From: Candidatus Krumholzibacteriia bacterium
Lineage (GTDB): Bacteria; Krumholzibacteriota; Krumholzibacteriia; JAJRXK01
Reading direction: 5' to 3'
Length of the DNA: 64,000 nucleotides
Assembly: GCA_041484665.1 (NCBI GenBank)
Contig: JBGPIA010000001.1
Span: forward strand, 160,001-224,000
Positions within the stretch are counted from its first letter, which is position 1. Each line of letters starts with the position of its first letter. Shown here piece after piece: positions 1 to 64,000 of the stretch. The position numbers and the translations under genes were made by a program. The notes below the pieces were generated by a model. That model saw only the letters and a program-made list of their open reading frames with translations. It did no database searches and was not told where the DNA came from.

Positions 1-2
1 TC

Positions 3-641
3 TCCCGATGGGTGGCACAACACCGCGACGTGCCCTACAACGACTTCTACAATCGCGAGCTGGATCTGGAGTATCGTAACCGTCTTGGGATGTACGAGTT
101 CCTTCTTCGTGAGGTCTTGAGGGGGGAGCCGTTCGACTACCTCGAATTCGGGGTTGCCTCCGGAACTTCGCTGCGCTGGTGGATCGAGCACGAGAAGGGC
201 GCCGCATCGCGGTTCTACGGGTTCGACGTTTTCACGGGCCTTCCCGAGGACTTCGGCATCCTGAAGAGAGGGACGTTTGCCGTGGAAGGCGGGCTTCTCC
301 CCATCGAGGACGACCGGTGCACTCTCGTCCTCGGACTCTTCCAGACTACATTGGATCGATTCCTAACCGTGGTCGGTCTGGATCGACGCACCGTCGTGCA
401 TCTCGATGCCGACCTGTACAGCTCCACGCTATATGTGTTGACTACACTGGCAACTCGACTCAAGGCGGGGGATGTGCTGATCTTCGACGAGTTCGGTGTC
501 CCGCTCCACGAGTTCCGTGCGTTCGAGGACTTTCGGGCCGCGTTCGGGATCAAGTACGAGGTGCTGGCCGCAGTGAACAACTACTTCCATGTCGCGGTCC
601 AGCTCGTGAGCATCCGGCAAGTGACAGGGGACGGAGGCTAG
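3..641 (+). CDS. TylF/MycF-like class I SAM-dependent O-methyltransferase (probably 5'-truncated by window edge)
   Basis: Motifs YLEFGVASG, FYGFDVFTGLPE, VHLDADLYSST, LIFDEF; frame stays open to the window start; ~60% GC in first line, below flanks. Confidence 0.8.
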   Translation, partial: SRWVAQHRDVPYNDFYNRELDLEYRNRLGMYEFLLREVLRGEPFDYLEFGVASGTSLRWWIEHEKGAASRFYGFDVFTGLPEDFGILKRGTFAVEGGLLPIEDDRCTLVLGLFQTTLDRFLTVVGLDRRTVVHLDADLYSSTLYVLTTLATRLKAGDVLIFDEFGVPLHEFRAFEDFRAAFGIKYEVLAAVNNYFHVAVQLVSIRQVTGDGG

Positions 642-666
642 CCTGGATTTCCACGGACCACAATTC
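642..666. repeat. Left terminal inverted repeat of IS (CCTGGATTTCCACGGACCACAATTC)
   Basis: Reverse complement matches 2734-2758 at 23/25 positions. Confidence 0.85.
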
Positions 667-668
667 TC

Positions 669-2355
669 CTAACAGTGCGCCGGGGGCGGTCGGTCAGCGC
701 TCATGCGCATGGGCCGGTCGTTCCACCACGGGACCCTCACCGTCCGGTCGAGCAGACCGCAGGCCAGCAGGATCGGCAAGTGTGCGCGCCGCTCGAAGCG
801 CACGTGCACCTCGTTGGGGGTCACCACCACGCGGGCCGGCATGTCGACGAGGTCGCGGAAGATCTGGCGGGCCTGCGCCGCGCTGTAGCCGCGCATGCGC
901 CGCGCCAACAGACCATATAGGCCGCTGGCTACCACCAGCAAGGCCATGTCGAAGTCCACCTTGAGTCCGACCGACGACGACAGGGCGTCCGTGTGGAAGA
1001 AGCGCACGGCGTCGGACAGCGCGGTCTCGATCAGCATGCGTTGCGCGTAGCGCATGATCAACTTTGCGTGGCTGGTGTGCGCCTCGTTGGTCACCAGGAT
1101 GGTCGGCTCGTCATGCCCCTAGTCCAGGATGTAGAGCTGCCGGGAGCTGTGGCCCGCCAGGCGGACCTTCTGCTCAAACACCCGGAGGGTGCGGTACTTG
1201 CGCGCTGGCACATCCAGCTCCACGGTGCGCCAGGCCGAGCATGGCAACGCCTCGGCCTCCGCCAGCAGCTTGGGCGACCGTCGCCGCAGGGTGATGAAGG
1301 AGGTCCCCAGCTCGTCGAATTGGCCCAGGTTGGCATAGGTGGTCAACCGTGAGTCGAACACCAGGTGCCGGGGGCGCTCGCCGTGGTGGCGGTGCCAGAA
1401 GGCGATGAAGCGCAGCACCTCGTCGGGCTCCTCGCCCTTGCGCAGATCGGCGTTGGAGTAGCAGAAGCAGTGTCCGTGAGCATCCTGCGCCAAAAAGACC
1501 AGGATGCCGGGCTGGCGGCGGCTGCGTGCTGAGACGTAATGCCGCTCGATCACCGGGTGCTCGCCGTAATAGGGCACGGAGTGGAAGTCGAGGTTGAAGG
1601 AGCGGCTAGCAAACAGCTCGTCGCCGGCCACCTGGGCATGCCAGGCGGCCAACAAACCCGTCGTCTTGCTCGGTTCCAGCCGCGACGAATACTCGGACAA
1701 GTAGCTGTTCTTGGGGGTGGCGTTGAGTCCGGAGAACAGCGCCAACCCTTCGTCGGCCACCAGGGCCATGACCTGGCTCTTGCGCTCAATCGACCAGAGT
1801 TTGAGTGCGAGGCAGCTGCGCAACGCGTGACCGGCGGGGATCATCGTGGAGCCCGGCAGGCGTGCCCGCTGGGCGAGCTCGTCTATGCGCAGGCGGACCA
1901 GGTCGGGCACGAAGAGCAACAGCCCTCCGCAGCGGGTCAAGAAATCGCGCGCGGTCAGCGCGAAGGCGCGCACATCCGCCACGGGCTCGATGGTGGGGCG
2001 CACGCGCTGCGGGCGCTCCTCGTCGAGGCGGCGTGGCAGGGGCGCAAAACTTTCCGGCTTGAGCACCTCCCGGATCGCCGTGGGGCTGAGCGCTTTGCCC
2101 TCTTCCTTGAGCGCCTCGCTGATCTCGTAGACGGAGTAGTTCTGCTTGCACCACAGCACGATGCGCTCGCGGGCCGACGCCTTGCGGGGCTGCTGGCGCG
2201 GGCCCGGTTTGGGGGGAGAGGAAGAAGGTGGGGTCGGGGTCGCGGCGGAACTGGTGGCAGAGGACGCGGAAGGAGCCGGCGCAGTACCCGAAGGCGCGGG
2301 CCACCGCGTGGGAGGGGCGCCCCTCGACGAAGTAGGCGCGCAACGCCTCGTACAT
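669..2355 (-). pseudogene. DDE transposase pseudogene (one frameshift, one in-frame TAG)
   Basis: N-terminal HTH-like MYEALRAYFVEG frame shifts at G6 run 2211-2216 into ORF 1119..2159 (LDFH, VFDS); TAG at 1119-1121; same frame continues as 669..1094 (RMLIE). Confidence 0.8.
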
Positions 2356-2733
2356 CCGCTGCTTGCGGTGACGGGGCTGCAGGAAGCAGCGGCGGCATCC
2401 CGTTAGAGACTTTGGTGCGCCGATAGGCGCAGGCTCGCGGGGCTACACACAACCCCTGGTGTCAAGTGGAACTCGCGCCCCCCAACGCCTGGAGGTGCGG
2501 GATCGCCCACTGAGCAAGGGCGCAGAGGGAGCTGGCAGCGCGACGTGGGCGGGAACGGCGCGGGACGGGCAGGAGCGGCTGAAAGCGCAAGGGGCCCCAG
2601 ATTGGCGCACCGATCCCCTAACGCGTCGAGCGGTGGAGTGCCTTCGAGCCGTGGACTAGGGTGCTACACTCCGTGCCGCTGCCCGCGCGAGGGGTCTGCC
2701 CCCGCGCGATGCACCGCGATGGCTGTGTTGACC

Positions 2734-2758
2734 GAATTGAGCTCCGTGGAAATCCAGG
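2734..2758. repeat. Right terminal inverted repeat of IS (GAATTGAGCTCCGTGGAAATCCAGG)
   Basis: Inverted match to 642-666. Confidence 0.85.
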
Positions 2759-2970
2759 CGAGTGGTCATGATCCAGACGGCCGGAGTCAGCGCCCTCGCG
2801 CCGGCGACGGGGAATTTCGGCGTCGCGCCCATCCGGGGAGCGTGCAGGGCAGACCGTGACGGCACATCGCCTCTATCCTATTGTATCAGGTGCTGGCCCA
2901 CTCGGATGCGGACGGATGCCCGCTCGGTCCACCGCGACTTCCCTCCCCCCTGCGATCGAGGAGCCGCTCC

Positions 2971-4977
2971 GTGCCGACCCATGCCTCCGCCTGCCCGTTG
3001 GACTGCCCCGATGCCTGCAGCCTCGACGTCACCGTGGAGGACGGGCGCGTGCGCAAGATCGCGGGCAACACGCGCAACCCGATCACCGACGGGTACATCT
3101 GCGCCAAGGTGAGCCACTTCGAACAGCACATGTACTGCCCCGAGCGGCTGCTCTCGCCGGCCGTCCGTGCGGGGCGCAAAGGTGAGGGGCGCTTCGCGCC
3201 GGTCTCGTGGGACGAGGCGCTCGAGCGCGTCTCCCAGAAGCTGCTGGAGGTGCGCGAGCGCAGCGGCGGTGAGGCGATCCTGCCCTTCTACTATGGCGGC
3301 TCCAACGGCATGTTCACGCAGGAGGGCGCCGATGTGCGGCTGTTCCGGAGGTTGGGCGCCTCGCGCTTGCTGCGCACCGTGTGCGCCGCCCCCACCGGCC
3401 GCGCCGCCATGGGCCTCTACGGGAAGATGGCCGGCGTCGCCTTCCCAGACTACGTGCACGCGCGCCTGATCGTCGTCTGGGGAGCGAATCCGTCGGCGTC
3501 GGGCATCCACCTCGTGCCGTACATCCAGGAGGCGCAGCGGCGCGGCGCGAAGCTGGTGGTGGTGGATCCGCGCCGCACCCAGCTCGCGCGGCGCGCCGAC
3601 CTGCACCTGGCGCTGCGGCCGGGTACGGACCTGCCGCTGGCGCTGGCGACGTTGCGCTGGCTCTTCGAGAACGGCCGCGCCGACGACGATTTCCTGGCCG
3701 ACCACGCCACCGGCGCCCAGGAGCTGCGCCGGCGAGCGGCGGAGTGGACTCCGCGGCGCGCCGCCGCGGAGTCGGGCGTACCGGCCGACCAGATCGAGTG
3801 CTTGGCCCGGCTCTACGCCGACACGACCCCCGCGCTGATCCGCTGCGGCTGGGGGCAGGAACGCAGCCGCAACGGCGGGGCGGCCACAGCGGCGGTGCTG
3901 GCGCTGCCGGCCGTGGCCGGGAAGTTCGGAGTACGCGGTGGCGGCTACACGCTGAGTCAATCGGCGGTGTGGGGGCTCAACGCCGAGGCTGCGATCGCCG
4001 AGCCGGCGCCTGCGACACGCGCGGTCAACATGAACCACCTGGGCGAGGCGCTGCAGGGCCGCGACGGCGGCCGTGTCGACTTGCTTTTCGTCTACAACTG
4101 CAATCCCCTCCAGACCATGCCCGCACAGGAGAAAGTGCGCGCCGGGCTTTGCCGCGACGACCTGTTCACCGTCGTGTTCGACGCCGTGCTGACCGACACG
4201 GCGCGCTATGCCGACGTCGTGCTACCCGCGACGACCTTTCTCGAGCATGCGGAGATGTCGCGCGGCTACGGCTCGCTGATTCTCTTTCGCACCGAGCCCG
4301 TCGCGGCGCCGGTCGGCCAGGCGCGCTCCAACTACGATGTCTTCGCCGAGCTCTGCCGGCGCACGGGGGTGGCGCGTCCCGGCGACCCCCAGACACCCGA
4401 CGAGCTGGCCAGCGCGTGGTTCACCGAACGGGACGGCGATGGCCGCATCCGCCGCGAGCTACAGGCCGGGGCCGCGGCCGCGCCGGAGTGTGGTACGGCG
4501 CCCGTGCAGTTCGTCGACGTCTTCCCCAATACGCCCAATCGCAAGGTCCACCTCTGCCCTGAAGAGCTCGACGCCGAGGCGCCCGGCGGCCTGTACCACT
4601 ACCTGCCCGACCCGGCCACGACGGCAGCGCCGCTGGCGCTGATCTCCCCGGCCAGCGGCAAGACCATCAGCTCGACGTTCGGGCAGCTGATCCGCCGGCA
4701 GGTGCCCATCGAAATCCACCCGGACGATGCCGCCGCCCGCGGAATCCGCGACGGGGATGCAGTCCGCGTGTACAACTCCCTTGGCGAGGTGCGCTGCCGG
4801 GCGCGCGTGACCGACGAGGTACGGCCCGGCGTGGCCAGCCTGCCCAAGGGTCTCTGGAGCCAGCACACGCTCAACGGGGCCACGGCCAACGCGCTGGTAC
4901 CCGACACCCTTTCCGACCTGGGCGGCGGCGCTTGCTTCAACGACGCCCGGGTGCAGGTGGCGGCCGTCGAGTCCTGA
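2971..4977 (+). CDS. Molybdopterin (bis-MGD) oxidoreductase, DMSO-reductase superfamily, N-terminal 4Fe-4S site
   Basis: CPLDCPDAC...GYICAK, LTDTARYADVVLPATTFLE, EIHPDDAAARGIRDGD; GTG start after GAGGAG; no Tat signal. Confidence 0.9.
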   Translation: MPTHASACPLDCPDACSLDVTVEDGRVRKIAGNTRNPITDGYICAKVSHFEQHMYCPERLLSPAVRAGRKGEGRFAPVSWDEALERVSQKLLEVRERSGGEAILPFYYGGSNGMFTQEGADVRLFRRLGASRLLRTVCAAPTGRAAMGLYGKMAGVAFPDYVHARLIVVWGANPSASGIHLVPYIQEAQRRGAKLVVVDPRRTQLARRADLHLALRPGTDLPLALATLRWLFENGRADDDFLADHATGAQELRRRAAEWTPRRAAAESGVPADQIECLARLYADTTPALIRCGWGQERSRNGGAATAAVLALPAVAGKFGVRGGGYTLSQSAVWGLNAEAAIAEPAPATRAVNMNHLGEALQGRDGGRVDLLFVYNCNPLQTMPAQEKVRAGLCRDDLFTVVFDAVLTDTARYADVVLPATTFLEHAEMSRGYGSLILFRTEPVAAPVGQARSNYDVFAELCRRTGVARPGDPQTPDELASAWFTERDGDGRIRRELQAGAAAAPECGTAPVQFVDVFPNTPNRKVHLCPEELDAEAPGGLYHYLPDPATTAAPLALISPASGKTISSTFGQLIRRQVPIEIHPDDAAARGIRDGDAVRVYNSLGEVRCRARVTDEVRPGVASLPKGLWSQHTLNGATANALVPDTLSDLGGGACFNDARVQVAAVES

Positions 4978-5289
4978 CCGGCATCGATGGATGTGGGCGG
5001 CAACCATCGATGTCGAAGCGGCACCTACTTCCGGGTGGACCCGGGCACCGCGCAGGTGGGAACCGGTCGGGGCCTTCGCGGGTATCCTGTCTGCTCTGCG
5101 CGGCTGCGCCGTCCACGAGGGCGCGCCGCCCGTACCGGTGACTTGCACGGGTTTCCGCCCGGGTCTACTCTCGCGCCACCTTCGGCCCAGGGATGGCCAG
5201 GCCCCCTGCCCGCGGGAGTTCAACCCCCGATCTGCAGCGCAATGACGTCTCGCCACCCCAACGACGTTTCCCGTCCCCTAGGAGGTCCT

Positions 5290-6054
5290 ATGCCGAGATC
5301 CCTGCCAGCACGACCTGTGCTGCTCGCCCTGCTGCTGTTGGCCGTTGCGGCCCCTGCGCTACTGGGAGCAGCCGAGCCAGCCAAGCCGGCGTCGACGCCC
5401 GCCTGGCACATGAACGCCACGATCATCGAGGCGTGTTCGTGCCCGATGTTCTGCCAGTGCTATTTCAACAGCGAGCCCTCCGCCCACGCCGGACACGAGG
5501 GGCACGAAGGGCATGCCGCCGAGCACTTCTGCCGCTTCAACAACGCCCTGCGCGTGAACAGCGGCTCCTATGGCTCCGTAAAGCTCGACGGCGCCAAGTT
5601 TTGGGTCTCCGGCGACCTCGGTGGCGACTTCAGCCAGGGGCAGATGGACTGGGGGATCGTGACGTTCGACAAGGCGCTGACCAAGGAGCAGCGCGACGCC
5701 ATCGGCGTGATCCTGGGGTATCTCTACCCGGTCAAGTGGAACTCGCTCACGACCGGCGAGGGCGACATCAGCTGGACGCCGGGCAGGGACGAGGCCCACG
5801 CGCTGCTGGACGGCGGCAAGACCGCCGAGGTGGCGCTGAAGGCCTTCCCCGGCATGCGCAAGGACGAGCCGGTCGTGATGAAGAACCTGCCGTACTGGGG
5901 CGCACCCCGCAACGACGGTTTCGTCATGATGCCCAACACCGTGGAGGCCTGGCGCACCGGCACCAAGCCGTTCGAGTTCAAGGGCACCAACGGCTTCATG
6001 ATCACCCTCGACATCGACTCCCAGTCGGTGGCGCCCAAGAGCAGCGGCTCCTGA
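5290..6054 (+). CDS. Exported DUF1326-like Cys/His metal-binding protein
   Basis: GGAGG RBS, signal peptide, IIEACSCPMFCQC motif, His-rich loop HAGHEGHEGH. Confidence 0.7.
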   Translation: MPRSLPARPVLLALLLLAVAAPALLGAAEPAKPASTPAWHMNATIIEACSCPMFCQCYFNSEPSAHAGHEGHEGHAAEHFCRFNNALRVNSGSYGSVKLDGAKFWVSGDLGGDFSQGQMDWGIVTFDKALTKEQRDAIGVILGYLYPVKWNSLTTGEGDISWTPGRDEAHALLDGGKTAEVALKAFPGMRKDEPVVMKNLPYWGAPRNDGFVMMPNTVEAWRTGTKPFEFKGTNGFMITLDIDSQSVAPKSSGS

Positions 6055-6085
6055 CGGGGGCGTCGGCGTGGGCAGACGCAGCCCG

Positions 6086-6811
6086 CTAGCCTCGCCCATA
6101 GACCGGGAGCGCGGCGCCGTGCACGGCGCCCGCTCCCGGGGACGCCAGGAACAGGATCACCTCCACGATCGCTTCGGGCGTCACCCACGCGCGCGGATCG
6201 GCTTTGGGCATCGCCGCGCGGTTCTGTGGCGTGTCGATCAGGGCGGGCAGCACGCAATTCACGTTGATGCCCTTGCCCCCGAGCTCGGCGGCGAGGCTTT
6301 CGGTGATCCGCAGCACCGCTGACTTCGACGAGCTGTAGGCCGCGTGTCCGGCGAAACCGGCCAACGCCGCCCGTGCCGCGACGCTCACGATCCTCCCCGA
6401 CCCTGCGCGCAGCATCACCGGCACCACCGCGCGGCAGGCGTGCAGCACCGAGCGCGCGTTGAGATCCATGAGGAAGTCCCAGTCGTCCAGCGGGGCCTCG
6501 TGCAGTGGAACCCCGCCCCGGTATCCACCGGCCGCATTGACCAGCACGTCGATGCGGCCGAAGCGCCCCACGGCCTGCCCAGCGGCGCGCTCCACGTCCG
6601 CGAATCGGGTGAGGTCGACTCCGTCCACGAGCAGCGCCCTCGGGGAAAGGGCGAGCTCCGGGAACTGCTGCGCCAGCCGCCCTGAGCCGCGGTCCAGCAG
6701 CACCGGACGCGCGCCGCGGCCGAAGAAGCCCCGGGCCGCGGCGGCGCCGAGATTACCGGCAGCGCCTGTGATGAGCACGACCGAATCGGCGAGATCGCTG
6801 GATCCGCTCAA
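6086..6811 (-). CDS. Short-chain dehydrogenase/reductase (SDR)
   Basis: TGAAGNLG, DVLVNAAG, YSSSK (YxxxK), VNCVLP; TTG start after GGAGG. Confidence 0.9.
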   Translation of the reverse strand: MSGSSDLADSVVLITGAAGNLGAAAARGFFGRGARPVLLDRGSGRLAQQFPELALSPRALLVDGVDLTRFADVERAAGQAVGRFGRIDVLVNAAGGYRGGVPLHEAPLDDWDFLMDLNARSVLHACRAVVPVMLRAGSGRIVSVAARAALAGFAGHAAYSSSKSAVLRITESLAAELGGKGINVNCVLPALIDTPQNRAAMPKADPRAWVTPEAIVEVILFLASPGAGAVHGAALPVYGRG

Positions 6812-7399
6812 GGTAGACCTCCGTGGAAGCAACGCGTGGGCGCCATCGGTGGGCGCCATCCCTCGTAGCAATCGCTGGCGGGGCCATCGGGTTCCCGCAG
6901 GGCGCGGCAGTCAGACGCGCGGCGGGCGGCGGGATCGACACCGCGGCGGCTTCGGGCCGGGGCCAATCCTACTACGGTGCACAGCCCCGGTTCCATTGAC
7001 CGCGGGCTATGCCGGGCCGCATGCTGGTTGAGCCATGCGGACCACGCCCTACGGTCGAGCCCGTCGGTAGGCCGGCCCGGCTGCCGTCGTGACCTGAGAT
7101 GGCCTTGCACTCGCGCCGGGTGGCCGCGACGACGCGCAGTGGGGCGCTCTAGATGACCAGACGGTGCGCCTGCCGGACGGCGCCGGGTCCGGACGCTGGG
7201 GGCGTAGGCGGCGGGAGCGCTCCGGGGTTCGGCGGGGGTGCCGGCAGAGGCCGCGGCACGGGCACGGGGTCGCATACGACCCCTTGCGCGGCGCGCTGGC
7301 AGGTCGTCCCCGACTCGATCCTCGCCGAGCCGTGAGCGGTTGCGCGTCGTGAGCGAACATGGGCCTCGAAGGACAACGAGCCGCCGGCGGGACAGGGTC

Positions 7400-8317
7400 A
7401 TGAGCGACACCGCACTGCTCGTCGACGGCACGGGCTGCCTGTTCCGCAGCTTCTACGCGGTGGGCCCGGTGGCCGCGCCCGACGGCACGCCGGTGAATGC
7501 CGTGCTCGGGCTGGGGATGACGCTCCACCGGCTGCTGCGCGACGTCGGACCGGCCTACGCGGTGGTGGCCTTCGATGCGGGTCCCACCACCTTCCGCAAC
7601 GAGCTCTATCCCCAGTACAAGGCCAACCGTGGCGAGCCACCCGACGAGCTGGTGCCGCAGTTCGATCTGAGCGTGGCGCTCACGCGAGCGCTGGGGCTGG
7701 CGACGGCGCGGATGGCGGGCTACGAGGCGGACGATCTGCTGGCCACGCTCACGCGTCGGCTGCTGCGCGCGGGCAAGGAGGTGATCGTGGCCAGCGCGGA
7801 CAAGGACCTGGCGCAGCTGGTGCGCCCCGGGGTCACGCTGCTGGATCCCGCCAGCGGTGAGCGCTGGGGCGTCGCGGAGATCCCGCGCCGTCTGGGCGTA
7901 CGCGCCGAACAGGTGCGCGACCTGCTGGCGATCATGGGCGACGCGAGCGACAACATCCCGGGCGTGCGCGGTATCGGCAAGGTCGGCGCCTTGGCGCTTC
8001 TGGCGGCGTTCACCGATCTCGACGCGATCTATGCCGACCTGGACGCCGTCGAGCGCCTGCCCGTGCGCGGCGCGGCAGCCCTGCGCCGACGCCTGGCCGA
8101 GAGCCGCGGGCTGGCCTATCTCAGCCGGCAGCTGGCGACCGTGGACCACGACGCGCCGTGCTCGCTGCGGCTGTCGCAGATGCGCTTCCACGGGGCAGAA
8201 GGGGACGCGCTGGACGCGTTCGCACAGCAGTGGGGGCTGCAGGGGCTGGCGCGGCGTGCGGCGCGGCGGGGCTCGCATCCAACGGGCGACGACGCCGCGA
8301 GGGGGCGATCGGCGTAG
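7400..8317 (+). CDS. Stand-alone 5'-3' exonuclease / flap endonuclease (PolA N-terminal-like)
   Basis: LLVDG, YKANR, YEADD, SADKDLAQL, GDASDNIPGVRGIGK; no polymerase domain. Confidence 0.9.
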   Translation: MSDTALLVDGTGCLFRSFYAVGPVAAPDGTPVNAVLGLGMTLHRLLRDVGPAYAVVAFDAGPTTFRNELYPQYKANRGEPPDELVPQFDLSVALTRALGLATARMAGYEADDLLATLTRRLLRAGKEVIVASADKDLAQLVRPGVTLLDPASGERWGVAEIPRRLGVRAEQVRDLLAIMGDASDNIPGVRGIGKVGALALLAAFTDLDAIYADLDAVERLPVRGAAALRRRLAESRGLAYLSRQLATVDHDAPCSLRLSQMRFHGAEGDALDAFAQQWGLQGLARRAARRGSHPTGDDAARGRSA

Positions 8318-8409
8318 CCGCTGCGAGCGCGGCTGCCACGCGCGTCGCAGCCGGAGCGAAGTAGCCTCCCCGTCACAGCCAGAGCGAAGCAGCCTGCCTC
8401 AAGCGGCCG

Positions 8410-11400
8410 TCAGCGTAGCAGCGCCAGCTTGCGGGTGACCGTCTGGTCGAAGCCGGAGACCTCGTACAGGTAGATACCGCTCGCCAGCGCCGCGCCGCTC
8501 GCATCGGTCCCCTTCCAGACGAAGACGTGCCTGCCGGCATCGACCACCCCATCGACCAGCGTGGCCACGCGTTGGCCGCGGAGGTTGTAGACCCTCACGG
8601 TCACCCGCCCGCGCGATGGGGCGCTGAACTCGATCGACGTGATCGGATTGAACGGGTTGGGGTGGTTCTGAGCCAAGACCAGCTCGCCGCTGCCGACGGG
8701 ATCTGCCGCCACTGCGCCACCATCGTGGATCGCACCCTGCTGACGGAACTTGATCAGCAGCTCGCGGAGCAGCTCCGCCCGCGCCGAGCGGCCGTCGGCC
8801 TTGGGGAACACGTCCTGGACGAACATGAACCCGTAGGGAAACGTCACGTTGACGCGGTCGTACGCCGTGCCCGCAATCGTGTCCTGCCTCGCGCTGTGGA
8901 CGCTGGCGGATGGAGCGTATGGGCCCGGGAGAAACTGATGCGCCTTCAGGGCAGTCGCAGCGCCCGGGTTGATGTTGTCGAACAGGTTGATGGATAAGCA
9001 CCCACCGAACGCGATGAAGTGCGTGGCGAAGCCGGTCACCGTACCGGTCGGAGCGACCTCGGGAGCAGTCTGGTTCCCGATGGACGGACGGACGTTGTCG
9101 CCGACCGGCTGCACGCCCATCACGTTGCTACGGAAGGTGACGCCGCCGCCGCCCAGGCCGTTCACGATGTTGTCGCCCCAGTACGCGGCGTATCGGTTGC
9201 CCGCCTGCGCCATCCAGCCCGTCAGGGCGGCGATGTCGTTGCCCTTGTCGTTCTGGCCCGTACTGCTGCCATCGCTGATCAGCCCACTGGCGAGATTGGC
9301 GCTGTCGTAGAAGAGACAGTTGTAGCCTGCCAGCTGGCCCGGGTTGGCGCCGTGGGCGCCCGCCGAGCCCAGGCCGTTGGACACGACCGAGCTCGGCCCA
9401 TTGGTGCGGTACGTGTCGTACTCCTTGTGCAACCGCAACCCGTTCTGGCCGAATGCCTGGATCCACTCGTCGTTGCCACCGCGATCCGGCTGGTCGTTCC
9501 AGAACAGGATGCTGGGCTGCGTGCAAGGATCGGTATCCGCCGCGCCACAGGTCAAGGTCGGTAGGCCGTAGACGGTGAAGATGCGGTTGTAACCGGTGCC
9601 GCTGCTGAAGCCGCTCGTGTCGGCAGGCAGCGTGGAGGTCTCCGCCGGGTTGATCGTGGAGGCCTTGAGGAAGTAGCGGATCTGATCGCCGGGAAAGAAC
9701 AGCGCGGCCTCCGCAGACTCGTAGGCAGCCAGCGTGACCGGGCCGTCCGGCAGGTCGAAGCAGTAGCGGTTGGCAACGATCGAGCCGGAAGCCGTCCTGG
9801 ACGGCTGGCCCTTCACGTAGCCGCGATACTTGTTCCCTCCGATGGACTGGATGTCGGACGTTCCGCCGCCGGCACCGGCCCGCAGAGTCGCGATGCCGCC
9901 CGCTCGCTCGGTCGCGAAGCACGGATTGGCGTCCAGCAGGAACTCCATGCGGATGGAACTTGCATCCACCGAGGACCCCGGTTTGCCGGCCACGAAGTCG
10001 CAGATGATGGAGTCGCCGGGCACGTTCCTCGGTTGCGAGATGGCGCGGATGTCGCGGGCCATGTCCATACGGATGGCCAGCGGTGTATCGTCGGCTCCGG
10101 CACAGGAGATCGCGCCCAAGGTCGGGAAGCTATCATTGAACAGGTCGATTTCACGCGCAACAGCGCGGGGACCCGACGCCTCGTACTTGGCCACGGCGAC
10201 GTTGTCGAACGTCGGGGAGGGAGTCGCGTCGTTCGCAACAAAACTGAATATATCCGCCAGGTCGGTCACCCCCAGCGCGATCTGGACCTTCGTGGGAGAT
10301 GCCACCAGCAGGTCACGAACCTCGGGCTGGACGTTGTTGTAGAGCGCAACACCGCCACCGTAGTAGACGAAGTTACGATCCTTGAAGACCGTCCACGCAC
10401 CGGAGACCGGGTCCGGGAAGCTGCGCACGTGCCACACCCAAAAGATGCCGTTGATCAGCGGCAGGTGCTGCCACACGCTGAAGCGCAGGAAGCAGCCACC
10501 TTCGACGGAATCATCGGCCGTACCGGGCTGATCCCAGTTGATCTCCGGCGACCAGACCTCGTTGCTCAAGGGGGACTGACCGAGGGTCAGGCCGCCCGTA
10601 TAATTGACGACCCAACCGCCGGGTATGCCGTACGTATTGGTCGGCGAGGTGCTACCACCGGTGCTGCGGTGCTGGGGGTCGTTGTTGGGCGGGGTGCCGT
10701 CGTCGATGAAGGTCATCTGCGGCGAGAGATCGTCGCGACAGGGATCGATGTCCTGGAAGTAGGCGAAGATCTTGGAGAAGTCCCCGCAGAAGTCGTGCAG
10801 GACGAGCGTCCAGCCGCCAAGGCTGCCCCCCTGGAACGTGGCCTGGCTCAGGCCCACACCGTTGGTGCCCTGCAGCTGGATGTTGTCGAGCTGGACCGCA
10901 CCGTCGCCGGTGACGTTGAGGCCGTCCTCGTCGGACGCGGCGCCGTCGGAGTCGAACCGACAGCGCAGGTGGACCTGGTCGTGGCCGAAGCCGACGTAGT
11001 CGCCCGCGTGGTAGGTGATGACGCCGTGGAAGACCACGGGCGCCGCGAACACGCCGCCGACTTTGTTGGTGCCGGTATAGCGCGCGAGGTTGATCATCGA
11101 CCCCGCCGAGTCCCACTGCACGTTGAAGAAGTCGTAACCGTTCTCGCTGTCGTGGTTGAACTGCAGATCCCAGCTGATGACCGTGCTATCGGCGGGGTTG
11201 CTCACCGTGAAGCTCTGGTCGAGCAGTTCGTGCCATTGGTTCCCGTAGCCCGTGGTCGAAAAGCCCGTAGGCCCTGCCGGAAGACCAGCCCAGATTGCGT
11301 GATTCGTAACGGGCACCGTGGAGGGGCCCGACCAGTAGGCGGGCCGTGCGGCCATGTTCGCCGCATTGAACGAGTCGATGTGCCAGTGCGGCGGCACTCC

Positions 11401-11715
11401 GGTCAGGTCGACACCCGTCCAGCCCTGCCGGTCGGGGTAACCGAGCGTCGTCTGGAACTTGCCGCTGAGCGAACCCGGCCCCCCGTACAGGAAGACCGTA
11501 TCGCCGGCCGCCTTCGCGGTGGATCCGGTCGGACCGCCGAAGAGAACGGGCTCGGTCCGCCGGTCGGCGATCTGGGGCTGCTCCCACTGCTGGGCGGGGC
11601 GGATGCCCGACGCCAAAGAGGCAGCAGAGGCTCGACCGGCCGCGCCGTGTTGATGCGCGGCGAGCATGAGCGCGAAAAGACCACAGCAAGCGTTCGCGCG
11701 TTGCGCCAGCGCCAT
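8410..11715 (-). CDS. Large secreted protein of unknown function with C-terminal FlgD-Ig-like domain
   Basis: Signal-like N-terminus; HDSENGYDF segment; C-terminal QNHPNPFNPITSIEF...WKGTD...SGIYLY; start codon uncertain. Confidence 0.75.
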   Translation of the reverse strand: MALAQRANACCGLFALMLAAHQHGAAGRASAASLASGIRPAQQWEQPQIADRRTEPVLFGGPTGSTAKAAGDTVFLYGGPGSLSGKFQTTLGYPDRQGWTGVDLTGVPPHWHIDSFNAANMAARPAYWSGPSTVPVTNHAIWAGLPAGPTGFSTTGYGNQWHELLDQSFTVSNPADSTVISWDLQFNHDSENGYDFFNVQWDSAGSMINLARYTGTNKVGGVFAAPVVFHGVITYHAGDYVGFGHDQVHLRCRFDSDGAASDEDGLNVTGDGAVQLDNIQLQGTNGVGLSQATFQGGSLGGWTLVLHDFCGDFSKIFAYFQDIDPCRDDLSPQMTFIDDGTPPNNDPQHRSTGGSTSPTNTYGIPGGWVVNYTGGLTLGQSPLSNEVWSPEINWDQPGTADDSVEGGCFLRFSVWQHLPLINGIFWVWHVRSFPDPVSGAWTVFKDRNFVYYGGGVALYNNVQPEVRDLLVASPTKVQIALGVTDLADIFSFVANDATPSPTFDNVAVAKYEASGPRAVAREIDLFNDSFPTLGAISCAGADDTPLAIRMDMARDIRAISQPRNVPGDSIICDFVAGKPGSSVDASSIRMEFLLDANPCFATERAGGIATLRAGAGGGTSDIQSIGGNKYRGYVKGQPSRTASGSIVANRYCFDLPDGPVTLAAYESAEAALFFPGDQIRYFLKASTINPAETSTLPADTSGFSSGTGYNRIFTVYGLPTLTCGAADTDPCTQPSILFWNDQPDRGGNDEWIQAFGQNGLRLHKEYDTYRTNGPSSVVSNGLGSAGAHGANPGQLAGYNCLFYDSANLASGLISDGSSTGQNDKGNDIAALTGWMAQAGNRYAAYWGDNIVNGLGGGGVTFRSNVMGVQPVGDNVRPSIGNQTAPEVAPTGTVTGFATHFIAFGGCLSINLFDNINPGAATALKAHQFLPGPYAPSASVHSARQDTIAGTAYDRVNVTFPYGFMFVQDVFPKADGRSARAELLRELLIKFRQQGAIHDGGAVAADPVGSGELVLAQNHPNPFNPITSIEFSAPSRGRVTVRVYNLRGQRVATLVDGVVDAGRHVFVWKGTDASGAALASGIYLYEVSGFDQTVTRKLALLR

Positions 11716-11957
11716 GACCGCACCCCTTTCCGCGCGGATATCGCGGGGGCGTGGCCTCCGACTGCTGGCTCCAACCGTGACAAGGAGGGAAGTGAGGTCG
11801 TCACGCCCGCGCTGCGCATCGCCTCGCCGCACCAGGCTGGATCCAGCGATCAACAGGCTAGCACCGGGGGCAGCCCGTGTCAATGAGTTTACCGCTGCGA
11901 GTAGTCCTTTTCGACGGGCGGCCCGAACGGTCCGACGCGGGCCTGCGGCGCGGGCGC

Positions 11958-13103
11958 CTAGACCCCCAGCAGCGACGCGATCAGGACCCGCTGGATCTCC
12001 GAGGTCCCCGAGTAGATGCGGCCGGCGATGGCATCGCGCAGCTCGCGCTCCACCTCGTACTCGGCCATGTAGCCGTAACCGCCGTGGATCTGGATGGCAT
12101 CCTGCGCCGACCGCACCCAGCTCTCGCTGATGTGCAGCTTCGCCAAGGCCGCCTCCAGGTAGATGCTCTTGCCCCTGCTGCGCAGCCAGCCGGCGCGGTA
12201 GAGCAACGCGCGGGATGTCTCCACCTGCAGCTTCATGTCCACCAGCTTGGAGCCGATCAGCTGGAACTTACCGATCGCCTGCCCGAACTGCTTGCGCTCG
12301 TTGGTGTAGCGCACGCAGGTGTCCAGCAGGCGCTGCATCGAGCCCACCGCGCTGGCCAGGATGCAGCTGCGCTCCCAGGTCATGGAGTCGGCGAAGAGGC
12401 TCTTGCCCGCCCCCTCGCGCCCCAGCCGGTTTTCCACGGGCACCTCGCAGTCGTCGAAGAACAGCTCGCTCATGGGCGATGTGCGCAGCCCCATCTTGTG
12501 CGCGTGTGGGCCAACCGTGAGCCCCGGGGTCTCCCGCTCGACCAGGAATCCGCTGATGCCGTTGGGTCCTTTGGCCCGGTCGACGGTGGCGTACACCAGA
12601 TACAGGCCGGCGATCGGGCCGTTGCTGACGAAGATCTTGCTGCCGTTGAGCACGTAGCGATCACCGCGCAGCTGCGCCGTCGCGGTGAGGCCGTAGGCAT
12701 CCGAGCCCGAGCCCGGCTCGGACATGGCGTTGGCGCCGATCAGCTCGCCGCTGCACAGCCGCGGCAGGTAGCGGCGCTTCTGCTCCTGCGTACCGAAGCC
12801 CAGGATGGGGATCTCCAGCGTCCACATGTGCGCGTTAATGGAGAAGATCAGCCCGTTGTCCCGGCAGCCGTAGCCAAGGCTCTCCAGCACGCCCACGGTG
12901 GTGAGGGCGTCCTGCCCCGAGCCACCATACTCTTGCGGGATCGGCAGCCCGTGCACCCCCATCTCGGCGCACTTGCGCCAGCCATCGGCATTGAACTCGC
13001 CGCGCTCGTCGCGCCCCAGCAGGTCGCCGTTGAGCTCGGCCTTCGCGAAGGCGTAGATGGTGTCGCGCAACTGCGTTTGATCGTCGCTCCAGGCGAAGTC
13101 CAT
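11958..13103 (-). CDS. Acyl-CoA dehydrogenase family; likely prolyl-carrier-protein dehydrogenase (PltE/CloN3-like)
   Basis: ANAMSEPGSGSD, LNGSKIFVSNG, RKQFGQAIGKFQ, IHGGYGY, IYSGTSEIQ; adjacent to A domain and carrier protein. Confidence 0.85.
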   Translation of the reverse strand: MDFAWSDDQTQLRDTIYAFAKAELNGDLLGRDERGEFNADGWRKCAEMGVHGLPIPQEYGGSGQDALTTVGVLESLGYGCRDNGLIFSINAHMWTLEIPILGFGTQEQKRRYLPRLCSGELIGANAMSEPGSGSDAYGLTATAQLRGDRYVLNGSKIFVSNGPIAGLYLVYATVDRAKGPNGISGFLVERETPGLTVGPHAHKMGLRTSPMSELFFDDCEVPVENRLGREGAGKSLFADSMTWERSCILASAVGSMQRLLDTCVRYTNERKQFGQAIGKFQLIGSKLVDMKLQVETSRALLYRAGWLRSRGKSIYLEAALAKLHISESWVRSAQDAIQIHGGYGYMAEYEVERELRDAIAGRIYSGTSEIQRVLIASLLGV

Positions 13104-13206
13104 CGTGCTCTCCCGTCCGGCGCGGTCGGTGGCGCTGGGCGCGCGGTGCGCAGAGCGCGAGCCCTCGCGCGTGGCGCCCGCCGTTCCCCGCGCGCTGCCG
13201 CGCCGG

Positions 13207-14763
13207 TCAGCCCAGGCTCAGCAGCCGCTGGTAGTCGGTTTTGTCGGTGGAGGTCTTGGGTAGCTCCCGGTGGAACGCGAACAGGTCGGGGATCATGTAC
13301 AGCGGCAGGTGTTGCGAGCAGTGCCGCTTGAGCTCGATGATGGACATGCGCTCACTGCCCTTGACGTAGATGTGGGCCTTGATCCGCAGCCCGGCCTGCG
13401 GGTCGGGCAGCGCCACGACCGCCGCCTCCCACACCTGCGGATGTCGGTAGAGGCAAACCTCGATCTCGCCGAGCTCCACGCGATAGCCGCGCTTCTTGAC
13501 CATGCGGTCCTTGCGGCCCAGGAAGCGGAGGTTGCCGTCAGCCTCCTCGATGACCAGGTCGCCCGTCTTGTACCAGCGTCCGCCGTCGGGCAAGGTGACG
13601 AAAGCCCGCTGCGTCAGCTCGGGAAGGCTCCAGTAGCCCTGCATGACGCCGGAGCCGCGGATGCACAGCTCCCCCTCCTGCCCGTGCCCCACCGGCGCGC
13701 CCCGGTCGTCCAGCACGACGCCTTCCAGGTGCGAGCACACCCGGCCGATCGGAACTGGCTCGGTGCGGTCGGCGGCAATCGTTGCAGGGATCTCGTACCA
13801 AGTGCAGACGTTGGTCTCGGTGGGGCCGTAGAGGTTGTAGTAGCGCGGCGCGGGCCACTGCTCTTTGAGCGCTCGCAAATGCACGACCGGGAAGACCTCG
13901 CCGGCGAACAGCACGGTGCGCACGCTCGAGCAGTCGTGGGTCTCCAGCTTGCCGTACTGTACGAGCAGCGTGAGGATCGACGGCGTGGAGTACCACACGG
14001 TGATGCGCGCGTCGGCGATCAAGTTCGACAGCGCCAGCGGATCCTTGCCGATGTCCTCCGGGATGAGCGCGAGCATCGCTCCATGCTTGAGCGGTGTGTA
14101 GATGTCCAGGATCGAGAGATCGAAGTGGAACGGCGCGTGGGACGAGAAACGGTCCTCGGGCGTGGGTGAGAACGTCGCCGTGCACCAGTCCACGAAGCTC
14201 TGGGCATTGCGGTGCGAGAGCATCACGCCCTTGGGCTTTCCCGTTGAGCCCGACGTGTACAGGATGTACGCCAGTTCGTCGGGCTGTGACTCGACCGTGG
14301 CTGTGGCCGGCGCGGGCCCCGCGGCGTCGAGGCGATCCAGCGCACCGCCCAGGGCGGCCCCTGCGCCCACGCCCTCCAGCGACAGCCAGGCCGGCGTTGC
14401 CCCGGCACGGTCCAGCTCCTGCGCCAGCGGGGCCTGCAGCGCCGCCTCGGCGACCACCGCGCGCACCGTACAGTTGCCCAGGATGTAGCCATTGCGCGTA
14501 GCCGGCGCCGTCGGATCGACCGGCACGTAGGCGGCCCCGCACTTGAGGACGCCGAAGATGGTGGCCACCGAGTCGATGGACTTGTGCAGGCACAGACCCA
14601 CGCGGTCGCCGCGCCGCACACCCAGTGCAGCCAGGCGGTCGCGCACCCGCTCAGACAGCCGGTCGAGCGCCTGATAGGTGATGGTCTGACCCGACGGCTC
14701 CCGGATCGCGATGCGCGAGCCGTAGCGTGAGGCCGCCGCGGTGAAATCGCCGTGCAGCGCCAT
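13207..14763 (-). CDS. Stand-alone amino acid adenylation enzyme, probably L-proline:carrier-protein ligase (PltF/CloN4-like)
   Basis: YTSGSTGKPKG, FDLS, YGPTE, YKTGD, RVELGEIE; hand-extracted pocket code D-L-L-Y-L-A-L-V-C-K. Confidence 0.85.
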   Translation of the reverse strand: MALHGDFTAAASRYGSRIAIREPSGQTITYQALDRLSERVRDRLAALGVRRGDRVGLCLHKSIDSVATIFGVLKCGAAYVPVDPTAPATRNGYILGNCTVRAVVAEAALQAPLAQELDRAGATPAWLSLEGVGAGAALGGALDRLDAAGPAPATATVESQPDELAYILYTSGSTGKPKGVMLSHRNAQSFVDWCTATFSPTPEDRFSSHAPFHFDLSILDIYTPLKHGAMLALIPEDIGKDPLALSNLIADARITVWYSTPSILTLLVQYGKLETHDCSSVRTVLFAGEVFPVVHLRALKEQWPAPRYYNLYGPTETNVCTWYEIPATIAADRTEPVPIGRVCSHLEGVVLDDRGAPVGHGQEGELCIRGSGVMQGYWSLPELTQRAFVTLPDGGRWYKTGDLVIEEADGNLRFLGRKDRMVKKRGYRVELGEIEVCLYRHPQVWEAAVVALPDPQAGLRIKAHIYVKGSERMSIIELKRHCSQHLPLYMIPDLFAFHRELPKTSTDKTDYQRLLSLG

Positions 14764-14838
14764 GGGGATGACCTCTTGCTGCGAGATGCCGTCGCCCGGC
14801 CCGTGCCATCGTGCGGCGAGCTGCTGACTTCCAACGGA

Positions 14839-15093
14839 TCAGAGCTTCGTGAGCACGAGGCTCGCGACATCGGCGATCGTGCCGAGGTTCTCCACGTCGG
14901 CCTCGTGCGCCTCCACTGAGATGTCGAACTCCTTCTCCAGGAAGGAGATCAGCTTCAGCGTGGCGATGGAGTCCAGGATCCCGGTCGTGTACAGCGGAGT
15001 GTCCGGCGCAAGCGCGGCCGGATCTTCGCCCTCCAAGAACTCCCGCAGGATGAACCCCTTCACCTTTTCCTGGACGGCCTGGCGATCATGCAT
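14839..15093 (-). CDS. Acyl/peptidyl carrier protein
   Basis: 84 aa acidic protein, GILDSIA phosphopantetheine Ser motif, CAGGAG RBS. Confidence 0.9.
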   Translation of the reverse strand: MHDRQAVQEKVKGFILREFLEGEDPAALAPDTPLYTTGILDSIATLKLISFLEKEFDISVEAHEADVENLGTIADVASLVLTKL

Positions 15094-15131
15094 GTCATCG
15101 CTCCTGTGGTGTTGTCAGTCCCGTCGCCCGC

Positions 15132-15191
15132 TGTCGTCAGTGCTGTCGTCCGCTGTTGTCCGTGCTCTTGTCCGGTGTCGTCAGTGCTGTC
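15132..15191. repeat. Intergenic 16-bp direct repeat TGTCGTCAGTGCTGTC x2 in a TGTC-rich tract
   Basis: Exact copies at 15132-15147 and 15176-15191. Confidence 0.7.
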
Positions 15192-15220
15192 ATCTCGCCG
15201 CGTCGGTCCGGTCGTGGCGA

Positions 15221-17839
15221 TCAAAGCCCCAGCTGCGGCGCCAGCGCCGGGTACAGCGCCTCGGCGATCATGCGGTGCGCCATGGCGTTGGGGTGCCCAT
15301 CCCACTTCGCAATCTGGAGCTGCTCCATGGACGGCGCGCTCTTGTAGACGTCCAGCAGGTCGATCGCCGTGATTCCAGCCTGCCGGGCCAGCTCCATCTG
15401 CCGGCGCATCTCGGCGGTGCTCTCGGCGCTCTCGACGCGCGGCTGTGGCATGAAGACGCCCAGCGGCTTGATCCCGCGCTGCAAGCACCGCTGCGTCATC
15501 TCCTGGTAGACCCAGAGCAGAGCCTGTTCGCGGTATGGCCGCAGCTTCGCGTCTGCCTCCGCCGGCGACATGCCGTTGCGGATCCCGGACTGCCGCACCA
15601 GCTCGGTCAGCGGCGCGTAGGGCAGCGCGTAGCCGGCCTCCACGCTCTCGGCGAGCTCCTTCGCCACCCAGTAGAGGTCGTTGATGCCGACGGTGAGCAG
15701 CGCGTCGGGCTGGAACTCCAGGGCCTTGCGATCCAGCACGCACAGCCGCGCGACGGGCCCGTACCCCCCCACCGAGAAGTTGAGGATCTCGTAGCGGCGA
15801 TGCTCCTGCGCCCCGTGCTCGGCGTTCAGGCGGTCCTCGACGAGGCTCTCGAAGTCCTGGCCGTCTTCCACGCCTGTGCCCATGGCGTGGGAATCCCCCA
15901 GCAGCGCCACGCGGTATGTGCGGGACGGCTTCTGTTGCTCGTAGTCGCGGTCGCGCATGGCCCAGCGATTGGTCGTCATCATCGCGCCCTTGAACGCGAC
16001 GTGGCGCGACGGCAACAGCTCGTGGGTAGGGAAGCTCCCCGTGCGATGGATGGCCCAGCAGCGGTCCCAGTTGGGCGGCTTCTCGGCGTAGAGCGCGGCA
16101 AGCTGCGGGTTGAAGCGCGTGACGTCGGTGAGGTCCTCGTAGTAGCCGCGGTCGAGCATCTGCGCGTCGGTGCGCGAGAGGCGCAGCGGGTTTTTGAGCC
16201 GGTCCACCACGTCGGCGACGGCCGGATCGTAGTGCAGCACCAGCGAGCCGTACGCAATCACGAGCAGGCCGCAGCTGGCCAGCCCCACGCGCACCGCACT
16301 CCACGGGATGGGGAGCCCCGCAGCGACTTGGGGTGCGGCCGGGACCGCGCCCCGCGCGCCAGCCAGTGCAGCGGCCGTCGCAGCAGCCGTTGCAGCCGCT
16401 GTCGCGGCCTTCTCCCTGCGGTCGTACCAGACCGCGGCCAGCCCCAGCGCCACCAGACCGCCCAAGATCCAGGCGGCGTCGGCCACTCCCATCACGCGCA
16501 GCTTGCCAGCGGCCAGGCGCAACTCGCCCAGCGACGGAGCCGACCAGATCGCCCAGCTCGCGCAGATCACGGCAAATGTCCCCACCGTGCGCAGGGCGAG
16601 CTGCAGGTCGGACCCCAACGTGCGGCGCGCTGCGGTCAGGCTGCGGCGGCGACCGTGGCGGGCCTCCCGCAGCATGTTGGCCAGCACCACCAGGCCCATG
16701 ACCGACCAGAAAACGATGTCCTGCCAGATCACGGGAAAGCTGCCCCGGATCCAGAACCACTGGTAGGAGTGCAGCGCCCAGGTGGCGAAGAAGGCGACGA
16801 ACGTGGCCAGCACCAGCGCGGCCGTGGCGCCCATGCGCTTGCTGAGCCGGAAGTAGACCGGATTGAAGAAGATCTTCTGGAGGAACTCCTTCCAGTAGAT
16901 GTTGATGCGCCGCCAGTAGTCGGTGAAGCTGCTCGCCAGGAAGTACCTGTGGTTGGTCTGCGGCAGCGCGAACCCGAACGCGCGCATCATCCCGATCGCG
17001 AGATGGAAACTGCCGGAGATGCGCAGGTACAGCAGGTAGGGCCGGACCAGATAGAGCGCCGCGCCCCCTGCGCTCTTGACCGAGGCCGGATCCACCGACA
17101 AGTACTGGTACACGAGGCGGTACAGCAGGAGCTGCATCAGCCCGCGGAACATCCACTCGATTCCGCTCTGGGCAATGTGCAACTCGTCGACGGAGCCGCG
17201 CGACCGGCAGAATGTCTTGTAGTCGACCACCGGGAAGAGCGGGAAGCAGAGATTGGGCAGCATGAAGAAGTACGCGAGCGCCCGCCAGGCGCCAAACGGC
17301 GCGGTGCGGTTGCGCAGGTCGTACAGGTAAACGATCAATCGGAACATGAACATCGCGCCGAAGATCGGCCAGATCGAGGACGACCACGGCGCGTGCCACC
17401 ATCCGGCGCGCAGGCAGGCCAGCGCTACGCCCGCCACGAGCACGAGCCCCAGGCGCAACGCAAACGCCACCGGCAGGTGAATCAGCGCGATGAGCACGGC
17501 GCCGATCGCCAGCAGCCACGCGCCTTGGGCGAATCCGAAGACGACGACCGTACCGGCGGCCGAGAGCAGCACGAAGAACGGCAGGCGAGCGCGCTCGGGC
17601 AGCCAGTGGAAGACGGCGAAGCCGCCGCAGGCCAGCTCCAGCACGCGGAAGAACGCCGCGCTCTCGATGGCATACGCCTGGACCAGCAACACCAGCAGCA
17701 CGAACTGCGCCGCAGCAACCACGAACGGCAGCAGCCGCGCCCCATGCGGCGCGACGGTGGACGCGCCCGGCGCGCCGGGCGAGAGGGGTCGCGCGCGCAG
17801 GGCTCCCGCGGGCGGCCTGGCGAGCGGCGAGTCCGTCAT
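15221..17839 (-). CDS. MBOAT-family membrane acyltransferase fused to C-terminal SGNH-hydrolase-like domain
   Basis: Many TM helices, FLASSFTDYWRRIN, TWALHSY; C-terminal GDS, GGYG, GIND, DGHPN SGNH blocks; start uncertain. Confidence 0.85.
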   Translation of the reverse strand: MTDSPLARPPAGALRARPLSPGAPGASTVAPHGARLLPFVVAAAQFVLLVLLVQAYAIESAAFFRVLELACGGFAVFHWLPERARLPFFVLLSAAGTVVVFGFAQGAWLLAIGAVLIALIHLPVAFALRLGLVLVAGVALACLRAGWWHAPWSSSIWPIFGAMFMFRLIVYLYDLRNRTAPFGAWRALAYFFMLPNLCFPLFPVVDYKTFCRSRGSVDELHIAQSGIEWMFRGLMQLLLYRLVYQYLSVDPASVKSAGGAALYLVRPYLLYLRISGSFHLAIGMMRAFGFALPQTNHRYFLASSFTDYWRRINIYWKEFLQKIFFNPVYFRLSKRMGATAALVLATFVAFFATWALHSYQWFWIRGSFPVIWQDIVFWSVMGLVVLANMLREARHGRRRSLTAARRTLGSDLQLALRTVGTFAVICASWAIWSAPSLGELRLAAGKLRVMGVADAAWILGGLVALGLAAVWYDRREKAATAAATAAATAAALAGARGAVPAAPQVAAGLPIPWSAVRVGLASCGLLVIAYGSLVLHYDPAVADVVDRLKNPLRLSRTDAQMLDRGYYEDLTDVTRFNPQLAALYAEKPPNWDRCWAIHRTGSFPTHELLPSRHVAFKGAMMTTNRWAMRDRDYEQQKPSRTYRVALLGDSHAMGTGVEDGQDFESLVEDRLNAEHGAQEHRRYEILNFSVGGYGPVARLCVLDRKALEFQPDALLTVGINDLYWVAKELAESVEAGYALPYAPLTELVRQSGIRNGMSPAEADAKLRPYREQALLWVYQEMTQRCLQRGIKPLGVFMPQPRVESAESTAEMRRQMELARQAGITAIDLLDVYKSAPSMEQLQIAKWDGHPNAMAHRMIAEALYPALAPQLGL

Positions 17840-18157
17840 GACGAGCGGGAGCGGCGGGTAGACAAGCCCGCGACCGAGCTGGACGGCTCGTGGATGCAGA
17901 CGCAGGAATGCATGGGCGCAGTCGGATCTCCCTGACCGATCCCGCGGGACGGCGGCCAGGTGGAGCCTGATCTCCTGAGCTGCTGGGTGTGATGTTCCGG
18001 GGGTATGTCGTTCGCGCGAGCGAGCATACCATCCGGCGCGACCGCCGGGCAAGCCGACGGCCGGCGAAGGCGCTGCTTTACCGGCCGTCCTCGAGCCGCA
18101 CGGGCACCCTCGCGGGCAGGGCCGCGGCGGCCGCAGCCCTCCCCGGGGTGCCCCCGC

Positions 18158-21157
18158 CTACTTCACCAGGCTCATGCTGCGAGTGGCCTGGAAATCACCC
18201 GCCTCGATCCGGTACAGGTACGTACCGCTGGCCACCGCCGCGCCGTTCGCGTCGCGACCGTCCCAGCGCACACTGTGCGAGCCCTCGGTCAGCTCCCCCG
18301 CCAAGAGGGAGCGGATCATCCGGCCCGAAACGTCGTAGATCCGCAGCGTCGCGTGACCGGCCTGCGGCAGGTCGAACGCGATCATGGTCGACGGGTTGAA
18401 CGGGTTCGGCCGGTTCTGCGCCAGGAGATACCGCTGCGGCAGGCCCGACGACGGCGTGCCCACGTCCGTGGCGTCGAAGCTGACGATCTCGAAGTCATCG
18501 ACCGCCGCCTCGACCAGCGATCCCGGCGGCGCGTCCTCGGCAATGAACCGCAGCCGCACCTGGTCGGTCGGCGCGAGGATATCCTCCACGCGCACGATCA
18601 CCTTCGACCAGACGTTGGCCGATAGCAGCGTGTTCTCGACATCGGACCACGTGGTGCCGCCGTCGTTGCTGATCTTCACGCGCCACACGTCCGTGCCCGG
18701 CGCGCTGCCCAGGTTGTTGGTGTACCAGCGCCAGTACCGGATGGCCGGGTGGTGCATTCCGGAGAGGTTGAACACCGGCGTCTGGAGCGTCGTCTTTCCC
18801 CCGTCGACGTCCTCGGTGCCTGCCGGATCGGCCGGCGACGCAGCGTTACCGGTCACGAAGCACTGCACTCCGGCCAGTGTATGGTCGTCCTCCGGCTGCG
18901 CGGGCACGCCGTCGACGTTGCTGCCGATCGGATCGGCTTGCACCCACCGCCCGGTGGTGGCCGTGTCGTCAGCATTGGGGTTTACGGTCCAGGATGCCGC
19001 CGCCTCGAACGTCTGTAGGACTTGCTGGATCTGCGGTCCGACCAGGAATGAGAAGGGCAGCACCTGCGGCGTCTCCGGCAGCGTGATCGGCGACCCTCCG
19101 GCTGCGCTGGCGCGGAAGGAGTAGCGCACCAGCGTCCCCAGCGGCTGCGCGGGGATGGCCCCGTTGAACACGCCGCCGCCGGCCGGCGTCATGGGCGCGA
19201 CGGTCTCGGAGCCGCCGTCGAGTGTATAGACCAGCTGCACCGAGGAGGGATCGACGGCGAACAACGCGCTGCCGCTGGTCACCGTCGCAGCGATCGCCAG
19301 CGAGTTGGCCATGTCCACGGTGTCGGCGTGCTCCGTGTGGGCGATCGCGACATAGAGCGATGGCCCGATGCCGTGCTGGTTGAAGGCCTGCAGGATCTGG
19401 CTCCAGTGCGGTGTCTGGTTGGCCAGGTTCCCGTCGTCGTCATCGGCCACGAGCGTCTCGAGGAAGACCTCCTCGTAGGCGATGTGCGTGTCCACATCGT
19501 CGGGCAGCCCATACTTGGCGAAGTGGGCCAGATGCTGCGTCGTGGACAGGCCGACCAGCAGCCGCAGGTCCCAGAAAGCCCCTCCGATGATCAGGCCGTC
19601 GGTATGCACCTCGCCGGAGACGTCGCGCGGCCAGGTATTGGTGTTGACCAGGTCGCGGATGTGACCGCCGCCGACGAAGAATCCCTGGCCGATGACTGGG
19701 TCGTCCTCGACCATCGCCGCGTTGATGTCGGCCGTGCCCTCGTGGAGCGCGCCGTTGATCATCCCTAAGGGGCTGCCCAGCGACACGTAGAGGTTATCGT
19801 TGATGCCGTGGCCGTACTCGTGGAAGACGACGTCAGAGACCGACCCCGTGTTGTTGCATCCGGCGCCCGCCGCAAAGAAGTTGAGCCCCGTCCCATCCCA
19901 GAACGCGTTGCAGGTCTGGGGGATGTTGACCAGCACCGGGATGGCGTGGTCCAGCGCGACGAAGGATGGATCGATCCCCTTGATGTACGCGTGGGCGCGG
20001 GTGGTGTTGTAGAACGTATCGCGCTCGGGCTGGATGCTGTTCGCATTCGTGAACGGGATGTCCACGACCGGACTCACGTTGGGGTTGATGCCGGACTGGC
20101 TGAACAGGGCGGTGCTGCCGCCATCATTGCGGCTGACGGCGGCGAAGGGGCCGCGCATACGGGCGGTCAGCGAGATCGTTCCGCTGACCCCCGTCCGGCT
20201 GTAGAGGCCTGTGACATCGCTCTGCACGACGGCGCCGCCGGTCCCGGTCACCGTGACGGCGCAATCGCGCACCGGCAGGGTCTGCGGAACGTCCTCGGGT
20301 GACTGCGGATGGACCAGCCCGGTGACGGTGCCGCTCACGCTCGCGTAGCGCACGCGGTCGAAGCGCCAGCGCACCAGACCGCTGTGGGCGTCCACGAACG
20401 TATCCCACTCGTGGGGCGGCTCGGCCTGGCTCACGCGCACCCGGCGCACCAGCGCGTAGTCTGCGGCGGTGGCCGTCTCCAGCGGGAGCACGTAGAGCTC
20501 GTCGCCGCCGCTCGCGGAGTCGGCGTTAGGGTCGAAGACCAAGCCGGCGCGCGCCAGCACGCGAGCCGTCGCGGCGTCCACCGTCGGCACCACGTCGAGC
20601 TGTATGCCGGTGCGCGTGTCGGAGCCGAAGGCGAACACGCTGCCGTCGACGTCCAGGCGCACGGTGACGTCGGTGAGCAGCAGCGGCACGCCCTGGAAGC
20701 GCTGCTGGAAGTGGACATACCAGACGCGTCCCGCCTGCTCGGTGGCCGCCAGCTGGAGATCGGCCCCGGCAGCCCTGGTTAGCGCCGACTCCGAGCGCAA
20801 GAACCCGAGCGCGGCGGCCTGCGCTTGCTGTGGCGTGGCGATCGTGCCGGCGACGCGGATGCCGGCGCCAAAGGCGCGGTGCGGCGTCGCGGTCAGCGCG
20901 TTCCAGAGCACGTCCCAGCCGGAGTGGCGAGCGGTGAAATCGCCCCAGATGGCCGCGGCCTTGGCCGGCCCTGCGGGCGGGGCGGCAGTGATGAACGCGG
21001 CGCGGCCGGATTCCTGGGGCAATGGCACGGCGCCGTTGGCGGGCGATCCGGGCGTCTGGACTGCGAAGGCGGGCGAGGCACAAACCAAGAGGACAAACAG
21101 GAGCAGCGAAAGGCGGCCAACGTGGCGCGCTCTCCGGGACGGACGGGTCCGGATCAT
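18158..21157 (-). CDS. Secreted M4/M36-like zinc metallopeptidase with propeptide and C-terminal FlgD-Ig-like domain
   Basis: Signal peptide, FTP/PepSY-like pro-region, CNAFWDG, HEYGH, LHEGTAD, EVH; QNRPNPFNP tail. Confidence 0.85.
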   Translation of the reverse strand: MIRTRPSRRARHVGRLSLLLFVLLVCASPAFAVQTPGSPANGAVPLPQESGRAAFITAAPPAGPAKAAAIWGDFTARHSGWDVLWNALTATPHRAFGAGIRVAGTIATPQQAQAAALGFLRSESALTRAAGADLQLAATEQAGRVWYVHFQQRFQGVPLLLTDVTVRLDVDGSVFAFGSDTRTGIQLDVVPTVDAATARVLARAGLVFDPNADSASGGDELYVLPLETATAADYALVRRVRVSQAEPPHEWDTFVDAHSGLVRWRFDRVRYASVSGTVTGLVHPQSPEDVPQTLPVRDCAVTVTGTGGAVVQSDVTGLYSRTGVSGTISLTARMRGPFAAVSRNDGGSTALFSQSGINPNVSPVVDIPFTNANSIQPERDTFYNTTRAHAYIKGIDPSFVALDHAIPVLVNIPQTCNAFWDGTGLNFFAAGAGCNNTGSVSDVVFHEYGHGINDNLYVSLGSPLGMINGALHEGTADINAAMVEDDPVIGQGFFVGGGHIRDLVNTNTWPRDVSGEVHTDGLIIGGAFWDLRLLVGLSTTQHLAHFAKYGLPDDVDTHIAYEEVFLETLVADDDDGNLANQTPHWSQILQAFNQHGIGPSLYVAIAHTEHADTVDMANSLAIAATVTSGSALFAVDPSSVQLVYTLDGGSETVAPMTPAGGGVFNGAIPAQPLGTLVRYSFRASAAGGSPITLPETPQVLPFSFLVGPQIQQVLQTFEAAASWTVNPNADDTATTGRWVQADPIGSNVDGVPAQPEDDHTLAGVQCFVTGNAASPADPAGTEDVDGGKTTLQTPVFNLSGMHHPAIRYWRWYTNNLGSAPGTDVWRVKISNDGGTTWSDVENTLLSANVWSKVIVRVEDILAPTDQVRLRFIAEDAPPGSLVEAAVDDFEIVSFDATDVGTPSSGLPQRYLLAQNRPNPFNPSTMIAFDLPQAGHATLRIYDVSGRMIRSLLAGELTEGSHSVRWDGRDANGAAVASGTYLYRIEAGDFQATRSMSLVK

Positions 21158-21477
21158 AGCAGGTCCACACCTCCAGAGGTCCACGGGTGGTGAAACGCTC
21201 ACGGTGCCAAGGCGAGCCCGGGGGACCAGGGGAGAGGGGCCGGCCGCAGCGGCGAGAGCCGTCGAGTTCGATCGTCCGCACGCGAGACCCGGAGGGGAAG
21301 GAATCTGCCGCGGTGCCTGGTGATTATATCATGGATACAGGGAGTTGTCCGCCGGGCCGGGAACGCGCGGGCGGCGTCGCACGACTGCGCGGACAAAGCT
21401 TTGGCAAAGCGGGTGCGGCGCCCCCGAGCTGCGCGGCACTGCGGGGCAACACGCGGGAGCGCGCGGTGCTCCGGGCG

Positions 21478-21822
21478 TCAGCGCACGGCGACCGAGAGCG
21501 AGTCGGCGGCCAGCACGGCGACGTCGTTGCGACTGGCCATTCCCGGCGTGAAATAGCCGCCCTTGGCACAGGCGCGCCCGCCGCCGGCAAAGCGTACCCA
21601 GACCTGCAGGGGGCCCTCGGTGGCCAACGCGAGCGGCGCCTCGATCACGGCTCCAGGCGCGACCGCGGGAAGGACCGTCGCTTGCGCGCCGACCACCACC
21701 GTCACCGATGCCACCGGCCGCGCCGACCGGTTCCACACTCGAACCGTTGGAAGGTCGTCGCGGCTCATGCCCAGCCCCAGCACCAGGAATGCGAAGCCAA
21801 CCACGATCAGGAGGATTCGCAT
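21478..21822 (-). CDS. Small exported hypothetical protein
   Basis: MRILLIVVGFAFLVLGLG hydrophobic N-terminus, beta-rich body. Confidence 0.5.
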   Translation of the reverse strand: MRILLIVVGFAFLVLGLGMSRDDLPTVRVWNRSARPVASVTVVVGAQATVLPAVAPGAVIEAPLALATEGPLQVWVRFAGGGRACAKGGYFTPGMASRNDVAVLAADSLSVAVR

Positions 21823-22027
21823 GGCGAACGTTCGCGTAGCAGGATTCGCTCCAGACGCTGCGCAGCCTGGCCCGGGGATCTTGGGTCCTGGCCTTTCGCC
21901 TTGCCTCCCCCCGGGCGGTCCCCTAAGCTGTACCGTCTGCGCCGCGCCGCGGGCGCACCCGACGCTGATGCTCGGCGGAGCGAGTGCCGGATCTTCCGCA
22001 TTCAGAATGGTTTGAAGGGGTTCGTCC

Positions 22028-23179
22028 ATGAGATACCTGCTCCTGGGCGCAGGCCAGCAGGGCCGTGCCATCGCCTTCGATCTGCTCCGCGATCCCGACA
22101 CCGAGGTCGTGCTCGCCGATGCGGATCCGGACCACCTCGAGGAGGTCGTCGCGTGGTTGGACGACCCGCGGGTGTCCCCCGAGCCAATCGACGCCACCCG
22201 CCGCGACGAGTGCCGCGCCGCCATGGACGAGATCGATTGCGCGATCAACGCGTTGCCGTACGCATTCAACTACGACCTCACCCTGGATGCGATCGCCACC
22301 AAGACGCGCCTCGTCGACCTGGGTGGAAACACTTCGGTCGTGCATAGCCAGATCGAGCTCGACGCTCAGGCGCGCGAGGCCGGCATCACCGTCATTCCCG
22401 ACTGCGGACTGGCGCCTGGGCTGGCGGTGATCCTCGCCGCCGATGCCTGCAACCGCCTCACCCGCGTGGAGGAGCTCAAGATCCGCGTCGGCGGGCTCCC
22501 CCAGAAGCCCCAGGGCGCGCTCCAGTACATGCTGACCTTCAACGTCGAAGGGCTGCTCAACGAGTACAGCGAGCCCGTGCTGGCCGTCCGCGCCGGCGAA
22601 ACGGTGCGCCTGGAACCCCTGACTGAGGTCGAGACGCTCCGATTCCCGGAGCCCTTCGGGGACCTCGAGGCGTTCCTCACCAGCGGGGGCCTCTCGACCC
22701 TGCCGCGCACGCTGGCGCACAAGGTCGAAAACATGGACTACAAGACGATCCGGTACGCGGGTCACGCGGCGTTGATGCGCTCGTACTACGAGCTGGGGTT
22801 GTTCAGCCGCGAGTCCCGCTCCCTTTCGGACGGCAGCAAGGTGCGCCCGCGCGATGTGCTCGCGAAGCTCGTCGAGGACACCTGCTCCTACCAGGAAGCC
22901 GACGTGGTGCTGCTGCGCATCACGGCCGACGGTGTGAAGAACAACGTGCCCGTCACGGTGCGGACCCAGATCATCGACCGATTCGACAAGGAGAACGGGA
23001 TCACGGCCATGATGCGCCTGACGGGCTATCCCACGGCGATCATCGCGCGCATGCTGGCCGCCGGGGTGATCGTCGAGCACGGTGTGCTGCCCGGCGAGCG
23101 CTGCGTTCCCGTAGATCTCCTGCGCACCGAGCTGAAGCACCGTGACATCCAGCTCGAGGAGATGGTGAAGGTCGTCTGA
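22028..23179 (+). CDS. Saccharopine dehydrogenase / lysine 6-dehydrogenase family
   Basis: LLGAGQQG Rossmann motif, DCGLAPG, VGGLPQ, YKTIRYAGH, MMRLTG. Confidence 0.85.
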   Translation: MRYLLLGAGQQGRAIAFDLLRDPDTEVVLADADPDHLEEVVAWLDDPRVSPEPIDATRRDECRAAMDEIDCAINALPYAFNYDLTLDAIATKTRLVDLGGNTSVVHSQIELDAQAREAGITVIPDCGLAPGLAVILAADACNRLTRVEELKIRVGGLPQKPQGALQYMLTFNVEGLLNEYSEPVLAVRAGETVRLEPLTEVETLRFPEPFGDLEAFLTSGGLSTLPRTLAHKVENMDYKTIRYAGHAALMRSYYELGLFSRESRSLSDGSKVRPRDVLAKLVEDTCSYQEADVVLLRITADGVKNNVPVTVRTQIIDRFDKENGITAMMRLTGYPTAIIARMLAAGVIVEHGVLPGERCVPVDLLRTELKHRDIQLEEMVKVV

Positions 23180-23190
23180 CGCCGCGCGGC

Positions 23191-24948
23191 ATGAGCGCTC
23201 CCACACTGCGCTACAGCCTCCGCATCGCCGACATCCCGGGCAAGCGCCTCGAGGTGCGCATCGCCGTACCGTCCGCGCCCGGCGAGCCGCTGCGCCTGCG
23301 CATGCCGGCGTGGATCCCCGGCAGTTACCTGATCCGCGAGTTCGCCGGCCACGTCGTTGGCGTCACGGCGCAGGCGGGCGGCCGAGCTGTAGCGGTCCAC
23401 AAAGAGGACAAGGCCACCTGGCGCGTGACCGCGCGCGCCGGAGAGTCGCTGGAGATCGCCTATCAGGTCTACGCGCCTGAGCTGAGCGTGCGCACCAACG
23501 ATGTCTCCGACGATCACGCCTTCGTTAGCCCCGGCGCCACGTTCATGGCGGTGGAGGGCCTGGAGGGCGTGCCGGCCACTTTGCGCGTCGAGGCCCCCGC
23601 GGGCTGGCACGCGGCGGTGGCGCTGGAGCCCGTGGCGCGGTCGGCCGACACGTTCTACGTGCCCGACTACGAGACCCTCGTGGACAGTCCACTGGAGATC
23701 GGCCCCCACGACGTCCACGTCTTCGAGGTGCAGGGAAGACGCCACGAGGTGGTCTGCCACGGCGACGGCAACCTGGACGTACCGCGGTTCTTGGGCGACG
23801 TCCGGCGCATCGTCGAGGCCGAGGCGGCGCTCTTCGGCGAGCTCCCCTACCGGCGCTATCTGTTCATCGTGCACCTGACCCACGATCGCAGCGGCGGGCT
23901 GGAGCACGCGCAGTGCTGCGCCGTGGCCTGGCCAAAGCTGAAGTTCCGGCCCGAGAAGGAATATCGCCGCTTCCTGACGCTGGTTGCCCACGAGTTCTTC
24001 CACCTGTGGAACGTCAAGCGCATCCGCCCCGCGGCTCTGGTGGGCGCCGACCTGGCGCAGGAGACCTACACACGCCTGCTGTGGGTGTTCGAGGGAATCA
24101 CCAGCTACTACGACGAGCTCATTCCTCTACGCGCAGGGCTCTTCGCTCCCCGCGACTTCTTCGAGCTGCTGTGCGAGCGGATCGTTGCCGAGGCGTCCCG
24201 CCCGGGACGTGCGGTGCAGAGCCTGGCCGAGAGCAGCTTCGACACCTGGATCAAGCTCTACCGTCCCACCCCGGACAGCCTCAACAGCCAGGTGAGCTAC
24301 TACGAGCGCGGCGAGCTGGTGGCGTTGTTGCTGGATCTCCTGCTGCGCCACGCCAGCGCGGATGAGCGCAGCCTCGACGACGTGATGCGCGCGCTTTACA
24401 GCGAGCTGGGCCGCTCCGGGCGCGGCCTGGAGGAAGACGCGCTGCCGACGCTGGTGCACACGGTAACCGGCGTGGACGTGAGCGAATTCCTGCGCGAGCA
24501 CATCGAAACCACCGTGCCGCTGCGCTTCGACGCGGCGCTGGCCCACGTCGGGCTGCGCCTGCAGCCCAAGCCGCGCGACCCGGCGCAGCCCGAGTCGGGC
24601 TGGCTGGGCCTGCGCATGGAGAACGGTGAATCGCCCAATCGCGTGGCCGCCGTGCTGCTGGGCGGCCCGGCCCACGCCGGCGGCCTCACGGCCGGTGACG
24701 AGATCGTGGCCCTGAACGGTCACCGCGTCGGCAGCAACTTCAAGGAGCAGATCGAGCTCTTCCGTCCCGGCGAGACGGCCACCTGGGCCGCATTCCGGCG
24801 CGACCGACTGGCGCAGGGCACGGTGATCTTCGGGCGCGATCCGAATCCGCCGCTGGAGATCATTGCGGTGGAGAGCCCGTCCGTGCTGCAGTGCCGCAGC
24901 TTCGCTCGCTGGAGCGCAGCCGAGTGGCCGTTCGATCCGGGCGTGTGA
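23191..24948 (+). CDS. M61 glycyl aminopeptidase family with PDZ domain
   Basis: [36 protein letters not shown]-terminal [13 protein letters not shown]. Confidence 0.9.
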
Positions 24949-25066
24949 GCCGCCCCGGTCGTCGCGCGGGGCCGCGCCGCGCCGGCAACTCCCAGCCAGC
25001 TTTCACGTAATTGGATCCAAGCGGCCCGTGGCGGGCCGCCCGCAACCGCAAGCCAGGAGGGACACG

Positions 25067-25867
25067 ATGCCTCGCATGCACGAGGTGGACTTCCAGATCT
25101 TCGGTGACGACATGCAGTTCGTCGAGATCGAGCTCGATCCCATGGAGGCCGTCGTGGCCGAGGCCGGCGGCATGATGTACATGGACGACGGCATCGCTAT
25201 GGAGACGATCTTCGGCGATGGCTCCCCCCAGCAGCAGAAAGGCCTGATGGGCGCTCTGATGGGCGCGGGCAAGCGGCTGCTGACCGGCGAGTCGCTCTTC
25301 ATGACCGTGTTCCAGAATCAAGGCCAGGGCAAGCGCCGCGTCGCCTTCGGTGCGCCGATCCCCGGCAAGATCGTGTCCGCGGACCTGGCGCAGCTGGGCG
25401 GTGAGCTGATCGCGCAGAAGGACTCGTTCCTGTGCGCCGCGAAAGGGGTCAGCATCGGCATCGCCTTCCAGAAACGTCTGGGCGTGGGGCTGTTCGGCGG
25501 CGAGGGCTTCATCATGCAGCGGCTCCAGGGAGACGGGCTGTTGTTCATGAACGCCTGCGGCACGCTCTACCAGCGCGACCTGCAGCCGGGCGAGCTGTTG
25601 CGCGTCGACACCGGCTGCATCGTCGCCCTGCAGCCTTCGGTGGAGTACAACATCGAGATGGTGCGCGGAATCAAGAGCGCGCTGTTCGGCGGCGAAGGGC
25701 TGTTCTTCACCACGCTGCGCGGTCCCGGGCACATCTGGCTGCAGTCGCTGCCGTTCAGCCGGCTGGCCGGGCGTATATTCGCGGCGGCGCCGCAAGTGGG
25801 GCGCGGAGGGCGCGAGGAGGGCTCGATCCTGGGCGGGCTGGGCAGGCTGATCGACGGGGACCGTTGA
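25067..25867 (+). CDS. TIGR00266 / AIM24 family protein
   Basis: [30 protein letters not shown] repeats, LQSLPF; GGAGG RBS. Confidence 0.9.
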
Positions 25868-25953
25868 TCACGCCGCAGAGGGCGCGGTGGGCCGGCGCTG
25901 CTGGGGGCACGCGCCGCGCCCGCGAGGCTCTGATCGCCGCACCGCGCCCCCGC

Positions 25954-27108
25954 TCACGGCAGCGCCTGTTTCAGATCGGCGATCAGATCGTCGGTCCCCT
26001 CGACTCCCACCGATAGCCGCACCAGCCCGTCGACGATGCCCAACCGCTGGCGGTCCGCCGACGTGAGCCCTGCATGGCTGGTGGTCGCCGGCAGCGTGAT
26101 CAGCGATTCCACGCCGCCCAGGCTGGGCGCGACCGCAGGCAGCGTGAGCTTGCGCAGGAAGGCGTCCACCGCCGGGCGGCCGTCCTTGAGCTCGAAACTG
26201 AGCATCCCGCTGAAGCCATCGAACAGCTTGCGCGCGCGCTCGTGGCGCCGGTGGCTGGGCAACCCGGGGTAGCCCACCTTGGCCACGGCTGGGTGCTGCT
26301 CGAGGAAGCGTGCGATCGTCAGCGCGCTCTGGTTCTGGTGGCGCACGCGCAGGGCGAGCGTCTTGAGACCCCGGTGCAGCAGGAAGCACGCGTGCGGATC
26401 CAACGAGCCGCCCAGATGGTTGAGCGCGTGGAGGGTCTTCTCGACCAGATCTGCGCGTCCGATCACGGCCCCGCACACCAGATCGCTGTGCCCATTGAGG
26501 TACTTCGTGGCGCTGTGCAGCGAGAGGTCGAACCCCCACTCGGCCGGCCGGAAGTTCACGGGGCTGGTAAAGGTGTTATCGATCATGCTGACGAGCTTGT
26601 GCGCCTTGGCGAAGGCGACGACCGCCTCGAGATCGACCACCTCCATCAGCGGGTTCGTGATCGACTCGACGTAGACCGCGCGGGTGTTCGGCCGCAGTTT
26701 CTGCTCCCAGCCGCGCGGGTCGTCGGCATCGATGAAGTCGACCTCCAGCCCGAAGCGGGCGAAGTCCTTGGTGAGGAAGTCGTGGGTCCCGCCGTAGAGG
26801 CTCTTGTGGGCCAGCAGGTGCCCTCCCCTGTCCAGCGCTGCGAAGAGCGCTGTCGTGATGGCCGCCATGCCGCTGCCCGTCACCAGCGCGGCCTCGGCGT
26901 TCTCCAGGGCCGCGAGCTTGCGGTGCAACACCAGGTGATTGGGCGTGTTATTGAGGCGGATGTACTTGACGTCGTGATACCCGGCCTCGCCAGCGTACTC
27001 GTAGGTGGCCGACTGGAAGATGGGCATGGCGACGGCGCCGCCGACGCGCGGCTCCATCTCGCCGGCATGGATGAGGCGGGTATCGAGCTGGGTGAGGGGC
27101 TTGGGCAT
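25954..27108 (-). CDS. PLP-dependent Cys/Met metabolism enzyme (cystathionine gamma-synthase/lyase family)
   Basis: SGMAAI, ESITNP, DNTF, HSATKYLNGHSD, SLGGVESL. Confidence 0.9.
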   Translation of the reverse strand: MPKPLTQLDTRLIHAGEMEPRVGGAVAMPIFQSATYEYAGEAGYHDVKYIRLNNTPNHLVLHRKLAALENAEAALVTGSGMAAITTALFAALDRGGHLLAHKSLYGGTHDFLTKDFARFGLEVDFIDADDPRGWEQKLRPNTRAVYVESITNPLMEVVDLEAVVAFAKAHKLVSMIDNTFTSPVNFRPAEWGFDLSLHSATKYLNGHSDLVCGAVIGRADLVEKTLHALNHLGGSLDPHACFLLHRGLKTLALRVRHQNQSALTIARFLEQHPAVAKVGYPGLPSHRRHERARKLFDGFSGMLSFELKDGRPAVDAFLRKLTLPAVAPSLGGVESLITLPATTSHAGLTSADRQRLGIVDGLVRLSVGVEGTDDLIADLKQALP

Positions 27109-27228
27109 GTGCGGACTCCCGTCTGGGCAAGGGGGGCTCCCGAAGCGGGGGGTGCACCCAGTATATTCGCGGTGCCGTAGGGGAAGCAAAACCGCAACCT
27201 GTCGTCCGTTGGCCTGGACGGGGTTCCT

Positions 27229-29943
27229 GTGCGGAAGGCTGCGTGGAAAGTGCTCTGGACCGTGCTCTTCCGCTTGCGAGGCCTGCGCGCGCTGGCGCTG
27301 GGGCTTCTGGCCACAACCTGCCTCAGCGGCGGACCGCCGCGCTGCGGGCCGCAGCACTGCACGCCGTGGCACTTCGGGCCGCCAGCGGAGGACGAGCGAG
27401 GCTCCGCGGCGATGGACGCGCTGCGGATGTGGGCGGGCGCCCGCGCCTGGCCCTACCCCGCGATCCCCAGCGATGGCCACGCCCGGGCGTTCGACTACGC
27501 TCAAGCGGTGCTCGCGCCCGCACAGGGACTGCAGCAGCAACGGGGTGGCCGGGCTCGGGGACCCGACGGTGTCACGCCGGAATCGGAGGTCTTGGCGGCC
27601 GCACCGGGTTGGCGGGCACTGGGACCGATGAACGTCGGCGGCCGCACGCTGGCGTTGGCATTCAACCCGCAGAATCCCAGCACGCTGTGGGCGGGATCGG
27701 CCAGCGGCGGGCTATGGCGCAGCGCCACGGGCGGCCGCGGCGCCGCGGCCTGGACCTACGTGCCCACCGGTTTCCCCGTGCTGGCGGTGAGCAGCATCGC
27801 CGTCGACCCGGCCGATTCCAACACCATTCTCATTGGAACCGGCGAGGTGTACGGCCACCAGGCAGCCGACGGCGGCGTGGCGGAGCGCCTGGCCCGCGGC
27901 AGCTACGGTATCGGCATCCTCAAGAGCAACGACGGCGGGCGCACCTGGGTGAAGAGCCTCGACTGGTCGCGCCACCAGCAGCGCGGCGTCTGGAAGGTCG
28001 CCCTCGATCCGCTGAATCGGTCTCGCGTGTGGGCAGCCACGACCGAGGGGGTCTACCGCTCTTCCGACGGCGGATCGAGCTGGACGCAGTTGCTCGACGT
28101 GATCATGGCCACCGATCTCGAGATCCACCCCACACATCCCGATACCGTCTACGCGGCCTGCGGCAATCTGTTGAGCGCCGGGCGCGGGGTCTATCGCAGC
28201 ACCGACGGCGGCGCAACGTGGTCGCTGCTCGCCAACGGCTGGCCCGGGGACTTCGAGGGGAAGATCGAGCTGGCGCTGGCTCCCTCGGCGCCGCGCACCA
28301 TCTTCGCCAGCGTGGGCGTCTTCGCGCGCACCGGCACGACGCTCATCGACGGCAAGGGCAGTTGGCTCCTGCGCTCGCTGGACGGTGGGGACACCTGGAC
28401 CGTACAGACCAGCCAGGACTACGCGATCTACCAGGGTTGGTACTCCCACGATGTCGCGGTGCACCCGCTGGACCCACAGCGCGTCTACTTCGCCGGCCTG
28501 GACATCTGGCGCTCCGATGACGCCGGCGCCAATCCGCGCCAGATCAGCTTTCAGCAGAACGGATTCAACGGCCCGGTCCCGCCGGGCGGGCCGGAGGGTG
28601 AGCCCACCTACTCCCACGCCGACCACCACGTGCTGCTGTTCCACCCCACCAACCCCGACGTGCTGTACGAGGCCAACGACGGCGGCGTATTTCGCACGCT
28701 CGACGGTGGCGCGACTTGGCAGGGCTGCAACGGGGGTTACCAGTCGAGCCAGTTCTACAATGGCTTCAGCTCCAGCCCGCAGGACACCGTGCCCGCGATC
28801 GGAGGGCTGCAGGACAATTCCACGGTGATCTACCAGGGCGGCCCGGCGTGGAGCCGCGTGATCGGCGGCGACGGTGGTTGGGCGGCCATCGATCCGCGCG
28901 GTGCCAGCACCATGTACGGCACGATCCAGTACATGAGCCTGTGGCGCTCCACCAACGGCGGTGCGAGCTTCGCCAACATCAGTCCGCCTCCGGTCGGCGA
29001 CGTTGCGTTCATCGCGCCCTTCGTCGTCTCGCCAGCGTTCACGCAAGCGCTCTATGCGGGGCGCGATGTCGTATACCGCTCGCTCGACCGCGGCGGCAGC
29101 TGGACTGCCGGTGGCGCGCTGAACGGCAACCCGTTGCTGTGCCTGGCCACCTCCACCAAGAACGTAGCGCTGCTCTACGCCGGGGCCGTCCCGACACCGG
29201 CCGGGCACCACGTGTTCCTCTCCGCCGACCGCGCGACGACCTGGCTGGATATCTCGGCCGGACTCCCCAATCGCTATCCAATGGACATCGCCATCGATCC
29301 GGTCGACGAGCTCACGGCGTACGTGGTCCTCTCGGGCTTCGGCACGTCGCACCTGTTCCGCACCGGCAATGGCGGTGCGAGCTGGGAGGACATCGGGACG
29401 ACCCTGCCCGACGTTCCCACCTCAGCGGTGCTGCTGGACCCCGAACAGCCCGTGACGATCTACGTGGGCAACGACCTGGGGGTGTACGCGTCGCAGGACG
29501 GCGGCGGGTCGTGGCAGGCTCTCGGTGACGGGTTGCCCGACGCCGTGATCGTGATGGACCTCTCCTTGGTCCCTGGGGCGCGGCGGCTGCGTGTGGCCAC
29601 CCACGGCAACGGGGTCTACGAGCGGCCGCTGCTGCCACCGGCGCCGTCCACCCCGCAGAGGGCGGGCGTGGTGCTGGAGCAGAACCACCCCAACCCGTTC
29701 AACCCTCGCACGACGATCGAGTTCACGCTCGCGCGCTCGGCGCCAGTAACGCTCGCGATCTTCGATGCGGCGGGCCGGCGGGTGCGTACCCTGCTGCGCG
29801 GCGAGATGCGCTCGGCTGGAGGCAACAGCGCGGACTGGGATGGCACCGACGAAGCGGGGCGGCGCGTGGCCTCAGGGACGTACTACTACCGCATCGAGGC
29901 GAATGCTGCCTCGCAGGCACGGGCGATGACGCTGGTGAAGTGA
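27229..29943 (+). CDS. Secreted BNR/Asp-box (VPS10/GH74-like beta-propeller) protein with C-terminal FlgD-Ig-like domain
   Basis: Many SxDGGxTW repeats, GPMNVGGR, HADHH, GGLQDN; QNHPNPFNP tail; start uncertain. Confidence 0.85.
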   Translation: MRKAAWKVLWTVLFRLRGLRALALGLLATTCLSGGPPRCGPQHCTPWHFGPPAEDERGSAAMDALRMWAGARAWPYPAIPSDGHARAFDYAQAVLAPAQGLQQQRGGRARGPDGVTPESEVLAAAPGWRALGPMNVGGRTLALAFNPQNPSTLWAGSASGGLWRSATGGRGAAAWTYVPTGFPVLAVSSIAVDPADSNTILIGTGEVYGHQAADGGVAERLARGSYGIGILKSNDGGRTWVKSLDWSRHQQRGVWKVALDPLNRSRVWAATTEGVYRSSDGGSSWTQLLDVIMATDLEIHPTHPDTVYAACGNLLSAGRGVYRSTDGGATWSLLANGWPGDFEGKIELALAPSAPRTIFASVGVFARTGTTLIDGKGSWLLRSLDGGDTWTVQTSQDYAIYQGWYSHDVAVHPLDPQRVYFAGLDIWRSDDAGANPRQISFQQNGFNGPVPPGGPEGEPTYSHADHHVLLFHPTNPDVLYEANDGGVFRTLDGGATWQGCNGGYQSSQFYNGFSSSPQDTVPAIGGLQDNSTVIYQGGPAWSRVIGGDGGWAAIDPRGASTMYGTIQYMSLWRSTNGGASFANISPPPVGDVAFIAPFVVSPAFTQALYAGRDVVYRSLDRGGSWTAGGALNGNPLLCLATSTKNVALLYAGAVPTPAGHHVFLSADRATTWLDISAGLPNRYPMDIAIDPVDELTAYVVLSGFGTSHLFRTGNGGASWEDIGTTLPDVPTSAVLLDPEQPVTIYVGNDLGVYASQDGGGSWQALGDGLPDAVIVMDLSLVPGARRLRVATHGNGVYERPLLPPAPSTPQRAGVVLEQNHPNPFNPRTTIEFTLARSAPVTLAIFDAAGRRVRTLLRGEMRSAGGNSADWDGTDEAGRRVASGTYYYRIEANAASQARAMTLVK

Positions 29944-29998
29944 GGGGTGAAACCGGGACGACCGCAGGGGCGCGACCGCGACGACCCATGAGTCTGCG

Positions 29999-30030
29999 GC
30001 GGGCTCGTGCATACGCGGGCTCGTGCATAC
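29999..30030. repeat. Perfect tandem repeat GCGGGCTCGTGCATAC x2
   Basis: Read directly from sequence. Confidence 0.8.
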
Positions 30031-30122
30031 AATTTGCTCACGCGAATGCGCTCCTTGCAGCGATGCGCCCCTGCCGTCAGCGCGGTCTTTGAGCCGTCGC
30101 GGCCGTTGCGTCGACGCGCTCG

Positions 30123-30165
30123 TTGCACCGACGCACGCCTTGCACGGACGCACACCTTGCACCGA
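30123..30165. repeat. 17-bp tandem repeat TTGCAC[CG]GACGCAC[GA]CC x2.5
   Basis: Units at 30123-30139, 30140-30156, partial 30157-30165. Confidence 0.75.
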
Positions 30166-30344
30166 GGCCGGTGTGTGTAAGCACAATGTGTTTACGGCCC
30201 CACCGGAGATATGGAGCATCGCCCGCCACGGCTGGTTGTGCGCGGCGAACAGCCGTCTCCAGTCTTGGCCCGGGCCGCTCGTATCGCGTTCAATCCGCCG
30301 CCCCGCGCTCGCCGGTCAGGGATCGGCGGCGGCCCCCGGGGCCA

Positions 30345-32138
30345 TCAAATCGGCGCGGTAGCGCGCTTCAGCCACCGCCGCTCCGCCGCGTCCACCAGCG
30401 GCGACAGCGTGCGCCATACCCGAGCGTGGTACTCGTTGAGCCAGCGCCGCTCGGGCGGCGCGAGCGCGCGCCTGTCGATCAGGCGCGTCTCGATCGGGCA
30501 CATCGTCAACGTCTCGAAGGCGTAGAAGTCGCGCTCCTTGCTGGAGAGCCGCTCGTCCTTGACCACCAGGATCAGATTCTCAATGCGGATGCCATAGGCG
30601 CCCGCCTCGTAGTAACCGGGTTCGTTGGATTGGATGTTGCCCGGTTCCAGCGCGTCACCCACGTCGCGGGTTGGGCTGATCGCCTGCGGGCCTTCGTGCA
30701 CGTTGAGGTAGGCCCCGACGCCGTGACCAGTGCCATGGTTGTAGTCCAGGCCAGCCTCCCACAGGTACAGGCGCGCGAGCGTGTCCAGGCGCATTCCGCG
30801 CACACCTTGCGGGAACTTCACGCGGGCGAGCGCGACATGGCCGCGCAGCACGCGCGTGTAGCGGTCGGTTTGCCCGCGGGTGGCCTTGCCGCCCAGCAGC
30901 AGCGTGCGCGTGATGTCGGTCGTCCCATCGAGGTATTGTGCGCCCGAGTCGAGCAGGTAGATTCCGCGCGGCTTCAGCGGGACGTTGGTCTGCTCGCTGG
31001 AGGCGTAGTGAATGATCGCGCCGTGCTCGGCGTAGCCCGAGATCGTCCGGAAGCTCAGCCCCTGGAATCGAGCCCCTTCGGCGCGGAAGGCCTCGAGCTT
31101 GTCCTCGGCGGAGAGCTCGGTCACCTTGCCCGAGGGAACCGCCTGGTCCAGCCAGTACAGGAAGCGAACCATCGCAACTCCATCGCGCACGTGGGCAGCG
31201 CGGCTGCCATCGATCTCGGCGTCGTTCTTGCGCGACTTCATGCGATAGACTGGTGACGGCATCATGAGCAGGTCGGCGCCCTGCAGCAGATCGACGATCC
31301 AGCGGCTGGCCGTCCCCTCGTCCACCCAGACGCGGGTGCCCGCCGCGCCGAGGGCCCGCAGGGAGTCGGCGACCGCCGCGTAGGGCGCCAGATCCACGTG
31401 GCGCCCGAGTGCCCGCTGCACCTGCGGCGTCAGCTTCTGCGGATCGATGAAGAGCTGCGCGCGATCGTGGGTCACCAGCGCGTAGGCGATCGCCACCGGG
31501 TTGTACTCCACGTCGCGCCCACGCAGGTTGGTCAGCCAGGCGATGGCGTCCAGCGTCGTGAGCACGTGGGCTTGGGCGCGCTGCACCCGCATTTCCTTGC
31601 GCAGACGGGCCAGCTTGGAGGTCACGCTCTCACCGGCGTACTTCACGGGCAAAACGGCCAGCGGGCTCGGGGACGCCGCCGGCCGGTCGCGCCAGAGGGC
31701 GTCGACCAGGTTGTCATCGAGCAGCTGCAGACGCGCGCCCGACTCCTGCAGCGCCGCCTGCAGCGAACGCGCCTGGCGGGGCGAGAGCACGCGCGGATCC
31801 GCGCCGAGGGCCTCGCCGCTCCCCAGCGCGCCCTTGAGGTAGTCCGGCAAGCTGGGAACCCCGGGGTTGCCCTGGCGCTGCAGGCGGATGCCGCTGCCGC
31901 GCAGCTCAGACTCGGCCTGTAGCCAATAGCGCCCATCGGTCCATAGCTCGGCGCCCTTGCGGGTCACCAGCAGGTCGCCAGCCGAGCCGCTGAAACCGCT
32001 CAGCCAGCGACGGCGCTGCCAGCAATCGGGCACGTACTCGCTCTGGTGCGGGTCGGTGCTGGGAATGAAATAGGCGGCAACACCGTGCTTCTCCATCAGC
32101 ATGCGCAGGGCCTCGATCTTGTCCCTGGTGCTCATCAT
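30345..32138 (-). CDS. Aminopeptidase P (M24B, Xaa-Pro aminopeptidase)
   Basis: DPHQSEY, LLDSGAQYLDGTTDITRT, HGTGHGVG, VHEGP, SNEPGYY, GIRIEN. Confidence 0.93.
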   Translation of the reverse strand: MMSTRDKIEALRMLMEKHGVAAYFIPSTDPHQSEYVPDCWQRRRWLSGFSGSAGDLLVTRKGAELWTDGRYWLQAESELRGSGIRLQRQGNPGVPSLPDYLKGALGSGEALGADPRVLSPRQARSLQAALQESGARLQLLDDNLVDALWRDRPAASPSPLAVLPVKYAGESVTSKLARLRKEMRVQRAQAHVLTTLDAIAWLTNLRGRDVEYNPVAIAYALVTHDRAQLFIDPQKLTPQVQRALGRHVDLAPYAAVADSLRALGAAGTRVWVDEGTASRWIVDLLQGADLLMMPSPVYRMKSRKNDAEIDGSRAAHVRDGVAMVRFLYWLDQAVPSGKVTELSAEDKLEAFRAEGARFQGLSFRTISGYAEHGAIIHYASSEQTNVPLKPRGIYLLDSGAQYLDGTTDITRTLLLGGKATRGQTDRYTRVLRGHVALARVKFPQGVRGMRLDTLARLYLWEAGLDYNHGTGHGVGAYLNVHEGPQAISPTRDVGDALEPGNIQSNEPGYYEAGAYGIRIENLILVVKDERLSSKERDFYAFETLTMCPIETRLIDRRALAPPERRWLNEYHARVWRTLSPLVDAAERRWLKRATAPI

Positions 32139-32329
32139 CGTCACATCCTCTCCGTCGCCCCGTCGTCTTGGTGCTTGCTCTCGTTTCTACGTCGGCGGCG
32201 GCTGTCGCCCGCCCCGCCGGATGGCCGAGGTGCGCCCCTCCGGGTAGCGAGGTGCGCCCCACCGCGCGGCCAGCTACCTCGCCGGCAGCGGTCTCACGCC
32301 CATGGCCGGCCGCGTACGGTTCGCCACGC

Positions 32330-33928
32330 TCAGACCGGCGCCAGATGCTCCCCGTCGACCGCAACCGCGCCCTCCCGCGCCAGCTTGGACACCACAGACT
32401 GGACGCTGAGGGCGGCGAAGCCATGCATCGAAGCCGGGACGTCGGTGTAGACCCGCGTCACGACCTCCGCAATGGTCCCGGCGCCATCGCGGATGGCGGC
32501 CAGGATCGCCGCCTCGCGCGCGCGGCGGTGGGCGAGCTGCGCCACGACGGCCGCTGCGCCTGCCGCCGCGGCCGGGCCGTGCGATGGGAACACCACCCGG
32601 GCGGGCAGCTTCGCCAGGCGCTCGAGCGACTCCATGTATTGGACCATGTCTCCGTCACGCGGGTCCACGAGGATACTGGAAAGCGTCGAGATCATGTCGC
32701 CCGCGATCAGGCTGCCGTACTCCCGCTCGAAGAAGCACAGGTGCCCGGCGGCGTGCCCTGGGGTGAAGATCGTCTCCAGCTCCCAGCCCGCGCGCCCGCT
32801 GGGCGCGCGGCCCAAGGGCAGGCGGTCGCCGTCCTGCAGCGCCCGGTCGACTGCGATGCTGCCCGCCAGCAGGTCGCGGGTCACCGGGTGGGCCCACACC
32901 GGCAGCCGCCAGCGCGCGCGCACGCGCTCGACGGCCCCGATGTGATCGGGATGATGGTGCGTCAGCACGATCGCCGCAAGGCGGCGCCCGCGGTCGCAAG
33001 CCTCCTGGAGCACGTCCTGGAGGCGGGCGCCCTCGTCGTCGTAGGGGGTGGCCGGGTCGAGCAGGTAGGCCGGATCGGAGCCGACGAGAAAGGCGTTCGT
33101 GTGGGTCGCGGGCGGAATCGTCGGCGTACGCAGCGGGATGAGCTGCACCGCCGGATTGTAGAAGATGGGATGGATGCGCCCGCGGGTGAACGCGTCGCCC
33201 ATCCGTGTCATCTCGGCCGCGGCGTCGTCCCACCCGTGCCGCTCGAGCACCTGCAGCAGCAAGAGCACAGGCGGAGCGATCAGCAGCTCGCCCGCTCGCC
33301 AGCGGGCGAGCCAACGCTGCGGCGTGTCCCAGCCTCCGTCCACCAGCTCGCCGGGCCAGATCTGTGGCTCGCCTTGGCCCGGCCGTAGCGCGCCCGATTC
33401 GCTCGACGGCTCGCCGGGCTGCTCCTGCGGCGCACGAGGACCCGCTCGTGGCCGGCCCCCACCCGGGAGGTCGTCGAGGTCGGCCTGGAAGAACTGCGTG
33501 TCGAAGCGCAACAGCGTGAAGGCAGGCGTGACCATGCGCGCCAACGGACGCAGCAGCGCGCCGTTGACCCACCCCGCGCGCTCGCACAGCGCCGCGGCGA
33601 AAACCTCCGGATCGACAATCAGGCGTCGGCGCAGGTCATCGCTCTGCACGGCTTCCAGCGGGGGCGATAGCTCCGCCAGGCAGAGCCCTGTCTCCTCCAG
33701 CGCCTCGCGCGCCACTGCGAACATGAACGCGGCCAGGTCGGGTGGGGCGCCACGCACGCTCGCCGCGTGGGCCCCGTCACTGGCGCTTAGCGTGCCCCCG
33801 GGGAAGGCCCACAGGCCGCCGAAGGCGCGCAGCGTCGGCGCGCGGTGGACCAGGTAGACGCGATCATCCTGCGCGGAGCGCCGCAGCACGAGGCCGCAGG
33901 CCGGACGGATGGAGGGGCGCGCCACCAT
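32330..33928 (-). CDS. NUDIX-like + metallo-beta-lactamase-fold fusion hydrolase
   Basis: FPGG...REALEETG; THHHPDHIG, TPGHAAGH, GD, PSHG; ATG overlaps upstream TGA (TGATG). Confidence 0.85.
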   Translation of the reverse strand: MVARPSIRPACGLVLRRSAQDDRVYLVHRAPTLRAFGGLWAFPGGTLSASDGAHAASVRGAPPDLAAFMFAVAREALEETGLCLAELSPPLEAVQSDDLRRRLIVDPEVFAAALCERAGWVNGALLRPLARMVTPAFTLLRFDTQFFQADLDDLPGGGRPRAGPRAPQEQPGEPSSESGALRPGQGEPQIWPGELVDGGWDTPQRWLARWRAGELLIAPPVLLLLQVLERHGWDDAAAEMTRMGDAFTRGRIHPIFYNPAVQLIPLRTPTIPPATHTNAFLVGSDPAYLLDPATPYDDEGARLQDVLQEACDRGRRLAAIVLTHHHPDHIGAVERVRARWRLPVWAHPVTRDLLAGSIAVDRALQDGDRLPLGRAPSGRAGWELETIFTPGHAAGHLCFFEREYGSLIAGDMISTLSSILVDPRDGDMVQYMESLERLAKLPARVVFPSHGPAAAAGAAAVVAQLAHRRAREAAILAAIRDGAGTIAEVVTRVYTDVPASMHGFAALSVQSVVSKLAREGAVAVDGEHLAPV

Positions 33929-35292
33929 CAGAACGGCACGTCGCCGCCGGTCTCCTCCTCGAGTTTCTTGCGCAGCTGCTGCGCGTGGGAGCGCAGCGCA
34001 TCCACGACCCCCGCAGGCTTGCCCAGCTGCGTGGCCAGCGCGTCGGACTGGAGCGGCGCCGCGGCCTTGGCCCAGTCGCGCCAGCGCGCGAGCGCCGTTA
34101 CCTGCGGGCAGCTGCTGGCCGCGCGGCCGAAGGCCGCCTCGGCGGCGCTGTACTTCCCGGCGGCGAAGCTGTGCAACCCCTCGTCGTAGGCCAACGCGCC
34201 CGCGAGGCTCGTCGGCATCCAGGACGCCGGATCGCCGCCGGGCGCAGCGACGCCGGCGGTCTTCCACAGCTCTGGCAGCGAGCGCGCCAGCGGCAGCAGC
34301 TCCTGTCCCTTGGCGCCGGGATCGATGGACGGTGACGCTGGCTCCCCCGCGCCCGAGCCGCTCAAGGGGATCAGCGCCAGGCGCACGTGCATGGTGCCGT
34401 CCTCGATCACGAGGAAGCTCGTTGCGAGCACCTTCTCCACGCCGCGCTTGGCCAGCGCTTTGGCCGTAATCGTGCGCGCTTGCGCATCGTCGAAGTCGGA
34501 AACGCCGCGCTTGTCGGCCGCCAGCCAGGCCAGGGTGTGGTCCGGGCCCAGGACGGTGATCCCCTTGGCGCCCTTCAGCCCCATCTCCAGCGCAACCGCC
34601 AGCGCCGATGACGCGCCACCGGCTCCCTTGTCCGACCCCTTGTCGGCGCCGCCCAGATCCGCGGGAGGCAGCATGGCCACGGTTGCCGCTCCCGCGCCGG
34701 CATCGTCATCACCGGGCTCGGCGGTCTGGGCTGCGGCGCGCAGCAACGACGCGCGCGTGCGCAGTCGCGCGGAGATTCCGGGCAACAGAACCCCCGCGCG
34801 CTCGTAGTCCTTCGCCGCTCCCTCGCCATCGCCGAGCATCTCGAGGGTCAGCGCGTGATAGCCGGCCAGGTACGGATCGTCAGCGAGCTGCGGGGCGGCG
34901 CGCTCGAGCGCCACCCGGGCATCCTTGTAGAGCCCCAGCCGCGCCTGCACGATGCCGAGGTCGCGCCAGCCAAGGGGGTCGTTGGGCTTGGAGGCCACCT
35001 TCTGGTTGAGCACATCCAGCAGGCCTGAGACCTTGTCGTCCGGCCGGGTCACCGCATCCGTCAGGAGACGCTCGGGCACCGCACCGCTCGCAGAGGACGC
35101 GGCGACAGAGGCCTTGGCCCCCACCGCCGAACTGCCCGTCGTGGCGCCGCACCCGGCAACGGTCAACGCGCAGACGGCCAGCCCGGCCGCGCAGACACCC
35201 AGGGCCAGCGCTGCGAGACCCCGCGCCACCGGCCCGCCCCGGACGACACGCCCATTCGCGCTGCACAGCCCACGGTTTCTCTCTTCGACCAT
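33928..35292 (-). CDS. TPR-containing lipoprotein with possible CsgG/FlgO-like alpha/beta domain
   Basis: Lipobox LTVAGC; TPR-like WRDLGIVQARLGLYKDARVALERA; C-terminal TPR-like helix pair. Confidence 0.6.
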   Translation of the reverse strand: MVEERNRGLCSANGRVVRGGPVARGLAALALGVCAAGLAVCALTVAGCGATTGSSAVGAKASVAASSASGAVPERLLTDAVTRPDDKVSGLLDVLNQKVASKPNDPLGWRDLGIVQARLGLYKDARVALERAAPQLADDPYLAGYHALTLEMLGDGEGAAKDYERAGVLLPGISARLRTRASLLRAAAQTAEPGDDDAGAGAATVAMLPPADLGGADKGSDKGAGGASSALAVALEMGLKGAKGITVLGPDHTLAWLAADKRGVSDFDDAQARTITAKALAKRGVEKVLATSFLVIEDGTMHVRLALIPLSGSGAGEPASPSIDPGAKGQELLPLARSLPELWKTAGVAAPGGDPASWMPTSLAGALAYDEGLHSFAAGKYSAAEAAFGRAASSCPQVTALARWRDWAKAAAPLQSDALATQLGKPAGVVDALRSHAQQLRKKLEEETGGDVPF

Positions 35293-35368
35293 GTCCCTCA
35301 CCCTCCTTTTCCACTCCACCCGCGCCGCCGGGCCGCACGCCGGCGGCTAAGCCGGCGCGCGTCAGCGG

Positions 35369-36718
35369 TCACTGATTCGCTGTCAACCCCTCCGGCTTGG
35401 GCAGCTCCATCGCCTGCGTGAGTGAGAGCCGCTCCTGCTGCTCGGCAATCGTGTTCATGGCGAACGTGGCGGGCTCGAAGTCGGGTCGCATGTCCAGGGC
35501 GAGCTGCAGCTGCTTGCGCGCGTTGCCGTAGTCCTCCTGGTCGGCGAACTCCAGCGCCTTGTGGTAGTGCTCCAGCGCCAGGACCGACTTGGCGCCTGCG
35601 CCCAGCTGCCCCACGTGCCGTGCGTTCCACTCGGTGAGCCGGCCGCCGGTGACGCACTCCGCCCACTGCACGATGGCCCGCTCGACGACCTTCATCACGT
35701 CAGCGCCCTTCCCCTCCGCCGTCGAGCCGCAGAGGTACTCGCCCGTCTCCACCGTGAACATGCTGATGCCGACCTTCACGCGGTCCTTCGCGTCGCGCAC
35801 GATCGAGCCTTCGATGAAGCCCTGGACGGCCGCGACGTTGCCGGCGCGGACCAGGCTCCCCTGGTCAAGCAGCTTCGCGTTGATCACGGCGTCGGACTTC
35901 AATCCGTTCTGCATGGCGATCTCGCGCATCAGCAGCTCGCGGCGGGTGTACGGCACCACCCGAACCGGCCGGGGCGCAGCGCCCGGGGTCTTCGCCGCTC
36001 CCTTGTCGGCCTTGAGCGTCCTGGAGTTGAGGTTCTCCTCCAGGAGCGACGTGACCAGCGTGGGCAGCGCAGTGGCCAGCGTGCCCAGGTCGAAGTCCTT
36101 GCGCGAGAGGTCGACCACATCGAAGTCAAGCAGCGCCAGGTTGTAGAGCCCGGGGCTGCCGCCCAAGAAACCGAAGGAGCGGTAGGCATCGAAGATGGGC
36201 TGGCGCCAGCTGGCGGGATAGGTGTCCAGCGACTTGGGCCGCCAGGCCGCGTCGTTGCGCAGCACCTCCTGGTAGCACTGCTGCGCGCTGCTGAAGTTCT
36301 TGGCGATCGAATAGAGCTCGGCCATGAGCTCGAGGCTCTCGATGCGCCCGCCCACGCTCATCTCGGCGCGGTGGTTCTCCCAGAGGGCCTTCACGCAGGA
36401 GAAGGATTCGGTGAGCTTGCCGGCGGCGCGCAGGTCGCGGCAGTTCTGCCGCTCGATGCCGAAGGTGTCCACGCCCTTGGCGTCCTCGCCAACCGCGGCG
36501 GAGGCAGCCGCCGGTGGCGTCCCGGCAGTCGCCTGCGTGCCGGGAGCGGTGGGCGTCCCGGCGGCCGGAGGCGTAGCGGTCGGCTTGGCCGTCGTGCCCG
36601 GGGGTGGCGTGCCGGCGGACGGCGGCGGCGTCCCCGCCTGCGACGCGGCAGCCGCCAGCTGCGCGCCGGGGGCCAGGACGATCAGGCCCAGCGCCAGGTA
36701 GTAGAGCGAGCGCTTCAT
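35369..36718 (-). CDS. Exported TPR + CsgG/FlgO-like protein with Pro/Ala/Thr linker
   Basis: Signal peptide; LALLDFD...RRELLMREIAMQNG...AVQGFIEGSI...MFTVETGE; terminal TPR-like HYHKALE...LDMRPDF. Confidence 0.65.
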   Translation of the reverse strand: MKRSLYYLALGLIVLAPGAQLAAAASQAGTPPPSAGTPPPGTTAKPTATPPAAGTPTAPGTQATAGTPPAAASAAVGEDAKGVDTFGIERQNCRDLRAAGKLTESFSCVKALWENHRAEMSVGGRIESLELMAELYSIAKNFSSAQQCYQEVLRNDAAWRPKSLDTYPASWRQPIFDAYRSFGFLGGSPGLYNLALLDFDVVDLSRKDFDLGTLATALPTLVTSLLEENLNSRTLKADKGAAKTPGAAPRPVRVVPYTRRELLMREIAMQNGLKSDAVINAKLLDQGSLVRAGNVAAVQGFIEGSIVRDAKDRVKVGISMFTVETGEYLCGSTAEGKGADVMKVVERAIVQWAECVTGGRLTEWNARHVGQLGAGAKSVLALEHYHKALEFADQEDYGNARKQLQLALDMRPDFEPATFAMNTIAEQQERLSLTQAMELPKPEGLTANQ

Positions 36719-36771
36719 GGTTGGGTCTCCTTCCACAGCGGGGACTGCACGCGCACAGGGGTGGCGAGCGC

Positions 36772-38370
36772 CTAGGACCCCAGGTCGACCTCGATCTCCT
36801 CTCCGTCCGTCTGGACCTCGAGGGGGATGAGCTTGGGTGCGAGCAGCCCTCCCTTGGCGCGGATGGTATGCCGGCCCGGCGTGAGACGCACCTTCCAGAT
36901 CATGGGGTCCGGCCCCGGGCTGTAGCTATCCTTGTCGTCGACCACCAGCTCCCTCACGTTGCCGTAGGGGTGGCCGCCCTTGCGGAAGCGCAGCACCGCC
37001 TGCACGAGCTTGGGTCCAACGATCTCGATGCGGCGCAGCAGGGGCTGGAGGTCCGCGCGTCCGACGGCGGTCAGGCGCAGGACGAAGGGCCCCGGCGAGA
37101 GCCCAGCCGTCGACCACCGCGCGCCCCCCGTCGAAGCGCCTCCGCTGAAAACGCGCGTCCAGGTCGCGCTGCCCGCGTCGGGCGCGCCCTCGATCAGCAT
37201 GTTGCCGTCGACTCCGGCAGTGCCCCAGCGAACCTCGAGCATGTCGCCCGCGGGCACCTGCTGTCCAGCGCCCGGGGACTCCCACCACAGGCCGCCCTCG
37301 ACCTTGAGCGCCCCCGCCAGGCGCGACACCTCGCCTCCCGCGCTGCCCGTCACCACCAGGTTCCAGGCGCCCGCCGAGACGAGGCCGGCCGCGACCGAGA
37401 GCTCGAGCGCGTCGGCGGACTTCGAGACGATCTTGCAGCTGACGCTCTCCCGGCCGTGCTCCAGCGAAGCCGCGATGGCACGGTCGAGGTGGCTCCCGCT
37501 GACGCGCAGGCGGCCGTCCCAGCCGGCGCTAGCGACCACGCGCGCCGGCTCGACGGCCTTGGGCTGCGGTGGCGGCTGGAAGGTCTCGACCTTCTCCTGC
37601 ACCTGCCGGACGTGGGGATCGGTGCCGGTACTCACGAACCACCGCAGCGGAAAGTCGACGCTGCCGCGCAGCGCGTCAAAGGAGCGCACCAGCTCCAGAT
37701 GATACTCCTGCTCGCCGCGTTTCATCCGGAACAGCAGGTCGTCGATCTGGATCGGGACTACGTAGACCGCAGGCTCGCCCTCTTTGGCCGTCACGCCCGG
37801 CTCCAACGCCCCGTGCAACCCCTCGACCGGGTCGTCGTGCTGGTTCTTAACGGCGACGAAGGTCGTGACCTTCTGGCTGAGGAACTCGCTCGCCCGATCG
37901 TTGAGCAGCACCTGGCGCAGCTTGCCCCTCTCGAAGGTGGCCTTGCTCAGCTCGAGAGTGAGGCGGTCCGGGTCGGAGCCCGGGTAGCGCAGGACGCCCA
38001 CGACGCGCTCGGCCTCGATCTCGCCACGGCGCTGGCTGCCCTTGACCGTGAGCTTGGCCGTACGGGCGCGAGCGGGTGGGAGCGGCTGCGGTGTCACGAG
38101 CTCGCCGGTCTTCTGCAGCCTGAGCGCGTACTCCATGTCCTCCAGCAGCTCGTTGCTGTCCACGAGCAGTGCGCTGCCCTGGCCGGTAAGGTCCGGATCG
38201 CCCTCGACCTCCACCTCGAAGCTGAACGGCGCCATGATCTGCCAGATGCGGAACGCCCCCAGCGCTCCCACCAGCACGGTGATGAGGAGCACGGGCAGGC
38301 GCATCCGGGCCCACGGGCCGCGCGGACGCCGCGGCGGCAGGGCAGCGGAGGAGGGCGCGGACTCAGGCAT
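36772..38370 (-). CDS. Membrane-anchored beta-rich protein with Ig-like and C-terminal PEGA-like domains
   Basis: TM LPVLLITVLVGALGAF; C-terminal LTPGRHTIRAKGG...LEVQ...EVDLG; start uncertain. Confidence 0.6.
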   Translation of the reverse strand: MPESAPSSAALPPRRPRGPWARMRLPVLLITVLVGALGAFRIWQIMAPFSFEVEVEGDPDLTGQGSALLVDSNELLEDMEYALRLQKTGELVTPQPLPPARARTAKLTVKGSQRRGEIEAERVVGVLRYPGSDPDRLTLELSKATFERGKLRQVLLNDRASEFLSQKVTTFVAVKNQHDDPVEGLHGALEPGVTAKEGEPAVYVVPIQIDDLLFRMKRGEQEYHLELVRSFDALRGSVDFPLRWFVSTGTDPHVRQVQEKVETFQPPPQPKAVEPARVVASAGWDGRLRVSGSHLDRAIAASLEHGRESVSCKIVSKSADALELSVAAGLVSAGAWNLVVTGSAGGEVSRLAGALKVEGGLWWESPGAGQQVPAGDMLEVRWGTAGVDGNMLIEGAPDAGSATWTRVFSGGASTGGARWSTAGLSPGPFVLRLTAVGRADLQPLLRRIEIVGPKLVQAVLRFRKGGHPYGNVRELVVDDKDSYSPGPDPMIWKVRLTPGRHTIRAKGGLLAPKLIPLEVQTDGEEIEVDLGS

Positions 38371-38389
38371 GATGGGGCGCGCCGAGGCG

Positions 38390-38974
38390 CTACTTGCAGC
38401 CCGCTGGATCGACCAGGACCTGCGCGTCCTTGCCAACCTTGGGGAAGAGCCGGTCCTGCGTGCCGATGCATGGCTCACCGCCGTGGATCAGGAACAGGGT
38501 GAGCACCTTTACGATGATGTTGCGCCCCTTGCCCTTCATCTGTACGGGGGAGTTCAGCTCGATCGGCGCGCCATCGGCGCCCACGGTCGATTCGAACAAG
38601 AGCGACAGCTTGCCGGCCTTGCCAGCGAAGCCATTGCCCTTGGCGTCGGTCACCTTGACCACGACGGGCGTGCCTTCCTTCAGTGCCACACAGCCCGAGA
38701 GGACCTTGTTGCGCGCGATCTCCCCCTGCAGCACCGCGCCCTTTTTTACGCTCCCGCTGCAGAACGGCGTCGGGAAGCGCACCTCCAGACTGTCTCCCTG
38801 GGCCAGCATGAGCTGCGTGTACTGGGCCCCGCCCGCTGCGGAGCCGGGCGCCGCAGCGCCGGCCGGGGTGGATGCCGCCCCGAGCGCGGCCGCCCACAGC
38901 AGGGCAATCAACGCAATCGCCGTGCCCGCTGCGGAGCCGGCCGAGCTGCCCTTCGCTTCGCGATTCGTTCGCAC
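38390..38974 (-). CDS. Small exported protein resembling a TrbI/VirB10 beta-barrel domain
   Basis: AGGAGG RBS, signal peptide; GDSLEVRF...LKEGTPVVVKVT...GKLSLLFES...DG pattern; hydrophobic hairpin IIVKVLTLFLI. Confidence 0.55.
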   Translation of the reverse strand: MRTNREAKGSSAGSAAGTAIALIALLWAAALGAASTPAGAAAPGSAAGGAQYTQLMLAQGDSLEVRFPTPFCSGSVKKGAVLQGEIARNKVLSGCVALKEGTPVVVKVTDAKGNGFAGKAGKLSLLFESTVGADGAPIELNSPVQMKGKGRNIIVKVLTLFLIHGGEPCIGTQDRLFPKVGKDAQVLVDPAGCK

Positions 38975-39106
38975 CGTCGAACACCTCCTGCACCGGAATG
39001 TCAGCCGCCCGCCCGCTCGCCCGGGCCGGCACGCTTGGGCCGTCACGCTCGGGCCGCTACGCTCAGTCCCACACGCCCGGGCCGGCGCGTTCGCGCCCGC
39101 GGGGCG

Positions 39107-42100
39107 TCATGGCAGCTCGGGGAGGGCGGCAGCGAGCTCCGTCCACCACCGGGGTTTGAATTCGAACTGCAGCGTCGCCACGTCGCTGCCGCCCGACGAC
39201 GGCGGCGGCAGGGCGGCCGAGGACGCGGCGATCTGCCGGGCCGTCTCGGGCGCGACGCGCGCCGTGAGCGTGCCCAAGAGCGACGTGGCTACGTGGCCAT
39301 CCCTGGGCGGGTCCACATAGAGGTGGAACCAGACCATCCCCTTATTCTCCTCGCGGCCCTGGATCAACAGCCGGTCCTGCGGCCCCACGGCCAGCGTGCC
39401 GCCGGCGTCCACGCGGGCCGTCGCGAAGCCGGTCCCGGGCGCCGCGAGCATCGGCGGCGCGAGCACCGAGATCAGCTCGGTGGCTGAGCCACCCGCGACG
39501 CGGCTCACGGTGATGCGCGGCCGGGCAACCTGTCGGCGCGTGCCCGAGTAGTCGGCGACCGAAAGCAGATGGACTTCGATCTGCTGGAGCGGGATCGGGA
39601 AGGGGCGCCCAAACGCCGCCACCAGCTCGCGGGCGGCAGCAACCCGCGCCTTCTCGCGTGGGTCACCCTCCAGCTGCCCCAGGTCGATCGCGGAGAGTTG
39701 GCGCACCAGAGCCGCCACGTTATTGAGCGCCGCCGCGCAGGTGGCGTCGCTCGCGCCACGCAGCTGGCCCACCGCCCCGCGCAGCTTCCCGTACACGTCG
39801 CGGAAGACGGCCTGGTGGCTCTGCGCCTGGTGCTGGTTGCGGGCCAGCCACGCGCTGCAGAGATCCCCGTAGAAGCCCTGGCCCAGCGCGCCGCGCGCGC
39901 CCTGCATCGCGGCGGCCACCGCCGGCGGCGCGGGGGACGGAGCGGCCTCGATCTGGCCCAGCACATCGATCATGCGCGCCAGCGCCTCCTGACTGGGCGC
40001 CGGCAGCGCCGCATCGCCCAGACGCGCGTAGACGCTCTTCGCCGCGCCGGTCTGCGGACCGCCGATCGCGCGCCATGCCTCCAGCTTCCAACGCGCGACA
40101 TGTGCGGCATAGTCGGCGACGGTGCAGGGGCTGGCCGCCGCGTTCGCCGGGCACAGCGCCACCGCTGCCGCAAGCAGCGCCTCGCCCTTGCCGGCCGCTC
40201 CGCCTGCCACCGCGCGCGCCGCCGCGTAGAACGCGTCCGCCTGCGCCAGCCGGCCGGGCACGGGCCGTCCGCCGTCGCGCAGGCGCGCCGCAGCGGCCTG
40301 CGCTTTCTTCACTCGCTCGGCCAGGTCGCCCTCGCTCAATGCAGCCGCACGATAGGGCACGGCCAGGGCCAGCGCGGAGAGCCCCGCGCGCTGCTCGGCG
40401 TCCATCAGGTCGCTGGCGGCGGCGGCGCCCTCGGCGATCTGGGCCAGCGTGGCCGGCGCGGCACAGCGCTCGGGGAACCCATCGGCGGCGGCCAGTAGTG
40501 CGCGAGCCGCCCGGGTGAACCCATCGCCCCCGCGCGTAGCAGCCAGCTTGCCCGCTGCGTCGGCGGCGCGCTGCAGAGCGTGCGCGCGGGCGACCGCCGT
40601 GCCCGTCACCGGATCGTTCTCCTTGCCCTCGGCCGAGGGCACGTGCAGCCTGCGCTCCTGCGCGTTGTAGGCCGCACGCAGCTGATCCAATGAGCCGGCG
40701 CTGAGCAGCTTCTGCAGCCCCTGCAGGCGGACCACCGACTCCGCGGCAGTCTGCGCTGCCTCCTGCAGGCTGGCCGCCACGGCCTTGAGGCTCTCGTCGC
40801 CGCGCGCCGACTTCGCGGCCTTCACCAGCTGCTCCTCGAGCGCGGGACACTCGGTGTCCAGCGCCGCGCTCGCGCGCTCGCCCAACGTTGTCAGCGCCGA
40901 CTTCATGGCCTCGGTGAGATCGAAATCGCGCGCGCCTTGGGCCAGCATCTGGGAGAGGATACCCTCGTGCTCGTCGACGAGCTGCGCAAGCGTCTTCGCG
41001 CTGGCGCGCCGCAGGCGCTCGCCGGACTGTACGTTCCCCGACTCCTGGCGGGCCGAGCGCGACAGCAGCACGCCCACGAGCGCGCCGGTGACCAGCACCG
41101 AGACGGCCACGATCACCAGGCCGCTGCGCGAGCGCCGCGAGCGACGAGACGAAGGTGGCAACGGCGGCGCCGGGGGTGGGACGCCGGCGGGCCGGTGCTG
41201 GAAGGGAAGCGCCGCGGCGCCGACACCCTCACCGGCGCCTTCGCGCAGCACGCCGCCGGCGGGATGCGGCGCCGCGGCGCCGGCCGCCGCGGTCGCCGCC
41301 GCCAGCGAGCCGACCTCGCTGCGACGCACCAGGCCCGTCGCGTGCGCCCAGTCCCGACGCTCCAGCGCCGCGAACAGATCGTTGACGTATCCAGTGGCGT
41401 CCGGCGGCAGCTGCGGCGGGCGCATGTCCTGCACCATCTGCAACGAGCGGCGGAAACTCGCCTCGTCCTGGCGCATGGCGGCCACTGCGAAGTTCTCGGC
41501 GTTGCGGTAGGCGAAGGTGGCCAGGCTCAGCCAGCGCCGCCGTGCGACCGGCGCCAGCTCCATCAGCTGCCCGAACACCTCCTCGGCCGCCGGGCTGTCG
41601 CTGGCCGAGGGCAGATGCAGGCGTCCCTCGGACAAGAGCCGCGTTAGCATCGCCCGCAGCATCGGGTACCGCTCGGGGAAGATCGCCCGCAGATCCTCGG
41701 CGCCGGTGGGATCCGACGGGAACTCCATGGGCGGGAAGGGCGTCTCAGGCGTCCACGCCTTCAGCAGCTCGCAGCGGCGACCGAGATGGAAGGGGTTGAA
41801 GTCGAGGGCGGCGTACATCTCCGCAGGAATGCGCACGATGTGGCGCAGCAACGCCCCGGGCCGCCCGCCGGCGTCGCGCCCCTGGTAGGTGATCTGGATG
41901 ACGGCGTAGTGCGATGGGTTGCCCGGCGGCGGGTCCTGATTCCACAGCGGAACCTGTACCAGCGCCCGTGTGAAGTCGGCCCCGGGCTCGTACTCGCCCC
42001 ACTGGTTGCAGATCTGCTCGTGCTGCTCGATGGCAGCCGCGTCCAGCCCAGGAGTGACAGCATGGGTGTGATGGCCGGGCTTGAGCCCGGGCAGGGCAAG

Positions 42101-42133
42101 TGAGGCGTAGATCTGTTGCTCGATGGTGTCCAT
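39107..42133 (-). CDS. GAP1-N2 (GTPase-associated protein 1) domain membrane protein with large helical extracytoplasmic region
   Basis: EQQIYAS...VTPG...YQGRDAGGRPGALLRH matches GAP1-N2 pattern; Pro-rich linker; single TM GLVIVAVSVLVTGALVGVLL. Confidence 0.7.
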   Translation of the reverse strand: MDTIEQQIYASLALPGLKPGHHTHAVTPGLDAAAIEQHEQICNQWGEYEPGADFTRALVQVPLWNQDPPPGNPSHYAVIQITYQGRDAGGRPGALLRHIVRIPAEMYAALDFNPFHLGRRCELLKAWTPETPFPPMEFPSDPTGAEDLRAIFPERYPMLRAMLTRLLSEGRLHLPSASDSPAAEEVFGQLMELAPVARRRWLSLATFAYRNAENFAVAAMRQDEASFRRSLQMVQDMRPPQLPPDATGYVNDLFAALERRDWAHATGLVRRSEVGSLAAATAAAGAAAPHPAGGVLREGAGEGVGAAALPFQHRPAGVPPPAPPLPPSSRRSRRSRSGLVIVAVSVLVTGALVGVLLSRSARQESGNVQSGERLRRASAKTLAQLVDEHEGILSQMLAQGARDFDLTEAMKSALTTLGERASAALDTECPALEEQLVKAAKSARGDESLKAVAASLQEAAQTAAESVVRLQGLQKLLSAGSLDQLRAAYNAQERRLHVPSAEGKENDPVTGTAVARAHALQRAADAAGKLAATRGGDGFTRAARALLAAADGFPERCAAPATLAQIAEGAAAASDLMDAEQRAGLSALALAVPYRAAALSEGDLAERVKKAQAAAARLRDGGRPVPGRLAQADAFYAAARAVAGGAAGKGEALLAAAVALCPANAAASPCTVADYAAHVARWKLEAWRAIGGPQTGAAKSVYARLGDAALPAPSQEALARMIDVLGQIEAAPSPAPPAVAAAMQGARGALGQGFYGDLCSAWLARNQHQAQSHQAVFRDVYGKLRGAVGQLRGASDATCAAALNNVAALVRQLSAIDLGQLEGDPREKARVAAARELVAAFGRPFPIPLQQIEVHLLSVADYSGTRRQVARPRITVSRVAGGSATELISVLAPPMLAAPGTGFATARVDAGGTLAVGPQDRLLIQGREENKGMVWFHLYVDPPRDGHVATSLLGTLTARVAPETARQIAASSAALPPPSSGGSDVATLQFEFKPRWWTELAAALPELP

Positions 42134-42179
42134 GCGACCGCCAGTGCTTCGCGGCGCGCGACGGCGCGGCTGCCGGGAG

Positions 42180-44624
42180 CTACTCCGTCGGGAATGCCTC
42201 GCTCAGCGGCTGAACGAACGAGTCGTTGACGAGCTTCTCCAGTCCCTCGAAGACCACCTCGGTCTTCGCTCCGCCAGCGCCTGGGCACGCGATCGAGAGC
42301 GCCAGCTTGTGCAGCTCGAAGATGTGGCCGGCCTTCTCGCCGCAGGCGTTGACCTTCTCCGCGCCCGCCTTCTGCAGGCCGACGCGCACCTCGGCGCCGG
42401 GCGCCCAGCGCACGTCCATGGAGAAGCCCGCCTTGGCCGTGCTGCGCGCCCACTCCTGGCTGATTGGGTCCCAGTAGACGACGACGAAGCCGTCGGGTGC
42501 CGACTTCACCGTCAGCTGCAGCACCGCGCCCTTCTCCTTGAGCGTCGCCAGGCGTTGCTTGTAGCGGTCCAGCGCCTGCCCGCGCTGTCCGGTGAGGGCG
42601 GTGTCGCGCAGTCGCCGCTCGGTGTCGGGGTCCTCGAACCACCCGAGGTCACCGCTCTTTTTGTGCTCCGCGATCTGCGTGCTCAGTGTGCGCTCGCCGA
42701 CCCCTTTGATTTGGCGCATGGCCCAGCCTGCTACGGGCTTGAGGTCGTTCTCCGGGACCTCGCGCAGCTGCTGGAGGATGGTGCGGGCGTCGCCCGGCGA
42801 CTGGGCCCCCAGCGCATCCGCCATCAGCCCCAGGTACTCCAGGAGCTTCTCAGCCGTCGCGGCTAGCGTGGAGAAGTCCGCGACGTCGCTCTGCTTGGCA
42901 GCGGTGGCGAAGTCCTGCACCGTCTTACGCAGCGCACCCAGGTCCTCGCCCGGGTTGTTGCGTTTGCAAAGGGTGTCCAGCTGATGGAGGATGTCGTCCC
43001 ACTGGGTGCGCAGGGACCGTTGCGCGCCCGTGTAGTGCATCTGCTGGCATCCCTCGGCGCACTCCCGCGCGAGCTTGTCGTACTCCTCGCGCAGGGTCCC
43101 GCGCACGGGCACGAGCTTGTCGCAGATCTTGCGGCAGCTGTCCACCTGAGCGTCGGTCGCGGCATGGGTGAGCTGGGCGAAGCGCCGGGCGAACTCGTGC
43201 ATCTGCGCCGCCACGCCGCGGTTGTAGGCCGTGATGTGGCGCCAGACCCCCTCCTCCACCTGCGTCTGCTGTTGCCCGCGCAGGTCGCCGAACCAGCGGT
43301 GCTCGCGCTGCCAGGTGTCGGTTCCGAATCCCTCGGCCAGCGCCCTGAGCTCGGCGGGCGTGCGCAGGGCGGGCAGCTCGTCCTGCAGGAATAGGTGGGC
43401 CTTGTAGCGGGCCTCGAGCTCGTTGGCGCGGTGCTTCACCTCGCCCGCGCCAGCCTTGGGCAGCGAGAAGAAGGCGAAGTTCTGCACGATCAGGCGCCGG
43501 GATTGCTTGTGCAGGACGGTGCCGATCCGCTCCTTGGACTCACCGCCGTCGAGCATCTCGGCCAGTGACTCGCGGTGCGGCAGCAGGTGCCACGCGTAGA
43601 AGACCGAGTAGAAGATGAGCACGATCAAGGCGAAGCGGAAGACGAAGCGCCGCACTGCATTGAAAGCGGCAATCCTCTCCTTCTGCCGGATGGTGTCCAC
43701 CACCCACAGGAACGGCGTCTTGACGCCGATGCCGTTGGGATCTTCGGGTGGGCGCGTGGCGACCTTGCCGTCTTGGGTCTCGAGCTTGCGCACGTGGCCG
43801 ACCGACGACACGAAGAAGACCTGGAACTCCATGGAGAGCGTCATCAGGAAGTCGAAGAACAAGGCCAGGCTGCCCAACGTCTTGCGCACCTGCTCTTGGA
43901 ACACGATGTTGCGCGCCACGTGATACTGGTTGCAGATGCCGTCAACGAATTCGTTGAAGCTCTTGGCCTTCAGGTACTCGGCCTTGCGGCTGACCAGTAC
44001 CACCTGGCTCTGGTTCTCGAAGCCCGCCAGCCCGTCGGCCTTGGTGATCATCAGGCCGATGGGGATGCGCAGTCCCTTGCCGCCGCCTTCGCTGACCTGG
44101 TTGATCATGACCGTGAAGTTCATGATCTCGCGCTCGCACTTACGCGGATCGGCGATCATCTCGGGCGACAGCAGGAACAGGATGGCGTCGCACGCCTGGA
44201 AATAGCGGATCAGGTTCTCCTTGGCGGCGCTGTCCTGCTCCAGATCGATCGTCTCGCCCTTGTAATCGCGCGTGCTGAAAGGGAACTGGCTGCCGCCCCG
44301 GATGGCGGCCTTGAAATTAAGCTGGGTCTCCTCCACCGTCCCGGGCAGCCACTCCCCCGAGCGCAGGATGTTCAGGTTGTTGATGAGCTGCTTGCCGGTG
44401 TTGGGGTCCTCGGGGTCGAGGCGGAACTCCTGGTCGTGGCGGCAGGCCTTGTAGAGCATGGTGAAGAACACGCTCTTGCCCACGTTGCTGGGACCGTAGA
44501 TGCCGATGCGCCGCTCGCCCGGCAGGCGGTCGGCGGCCGCTTCCTTGCCTTTGCCGCCCTTCTTCCCTTTGAAGGGCTTGCCGATGGCCTTGAAGATATT
44601 GATCAGGAACTTCAGCAGGGCCAT
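42180..44624 (-). CDS. Membrane-anchored TRAFAC P-loop GTPase (double-GTPase-2-like); TssM-like architecture
   Basis: G1 GPSNVGKS, G2 T (PGT), G3 DYKG, G4 TKAD, G5 VSS; TM FALIVLIFYSVFYAW; helical region and beta-rich C-terminus. Confidence 0.8.
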   Translation of the reverse strand: MALLKFLINIFKAIGKPFKGKKGGKGKEAAADRLPGERRIGIYGPSNVGKSVFFTMLYKACRHDQEFRLDPEDPNTGKQLINNLNILRSGEWLPGTVEETQLNFKAAIRGGSQFPFSTRDYKGETIDLEQDSAAKENLIRYFQACDAILFLLSPEMIADPRKCEREIMNFTVMINQVSEGGGKGLRIPIGLMITKADGLAGFENQSQVVLVSRKAEYLKAKSFNEFVDGICNQYHVARNIVFQEQVRKTLGSLALFFDFLMTLSMEFQVFFVSSVGHVRKLETQDGKVATRPPEDPNGIGVKTPFLWVVDTIRQKERIAAFNAVRRFVFRFALIVLIFYSVFYAWHLLPHRESLAEMLDGGESKERIGTVLHKQSRRLIVQNFAFFSLPKAGAGEVKHRANELEARYKAHLFLQDELPALRTPAELRALAEGFGTDTWQREHRWFGDLRGQQQTQVEEGVWRHITAYNRGVAAQMHEFARRFAQLTHAATDAQVDSCRKICDKLVPVRGTLREEYDKLARECAEGCQQMHYTGAQRSLRTQWDDILHQLDTLCKRNNPGEDLGALRKTVQDFATAAKQSDVADFSTLAATAEKLLEYLGLMADALGAQSPGDARTILQQLREVPENDLKPVAGWAMRQIKGVGERTLSTQIAEHKKSGDLGWFEDPDTERRLRDTALTGQRGQALDRYKQRLATLKEKGAVLQLTVKSAPDGFVVVYWDPISQEWARSTAKAGFSMDVRWAPGAEVRVGLQKAGAEKVNACGEKAGHIFELHKLALSIACPGAGGAKTEVVFEGLEKLVNDSFVQPLSEAFPTE

Positions 44625-44627
44625 GGC

Positions 44628-45650
44628 CTAGCCCTCCTTCGCCGGCGCCGCGGCTTTGGCGTCGCGATCGAGGTGCTGCAGGTCCTGCTCGATCAAGTCG
44701 CCCGCCCGCCGCAGGTCCGTCTCGATCTGGCTGAGGCGGTTGCGGTTCTGGTGGCCCCAGAAGAACAGCCCCATGGACATCCCCAGCAGGATCACGACGA
44801 TCAGCACCGTCTGAAGGATGTAGGCGCCCTTGCGCTTGCTCAGCTCGTAGGCGATGTACTCGCCGGCCATGCGCTCGACCATGCCGCGGAACAGCCGGGC
44901 CACGCCCGCCTTGAAGCGGGTCCACCACGTCTCGCCCTTGTCGTACTCGTAGCGCTCGATCTGGTAGCTCAACAACGGTGCGCCGTCCAGGTGCTGCTTG
45001 CGCAGCCGCGGGAAGACGCCGTCCTTGCTCAGGCGCTGCTCCAGCGATCCCGGCACGCGGATCAGGTTCTCGCCGGGGTACTTCACGCGGCGCCGTGCCA
45101 GCTGGTAGACGAGCTCGCCTGGCTCCTGCTCCACGAGCTGGCTGGCCTTCTCGTCATCCCAGACCGGCACCTTCTCGAGGTTCTCGAAGCGCGCGATCCG
45201 CTCCACCAGGAACAGACACAGCTCCAGCTTGCCGCCGAGCGCGCCCTTCTTGAGCAGCAGCGGCAGCACGTAGGTGTGGACGAAGCGCAGGTCGGGCACC
45301 TGCCGCTGGCGCGTCTTCTCGCACCAGCGATACGCCTGCTCGAAGCCGCGCCCGTAGTCGGCGTGGTAGCGGTGGTGGATGGTCAGCGCGTGCGAGACCA
45401 CCTGTCGCAGATCGGAGGTGTCCAGGTCGGCGATCGAGACTGCGTTGAACAACGCCTGGTCCAGGGCAAAGGCCTGCGCCTCCACCTCGCCGGACAGCTC
45501 GATGGCGCGCTCGACGCTCTCGTACAGACGCATGAACTCCTCGGCGGAGAGCGTTGCCGGGGTGCGCTCGTAGGTCTCGATCAGCTGGTAGAGCCGACCG
45601 GTCCACTCCTGCCCCTTGTCGACGATCTGGGTCTCGGCGCCCTGGGCCAT
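44628..45650 (-). CDS. Hypothetical helical protein with C-terminal membrane anchor (TssL-like position/topology)
   Basis: Soluble helical N-terminal ~280 aa, TM ILQTVLIVVILLGMSMGLFFW, short coiled tail; between tssK and the GTPase. Confidence 0.6.
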   Translation of the reverse strand: MAQGAETQIVDKGQEWTGRLYQLIETYERTPATLSAEEFMRLYESVERAIELSGEVEAQAFALDQALFNAVSIADLDTSDLRQVVSHALTIHHRYHADYGRGFEQAYRWCEKTRQRQVPDLRFVHTYVLPLLLKKGALGGKLELCLFLVERIARFENLEKVPVWDDEKASQLVEQEPGELVYQLARRRVKYPGENLIRVPGSLEQRLSKDGVFPRLRKQHLDGAPLLSYQIERYEYDKGETWWTRFKAGVARLFRGMVERMAGEYIAYELSKRKGAYILQTVLIVVILLGMSMGLFFWGHQNRNRLSQIETDLRRAGDLIEQDLQHLDRDAKAAAPAKEG

Positions 45651-45737
45651 GGTCGAGGTCTCCCCCTCCGGTGCGTTGGCGCGCAGCTTCCGGCGCGCCG
45701 GTCAGCGCCCGCCGCCGCTCATCCCCGTAGCAGCCGT

Positions 45738-47207
45738 TCACTCCTCGTAGTAGATGCGCACCCGCTCGTCGGGCTCCGCGGAAAGGCCGCGCAGATCCAG
45801 CAGCCCGCGCGACGCGATCGACACCGCGCTCAGGGTTGGCTCGCCGATCTCGGAGAACAGCGCCACGAGCTTCTGCGGGTCGGCGGTGGCATCGACGGCG
45901 ACGCGGAACATGTTGGCGGTGACGCGCTCGTAGCGGTCGATCATCCAGAGACCGGCGTTGGGCCGCGGGTTCTTCTCCAGCAGGCCGCGGTCGCACACCA
46001 ACAGTAGGCTCTTGGGATTGCGCACGGCCATCTCGCGCAGGAAGCAGTTGTGCCAGGCGTCCCCCAGCTCGAAGGTGCGGGCCCCGTAGGAAGCGAGCTT
46101 GTATTTCTTCTCCTTGTAGTAGTAGACGCCGGTCTCGACCGGGGCGGTCTCGACCACGGGCGCGGCCCCCAGCAGGTACTCGGCCACCTCGTTCATCGAC
46201 TGCAGCAGCGACTGCGCGCGGTAGAAGATGCGGCCCAGCCGCTCGTGGTCGTAGGGCTCGCCCAGGAAGCGGTCGACATCCTCGAAAAAGTGGGGATCGC
46301 CCGAGGTGAGTTTGCCCTCTTGCACGAAGGTCTTGATCCCGTGCTCCAACGCGGCCGGGCGCGCCGAGAGCAGCGCGCGGAACAGCCGTAGCACCCGCGT
46401 CGTGGTGTCCCACAGCCCGTAGGGGTGGACCTCGGGGGCGACCTCCGGGATGCCATCCTCCAGCGTCGCGACCGCCGCCAGCCACGGCAGCACCACTTCG
46501 GAGATGAGCGACTCCTTGGGCTGGCGGGCGGCCGCGGCGGCGGTGAGCAGCTCGCGCAGGCGGCGCAGTTTCTTGCGCAGCTCGGCGGCGGTGCGCCCCA
46601 TGGCCGGCCACGCCGCCACGGTCAGCGCCGGCGGCTGATAGTCGGGCGCGGGCTCGACCTCCACGCCGTCCCAGACGTATTCGGCGATCATGAGCGCGCT
46701 GCGGCTGGAGGATGCGGACGGCACGATCCGCGCGCGCAACGCTGGCACGACGAAGGGGCGGCGCGCCGGCTCCTCGGCAGGATCGGGCTCCCCCACCTCG
46801 GTCGTGGCCAGCTCGGCGGCAGCCTCCGCGTCGGCCGGCTCGACCAGCACGCCCAGCCGCACCGGACGCGGCGGATTGCGTTCAAGCGTGCCGGCGGCGG
46901 AGAGCATTGCGGAGAGCTGCGGCCACGCCTCCTCGTCGAAGGCGAGCACGGTTCCGTCGGGAGCGAGACCGTTGATGCTGTGGATGTGGACGGTCAGGCG
47001 GTCGGCGCCCTGTTCGTGAGAGAGGCGCGCTCCGGACCCGCCGCCGCGCGCCGGTGGCACGAGCCCGTAGCCGCCAGCGGCCGGCGCAACCGCGCGTGCG
47101 AGCCACGCGCGCGCTTGGACGGCGCAGGCCTCCGCCTGTCGCAGGTGCCGGTCGGAGAGGAGCATCGGGTTCTTCCAATTGACCGCGAAGATGCCGTCGG
47201 CAGACAT
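45738..47207 (-). CDS. tssK: T6SS baseplate subunit TssK (divergent)
   Basis: N-terminal VNWKNPMLLSDRHL, YGLVP, GLAPDG, VGEPDPAEEPARRPF, YQPPALTV, HPYGLW, YDHERLG. Confidence 0.75.
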   Translation of the reverse strand: MSADGIFAVNWKNPMLLSDRHLRQAEACAVQARAWLARAVAPAAGGYGLVPPARGGGSGARLSHEQGADRLTVHIHSINGLAPDGTVLAFDEEAWPQLSAMLSAAGTLERNPPRPVRLGVLVEPADAEAAAELATTEVGEPDPAEEPARRPFVVPALRARIVPSASSSRSALMIAEYVWDGVEVEPAPDYQPPALTVAAWPAMGRTAAELRKKLRRLRELLTAAAAARQPKESLISEVVLPWLAAVATLEDGIPEVAPEVHPYGLWDTTTRVLRLFRALLSARPAALEHGIKTFVQEGKLTSGDPHFFEDVDRFLGEPYDHERLGRIFYRAQSLLQSMNEVAEYLLGAAPVVETAPVETGVYYYKEKKYKLASYGARTFELGDAWHNCFLREMAVRNPKSLLLVCDRGLLEKNPRPNAGLWMIDRYERVTANMFRVAVDATADPQKLVALFSEIGEPTLSAVSIASRGLLDLRGLSAEPDERVRIYYEE

Positions 47208-47540
47208 CGCTGCTCTCCTCCGCTTCCCCGAGCAGGCACACGCAGACAGCACCCTTGCCGTTGCGGGTGGAACCGAGCCACGCCCCTGCCGGACAGTTTC
47301 GCCATGCAGGCGCCGGATTCAACAGATTTCCGAGCTCGCCCTCTTCTGTACACCCGCCTCGAGCGGGCGTCCACACCTGAGCCGCTGGAGCTTGCCAGCG
47401 GCCGAAACAAAGGTTGCCTCGCCCGGTCGGCGGTCGGACAATTGAGCGCAGAAGTGCCCGGGGTCCGCCACGATACCAGCTGGATGCGGCGGTGGGTCCT
47501 CCGCGGCCGCCCTCCCGGAACCGTCGAAGGAGATTCCGCC

Positions 47541-48950
47541 GTGATCGAGGAGCCGACTGCCACGGATCGATGGCCGTTGGCGCGCCGCGGACTGGGCGGT
47601 GCGCGGCCGCGCGGCGCGACGACCGGTACCCGTCTGCTTTGCCTGCCCTGCCTGCGCCTGTGGATGGCCCTGCTGAGCGCCGCATCGCTGGTCACGGGTT
47701 GCGCCACGTCGCCCTACGAACGTGGCCGCCAGGCGCTCACCAGCGATCCCGCCGCCGCGGCCCGCGCGTTCGACCAGTCGATCGCAGCCGGCTCGCGCGT
47801 CACCGACGCCACGCGCGAGCGCGGCGCCGCTCGCCTGCAGAGCGGCGACACCGAGGGCGCACTATCGGATCTGGAATCGGCGCGCGCCATGGGCGATCAG
47901 AGTGCGCGGCTGGATTGGCTTCTGGGCAACGCGTACTCCAAGGCCGGACGCTACGCCGAGGCCGCCACCGCCTATCGCTCCTACGAGCAGTTCACCGGCA
48001 ACCGTGCCGTCCGCGAGGCGACCCGCGAGCGGGTCGCCCAACTCGACCACCAGGTGATGGCGGCTGCGGCCACGTCGTTGCGCGAGGCGCGCATGGCGGG
48101 AACGCAACCGCCCGACAACAGCGTGGCCGTTTACGCCTTCCAGCCTGCTGCAGGCAAGCAGGCGCCCGTGGACGACCAGAAGATCTGCCGCGCCCTCAAC
48201 GTGCTGGTTGCGGCCGACCTGGCGAAGGTCTCGGCGCTGAAGACGATCGCCGCCGACCAGCTCGACCTGATCTACCGCGAGCAGCGATTCACGTACGAGA
48301 ACCGCCAGTTCTTCGAGCCCGCGTCGCTGCCGGCCGCTGGAAGCCTCTTGCCGGCGCGCCACATGGTGCGCGGTGTGTATGGCAGTCTGCCCAAGGAGCA
48401 CCTGGCGATGGGTGCGGCCTGCTACGACGCGCTGGCAGGCAGCTCCGCTCAGTGCTCGCAGCAGGAGGGCGCGACCTCCGCGCTATTCGACATGCAGACG
48501 CAGCTGGTGCTCGACGTCCTCAAGTCCCTCAGCGTCAAGCCCACGGCCGCCGAGCTGGCGGCCATCGGGCGCAAGCCCACGCGCAATCTGCGGGCGTTCC
48601 TTGCCTTCAGCGACGGCTTGTACATGCGCGACACGGGCGACCCGCAGGGCGCGCAGAAGGCCTTCGAGAAGGCAGCCACCATCGATCCGGGGTTCACGCT
48701 CGCCAGCGAGGCCGCAGCCGCGACGGCGGTGGACATCGCCGGCGCCGACGTGGTGATCGACGTGCCGCCGCCCGTGGAATCCAGCGCCGCACAGGAGCGC
48801 GCCATGTCCAGCGCGCTCCAGCTGGGCCTGGGACTGATCCCCGATCTGGCCTCGGGTGACGGGACTGCCGGCACGGTCGAAGAGGTGGTCTCCGCGCGCG
48901 GCGAGGCGACGCTGCACATCACCGCGCGCGTCGGAGGTCAGCAGCCATGA
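47541..48950 (+). CDS. TPR + CsgG/FlgO-like lipoprotein
   Basis: AAGGAG RBS before GTG (alternative ATG 47664); lipobox LVTGC; TPRs; SVAVYAF...ADLAKVSALKTI...HMVRG...PTRNLRAFLAFSDGL. Confidence 0.7.
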   Translation: MIEEPTATDRWPLARRGLGGARPRGATTGTRLLCLPCLRLWMALLSAASLVTGCATSPYERGRQALTSDPAAAARAFDQSIAAGSRVTDATRERGAARLQSGDTEGALSDLESARAMGDQSARLDWLLGNAYSKAGRYAEAATAYRSYEQFTGNRAVREATRERVAQLDHQVMAAAATSLREARMAGTQPPDNSVAVYAFQPAAGKQAPVDDQKICRALNVLVAADLAKVSALKTIAADQLDLIYREQRFTYENRQFFEPASLPAAGSLLPARHMVRGVYGSLPKEHLAMGAACYDALAGSSAQCSQQEGATSALFDMQTQLVLDVLKSLSVKPTAAELAAIGRKPTRNLRAFLAFSDGLYMRDTGDPQGAQKAFEKAATIDPGFTLASEAAAATAVDIAGADVVIDVPPPVESSAAQERAMSSALQLGLGLIPDLASGDGTAGTVEEVVSARGEATLHITARVGGQQP

Positions 48951-50119
48951 GCAGAACGCAGACGATCGCTGCCGTGCGCGGCGCCTCCAGGACCGCAGTG
49001 CTCGGCGCGTCGCTGACTGCCGCGCTGGTCGTAGGGGCGGTGCCGCGAGCCGTCGCCGACGTCGCGTTCGCGCAAGAGCGCACTCTCTACACTGCTATGG
49101 GCCAGAATTCCCTGCGGACCTGGGTCGTGAAGGACAAGCAGACCGGCGACCAGCGCACCTTGCGCCAATTCGCCAGCCGCTGGTTCGGCACCATCAAGAC
49201 CGGCCCCAACGCCGAGCTGGTGCTGTACACGTCGGGGGGATTCGCGCAGGACCATGCCAGCGACGTCGACGTCGCCGAGATTCGCGGGATCTCTGACGTG
49301 AAGCTCAAGGGCTTCTACCACGTCGCGTCCGATCAGCTGCTCCTCTCGGCGGGCGTCAACCTGCCTACCGGCATCACCAAGCTCTCCGACGAGCAGGTGC
49401 GCGCTGCGAGCGCCGTGGCGCCCAACGTCTACGGTTTCCGCCAGAAGCGCTACGGCGAGGGGTTCGACCTCGACCTGGGCGTCTCCGCGGGCAAGCACCT
49501 GTCGCCAGACTGGACGCTGGGCGGTGGAGTGAGCTTCCTGCACAAGGGCGCCTACGACCTCGACTTGTCCACCCGGTACGATCCGGGCAGCGAGATCGCC
49601 TTCACCGTCGGCGCCGACTTCGCGGGCGGTCGGGCAACGGCTGCCACCGACCTGGTCTACCGCCTCTTCACCTCGGACCAGACCAACGGTCAGAAGAGTT
49701 TCGACGAGGGCGGGCAGCTGGAGCTCAACGTCCGCAGCTCCGTGCGTGGAGAGCGCTTCGGACTGGATGTATCGGCGCGCGACGTCGTCAAATCGTCCAA
49801 CACGATCCTCGCGCCGCTGCCGGCGGGCACCGATGACCGCGTGGATAACGGGAACAACTTCTGGCTGTGGGTGACGCCCAGCTACCAGCCTTCGGAGGTC
49901 GTCGCGCTCAAAGGCCTGTTCGAGTACACGGCCACCGGGCAAGGGCAGCAGCAGCCGAGCAGCGGCTGGGCGACGGGCTTCGGCGGGGGGATCGACCTGC
50001 AGCTGCGGCCGTCCGCGATCCTGGAGGCGCGGGCAGAGCGCCTGGTGGGCGGTAGCCAAGCCAAGAACGTGGACCTCTCCGGCTGGGACGTCCTGCTCGG
50101 CCTGCGCGTGCAGCATTGA
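48947..50119 (+). CDS. Putative outer-membrane beta-barrel protein
   Basis: Signal peptide, amphipathic strands, GISDVKLKG..LSAGVNLPTG, C-terminal strand VLLGLRVQH. Confidence 0.7.
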   Translation: MSRTQTIAAVRGASRTAVLGASLTAALVVGAVPRAVADVAFAQERTLYTAMGQNSLRTWVVKDKQTGDQRTLRQFASRWFGTIKTGPNAELVLYTSGGFAQDHASDVDVAEIRGISDVKLKGFYHVASDQLLLSAGVNLPTGITKLSDEQVRAASAVAPNVYGFRQKRYGEGFDLDLGVSAGKHLSPDWTLGGGVSFLHKGAYDLDLSTRYDPGSEIAFTVGADFAGGRATAATDLVYRLFTSDQTNGQKSFDEGGQLELNVRSSVRGERFGLDVSARDVVKSSNTILAPLPAGTDDRVDNGNNFWLWVTPSYQPSEVVALKGLFEYTATGQGQQQPSSGWATGFGGGIDLQLRPSAILEARAERLVGGSQAKNVDLSGWDVLLGLRVQH

Positions 50120-51063
50120 CGCGTCCGCCACACATTCCCGCCCGGGCTTCGGCCGTGGCGCTGGCGCTCGCCGTCGCGCTCGCGCTGCCGGCGTCGTCCG
50201 CCCGCGCGCAGGACACGGCCTGGGGGCTGATCCTGCAGGTCACGCGCGCGCAGCAGCTCGCCGAGCAGACGCTCAAGGACGTACAGACGCCCCTGGGCGC
50301 GGTGCTGGCCCGCATCTCCCCCGGCAGCGCCTACGCCACCGGCGAGCGGGGCCTGGGCTACTGGGCGCTGTCGCTGGGCGCCACGGGCCTGCGCTTCGAC
50401 ATCACCAATCCCGACTACACCCAGGTCGACGCCGCGGGCCATCCAGCATCCATTACCGGGCCGTTTGGCGCGGCCTACGCCGACCTGGAGGTGGGCATCT
50501 TCTCGGGCTACAGCCCCGGCCACATGCACGACATCGGATGCGTGGACGTGCTGCTGCGGGGCGGCGTGACCATCGGTGACCAGGGGAATCTCGCGAACGA
50601 GGTCGACCTGCAGCACCTGGGGCCGCTCTTGGGCGCGGGCCTGCGCGTGGGGCTGCTGCGCGGTGACGGTTTGCCGTCGATCTCGCTGTCCAGCGGCGTG
50701 AATTTCTTCGACCAGCGCACCTTCAAGGTCCGCGTGCAGCAGGCTGGCAACGACTACGACATCACGCTCGAGCTGCGCCAGAACACGTTCTTCCTGCTCG
50801 GAGAGATCTCCAAGCAGTTCTGGGCGGTGACCCCGTATGGCGGAGGCGGGCTGCTGCACCATCACCTCGAGGCGAGCTATGCGGCGCAGGTCGCCTACAG
50901 CACCGGATCGGTCGAGGTGCACGGCGCGCCACACCTGAGCGAGAGCGAGTCGATCGTGTTCGGCGGCCTGGAGCTGGGCAGCGGTTTCCTGCGCATCGTG
51001 GGCGAGGGCGGCGCTTCCGGGGGCGAACCCTACGGCACCTTTTATTTGAGGTTCACGCCATGA
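50116..51063 (+). CDS. Putative outer-membrane beta-barrel protein
   Basis: Signal peptide (ARA-QD), amphipathic strands, ISKQFWAVTPYGGGG, C-terminal GTFYLRF. Confidence 0.65.
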   Translation: MTRPPHIPARASAVALALAVALALPASSARAQDTAWGLILQVTRAQQLAEQTLKDVQTPLGAVLARISPGSAYATGERGLGYWALSLGATGLRFDITNPDYTQVDAAGHPASITGPFGAAYADLEVGIFSGYSPGHMHDIGCVDVLLRGGVTIGDQGNLANEVDLQHLGPLLGAGLRVGLLRGDGLPSISLSSGVNFFDQRTFKVRVQQAGNDYDITLELRQNTFFLLGEISKQFWAVTPYGGGGLLHHHLEASYAAQVAYSTGSVEVHGAPHLSESESIVFGGLELGSGFLRIVGEGGASGGEPYGTFYLRFTP

Positions 51064-52067
51064 GCTGCTCGATGAGCCCCCTCTCGCCGCCCGGTGGAGA
51101 TGCAGTGCCGCATGCAGCGCGGCGTGCGCCACGCCGTGCGACTGCTTTGACGGCGGCGCTGGCGGGCGCGCTGGCGCTGACCGCCTGCCTCTCGTCATGC
51201 CTGCTGCTGTCGCCCGACCGCCACGGCCGCTCGACCTTGACGATCAACATCGTCGTAACGGGCACTGCAATCCCCCCGGGCAAAGCGGAGCGGGCTGCGC
51301 AGAACGCCGCGCCGTCGTGCCAGACGCTGACCCAGTACCTCGCGCACCCGGCGCAGCTGTCGGCCTGGGTGCGCGTGTGGCGCTACCTACCCGGCGCCGG
51401 GACGGACAGCCTGCTGGCGGCCGAAGGGCCGCTCACGGTCGGAGCGTACGACGCCGTGCAGCAGACGTTGCCGCTGAGTGGGACGCTCCAGCTGCCCGCC
51501 GGGCCGGCTGGCAGCCGCGATCGGCTGCACGTCGGACTGCAGGCCACGGGCGACCAGCTCACGGCCACGGCGATCCCAGGCCCGGCGACCTTCGCGGGTA
51601 CGCTCACGTTCGCTTCGGGCCTGGGCGTCGGCGTGGACTCGTTTACGGTGACGCCCTTGCCGCCCATTTACGGCGCGGTGGGCCTGGTGAGCTCCCCCGC
51701 AGTCAACGGTGGCGAGCCGGCGAGCTTCAACTTCGTGCTGCGCTACGACAGCCTCACCAACCACATGCTCGCCAGCTACGAGGACCTGCAGTACGCCTGG
51801 CAAGGCACGACACATCACCTCGTGGTGAGCGTGGACGGCGGCCTGCAACCGGTCGTGATCTTCGCGGGTGCGGGAGACCTCCCCGCGCTCCCGGCGGGAG
51901 TCGACACCCAGGTCCTGGTGGACGTGCTGCCGACCGGCCAGCTCCCGGGCAGCGCCGGGGAGCGCCTGGATGCGGATGTCACGGTCCAGTTCGTCGGTGA
52001 GCCGTTGCGCGAGACCGGGCGTGTGCAGCTGACGCGCAGGGTGTCGCTCTGCCGGTTGCCGGAGTAG
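51060..52067 (+). CDS. Putative lipoprotein, beta-rich, unknown function
   Basis: Basic n-region, hydrophobic stretch, ALTAC/LSSC lipobox candidates; ATGA coupling to upstream gene. Confidence 0.55.
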   Translation: MSCSMSPLSPPGGDAVPHAARRAPRRATALTAALAGALALTACLSSCLLLSPDRHGRSTLTINIVVTGTAIPPGKAERAAQNAAPSCQTLTQYLAHPAQLSAWVRVWRYLPGAGTDSLLAAEGPLTVGAYDAVQQTLPLSGTLQLPAGPAGSRDRLHVGLQATGDQLTATAIPGPATFAGTLTFASGLGVGVDSFTVTPLPPIYGAVGLVSSPAVNGGEPASFNFVLRYDSLTNHMLASYEDLQYAWQGTTHHLVVSVDGGLQPVVIFAGAGDLPALPAGVDTQVLVDVLPTGQLPGSAGERLDADVTVQFVGEPLRETGRVQLTRRVSLCRLPE

Positions 52068-52131
52068 TCGCAGCGCCACCGGCCACGATCGCGCTCGGCT
52101 TGGATCGCCAAGGGCGCGGTCGCGCGCCCGC

Positions 52132-53106
52132 TCACCCCGCCAGATAGCTCGTCCGGCCCAGCCGCGCCTGCCAGGGGTCGCCCAGAACTGCGTGGCGGTC
52201 CTGCGGCCGCAACACGAGGTCGATGTCGTACGCGACGCCGGCCGGAGCCGCGGCGGCGAGCAGCGCCTGCGCCTTCGCGCGCCAGGTCGCGTCGCGATCG
52301 AACGCCAGGAAGGACGAGAGCGGCACGGGCCCGATGCGCGCGATGATCTTGGGCGCCGGATCGACGAATTGCGGACCCAGCAGCACGCCCTCCCCCAGGC
52401 GCGCGCCCGAGGTTCCCAGCGGCGCCCGCAACGCCTGTGGCAGGCACAGCCCCGGACCGCGCGCGATCACGATCGCAACCGGCAGCCCCAGGAACTGCTC
52501 GAGCACGGTGGCGATCCCCGCCGCCGGACCGACCCAGCGGTGCAAGCGCTGTAGCTCGCTGGCCAGGAAGATCGCCTCCTGGTCGTCCAGCGGGAGGTCC
52601 GCCAGCCCAACGAACGCAAGCCCGCGCCGCGCGAAGGCCGGGTCATTGCCCACCAGGCTGAGGCCGTCGCGCAGGCGCTCCAGATCGCGGTCCAGGCGGC
52701 CCAGCGCCTTGTCGAGCACGGTGATCAGCCGACGGCCGGGGCCGTAGGCGCCCACCTGGCGCTCCCAGAAGTCGAGCGTCTGTCCGGGCTCGATGGCGAC
52801 GTGCGCCTCGTCCTGCGTGGTGGGCAGCGGCTCGAGGAACTCGTGCGGCAGTCGCTCGGCCAGCCCGTTGCGGGCCACGAACAGAATGACCGCGGTACGC
52901 TCGTCCAGTGGGGTGCCGGCCGCCGGAATCTGTCCGACCACCTCGCCGCGGAACGACTCCAGGGGCCCCACGGGGATCAGCTCGACGCGCTGCGGGTCGA
53001 CGCCCAGCGCCGCCAGCGACGCCACCGCCGCGCAGGCCCTCGGCGTCGGGATGCGCCGCAGCAGGTCCGGCATCGCCGGCGTGGATGCGCTCGCCCGGTC
53101 AGGCAT
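52132..53106 (-). CDS. tssG: T6SS baseplate subunit TssG with N-terminal PASTA-like domain
   Basis: RNGLAERLPHEF, VLEQFLGLPVAI, LGEGVLLG, ARIGPV; follows tssF with 8-nt overlap. Confidence 0.75.
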   Translation of the reverse strand: MPDRASASTPAMPDLLRRIPTPRACAAVASLAALGVDPQRVELIPVGPLESFRGEVVGQIPAAGTPLDERTAVILFVARNGLAERLPHEFLEPLPTTQDEAHVAIEPGQTLDFWERQVGAYGPGRRLITVLDKALGRLDRDLERLRDGLSLVGNDPAFARRGLAFVGLADLPLDDQEAIFLASELQRLHRWVGPAAGIATVLEQFLGLPVAIVIARGPGLCLPQALRAPLGTSGARLGEGVLLGPQFVDPAPKIIARIGPVPLSSFLAFDRDATWRAKAQALLAAAAPAGVAYDIDLVLRPQDRHAVLGDPWQARLGRTSYLAG

Positions 53107-54850
53107 TGCGGGCGGGGGTGCTCTCGTCGCTCTGCGCAAGCTGCACGACCACGATCTGACCGGCCGGCGCCCTCGCCTGCAGGTCGCGTTGCAGGGCGTC
53201 CTGGAAGGCCTCCCGCTCCAGGTCGGAGGTGAACGCCCCCGTCCGGTGGCGCGCCGTGACGGTGACGCATGAGCCCACGCCGCCCGCCGTGCGCGCGACG
53301 CCGCGACCAACCTCGGCGCGCACGATGCGCGTCGGGTCGAAGGCCGCGGCCAGCGCCCGGTAATCCAGCGCGGTCACGGCCCGCGCGCGGCTGGCCAGCG
53401 CCGAGCGCAGCTCGGCCACGTGGTGCTGCGGCTCCGCCGGCGCGCCGCCGCCGCGGCTGGGCGCCACATTCACTGCATCGAGCACTCCCGGACAGAGGCG
53501 ACGGTCGTAGATCAGATTGATGCTTCCGGGAGCCAGGCCGTCGGCCTCGGCGCCGTGGGTAGTGGTGTAGGCCACCTCGATCTTGCGCGGCCTCACCGCG
53601 CGCTCGGCCGCCGTCAGCCGCAGGCGCGCCACGCCATCGGGTGAGCGGTCGAAGTAGTAACGATTGGGTGAGGCCAGGCCGTCGGGGGTCTCGGCGTCGA
53701 CGTAGCTGAGCGTGTTGGCAGCGTCGAGCACGCTATCGATGCGGAAGACCTGGCGCCACGCGACGGGCAGATCGAGCAGGTGGACCGCGTCCCCGCCCAC
53801 GTTGATCTTGGCCGTCTCACTGTTCTGGTTGAAGGCCACGACACAATTGGCCAAGAGCCGCGCGCGCTGCAGCGCGGCCTCCCCCACCCCCGCCGAGACC
53901 TTCACGCGCACCCAGCAGCGGTTGGGTACCGATGCCAGCTTCCCCGCCGCGATCCCCTCGGTGGCCGCCGCCGGTACCGCGCCCCGCCCGGCGCGCAGCA
54001 CCGCGAGGTCGATCGGGACGAAGTGGCGGTCGTAGGGGCTGTAGGGGCGGCGCTGGTCGGAGCGCACGCGCAGAAGCAGCGCCTCCTGGTCCACCGACCA
54101 CGGTTGCAGCCGGTAGCGGCTGCCGGGGACGTAGGCGGCACCCGCATCGTCGGCGCCGGCCTCCCACGTCGCCCAGATCAGCCCGAGCACCGCGCGCTCC
54201 TCCCCGAGCACGAATACCGGCACCTCGGGCACGTCCAGGCCGTCGGGCACGTCGAGCCCCAAGTGGAGCACCAGCTGCCCGGTCGCCGGGACGCGCCAGG
54301 AAGCGCCGCCGGCCACAGGCGCCCCCAATTCCTCGCTCCCGTCGGCCAACAGGCGCACCTCGCCCGCTGCCGTCTGCAGCAACACCGCCGGGCCACCCAC
54401 GCCCGGCACGAGCGCCTCGCCGACGGGCCCGAAGTGGATCGCGCGCTCCTCCTGTTGTCCGCCTTCGCCCGTGACGGCCTTGCGCCCCACCACCTGCAGC
54501 CCCTCGTCCACGCGGGTCGCGGGGTCTTTCACAGAGAGTTGCAGCACGGTCGACGACGGCACGGGAGCGCGCGGGAACGCCAGCAGGCTCTCCACCAGCT
54601 TCTCGTAGGAGAGGCCGATCACCGAGTCGAGCTTGGCGTAGAGCCGCGCGTACTCGCGCGCCACGGCGCCGAGCAAGAGCCGCACCAGCGGGTCGGTGAG
54701 GGTCGGATCGCGCGACAGACCCGGGATCTGCGCCGCGGCGTCGTCGAGCATGCGCTGCAGCACGGCGGCGTGGTCGGCCTCGTCGCGGCGCAGCCAGGTA
54801 AAGGTGGGGGCCGGGACGTCGCTGCGGGTGCGGTCGCCTTGGGTGGCCAT
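53099..54850 (-). CDS. tssF: T6SS baseplate subunit TssF (T6SS-iii type)
   Basis: QRML...DPLVRLLLGAVA, PVPSSTVL, NCVVAFN, YTTTHGAEADG, SRGG, SRARAVTALDY. Confidence 0.85.
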   Translation of the reverse strand: MATQGDRTRSDVPAPTFTWLRRDEADHAAVLQRMLDDAAAQIPGLSRDPTLTDPLVRLLLGAVAREYARLYAKLDSVIGLSYEKLVESLLAFPRAPVPSSTVLQLSVKDPATRVDEGLQVVGRKAVTGEGGQQEERAIHFGPVGEALVPGVGGPAVLLQTAAGEVRLLADGSEELGAPVAGGASWRVPATGQLVLHLGLDVPDGLDVPEVPVFVLGEERAVLGLIWATWEAGADDAGAAYVPGSRYRLQPWSVDQEALLLRVRSDQRRPYSPYDRHFVPIDLAVLRAGRGAVPAAATEGIAAGKLASVPNRCWVRVKVSAGVGEAALQRARLLANCVVAFNQNSETAKINVGGDAVHLLDLPVAWRQVFRIDSVLDAANTLSYVDAETPDGLASPNRYYFDRSPDGVARLRLTAAERAVRPRKIEVAYTTTHGAEADGLAPGSINLIYDRRLCPGVLDAVNVAPSRGGGAPAEPQHHVAELRSALASRARAVTALDYRALAAAFDPTRIVRAEVGRGVARTAGGVGSCVTVTARHRTGAFTSDLEREAFQDALQRDLQARAPAGQIVVVQLAQSDESTPARNA

Positions 54851-54862
54851 GGGCGGGGCGGC

Positions 54863-55255
54863 TCACGCCTCCAAGTCGTAATCCAACGTCAGGAGTTGAC
54901 GCGTGGCCCGCACCGTGGCGACCACTCGGATGCGGCGGTAGGGGAAGTAGCGCCCCGGATCCTTGCCCGTGAATTCGATCTTGTCCACCACGATGCGCGG
55001 CTCGCAACGGCCCAGCGCATTGCGGATCTCGCGCACGACGTCCTGGGCCCGCCCCTGACGGAACTCGTGGTGCGGCAGGTCGGCCCCGAAGTCGGGATCG
55101 CCCGCTGTGCCCGGCGGTTTGGCAGCACCCTGCACCGGGTTGGTGAGGACCAGCCGGATGGTGTGGGCGATGGAGTCCTCCAGCGAGCCGGAGGCCATGC
55201 GGCCGCCTTCCAGGCGCAACGGGAGCACGAGGTAGGGTGCGCGTTCGTCCGGCAT
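54863..55255 (-). CDS. tssE: T6SS baseplate TssE (gp25 family)
   Basis: YLVLPL, SIAHTIRLVLT, DPDFG, IRNALGRCEPRI. Confidence 0.85.
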   Translation of the reverse strand: MPDERAPYLVLPLRLEGGRMASGSLEDSIAHTIRLVLTNPVQGAAKPPGTAGDPDFGADLPHHEFRQGRAQDVVREIRNALGRCEPRIVVDKIEFTGKDPGRYFPYRRIRVVATVRATRQLLTLDYDLEA

Positions 55256-55256
55256 C

Positions 55257-57083
55257 TCAGTTGAGCTTGACCATGGCGCCCTTGACCGAGACCTCCGAGC
55301 CGCCCTGGACCTCCACCTTCATCTTACCGCCCACCTTGGTGTTCATGCCGGAGACCTCCACGTCCGCGTTGGACTGTATGAGGATCTTGCCCTTGGCCTT
55401 CAGGTTGAGCTCGCCCTCGGCCTCCAGGCTGATGTTCTTCTTCGACTTGATGGAGATGTCCTCGTCGGCCTGCACCGTGACTTTTTTCTTCGCCGTGACG
55501 TTGACGTCGCCCTCGGTGGCGATCTCGATCTTGGCCTTGGGGTCGCTCTTGTCGTGTACCAGCGTGATGCGGTTCTTCTTGTCGGGCGTGGTGATCTCGA
55601 TCTTCTCCTCGTCCTTCGTATCGCGGAAGAGGATCTGGTGGCCGCTCTTGGTGAGCAGCACCTTCGCCTCGTTCTTGTCGTAGTCATTCTCGGCGGCCTT
55701 GACGGGCGCCATCTCCGCCGGTCCCCTGCCGTTGTACAGGCTTCCGATCACCACTGGCTGCATCAGATCACCGCCCACGAACGCCACTACCACCTCGTCA
55801 TCGACCTCGGGCAGGAAGTACATGCCCCAGCTCCTGCCGGCGTGGGGCATGGCCACGCGCGCCCAGTTGCTGTCCTGGTCGCCGCTGTCCCCGAGCAGAT
55901 GATGGTACCTGACCTTCACACGTCCGCGCTTCTCGGGGTCCCTGTTGTCGGTGACCACGCCGGCGAACACGTTCGGCTGTTGCGGCCGCTGGAGTGTGCG
56001 CTGCGGATGGGCGATGTCGGTCGGGACGCAGGTGAAGCGATTGCGGTAGCCGCGGCCGTCGCCCTGCAGGGTGTGGCGTACCCGCGTGACGTAGTACTTC
56101 CCCTTCTGGTCTGCGCTCACCCCCGAGATCGTGAGCTCGGTCCCCGGGTCGAGGCCGAGATCGTCGCTCTCCCCCATCCCGACCACCAGGCCGGCGAGCC
56201 AGCCCTCGCGCAGGTGCTGCAACTCTCGGTCGAGCTCGCCGAGATCGCTGGGCGGAAGCGACGGGAGTAGGTGCCCCAGCTTGTTGAAGCTCTGCTGGCT
56301 GCGGTCCTTCGCCTTCACGGCATAGGGATGGCTGGCGCTGTCCGGCGGCTTCGTCTCGCCGAACAGCGGCTTGTGGCTCTTGGCGTCCCAGCCCCGAGCG
56401 GCGAACTTGCCAGGCGCCATGCGCAGCTTCACGCTGAAACGGTGCAGCGCCGCCTCGGTCTCCTCGCCACCCATGGAGAGCTTGGAGCTGCCCGCCTGGA
56501 GGTTCGCCGCGACCTTCAGCTTCTGCCCGTCATACCACGCCCACAGCCCCTCCAGCTGGCACATGCGCCGCAAGAAATCGTAGTCGGTCTCGCCGTGCTG
56601 GAGGACGTATTCGTGCTTGGTCGTGGTGGTCGCGCTGACCTCGCAGAACGCTCCATAGGAAGACGCCAACTGCTTGAGCGCATCCGCGGTGGTCATCTGC
56701 AGCCAGCGGATGTTGCGCGGCACGCCGTCCATCAGGATGGTCTGGGAGGCGCCCCGCAGCGTCACGGAGTAGGCGCCCGTGAGCAGACGCTGGTGGCGCA
56801 CTTCGGTGACGATGCCCTTGAACTTGATGCCCTGCTCCGCGGTCTTGCCCTGCCAGGCGGCCTCGATCTCCAGCGGCTGGCCCAGTGCGTCGTAGAGGCC
56901 ATCGAGCGGCTCGCTGCCGCCGCCCACCAGGTCGCCGGCGTCGGCGGCCAGGCTCAAGCACTCCACGCTGAAGGTGTGGTGCCCCCACAGTGGCTGGTCG
57001 AGGACGATGCTGCCGCAGCGGATCTTCTTGCTGGCGAGGTCGGTCCCCGACAGCTTCACGGACACCTTGGTGGCGAACGCCAT
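55257..57083 (-). CDS. vgrG: T6SS spike VgrG (gp27 + gp5 OB-fold + beta-helix), no effector extension
   Basis: YVLQHGETDYDFLRR, VTDNRDPEKRGRVKV, FLPEVDDEVVVAFVGGD, TKSGHQI, ends VKGAMVKLN. Confidence 0.92.
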   Translation of the reverse strand: MAFATKVSVKLSGTDLASKKIRCGSIVLDQPLWGHHTFSVECLSLAADAGDLVGGGSEPLDGLYDALGQPLEIEAAWQGKTAEQGIKFKGIVTEVRHQRLLTGAYSVTLRGASQTILMDGVPRNIRWLQMTTADALKQLASSYGAFCEVSATTTTKHEYVLQHGETDYDFLRRMCQLEGLWAWYDGQKLKVAANLQAGSSKLSMGGEETEAALHRFSVKLRMAPGKFAARGWDAKSHKPLFGETKPPDSASHPYAVKAKDRSQQSFNKLGHLLPSLPPSDLGELDRELQHLREGWLAGLVVGMGESDDLGLDPGTELTISGVSADQKGKYYVTRVRHTLQGDGRGYRNRFTCVPTDIAHPQRTLQRPQQPNVFAGVVTDNRDPEKRGRVKVRYHHLLGDSGDQDSNWARVAMPHAGRSWGMYFLPEVDDEVVVAFVGGDLMQPVVIGSLYNGRGPAEMAPVKAAENDYDKNEAKVLLTKSGHQILFRDTKDEEKIEITTPDKKNRITLVHDKSDPKAKIEIATEGDVNVTAKKKVTVQADEDISIKSKKNISLEAEGELNLKAKGKILIQSNADVEVSGMNTKVGGKMKVEVQGGSEVSVKGAMVKLN

Positions 57084-57174
57084 CGCGGCCTCTTGCAGGG
57101 CGGAAGGATGCCGGAGGCGGCCGCGAAGGGAAGGCTGCGGCCGCCCCGCTGGTTCGGCGCTGTGTCAGGAGGAC

Positions 57175-57606
57175 CTACATCAGCTCGGCGCCCCACGTGC
57201 TGTTGGGATCGCCCCACTGCACGCCATTGATCGTCAAGGATGGCGCGGAGACGAAGAAGATCTCGGTCTGCGGCGCCTCGCGGGCCTGGTTGACGTGGGG
57301 AACGACCTCCTCGTAGCTCTCGATGAACCCGTTCTTCCACTCCAGGGTCTTGAGGACCTTGTTCTCCTTGCGGGGATCGAGGAACTCGATCTTGCCCGCC
57401 TTGAAGTACTCCTGGTGGGGCTTGATGGCCCAGGTCCAGTAGTCGGTGGCCTCATCGGAGCGGCGGGTGATCTTGATGGAGGCCAGGCGCGGCCGGCTGT
57501 CCACCGGGGCGCCGTTGGTGTCCTTGCCGACGTCGAGTCCGTACTCCACGTCCAGCACGTTGGGGACGGCATTGCCGTCGATCGAAACACGGAACTGCTT
57601 GGCCAT
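57175..57606 (-). CDS. tssD: T6SS tube protein TssD/Hcp (Bacteroidota-type), copy 2
   Basis: VLDVEYG...DTNGAP...GKIEF...LKTLEWKNGFIESYEE. Confidence 0.8.
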   Translation of the reverse strand: MAKQFRVSIDGNAVPNVLDVEYGLDVGKDTNGAPVDSRPRLASIKITRRSDEATDYWTWAIKPHQEYFKAGKIEFLDPRKENKVLKTLEWKNGFIESYEEVVPHVNQAREAPQTEIFFVSAPSLTINGVQWGDPNSTWGAELM

Positions 57607-57724
57607 GACCTCTCCTTGCGGGGGGGCGCGTTGATCTGCAAGCGGCTCTGCGGGCAGCCCCAGGGCAGGGGCGCCGGCTGCCGTGCGGCCTCACGGACTC
57701 ATGGACTGCCGTCGAACCAGCGGA

Positions 57725-58120
57725 CTACTTGTTCTTCCAGTCGAAATTGTGCTCCTCGCCCTCGACGCTGATGATCTCGGGCTCGATGATGAACATCTCC
57801 TCCACGTGGTCCCCCGTGTCGGAGTACTCCACGCTGTACTGGCGGACGTACGCCTTCTTGAACTCCAGCGCCTTCATCTTGAGACCATTGGCGTCCACGA
57901 ACGTGATCTTGCCGGCCTTGCGGTTGGCATCGTTGGCGTCGGCCGCCCACTCGGCGATGTCCACCACCTCGTCGGCCACGCGCCGTACGAGGATGCCGTC
58001 GCACAGCACCTGACGGGTCGGGGCGCCGTCGCGGTCCTTGGCGGCCCGCACGCCGTAGCGCACCTCCAGGATGTTCTTCATCTCGTTTCCGTCGATCTCG
58101 ACCTTGGGTTGCCGGGCCAT
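57725..58120 (-). CDS. tssD: T6SS tube protein TssD/Hcp (Bacteroidota-type), copy 1
   Basis: ILEVRYG...DRDGAP...GKITF...MKALEFKKAYVRQYSVEY; AGGAGG RBS. Confidence 0.8.
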   Translation of the reverse strand: MARQPKVEIDGNEMKNILEVRYGVRAAKDRDGAPTRQVLCDGILVRRVADEVVDIAEWAADANDANRKAGKITFVDANGLKMKALEFKKAYVRQYSVEYSDTGDHVEEMFIIEPEIISVEGEEHNFDWKNK

Positions 58121-58188
58121 CACTCCTCCTTACATTTGGGCTTGCCCCGGCCTCACTGGACGAGCGGCCTCGTCCACAGGGACCGATC

Positions 58189-59628
58189 TCACGCGGACGC
58201 GACCGAGACGTCGTTGTTGCCGGCCGGATCCTCCTTCACCAGCACATTGAAGGAGTGGACCGACTGTTTGAAACCGAGCTTGAGCTGCACGTCCACCTCG
58301 TGGCGAGCGCGCTGCTCCGGCGTCGCGCGCACCTCGACCTCGGCCGAGTCGAGCGGTTTGGTGTCGCCGACGCACTCGTTGAGGAACTTGCGCAGGTCCT
58401 TCTGGATGGCGGCCAGCGTCTGGTTCGTGATGTTCTTGAACGCCTGCTTGTTGAGGTAGTGGCAGACGTTCTTCACGATCCAGTCCTCGGTGCGGATGCG
58501 GGAGTAGGTGTCCAGCCCCTCCTTGGCGGAGAGGTTCCAGTCGCCCAGCACGCGCACCTTGCCGTCCCAAAAGGCCGTGGGGATGATCCCCAGCTGCTTC
58601 ATCTTGGCCACCTTGTCACGGTCCAGGCGGAAGCGGTCCTTCTGCGGGCCCTGGATGCCGCCCTTCACGTACCCCGCGGCCGACTCGTGGGTTCCCATGG
58701 TGTCGTCGCAGGAGTAGATCAGGCCGGCCAGGTGGGCCGAGGGCGAGACGTAGAGGTCATCGTCCTCGAACTCGTGGCGAGCCCGCCCCATCAGATGGTT
58801 GCCCACCAGCGAGACGTACTGGCGCTCGGGAGTGCTCCCCTTGAGCCCCTCGTAGCCGGTCTCCATCACATCCACCATCGAGTCGTAAGTCTCGTAGTCC
58901 TCCACGTCGGCGAAGACCTGCACCTTGTACATCTCCCCCAGCTTGCCCAGGCGCTCCACTTCCTGGATGCCGCCCGGCCAGTTGGGGACGACCATGGTGG
59001 AATAGACGTTCTTGAGGCTGAAGAACTTGTACTCGCTGCGCAAGGTGTCGGCCAGCGAGTCGAACACCGTACGATCGTCGGAGTCCATGAGCTGCTCGGC
59101 CGTGGCGTTGAAGAACCAGGCGTCGACCGCCTTGCCCGGCTCGGTCTGCGCGTTCGAGAAGAAGCCGTCGATGGCCCGGTAGGCCTTCTCGATGGGCCGG
59201 ACCTGCTCGAAGACGCTGCGCAGGTTCTCGTTGAGCAGCTCGGTGAGCTGCTCCACGCGCTCGCCGGCCTTCTCCTGCACCTCGTCGAGGTCCTCACCGG
59301 CCTCGATGGCCTTGATCCAGGCCGCCAGGCGCTGCTGCAGCAGCTTACGCGGCTGCTCCCAGGTGCTCTTCTCGAGGAAGTCCTTGTACTGCGACTTCTT
59401 CGCGGGGTCCACCAGGCTGAGCGCCGGCAGGTTCACGCCGTCGGACACCGCCTTGGGCATCATCTTGCCCAGCCAGGTCATGGCCTTCTTGGCGTCACCC
59501 AGCCCCAGGCCCGACAACGATGCGGAGTACTCTTCGGCCGTTTGCGCCTCCCCGGCGGGAACTGCGGGCTCGGCGTGGACGGGCTCGGGAGCCTGGGGTT
59601 GCTGTTGCTGGTTCAGCTCATCGGTCAT
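58189..59628 (-). CDS. tssC: T6SS sheath large subunit TssC (DUF5458-like, T6SS-iii type)
   Basis: RPIEKAYRAIDGFFSN, YSTMVVP, NHLMGR, LYVSPSAHLAG, YSRIRTEDWI, YLNKQAF. Confidence 0.88.
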   Translation of the reverse strand: MTDELNQQQQPQAPEPVHAEPAVPAGEAQTAEEYSASLSGLGLGDAKKAMTWLGKMMPKAVSDGVNLPALSLVDPAKKSQYKDFLEKSTWEQPRKLLQQRLAAWIKAIEAGEDLDEVQEKAGERVEQLTELLNENLRSVFEQVRPIEKAYRAIDGFFSNAQTEPGKAVDAWFFNATAEQLMDSDDRTVFDSLADTLRSEYKFFSLKNVYSTMVVPNWPGGIQEVERLGKLGEMYKVQVFADVEDYETYDSMVDVMETGYEGLKGSTPERQYVSLVGNHLMGRARHEFEDDDLYVSPSAHLAGLIYSCDDTMGTHESAAGYVKGGIQGPQKDRFRLDRDKVAKMKQLGIIPTAFWDGKVRVLGDWNLSAKEGLDTYSRIRTEDWIVKNVCHYLNKQAFKNITNQTLAAIQKDLRKFLNECVGDTKPLDSAEVEVRATPEQRARHEVDVQLKLGFKQSVHSFNVLVKEDPAGNNDVSVASA

Positions 59629-59642
59629 GTTCGCGCGCCTCC

Positions 59643-60092
59643 CTATGCCTCGCCGCCGAGAGCGGACAACGTGGCCTTGAAACCGTTGAGCAGCTGCTCG
59701 CGCTGCTTGGGATCGCTGAGGGCCTTGCGCAAGGTCGCGTTGGTTTTCATGGCCTTGAGGAACTCGGCCAGGATCAGCTTCTCGTTCTTCACGGCCGTGA
59801 GTCGCTCGCTCTGGGCCACCACTGAGTCGACGCTGAAGTCCTTGATGGCGTTGAAGCGGAACTCCGACGACTCGGTCTCACCCTGGTCGTTCTTCACCTC
59901 CGCCTCCACCCGCGGCTGGTAGGTCCCGAAGACGTCAACGATCGACTTGCATTGGGTCAGGGTCGGCTCGGCCCCAGCGTTCTCGTTGAGCGGAGCCACG
60001 AACACCGTGCGGTTGCTATCGAGGATCTCGACTGCCATCGATTGGTCGATCTCCTTGATGTGGTCCGCGAACATATGCTTCAGCTTCGCCAT
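59643..60092 (-). CDS. tssB: T6SS sheath small subunit TssB (T6SS-iii type)
   Basis: 149 aa; NRTVFVAPL, VFGTYQPRVEAE, FNAIKDF, QSERL, KTNATLRKAL; true start at 60092, not 61256. Confidence 0.85.
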   Translation of the reverse strand: MAKLKHMFADHIKEIDQSMAVEILDSNRTVFVAPLNENAGAEPTLTQCKSIVDVFGTYQPRVEAEVKNDQGETESSEFRFNAIKDFSVDSVVAQSERLTAVKNEKLILAEFLKAMKTNATLRKALSDPKQREQLLNGFKATLSALGGEA

Positions 60093-60401
60093 CGTTCCCA
60101 CATCCTCCGGGATCTGAGGGGAAGGACGCCGCGAGGGCAGCGGCGTCCGGGCGTTCGCAGGCATCATACCACCGGGCGAAAAGGACCGCCTAGGAACAAA
60201 AGTCGTTGTCCGCGCGGCGGTTGCCCAATGGCATCGCCAAGGGAACAGACTGCGGAACCCGGCAGCCGCGCCGGGGGGACCGGTGCCGGATCGCCAGAAT
60301 TTGCGACAAGCGCGCGGGGGGAGCCGAGTCTTTGACAGCGTCTCGCGAGCGCACCTAAAATCCGACCGTCCCGCACCGACCCCGCACAGGAGGCCGCCCC
60401 C

Positions 60402-62849
60402 ATGAGCACCCGCCGCTGGAAGCCCGAGGTCACCGAGGCCCTCACGCGCGCGTCCCAGATCGCCAAGGAGCGCGGGCACGCCACGGTCGGTCCGCTGCAC
60501 CTCTTCTACGCGTTGCTGGTACCCGATGCAGGTGGGGCCGCGCTGATCCTGCGCTCCATGGGGCGCGAGGTGGCGCACGTGCGCGATCGCCTCGACGCCG
60601 CGCTGGACGCCGTGGAAAAACCGCCGCGCCCGGTCTACGAGCCCAAGCCCGACAAGGCCTTCCAGGCGGCGATCGACCTGGCCGAGACCGAGCGCAAGGT
60701 GCTCGAGGAGGAGGAGCTCAACGAGGGACACCTGCTGATCGCGTTGACCAGCGTCGACGGCGGGCTGGACAGGGAGCTGCGCAAGGAGCTGGGGATCAAG
60801 CGCGGACAGATCGTCGACGCGCTGCGCGATGTGGGGAAGGCCAAGGCGCTCGCTTCCGCCGGCGGCCCGCCGGAAGCCGCGCTCACCGGCAGCATGATGC
60901 AGTTCTGCACCGACCTGACCGGCGAGGCGCGCAGCGGCGAGCTCGATCCCGTCATCGGCCGCGAGCGCGAGACCGCCCAGTTGGTGGAGGTGCTGGGGCG
61001 CCGGCGCAAGAACAACGCCGTGCTGGTGGGCGAGCCCGGCGTGGGGAAAACGGCCATCGTCGAGGGGCTGGCCATGGCCATCGCCAAGGGGCACGTGCCC
61101 AGCGTGCTGGCCAATACGCGGGTGCTGGTGCTGGATCTGGCGGCGATGGTGGCCGGCGCCAAGTACAAGGGCGAGTTCGAGGAGCGCTTCAAGAAGCTGA
61201 TCAAGGAGCTCGAGGGCACCGCCGGCCAGGGCCTGCTGTTCGTCGACGAGCTGCACACGTTGCTGAGCGCGGGCGGCGGCGGCGGCGGCATGGACGCGGC
61301 CAACCTGCTCAAGCCCGCGCTTGCCCGCGGGACGCTGCGCATGATCGGGGCTACGACCATCGGAGAGTACCGTAAGTACATCGAGAAGGACGCGGCCTTC
61401 GCCCGCCGCTTCGTGCGCATCGACGTCGCCGAGCCTGACGAGCCCATCTGCTTACGAATCCTCAAGGGCGTGCGCCCCAAGTATGAGGAGCACCACAAGG
61501 TCAAGATCGCCGACGACGCGCTGGAGGCTGCGGTGACCCTCTCCAAGCGCTACCTGCCCGACCGCTTCCTGCCCGATAAGGCCGTGGATCTGCTGGATGA
61601 GTGCGCATCCAACATGAAGATCTTCACCGAGCGGCTGGCGATGTTGCGCGAGCGCGGCAAGGAGATCGACGATCTGAAGGACGATGACGCGTCGGCGCCC
61701 GCGCTGGAGAACTGGGCCGGGGTGCTCGAGACCCTTGCCGACGGGCTCAAGGCCCGCGGCCTGGAGGCCGCCTTCGACCTGGGCGACCGGGGTAAGGCGG
61801 CGCTGGCCGGTGCGCGCGGCGCCGTGCTCGACGCCGCGGCGAACGTCCCGTCCCATGTTGACTCGGGCCAGGTCGGCGCACGCGTCAGCCTGCGCACCGG
61901 CATCCCCGTCAGCAAGATGATGGGCAAGGAGCGCGAGCGCCTGGCCAACATCGAGCAGTACCTGCACGAGCGGCTGATTGGGCAGCACGACGCGGTGCGC
62001 TCGGTCGCCAATGCGGTGCGCAAGGGGCGCGCCGGGCTCAAGCGCCCCAACCTCCCGGTGGGCAGTTTCCTGTTCCTGGGGCCTACCGGCACGGGCAAGA
62101 CCGAGTTGGCCAAGACCCTGGCGGAGTTCCTGTTCGCGGACGAGAAGGCGATGATCCGCTTCGACATGAGCGAGTTCCAGCAGGAGCACACCGTGCAGCG
62201 CATGATCGGCGCCCCTCCCGGCTACGTCGGCTACGAGGAGGGCGGCCAGCTTACCGAGGCCGTGCGCCGCAAGCCGTACTGCGTGCTGCTCTTCGACGAG
62301 ATCGAGAAGGCCAACAAGCGCGTCTTCGACATCTTCCTGCAAGTGCTCGACGACGGCCGGCTGACCGACGGCCAGAGCCGTACGGTGGACTTCTCCAACA
62401 CCGTGGTGATCATGACCAGCAACATGGGCGGTCTTTGGATCGCGGAGCAAGACACCGCAGGCAAGCCCATCGACCCCACGTACCTTCGGAACATGCTCAT
62501 CGACGAGGGGCGCGGGCTGCGGCCGGAGTTCGTGAACCGCTTCGACGAGTTCGTGATCTTCCACAGCCTCAAGCACGAGGAGGTCCGCCAGATCCTCGAG
62601 CTGCAGCTGAAGGGGCTGCGCAAGATGCTCAAGGCGCAGGGGCTCTCGCTTTCGGTCAGCGATCCTGCCATGACGAAGCTGGCGCAGTGGAGCTACGACC
62701 CGGCGATGGGCGCCCGCCCGGTGCGCCGCACGATCGACCAACGCATCATCAATCCGCTGTCCGAGAAGATCGTCAGCGCCCCCGAGACAGCGGGCAAGAC
62801 CGTCCAGGTCGATGTGGCGGGCGACGAGCTCGCGATCTCGGTCGTCTAA
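60402..62849 (+). CDS. tssH: ClpV/TssH AAA+ ATPase
   Basis: Clp N-domain, GEPGVGKT and GPTGTGKT Walker A motifs, short middle linker, divergent from tssB. Confidence 0.8.
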   Translation: MSTRRWKPEVTEALTRASQIAKERGHATVGPLHLFYALLVPDAGGAALILRSMGREVAHVRDRLDAALDAVEKPPRPVYEPKPDKAFQAAIDLAETERKVLEEEELNEGHLLIALTSVDGGLDRELRKELGIKRGQIVDALRDVGKAKALASAGGPPEAALTGSMMQFCTDLTGEARSGELDPVIGRERETAQLVEVLGRRRKNNAVLVGEPGVGKTAIVEGLAMAIAKGHVPSVLANTRVLVLDLAAMVAGAKYKGEFEERFKKLIKELEGTAGQGLLFVDELHTLLSAGGGGGGMDAANLLKPALARGTLRMIGATTIGEYRKYIEKDAAFARRFVRIDVAEPDEPICLRILKGVRPKYEEHHKVKIADDALEAAVTLSKRYLPDRFLPDKAVDLLDECASNMKIFTERLAMLRERGKEIDDLKDDDASAPALENWAGVLETLADGLKARGLEAAFDLGDRGKAALAGARGAVLDAAANVPSHVDSGQVGARVSLRTGIPVSKMMGKERERLANIEQYLHERLIGQHDAVRSVANAVRKGRAGLKRPNLPVGSFLFLGPTGTGKTELAKTLAEFLFADEKAMIRFDMSEFQQEHTVQRMIGAPPGYVGYEEGGQLTEAVRRKPYCVLLFDEIEKANKRVFDIFLQVLDDGRLTDGQSRTVDFSNTVVIMTSNMGGLWIAEQDTAGKPIDPTYLRNMLIDEGRGLRPEFVNRFDEFVIFHSLKHEEVRQILELQLKGLRKMLKAQGLSLSVSDPAMTKLAQWSYDPAMGARPVRRTIDQRIINPLSEKIVSAPETAGKTVQVDVAGDELAISVV

Positions 62850-63061
62850 AGCTCGTGCCACTTGCCGGCGAAGTCTCGGCGGCGATGGTCTGGGTCGCTC
62901 GCGGTTCCACGCGTCTGTGAGCCTGCCGCGTGGCGCGAATGTGACAAAACTGTTGCGTCGCGCGCTCTGCGTCCGCTGGCTACAGCCGCCCGGAGCCGGT
63001 ACCTTCTCCGCCATCCCCCTTCTCCCCGATCCCCCTGCTACGTCCATGGGAGGTCCCCAGA

Positions 63062-63526
63062 GTGTCCAAGACCAAAATCACGGCCATCGCCCTCTGCGGC
63101 GTCCTGATCGTTGCTACAGCGTCGCCGGCGCTGTTGGCGGCCGAGCCGCCGGCTCAGCCCACTGCCCAGAAGATGGAAAGCGAGGCGAAGAAGGCGGCCG
63201 AGACCCCGGCACCCAAGGACATGTCCGTCGTCGGCGAGGTCGTCGACATGGGTTGCTACATGGCGCACCCCGCGACGGGCAAGGGCCCGGGGCACAAGGA
63301 GTGCGCGATGGCGTGTGTCAAGGGTGGCATGCCCATTGGTCTCCTGACGGATGACGGCAAGCTCTTCGTGCTGCTGCCCCCGCACGAGGGCACGGAGGGC
63401 TACGTCAAGTTGCACGAGCTGGTCGCCGAGCGCGTGACCGTGAACGGAACGGTGATGATGTCCGCGGGCGTCAACGCCATCACCGTCAAGTCGGCGGAGA
63501 AGGCTCCGGCGGCCACCAAGAGCTGA
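63062..63526 (+). CDS. Exported Cys-motif protein, unknown function (possible OB-like fold)
   Basis: GGAGG RBS, signal peptide, GEVVDMGCY...HKECAMACVKGG. Confidence 0.7.
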   Translation: MSKTKITAIALCGVLIVATASPALLAAEPPAQPTAQKMESEAKKAAETPAPKDMSVVGEVVDMGCYMAHPATGKGPGHKECAMACVKGGMPIGLLTDDGKLFVLLPPHEGTEGYVKLHELVAERVTVNGTVMMSAGVNAITVKSAEKAPAATKS

Positions 63527-64000
63527 TGCGGGCGCGCCGACGCGCGACCTTCGTCATGATCCTCGGCGCCGTTCTCCTGCTGGAGAACGGCGCCCTGGCG
63601 GTGTGGCTGGGTGCGCGCCACTTCCGCACGCCGCAGAGCGCTCCGCTCGAGCGCGGCCGCCGCGTGGCCGAGCGCCTTGGCTGCTTCACCTGCCACGGTC
63701 CCGACGGCGGGCGCGGGGTCCCCAATCCAGGCAGCCGCTCCGGCAACGTCCCCGTGTGGCGCGGCGGAACGCTCATGATGTTCGCGGAAAGCGACGCTGA
63801 GATCTCGGAGTGGATCCTCGATGGAGCGCCGCGCCGACTGCGCGCCCAGCCGGACTTTGCGCATGAGCGCGCGCAGGCGCTGCTGGCGATGCCTGCGTTC
63901 CGTGGCAAAGTGGAAGGGCGCGACTTCGAGGACTTGCTGGCCTTTTTCCGCGCGGTGGCTGCGGCCGACCCGGTGGATGATGTCACGGCAGCGCGCGGCC
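63526..64000 (+). CDS. Membrane-anchored c-type cytochrome (3'-truncated by window edge)
   Basis: ATG at 63526 overlaps upstream TGA; N-terminal TM; CFTCH heme motif; distal MPAF. Confidence 0.8.
   Translation, partial: MRARRRATFVMILGAVLLLENGALAVWLGARHFRTPQSAPLERGRRVAERLGCFTCHGPDGGRGVPNPGSRSGNVPVWRGGTLMMFAESDAEISEWILDGAPRRLRAQPDFAHERAQALLAMPAFRGKVEGRDFEDLLAFFRAVAAADPVDDVTAARG

What the first reader, a model, noticed from the sequence alone, without database searches (positions are those of the whole stretch)
11958..17839. Pyrrole-2-carbonyl biosynthesis triad coupled to an MBOAT-SGNH transferase: possible Dlt-like surface pyrrolylation
Seen: operon of MBOAT-SGNH, carrier protein, A domain and acyl-CoA-type dehydrogenase, with no PKS/NRPS/halogenase nearby. 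The hand-read A-domain code DLLYLALVCK resembles, from memory, PltF/CloN4-type proline activators. Known: PltF/PltL/PltE-type triads make pyrrolyl-2-carboxyl-S-PCP, and DltABCD and AlgI/AlgJ move carrier-bound acyl groups across the membrane onto polymers. Inference: an envelope glycan or lipid is acylated with pyrrole-2-carboxylate, a modification I do not know to be characterised by this route.
Basis: partly seen in the sequence, partly recalled or inferred. Interest (0 to 1): 0.72.

Follow-up and report, generated by a model that had tools for sequence, protein, structure and literature searches.

The report
Proline-to-pyrrole cell-surface acylation cassette
Four adjacent genes, conserved together in at least eight bacterial phyla, join enzymes predicted to turn proline into a carrier-bound pyrrole acid to a fused membrane acyltransferase that likely attaches this group to a cell-surface polysaccharide, a decoration that none of the papers searched here describes.

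Summary
Four minus-strand genes encode a divergent MBOAT fused to an SGNH domain, a carrier protein, a stand-alone adenylation enzyme and a flavin dehydrogenase. The adenylation pocket matches proline-activating PltF at 9 of 9 visible positions (DltA 3 of 9). The dehydrogenase is closest to prolyl-carrier oxidases (AnaB, Bmp3, PigA), not catabolic ones. The genome shows no NRPS or modular PKS to take the product.

The cassette is conserved: 31 of 37 well-flanked loci carry all four genes, and the same 9 of 121 Rhodocyclaceae-family genomes hold transferase and ligase. Five relatives add a PltA-like halogenase. Polysaccharide genes lie nearby in 23 of 51 long loci (11% baseline), and two family members carry a carbohydrate-binding module.

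The transferase lacks the known FxYxxF shuttle but has a near-invariant RGYYEDL motif just outside its last helix; naturally split relatives separate like DltB plus DltX-DltD.

Likely function: Dlt-like export of a pyrrole-2-carbonyl group onto an envelope glycan. Open points: oxidation level (the AnaB likeness allows pyrroline) and the acceptor. No fold could be predicted. The scan found this cassette before on other DNA (e1-1511402).

The parts
15221..17839 (-). Fused MBOAT-SGNH acyltransferase, 872 aa: divergent MBOAT membrane domain, two further predicted helices, RGYYEDL motif, C-terminal SGNH domain
16520..17390 (-). MBOAT core (about residues 150-440) with the WRRINIYW motif (N313) and the predicted catalytic H357 (16769-16771)
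   Evidence: hhalign 98.1%; H357 in 156 of 156 and 144 of 144
16130..16150 (-). RGYYEDL motif (residues 564-570), candidate acyl-shuttle tyrosine Y566/Y567, about 30 residues after the last predicted helix (518-536)
   Evidence: Y566 and Y567 156 of 156; 144 and 143 of 144; travels with the membrane-anchored outer half in split relatives. Role inferred.
15254..15910 (-). SGNH domain (residues 644-862), predicted extracytoplasmic, with triad S650, D847, H849 (D-x-H spacing)
   Evidence: PF13472 E 4e-9; S650 156 of 156, D847 and H849 153 of 156
15110..15216 (.). Intergenic degenerate 22-nt tandem repeat between transferase and carrier genes; no role known
14839..15093 (-). Carrier protein, 84 aa, phosphopantetheine site GILDS (Ser42); best PDB hits are chain A of the 6CXT complex and PigG
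13207..14763 (-). Stand-alone adenylation enzyme, 518 aa, pocket code DLLYLALVCK, predicted L-proline:carrier ligase (PltF type)
11958..13103 (-). Flavin-dependent prolyl-carrier dehydrogenase of the AnaB/PigA/Bmp3 type, 381 aa, predicted catalytic base E244 (WER motif)

Best explanation
The cassette likely makes a pyrrole-2-carbonyl group from L-proline on its own carrier protein and, through the fused MBOAT-SGNH enzyme, likely esterifies it to a polysaccharide outside the inner membrane. Step 1 (predicted from the pocket): the adenylation enzyme loads L-proline on the carrier's Ser42 phosphopantetheine; the genome has two PPTases. Step 2 (predicted from homology): the dehydrogenase oxidises prolyl-S-carrier, passing electrons to ETF, most likely to the pyrrole. 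Step 3 (inferred by analogy to DltB-DltC): the carrier docks on the cytoplasmic face of the MBOAT and H357 moves the acyl group to an outer tyrosine, Y566 or Y567. Step 4 (inferred by analogy to DltD/PatB): the SGNH serine S650 takes the group from the tyrosine and transfers it to a sugar hydroxyl. One polypeptide would thus do the work of DltB, DltX and DltD. Shown here: the genes, their families, the conserved residues, their co-occurrence and their neighbours. Not shown: any activity, the oxidation level, the topology, the acceptor.
For: Pocket: 9 of 9 visible positions as in PltF, 6 of 9 PigI, 3 of 9 DltA (alignments; code); 59 of 79 cassette ligases have DLLYLALVCK and all 79 fit D-L-x-Y-x-A-L-V-C. 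Dehydrogenase: AnaB 471, Bmp3 338, PigA 319 bits against at most 301 for generic enzymes; WER glutamate in 60 of 60; one clade apart from 7 housekeeping enzymes, SH-aLRT 100. Coupling: 31 of 37 loci with 4 kb on both sides carry all four genes; the same 9 of 121 family genomes hold transferase and ligase; no NRPS condensation domain in the genome. Pyrrole: 5 of 121 loci add a halogenase; the two tested score 519-560 bits against PltA, 5BUK and ChlB4. ETF genes lie inside or beside the cassette in L033 and L148. Glycan acceptor: 23 of 51 loci of 14 kb or more have a glycosyltransferase, priming transferase, flippase or Wzc gene against 11% of own-genome windows, 14 of 32 after dereplication; both Microvirga cassettes sit among exopolysaccharide genes; CBM_4_9 is fused to 2 of 6 long members scanned. 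Relay: near-invariant YY motif; in L033, L041 and L131 the gene is split into an MBOAT core and a second gene of one N-terminal helix, YY motif and SGNH, and in L032 the protein ends 16 residues after the motif with no SGNH.
Against: The window's dehydrogenase is far closer to AnaB than to the four-electron enzymes and shares AnaB's NAHxW segment; AnaB's product is given as (S)-pyrroline-5-carboxyl-ACP (PMC3252866, passage). The three halogenase loci whose dehydrogenase entered the tree fall in the other subclade, and ChlB4, recalled as not acting on pyrrole, scores as high as PltA. NCBIfam PigA and RedW models stay under their cut-offs (448 of 500; 411 of 650). 28 of 51 long loci have no glycan gene in view, nor does this window; the nearest own glycosyltransferase is about 21 kb away. 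The FxYxxF shuttle is absent (0 of 144), and three other tyrosines in the membrane domain are also invariant. The SGNH block II keeps Gly (G692 in 145 of 156), the hydrolase-like state according to PMC12148441. Six of 37 well-flanked transferases lack the proline enzymes.
Confidence: 0.52

Rival explanations
1. Same relay, but in this window's subclade the dehydrogenase stops after two electrons like AnaB, so a pyrroline-carboxyl (imino acid) group is exported. It would give the polymer a reactive or positively charged substituent instead of an aromatic one.
For: AnaB 471 bits against 338 and 319; NAHxW shared with AnaB in the window's subclade; AnaB product in PMC3252866 (passage); no halogenase locus in this subclade.
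Against: Members of the halogenase-bearing subclade also rank AnaB first (343 against PigA 340 for L028; 404 against 332 for L015), so AnaB likeness alone does not set the product. PMC10849742 (passage) counts AnaB with Bmp3 for the glutamate needed for pyrrole formation. A pyrroline ester would probably be unstable outside the cell (own knowledge).
Confidence: 0.18
2. The acyl group is pyrrole, but the acceptor is not a polysaccharide: a membrane lipid, a glycan on surface proteins, or a secreted small molecule.
For: No glycan gene beside 28 of 51 long loci or this window; here the neighbours are secreted FlgD-Ig-tailed proteins. The same transferase family is paired with fatty-acyl-type ligases (L034, L131, L146) and a polyketide synthase (L036). 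Several proteobacterial loci lie in PEP-CTERM/exosortase clusters.
Against: About six-fold enrichment of glycan genes (0.65 against 0.10 per 10 kb), flippases directly beside the transferase in L019, L151 and L161, CBM fusions; the MBOAT/SGNH pairs listed in PMC12148441 all acylate envelope polymers.
Confidence: 0.17
3. The SGNH domain is a hydrolase: the protein exports the acyl group and releases free pyrrole-2-carboxylate outside, as a signal, chelator or antimicrobial.
For: Block II Gly retained; PMC12148441 (discussion) ties the Gly to hydrolases and Ser/Asn to transferases. The few PDB hits of the profile are GDSL esterases.
Against: A cytoplasmic thioesterase and a transporter would do this without a tyrosine relay; glycan neighbours and CBM fusions would be unexplained; block III Asn is not conserved either (49 of 156), so the domain is not a textbook hydrolase.
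Confidence: 0.07
4. The ligase activates a proline analogue (pipecolate, methylproline, azetidine carboxylate) or another small amino acid, and a different ring is exported.
For: Specificity codes are only predictive for stand-alone ligases (own knowledge); position 5 of the code varies in 16 of 79.
Against: Identity with PltF at all 9 visible pocket positions; no gene for an unusual amino acid is conserved beside the cassette.
Confidence: 0.06

Closest known systems
Dlt pathway (DltA, DltC, DltB, DltX, DltD), D-alanylation of teichoic acids
   Same: Stand-alone ligase, carrier protein, MBOAT and SGNH in one cluster; MBOAT His and SGNH Ser-Asp-His kept; split relatives separate into a DltB-like core and an anchored tyrosine-plus-SGNH protein.
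   Different: Pocket predicts proline, not D-alanine; a dehydrogenase tailors the cargo; MBOAT, shuttle and SGNH are one chain; no FxYxxF; DltA and DltC models stay under cut-off; hosts are mostly diderm phyla.
PatAB / AlgIJ / WssHI MBOAT-SGNH O-acetyltransferases
   Same: MBOAT core plus two extra helices followed by a conserved tyrosine, then an SGNH enzyme; location among polysaccharide genes.
   Different: These use acyl-CoA and no carrier protein, end in FxYxxF and are separate proteins (PMC12148441, discussion). The window's genome has its own such MBOAT ending in FLYFQF on contig C2, distinct from this family.
PltF/PltL/PltE, PigI/PigG/PigA, RedM/O/W, Bmp4/1/3, CloN4/5/3 pyrrolyl-carrier triads
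   Same: Ligase, carrier and dehydrogenase all find these proteins as best solved relatives; relatives add PltA-like halogenases.
   Different: No PKS or NRPS acceptor in the cassette or genome; the partner is a membrane transferase.
AnaC/AnaD/AnaB starter module of anatoxin-a biosynthesis
   Same: AnaB is the closest solved relative of the dehydrogenase (471 bits).
   Different: No AnaE/F/G-type PKS in the genome, so no such alkaloid can be assembled from this cassette; the oxidation level here is untested.
OatA-type AT3-SGNH fusions
   Same: One chain with a membrane acyltransferase, an internal tyrosine and an outer SGNH domain.
   Different: The membrane domain here is MBOAT, not AT3, and the donor is predicted to be an acyl-carrier, not acetyl-CoA.

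Membership tests
MBOAT superfamily | Sequence or profile homology to the MBOAT core | tested here: met
   hhalign 98.1%, E 9.8e-14 over 286 columns; ESM Atlas 0.91 to MBOAT clusters. Pfam PF03062 and PDB sequence searches do not detect it.
MBOAT superfamily | Invariant catalytic His and the upstream Asn/His/Asp motif | tested here: met
   H357 156 of 156 and 144 of 144; N313 156 of 156 and 142 of 144; both align with the MBOAT residues.
MBOAT superfamily | MBOAT three-dimensional fold | not testable with these tools
Dlt pathway | D-alanine-specific ligase DltA and carrier DltC | tested here: not met
   DltA models 282 and 274 bits against cut-offs 476 and 560; DltC 34 against 68; pocket 3 of 9.
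Dlt pathway | C-terminal FxYxxF shuttle (DltX or fused) | tested here: not met
   0 of 144 members end in FxYxxF; no DltX-like ORF is a conserved part of the cassette in my gene calls, which start at about 50 aa. An internal YY motif is the candidate substitute.
Dlt pathway | SGNH partner with Ser-Asp-His triad outside the membrane | tested here: inconclusive
   Triad conserved; outside location inferred from hydropathy, Lys/Arg-rich loops and the single-anchor split forms, not measured.
PatAB/AlgIJ-type O-acetyltransferases | Acyl-CoA donor, no carrier protein; separate MBOAT and SGNH | tested here: not met
   A carrier lies in 32 of 37 well-flanked loci; the domains are fused in most members.
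PatAB/OatA-type transferase SGNH | Block II Gly replaced by Ser or Asn | tested here: not met
   G692 in 145 of 156; block assignment by motif, without a structure.
Type II prolyl-carrier oxidation triad (PltF/L/E type) | Stand-alone ligase with proline pocket | tested here: met
   Pocket region scores 141 bits against PltF, 86 PigI, 77 DltA; 9 of 9 positions.
Type II prolyl-carrier oxidation triad (PltF/L/E type) | Dehydrogenase of the prolyl-carrier group with catalytic Glu | tested here: met
   Top four PDB hits are prolyl-carrier oxidases; E244 kept in 60 of 60. Below the NCBIfam equivalog cut-offs for PigA and RedW.
Type II prolyl-carrier oxidation triad (PltF/L/E type) | Four-electron oxidation to pyrrolyl-2-carboxyl-S-carrier | not testable with these tools
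   Needs biochemistry; the papers on the distinguishing residues were not held.
Type II prolyl-carrier oxidation triad (PltF/L/E type) | Hand-over to a PKS/NRPS assembly line | tested here: not met
   No condensation domain; one strong ketosynthase match of stand-alone size; genome 93.65% complete.

The most novel reading that the evidence does not exclude
A widespread, unannotated family of single-chain MBOAT-shuttle-SGNH enzymes serves as a general platform that decorates bacterial surface glycans with natural-product building blocks made on carrier proteins: pyrrole-2-carbonyl in most carriers, halogenated or methylated pyrroles where tailoring genes are added, fatty or polyketide acyl groups in others. 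It would use a new internal YY acyl shuttle in place of FxYxxF, and would make aromatic and organohalogen envelope polymers a common feature of sediment, soil and sludge bacteria.
Probability: 0.4. Interest if true: 0.85.

Novelty: new variant of a known kind. Interest (0 to 1): 0.7.

Why it matters
A 2025 mechanistic paper (PMC12148441, discussion read) recognises two bacterial routes for acylating envelope polymers, separate MBOAT plus SGNH pairs with a C-terminal FxYxxF shuttle and AT3-SGNH fusions, and says that MBOAT pathways other than Dlt lack a carrier protein. This cassette fits neither: it is a carrier-fed MBOAT-SGNH fusion without FxYxxF, and its cargo is chemically tailored before export. 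If right, it predicts a pyrrole (in some hosts halopyrrole) ester on cell-surface glycans, gives a function to a family with 1,781 clusters at E below 1e-30 (fragments and partial matches included) that Pfam does not call MBOAT, warns that such triads are not always antibiotic clusters, and is testable in cultured, harmless strains (Aromatoleum anaerobium, Microvirga).

Tried and rejected
Pfam and PDB sequence searches for the MBOAT half found nothing; it was settled by profile-profile comparison instead. The carrier's best NCBIfam hit, 'ACP_for_OlsHI' (105 bits, cut-off 130), was rejected: OlsH needs no ACP (PMC12493201, passages) and no OlsH/OlsI-like gene is a conserved neighbour. My first grouping took the FAD protein inserted in L013, L025 and L028 for ETF-QO; Pfam and PDB showed a halogenase, and only L033 has ETF-QO. 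A global alignment puts the FxYxxF of classical MBOATs on the end of the last helix, where Y537 is not conserved (46 of 156), so it does not itself place the YY motif. No RNA holder was listed; this says nothing about expression. Thauera MZ1T exopolysaccharide is reported to bear possible esterified non-sugar substituents (PMC4784049, passage); whether that strain has the cassette could not be established (searches found nothing), so it is a lead only. Plasmid searches found one full cassette, in Microvirga sp. VF16, unannotated. The promoter and terminator scan was at chance level. The transferase tree does not sort cleanly by donor type (FastTree). Thapa 2019 and Schultz 2023 were not held; their texts and supplements may bear on the oxidation level and on whether such fusions were already noted. 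Look-ups of earlier findings by sequence and by place returned nothing.
Full report
1. Observation. Pfam names an SGNH/GDSL domain at residues 644-862 of the first, PP-binding, AMP-binding and acyl-CoA dehydrogenase. Contigs of four other sediment runs cover all 30 bins without indels, though none spans the whole stretch. The closest named relatives of the transferase (49-62% identity) are Candidatus Krumholzibacteriia, Eisenbacteria and unnamed bacteria. The genome (93.65% complete) gave no condensation domain, no Trp_halogenase-family match, one strong ketosynthase match in a 419-aa frame plus three weak ones, and two PPTases. An operon is inferred; no RNA run is listed.

2. The proline module. 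The best single-domain PDB match of the ligase is PltF (359 bits; multi-module LgrA sums higher). On the pocket region alone PltF scores 141, PigI 86 and DltA 77 bits. Reading the printed alignments, the window's code DLLYLALVCK equals PltF at 9 of 9 visible positions, PigI at 6 and DltA at 3. Of 79 cassette ligases, 59 have this code and all fit D-L-x-Y-x-A-L-V-C. The carrier's best solved relatives are chain A of 6CXT and PigG; 6CXT is named as the Bmp3 structure in PMC10849742 (passages). The dehydrogenase scores 471 bits against AnaB, 338 against 6CXT chain B, 319 against PigA and at most 301 against generic enzymes; NCBIfam ranks PigA (448, cut-off 500) and RedW (411, cut-off 650) first. 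All 60 cassette dehydrogenases keep the WER glutamate and form one clade (SH-aLRT 100) apart from 7 housekeeping enzymes of the genome; this is a quick tree with no characterised prolyl oxidase in it.

3. Pyrrole or pyrroline. The clade has two subgroups. The window's subgroup shares NAHxW with AnaB, whose product is given as (S)-pyrroline-5-carboxyl-ACP (PMC3252866, passages). Against that, members of the other subgroup also rank AnaB first, and 5 of 121 loci (L013, L025, L028, L130, L137) carry a halogenase in the cassette; the two tested score 519-560 bits against PltA, 5BUK and ChlB4. Halogenation after oxidation to the pyrrole is the usual order (PMC10849742, passages). The three such loci in the tree belong to the other subgroup, so for this window pyrrole is likely, not shown. 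ETF genes accompany the cassette in L033 and L148.

4. The transferase. Pfam and PDB miss the membrane half. Against an alignment of 30 Pfam-MBOAT-positive proteins from the same class, hhalign gives 98.1% and E 9.8e-14, with H357 opposite the His of GLWHG and N313 opposite the His of WRRWH; the ESM Atlas gives 0.91 to MBOAT clusters. Among 156 aligned sequences H357, S650, Y566 and Y567 are invariant and D847 and H849 occur in 153; in 144 further cluster representatives the counts are 144, 143, 144, 143, 139 and 142. Known bacterial MBOATs pass the acyl group through a tyrosine in a C-terminal FxYxxF motif (PMC12148441: abstract, introduction, passages and discussion read). None of the 144 ends in it. 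The RGYYEDL motif lies about 30 residues after the last predicted helix and holds the only invariant tyrosines C-terminal of the membrane domain; Y171, Y190 and Y244 inside it are invariant too. In L033, L041 and L131 the gene is split into an MBOAT core ending near residue 438 and a second gene with its own ATG, one N-terminal helix, the YY motif and the SGNH domain; L038 is split but fragmentary; in L032 the protein ends 16 residues after the motif. Both arrangements keep the motif right behind a membrane anchor, as in DltX and PatA. I infer that it is the shuttle. Block II keeps Gly in 145 of 156, which counts against a classical transferase-type SGNH. No structure could be predicted.

5. 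Conservation. The genome scan gave 41 loci, the metagenome scan the best 80 of 560, and a plasmid one more; L165 was dropped from tallies because its transferase did not pass the script's filter, leaving 121. Of 37 loci with 4 kb on both sides, 31 have carrier, ligase and dehydrogenase, one has the carrier only and five have none. Complete cassettes occur in named loci of eight phyla, in several gene orders. In a sample of 121 genomes of the family of L015 the same nine hold transferase and ligase, and no other had such a ligase, with at most 12 candidates scored per genome. In the window's own class the full-length transferase is in 3 of 41 genomes, so the cassette is accessory. The family is large: 2,027 proteins among 8,000 candidates and 1,781 cluster representatives at E below 1e-30.

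6. The acceptor. No neighbour is universal. With home-built profiles seeded from these loci and the own genome, 23 of 51 loci of 14 kb or more have a GT4, GT2, priming transferase, flippase or Wzc gene, against 11% of 16-kb windows of the own genome (0.65 against 0.10 per 10 kb); after dereplication at 75% identity, 14 of 32. The baseline is one genome and kin are not independent. Both Microvirga cassettes sit among exopolysaccharide genes; flippases adjoin the transferase in L019, L151 and L161; other polymer-modifying genes (deacetylase, AT3, carbamoyltransferase, a classical MBOAT) and PEP-CTERM system genes recur. Two of six long members scanned carry CBM_4_9. Against: 28 of 51 loci, 6 of 10 in the window's own subgroup and the window itself show no such gene.

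7. Mechanism. Most likely: proline is loaded on the carrier and oxidised to pyrrole-2-carbonyl (predicted); the carrier feeds the MBOAT, as DltC feeds DltB (PMC11035591, passages; inferred here); the group moves via Y566/Y567 and S650 to a sugar hydroxyl of an envelope glycan (inferred). I put the full statement at 0.52, and the wider claim that an oxidised proline-derived acyl group is moved across the membrane by this protein at about 0.85. Rivals: pyrroline cargo 0.18, non-polysaccharide acceptor 0.17, hydrolytic release 0.07, another substrate 0.06.

8. Comparison and novelty. It works like Dlt but is not a Dlt system (ligase, carrier and shuttle tests fail), not a PatAB/AlgIJ system (carrier-fed, fused) and not an antibiotic cluster (no assembly line). 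Full-text searches for MBOAT with pyrrole, adenylation and carrier protein and for pyrrolyl with MBOAT found no paper; three related searches listed 1, 19 and 1 papers, none on this system by title and abstract. Subscription journals and two key papers (Schultz 2023, Thapa 2019) were out of reach, supplements included. The scan noted the same cassette on other DNA (e1-1511402) and a halogenase variant (e1-3113057); these are not independent evidence, and the cassette claims were retested here. Added here are the candidate YY shuttle with the split forms, the CBM fusions, the neighbourhood count, the AnaB caveat and the alternative donors. Verdict: new variant of a known kind, interest 0.70.

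Noticed in passing
window 52132-62849: Type VI secretion cluster: TssG, gp25-like, VgrG-like, two TssD/Hcp, TssC, VipA and a Clp ATPase.
   Followed up: no
window 39107-44624: GAP1-N2 domain protein beside a Double-GTPase 2 protein, next to several ORFs without Pfam match.
   Followed up: no
window 8410-11883, 18158-21202, 27628-29943: Large secreted proteins with C-terminal FlgD-Ig domains; two flank the cassette on the same strand but are not conserved neighbours.
   Followed up: partly
window 15110-15216: Degenerate 22-nt tandem repeat in the spacer between transferase and carrier genes.
   Followed up: no
L165 5259-8135: The transferase frame runs on into its carrier protein (958 aa, internal ATG at the carrier start); not seen in 120 or 144 other members, so probably a lost stop.
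   Followed up: partly
L034, L131, L146, L036, L159: The same transferase family with other donors: fatty-acyl-type ligases, a polyketide synthase, or a carrier followed by a B12 radical SAM enzyme (TIGR04190, 351 bits, under cut-off; recalled as the family of the pyrrole methylase CloN6).
   Followed up: partly
L013 and L014: Three transferase copies in one cluster, in L013 with two carriers and a halogenase.
   Followed up: no
L170 7564-11741: Pseudohalocynthiibacter plasmid: carrier, dehydrogenase (49%), methyltransferase and ligase beside capsule export genes, without this transferase family.
   Followed up: no
P0176, P0177, P0305, P0250: Long family members with a second SGNH domain and/or a CBM_4_9 module.
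   Followed up: partly
G000:C2:228000-263647 (L053, L058): The own genome has a polysaccharide locus with glycosyltransferases, priming transferase, an SGNH protein and an AMP ligase, and nearby a classical MBOAT ending in FLYFQF; a candidate acceptor pathway in trans.
   Followed up: partly

Follow-up and report, generated by a model that had tools for sequence, protein, structure and literature searches.

How does a bacterium outside the Bacteroidota anchor a type VI secretion system (T6SS) whose tail is of the Bacteroidota type? T6SS-iii has been found in 443 Bacteroidota genomes and in 0 of >20,000 others (PMC10781749). The window analyzed here, a 64,000-nucleotide stretch of a Candidatus Krumholzibacteriia genome (93.65% complete), belongs to a host outside the Bacteroidota, its same-class relatives being Krumholzibacteriota. 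An earlier note on this DNA had claimed a type-iii tail and baseplate in a non-Bacteroidota organism, and both the type-iii matches of TssC, TssD, and TssK and the taxonomy bear this out. The genes it listed (tssB-tssC-tssD-tssD-vgrG-tssE-tssF-tssG, a divergent Clp ATPase, and tssK) were all recovered in place (Table 1).

Table 1. Genes of the T6SS locus and its surroundings, in window coordinates, with the basis of each assignment
Feature	Coordinates	Strand	Evidence
ClpV/TssH-like AAA+ ATPase, divergent from tssB	60402..62849	+	Clp families below cut-off; assigned by synteny
tssB, sheath small subunit	59643..60101	-	PF05591 (T6SS_VipA) 1.7e-7
tssC, sheath large subunit, type-iii family	58189..59628	-	PF17541 3.4e-62
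tssD/Hcp tube 1, type iii	57725..58123	-	PF17642 2.6e-17
tssD/Hcp tube 2, type iii	57175..57606	-	PF17642 2.1e-11
vgrG spike	55257..57083	-	PF04717, PF05954, TIGR01646
tssE	54863..55255	-	PF04965 1.2e-8
tssF	53099..54850	-	PF05947 2.5e-6
tssG	52132..53310	-	PF06996 1.8e-18
Exported protein, probable lipoprotein; only in closest relative	51060..52067	+	25% match in G020; no Pfam match
BB2, exported, possible barrel; only in closest relative	50116..51063	+	46% in G020; no useful Pfam match
BB1, probable outer-membrane beta-barrel, accessory operon	48947..50119	+	Orthologues; weak PF13557
TPR3, TPR + CsgG-like probable lipoprotein, start approximate	47601..48950	+	TPR Pfams
tssK, type-iii-like	45738..47252	-	TIGR03353 3e-9; type-iii TssK HMM 5e-17
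Anchor, N-terminal domain all helical, then a single membrane helix (~residues 278–297) and a short tail	44628..45650	-	AlphaFold model, hydropathy, co-occurrence
DO-GTPase-family (double-GTPase) membrane protein	42180..44624	-	PF19993 (DO-GTPase2) 1e-7; Ras-like fold
GAP1-N2 protein, membrane helix near residue 339	39107..42133	-	PF20013 3.9e-9
Small exported protein, ~170 aa mature family, conserved beside GTPase; core candidate	38390..39046	-	Synteny in relatives
Membrane-anchored protein of no known family	36772..38478	-	No profile match
TPR2, TPR + CsgG-like exported protein, accessory operon	35369..36736	-	blastp 2e-8 to relatives
TPR1, TPR3 paralogue	33928..35319	-	TPR Pfams; hhalign 92% to TPR3

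Judged by its sequence, the locus is a genuine T6SS with type-iii TssC, TssD, and TssK. All 10 plasmid matches of TssC belong to Bacteroidota. In the TssC tree, the window protein clusters with those of Bacteroidota to the exclusion of type i (100), and the TssC proteins of Krumholzibacteriota and Zixibacteria lineages are sister to, and outside, the five Bacteroidota sequences sampled. The window TssK has no match to the type-i TssK HMM and is ~100 aa longer than that of Bacteroides finegoldii. The system shares with Bacteroidota T6SS-iii (PMC10781749; B. finegoldii locus L059) the TssC, TssD, and TssK families, the TssB-C-D order, and a connector gene beside tssK, as well as the lack of a TssA match, here to a three-sequence HMM run without a positive control. 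A ClpV/TssH-like homologue immediately precedes tssB in relatives, and tssG probably begins further downstream than its ORF does. Away from the locus, the same genome encodes an orphan PAAR protein (profile match). A lineage sister to the type-iii tail of Bacteroidota is present in Krumholzibacteriota and Zixibacteria, and probably in Eisenbacteria.

The T6SS-iii membrane complex is taken to be independent of TssJLM, with three untested scenarios for the origin of the two; in both known subtypes the gene that follows tssK encodes the baseplate connector, and TssN is a near-ubiquitous multi-helix protein with a beta-grasp domain (PMC10781749). TssN (PF17555), TssO (PF17561), and TssR (PF17643) each had no match in four genomes, with the control Bacteroidota plasmid matching (TssN at 2e-94). 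A further run in which no control matched gave no TssN in five genomes, bringing the total to eight distinct genomes. DotU, IcmF_N, and TssJ (PF12790) were each absent from five genomes, with the E. coli control matching. A two-sequence TssP HMM returned one generic PKD match (4e-4) on another contig, and TssQ was covered only by five proteins annotated as TssO, without a profile of its own. Thirteen envelope profiles compared with five single T6SS-iii proteins gave ≤0.64%. The statement that neither TssJLM nor TssNOPQR is recognizable here holds for profile matches to TssN, TssO, and TssR and to TssJ, TssL, and TssM; among confident hits to either set there are none for TssN, TssO, TssR, or TssJ, but the GTPase partly resembles the TssM NTPase, as discussed below.

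The interval 33928–52067 contains eleven envelope-type genes, in agreement with the ~11 proposed earlier as an envelope machine. A linked core does exist among them, but it comprises three genes, encoding the anchor, the GTPase, and the small exported protein. Among 208 genomes of the host phylum, the anchor occurs in 21, all within the 22 that have TssC, and in 0/186 without TssC; the single TssC genome lacking it (G167) carries a very divergent island. The GTPase gene lies immediately behind that of the anchor in 21/21 of these genomes. In the Zixibacteria (the phylum of G208; 285 genomes), anchor and TssC are each found in 145 genomes and together in 143 of the 147 positive ones (list comparison), and tssK, anchor, and GTPase are contiguous in 9 of the 10 loci examined. 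The tenth lineage keeps the GTPase elsewhere in the genome (5/5 genomes), beside the small gene and a putative PAAR gene in 2/2 loci, and anchor and GTPase are apart in the G463 lineage. Kin are not independent, and these counts therefore overstate the number of events. The expected linkage of a tssK-anchor-GTPase-GAP1 block with TssB/C is found for tssK-anchor-GTPase across two phyla, but GAP1 joins it only in some lineages. The conserved anchor and GTPase membrane pair probably forms a third kind of T6SS anchor.

The topology of both proteins was derived from hydropathy and two AlphaFold models (pTM 0.68 and 0.46). The anchor model (pLDDT 86) differs in fold and topology from TssN, being all-helical with a single membrane helix. 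Foldseek returned nothing below E 0.001 for the anchor, an atlas search gave no usable match, and PDB sequence searches with the anchor and GTPase profiles yielded chance-level matches only. Against 1.84 billion representatives, the anchor profile retrieved 45 relatives, with no drift into any named family. The GTPase protein is predicted to comprise a GTPase domain (~38–310), a membrane helix (~327–345), a helical region to residue 698, and a beta domain (700–795). A wide fold search identified the GTPase domain as a Ras-like fold and barely covered the exported part, and Foldseek with the full protein gave GTPase and membrane-remodelling folds only. Every aligned full-length copy retains a large exported region. 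The third core candidate, the small exported protein, has weak homologues in ~20 T6SS-negative genomes; for its previous VirB10-like label, an atlas value of 0.79 to a TrbI cluster is a lead only.

The remaining envelope genes are less constant. The window GTPase and GAP1-N2 genes both exceed the cut-off (PF19993 then PF20013), in keeping with the labels first given to them. GAP1-N2 also occurs in G020 and in 4/10 Zixibacteria loci, but 10 own-phylum loci lack it next to the GTPase gene, which the small gene directly follows there. By this distribution, GAP1-N2 is a lineage-limited partner of the GTPase. The TPR labels are upheld by TPR Pfams, and the CsgG-like label stands solely via orthologues (PF03783 at ~1e-13 in 3/3 relatives of TPR2; 2e-4 to 0.015 in three relatives of TPR3). 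Of the two beta-barrel labels, that of BB1 is weakly borne out (PF13557 at 1e-5 in 1/3 relatives) and that of BB2 is not. No orthologue of the 36772..38478 gene was seen in the relatives' loci examined; the PEGA-like label is unconfirmed (no Pfam match; hhalign 1%), and the idea that this gene corresponds to the outer part of the kinase-PEGA protein of relatives is unsupported. The TPR/CsgG-barrel operon adjoins most own-phylum loci and 4/10 Zixibacteria loci, and lies intact away from the T6SS locus in G283 and G232; on this evidence, the kinase-TPR/CsgG-TPR/CsgG-barrel-LamG operon is best described as a separable, often linked module. BB1 orthologues were found in 20/21 anchor-positive versus 16/187 anchor-negative own-phylum genomes and not in G463, and no convincing candidate for a universal outer-membrane component emerged. 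With GAP1-N2 lineage-limited, the barrel operon also in T6SS-free genomes, and BB1 missing in G463, the eleven genes as one obligate machine are ruled out.

We propose that the anchor, the GTPase, and the small exported protein take over the job of TssL and TssM. TssK would dock on the helical, cytoplasmic part of the anchor, a single-pass protein that would stand in for TssL or TssN. The GTPase domain would be cytoplasmic and the ~470 exported residues would build a periplasmic scaffold, as TssM does, with the nucleotide cycle gating either assembly or the recruitment of the baseplate. The small exported protein may complete the outer end of the complex. In some lineages GAP1-N2 may tune the GTPase, while the kinase-TPR/CsgG-barrel-LamG operon may supply an outer-membrane pore or trigger. 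Taken jointly with these roles, a lineage with a cell-anchored, contractile T6SS, sister to that of Bacteroidota T6SS-iii and with its own membrane complex, is the reading we consider probable.

It is unlikely, if not strikingly so, that the anchor and GTPase are instead genuine TssL and TssM that have diverged very far, placing a type-iii tail on a type-i-like core with the same function and different descent. The order tssK-anchor-GTPase is that of tssK-tssL-tssM in reference loci, the first protein has a single C-terminal membrane helix, and the predicted single-helix topology of both proteins matches TssL and TssM. Like TssM, the window GTPase combines a cytoplasmic P-loop domain, a membrane helix, and an exported region with a beta domain at its end, and it aligns with six TssM over 129 columns of the NTPase part (hhalign 88–90%, E 1.5e-6 to 3e-6). 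However, it is far nearer to conflict-system DO-GTPases (99.6%, 1e-24), and the resemblance to TssM is family-wide, because the match between these DO-GTPases and TssM is no weaker (96%, 4e-9). Its exported region is shorter than that of TssM, lacks a profile match, and gives 0.1% against the TssM periplasm; the anchor gives 1.9% against five TssL and the small protein 0.4% against two TssJ. GAP1-N2 as a TagF homologue is likewise ruled out on present data (0.1% against three TagF, small alignments). The anchor model aligns with Francisella DotU (4acl; Z 6.7, rmsd 3.7, 129/155 residues) at rank 10 of 48,161 chains, but this Z is within noise for helical models, nine unrelated chains scoring higher, and no TssL or TssM appears among the Foldseek matches listed for the anchor and GTPase protein. 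Unlike the T6SS-i/ii core, the window has no DotU, IcmF_N, or TssJ Pfam match and no predicted N-terminal membrane hairpin. The machine may nevertheless not be unrelated to TssL and TssM, given the NTPase similarity and the mirrored gene order and predicted topology.

In an improbable alternative, the anchor and GTPase were co-opted from a DO-GTPase/GAP1 conflict system and serve as tether and regulator at the inner membrane, with the channel supplied by the TPR/CsgG-barrel operon or unneeded. DO-GTPase and GAP1-N2 are a described regulatory pair (Kaur et al. 2020, PMC7159879), and the ternary conflict systems to which they belong share with the window a DO-GTPase gene followed by GAP1-N2 and membrane association. 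Unlike those systems, the window has one GTPase, fused to an exported region, GAP1 is optional, and Pfam (E 0.1) finds no GAP1-M, GAP1-C, or FNIII-repeat in the 21 window proteins; term searches of that paper found no T6SS link. The CsgG-like domains of TPR2 and TPR3 and the frequent proximity of the barrel operon suit a channel role, but the irregular occurrence of GAP1, the operon, and BB1, together with the exported region kept by every full-length GTPase, speaks against this account. Least probable is that this is an ordinary T6SS-iii, with TssNOPQR either diverged beyond detection or located in missing sequence. The genome is incomplete, TssO, TssQ, and TssR are often missed by profiles in Bacteroidota when divergent (PMC10781749), and the PKD match could be read as TssP; against this, TssN has no counterpart in any genome tested, the gene behind tssK being all-helical with one membrane helix, and the envelope profiles show no likeness to the five single T6SS-iii proteins compared.

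The favored system, with its own membrane complex, departs from Bacteroidota T6SS-iii in its phyla, its sister TssC group, and its anchor, DO-GTPase, and small protein in place of any detected TssN, TssO, or TssR. It shares a contractile phage-like tail with T6SS-iv and extracellular contractile injection systems, but differs from them in having a sheath of two proteins, TssB and TssC, along with a ClpV-like ATPase, TssK, and membrane proteins dedicated to it. A bolder combined proposal, which we hold to be doubtful, is that the system is a fifth T6SS subtype, carried by roughly half of Zixibacteria species and representing an ancestral, pre-TssNOPQR type-iii state, in which anchor and GTPase share ancestors with TssL and TssM, the TssM NTPase is tied to DO-GTPase/GAP1 conflict systems, and a GTP switch controls assembly.

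No description of this system was found in a literature covering few subscription papers (type VI in Zixibacteria, Krumholzibacteriota, Eisenbacteria, and Latescibacteria; subtypes; TssM/GTPase; GAP1-N2). A sister lineage with a third membrane-protein set, including a GTPase related to TssM, offers a natural outgroup, and the origin scenarios for the two known complexes (PMC10781749) therefore become testable. Three small, single-copy proteins are named whose structures would reveal how a baseplate comes to be docked anew, and a role is suggested for one branch of the DO-GTPases. By implication, many uncultured bacteria of sediments possess an injector that present subtype models would fail to recognize as complete.

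Profile scans of 21–22 window proteins confirmed the complete tail and baseplate that the earlier note had named, comprising tssB, tssC, two tssD, vgrG, tssE, tssF, tssG, tssK, and a divergent Clp ATPase. PF17541 is matched by tssC (3e-62) and PF17642 by both tssD genes. The Bacteroidota-type character attributed to the tail is borne out: all ten plasmid matches to TssC belong to Bacteroidota, and TssK is matched by a type-iii HMM (5e-17) and not by the type-i HMM. The genome (5.45 Mb, 93.65% complete) carries one copy of each T6SS gene, the exceptions being tssD, present twice, and tssG, of which contig C6 has an extra fragment.

Neither TssJ/L/M nor TssN/O/R, which the earlier note did not recognize in the window, was detected in the genome by profile searches. 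Pfam TssN, TssO, and TssR gave no match in G000 or three relatives (G377, G232, G463), the Capnocytophaga plasmid control being positive each time; TssN also gave none in the five genomes of another run, in which the control gave no match. DotU and IcmF_N had no match in five own-phylum genomes, nor TssJ in five genomes, with E. coli controls positive. Searches of the genome with small, locally built HMMs found nothing for TssN, O, R, L, M, J, TagF, or TssA, and for TssP a single generic match outside the locus. Aligned with hhalign to five B. finegoldii membrane-complex proteins, 13 envelope profiles scored at most 0.64%.

TssC phylogenies were quick IQ-TREE runs without bootstrap, thinly sampled and rooted by a distant outgroup, using 26 rows or 18 (omitting eight, among them the long-branched G167). 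Krumholzibacteriota and Zixibacteria form one group (SH-aLRT 83 and 92, respectively), placed outside the five sampled Bacteroidota and sister to them (98–99), all apart from two type-i sequences (100). Because TssC sequences of the two phyla interleave, the trees suggest interphylum transfer. The divergent G167 island, in which the anchor had no match, could represent a further variant or a locus in decay.

Coordinates of features (G000, the Krumholzibacteriia genome; G010 and G167, relatives; window positions unless a contig is given)
Feature	Location	Strand	Description
Window	G000:C1:160001-224000		
Left border	32330-33930		Reads by eye as NUDIX + metallo-beta-lactamase-fold fusion; then aminopeptidase P-like gene
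TPR2	35369..36736	-	TPR/CsgG protein
36772 gene	36772..38478	-	Membrane-anchored
Small gene	38390..39046	-	Exported
GAP1-N2	39107..42133	-	
GTPase	42180..44624	-	DO-GTPase-family membrane protein
Anchor	44628..45650	-	Behind tssK
TPR3	47601..48950	+	TPR/CsgG protein
BB1	48947..50119	+	Probable barrel
BB2	50116..51063	+	Possible barrel
51060 gene	51060..52067	+	Exported
Three-gene set	G000:C1:235298-241572		11 kb beyond window; 1066, 456, 576 aa; middle one with peptidoglycan-binding domain, otherwise no Pfam family
Orphan PAAR protein	G000:C3:289560-291461	minus	C-terminal peptidoglycan-binding domain; two genes from PP2C phosphatase; genome's sole PAAR match
Lone tssG fragment	G000:C6:164421-165302		57% identity to window tssG; lower-GC regulatory region without further T6SS genes
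Second DO-GTPase-family ORF	G010:C93:3011-3595		816 aa frame; contig other than that of the G010 T6SS locus
Low-GC island	G167:C28:71000-84000		Very divergent clpV, tssB, tssC, vgrG, PAAR-like gene; several apparently broken

The earlier note regarded about 11 linked membrane or exported genes as a docking machine. Eleven envelope-type genes are present (33928 to 52067), and anchor and GTPase are kept in relatives, but GAP1-N2, TPR2, TPR3, BB1, BB2, and the 51060 and 36772 genes are not core. Among 208 own-phylum genomes, all of one class, TssC occurs in 22 and the anchor in 21, every one among the 22, and the GTPase gene directly follows the anchor in 21/21. DO-GTPase2 exceeds its cut-off in 19/208 genomes, all anchor-positive, with weak matches below cut-off in eight additional genomes. 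Zixibacteria carry the anchor in 145/285 genomes and type-iii TssC in 145/285 (by list comparison, both in 143, anchor only in 2, TssC only in 2). The order clpV-tssB-C-D-vgrG-(E)-F-G-K-anchor-GTPase was seen in nine of ten Zixibacteria loci opened, with the small gene close behind in eight. In the tenth lineage the operon stops at the anchor; the GTPase is kept elsewhere in 5/5 genomes, adjoining the small gene and a gene read by eye as PAAR in both loci opened. Nine of the ten loci encode clpV as two neighboring ORFs (Clp_N with the first AAA domain; second AAA domain), a split too regular for sequencing error. The small protein has strong matches (E < 1e-40) in 19 own-phylum genomes, 18 anchor-positive, and weaker ones in 22 more. 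Eisenbacteria were named for two of ten looked-up clusters of distant anchor homologs.

The proposed co-occurrence of a tssK-anchor-GTPase-GAP1 block with the tail holds for anchor and GTPase, which track TssC, but not for GAP1-N2: in 10 own-phylum loci it is missing and the GTPase is directly followed by the small gene. GAP1-N2 lies behind the GTPase in the window, G020, and 4/10 Zixibacteria loci, where Pfam matches are weak (5e-4, 9e-5, none). TPR2, TPR3, and BB1 belong to a self-standing operon (Ser/Thr kinase with PEGA domain, two TPR/CsgG proteins, barrel, LamG lipoprotein) that is found repeatedly in these phyla, whether or not a T6SS is present. It adjoins most own-phylum T6SS loci and 4/10 Zixibacteria loci, lies intact elsewhere in the genome in G283 and G232, and was not found in G463; its barrel occurs in 16/187 anchor-negative own-phylum genomes. 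Among the relatives examined, only G020 showed BB2 and the 51060 gene, and none the 36772 gene.

The anchor was modeled from 32 sequences (pLDDT 86) as an all-helical protein with a single hydrophobic helix at ~278–297. Foldseek returned nothing significant, and a wide structure search gave generic helical matches up to Z 7.9; Francisella DotU ranked tenth (Z 6.7, rmsd 3.7, 129/155 residues), a noise-level score for a helical model. The GTPase was modeled (pLDDT 83, pTM 0.46) with a domain of Ras-like fold (Z 15.7 for a Rag-like match and 15.1 for YcjX), a membrane helix, a long helical region, and a C-terminal β domain; its alignment retains P-loop and TKxD motifs. TssM orthology would be one reading, as hhalign aligns the GTPase domain with six TssM cytoplasmic domains at 90%. 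However, five DO-GTPases align at 99.6%, and conflict-system DO-GTPases themselves reach 96% (E 4e-9; small alignments) against the cytoplasmic NTPase domain of TssM, so the resemblance is real at family level, yet is not proof of orthology. The exported part did not match TssM (0.1%). No paper stating a DO-GTPase/TssM NTPase-domain link was found.

The available text of PMC10781749 restricts T6SS-iii to Bacteroidota and offers three scenarios for membrane-complex origin; that of PMC13584744 still counts four subtypes and places type iii in Bacteroidota alone. In its available text, PMC7159879 defines DO-GTPase/GAP1 systems and lacks the terms T6SS, TssM, IcmF, and TagF, and that of PMC12210884 does not name these phyla. 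No description of this T6SS with its anchor-GTPase system was found in the literature searched.

Parts list, linkage, co-occurrence, and the non-detection of known complexes are direct observations. In the inferred mechanism, the cytoplasmic domain of the anchor would be the TssK docking site; the GTPase protein would cross the inner membrane and scaffold the periplasm, with assembly gated by nucleotide binding; the small protein would join the outer end, and the CsgG-barrel operon might serve optionally as a pore or trigger. The orphan PAAR protein on contig C3 and PAAR-like genes adjoining clpV in relatives are candidates for cargo and would fit antibacterial use; the three-gene set beyond the window is a possible cargo cluster. 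Membership of T6SS-iii fails on the membrane complex, and that of T6SS-i is established by nothing found here. The T6SS lineage is real and widespread, probably acts like a membrane-docked T6SS, and is plausibly a new subtype.
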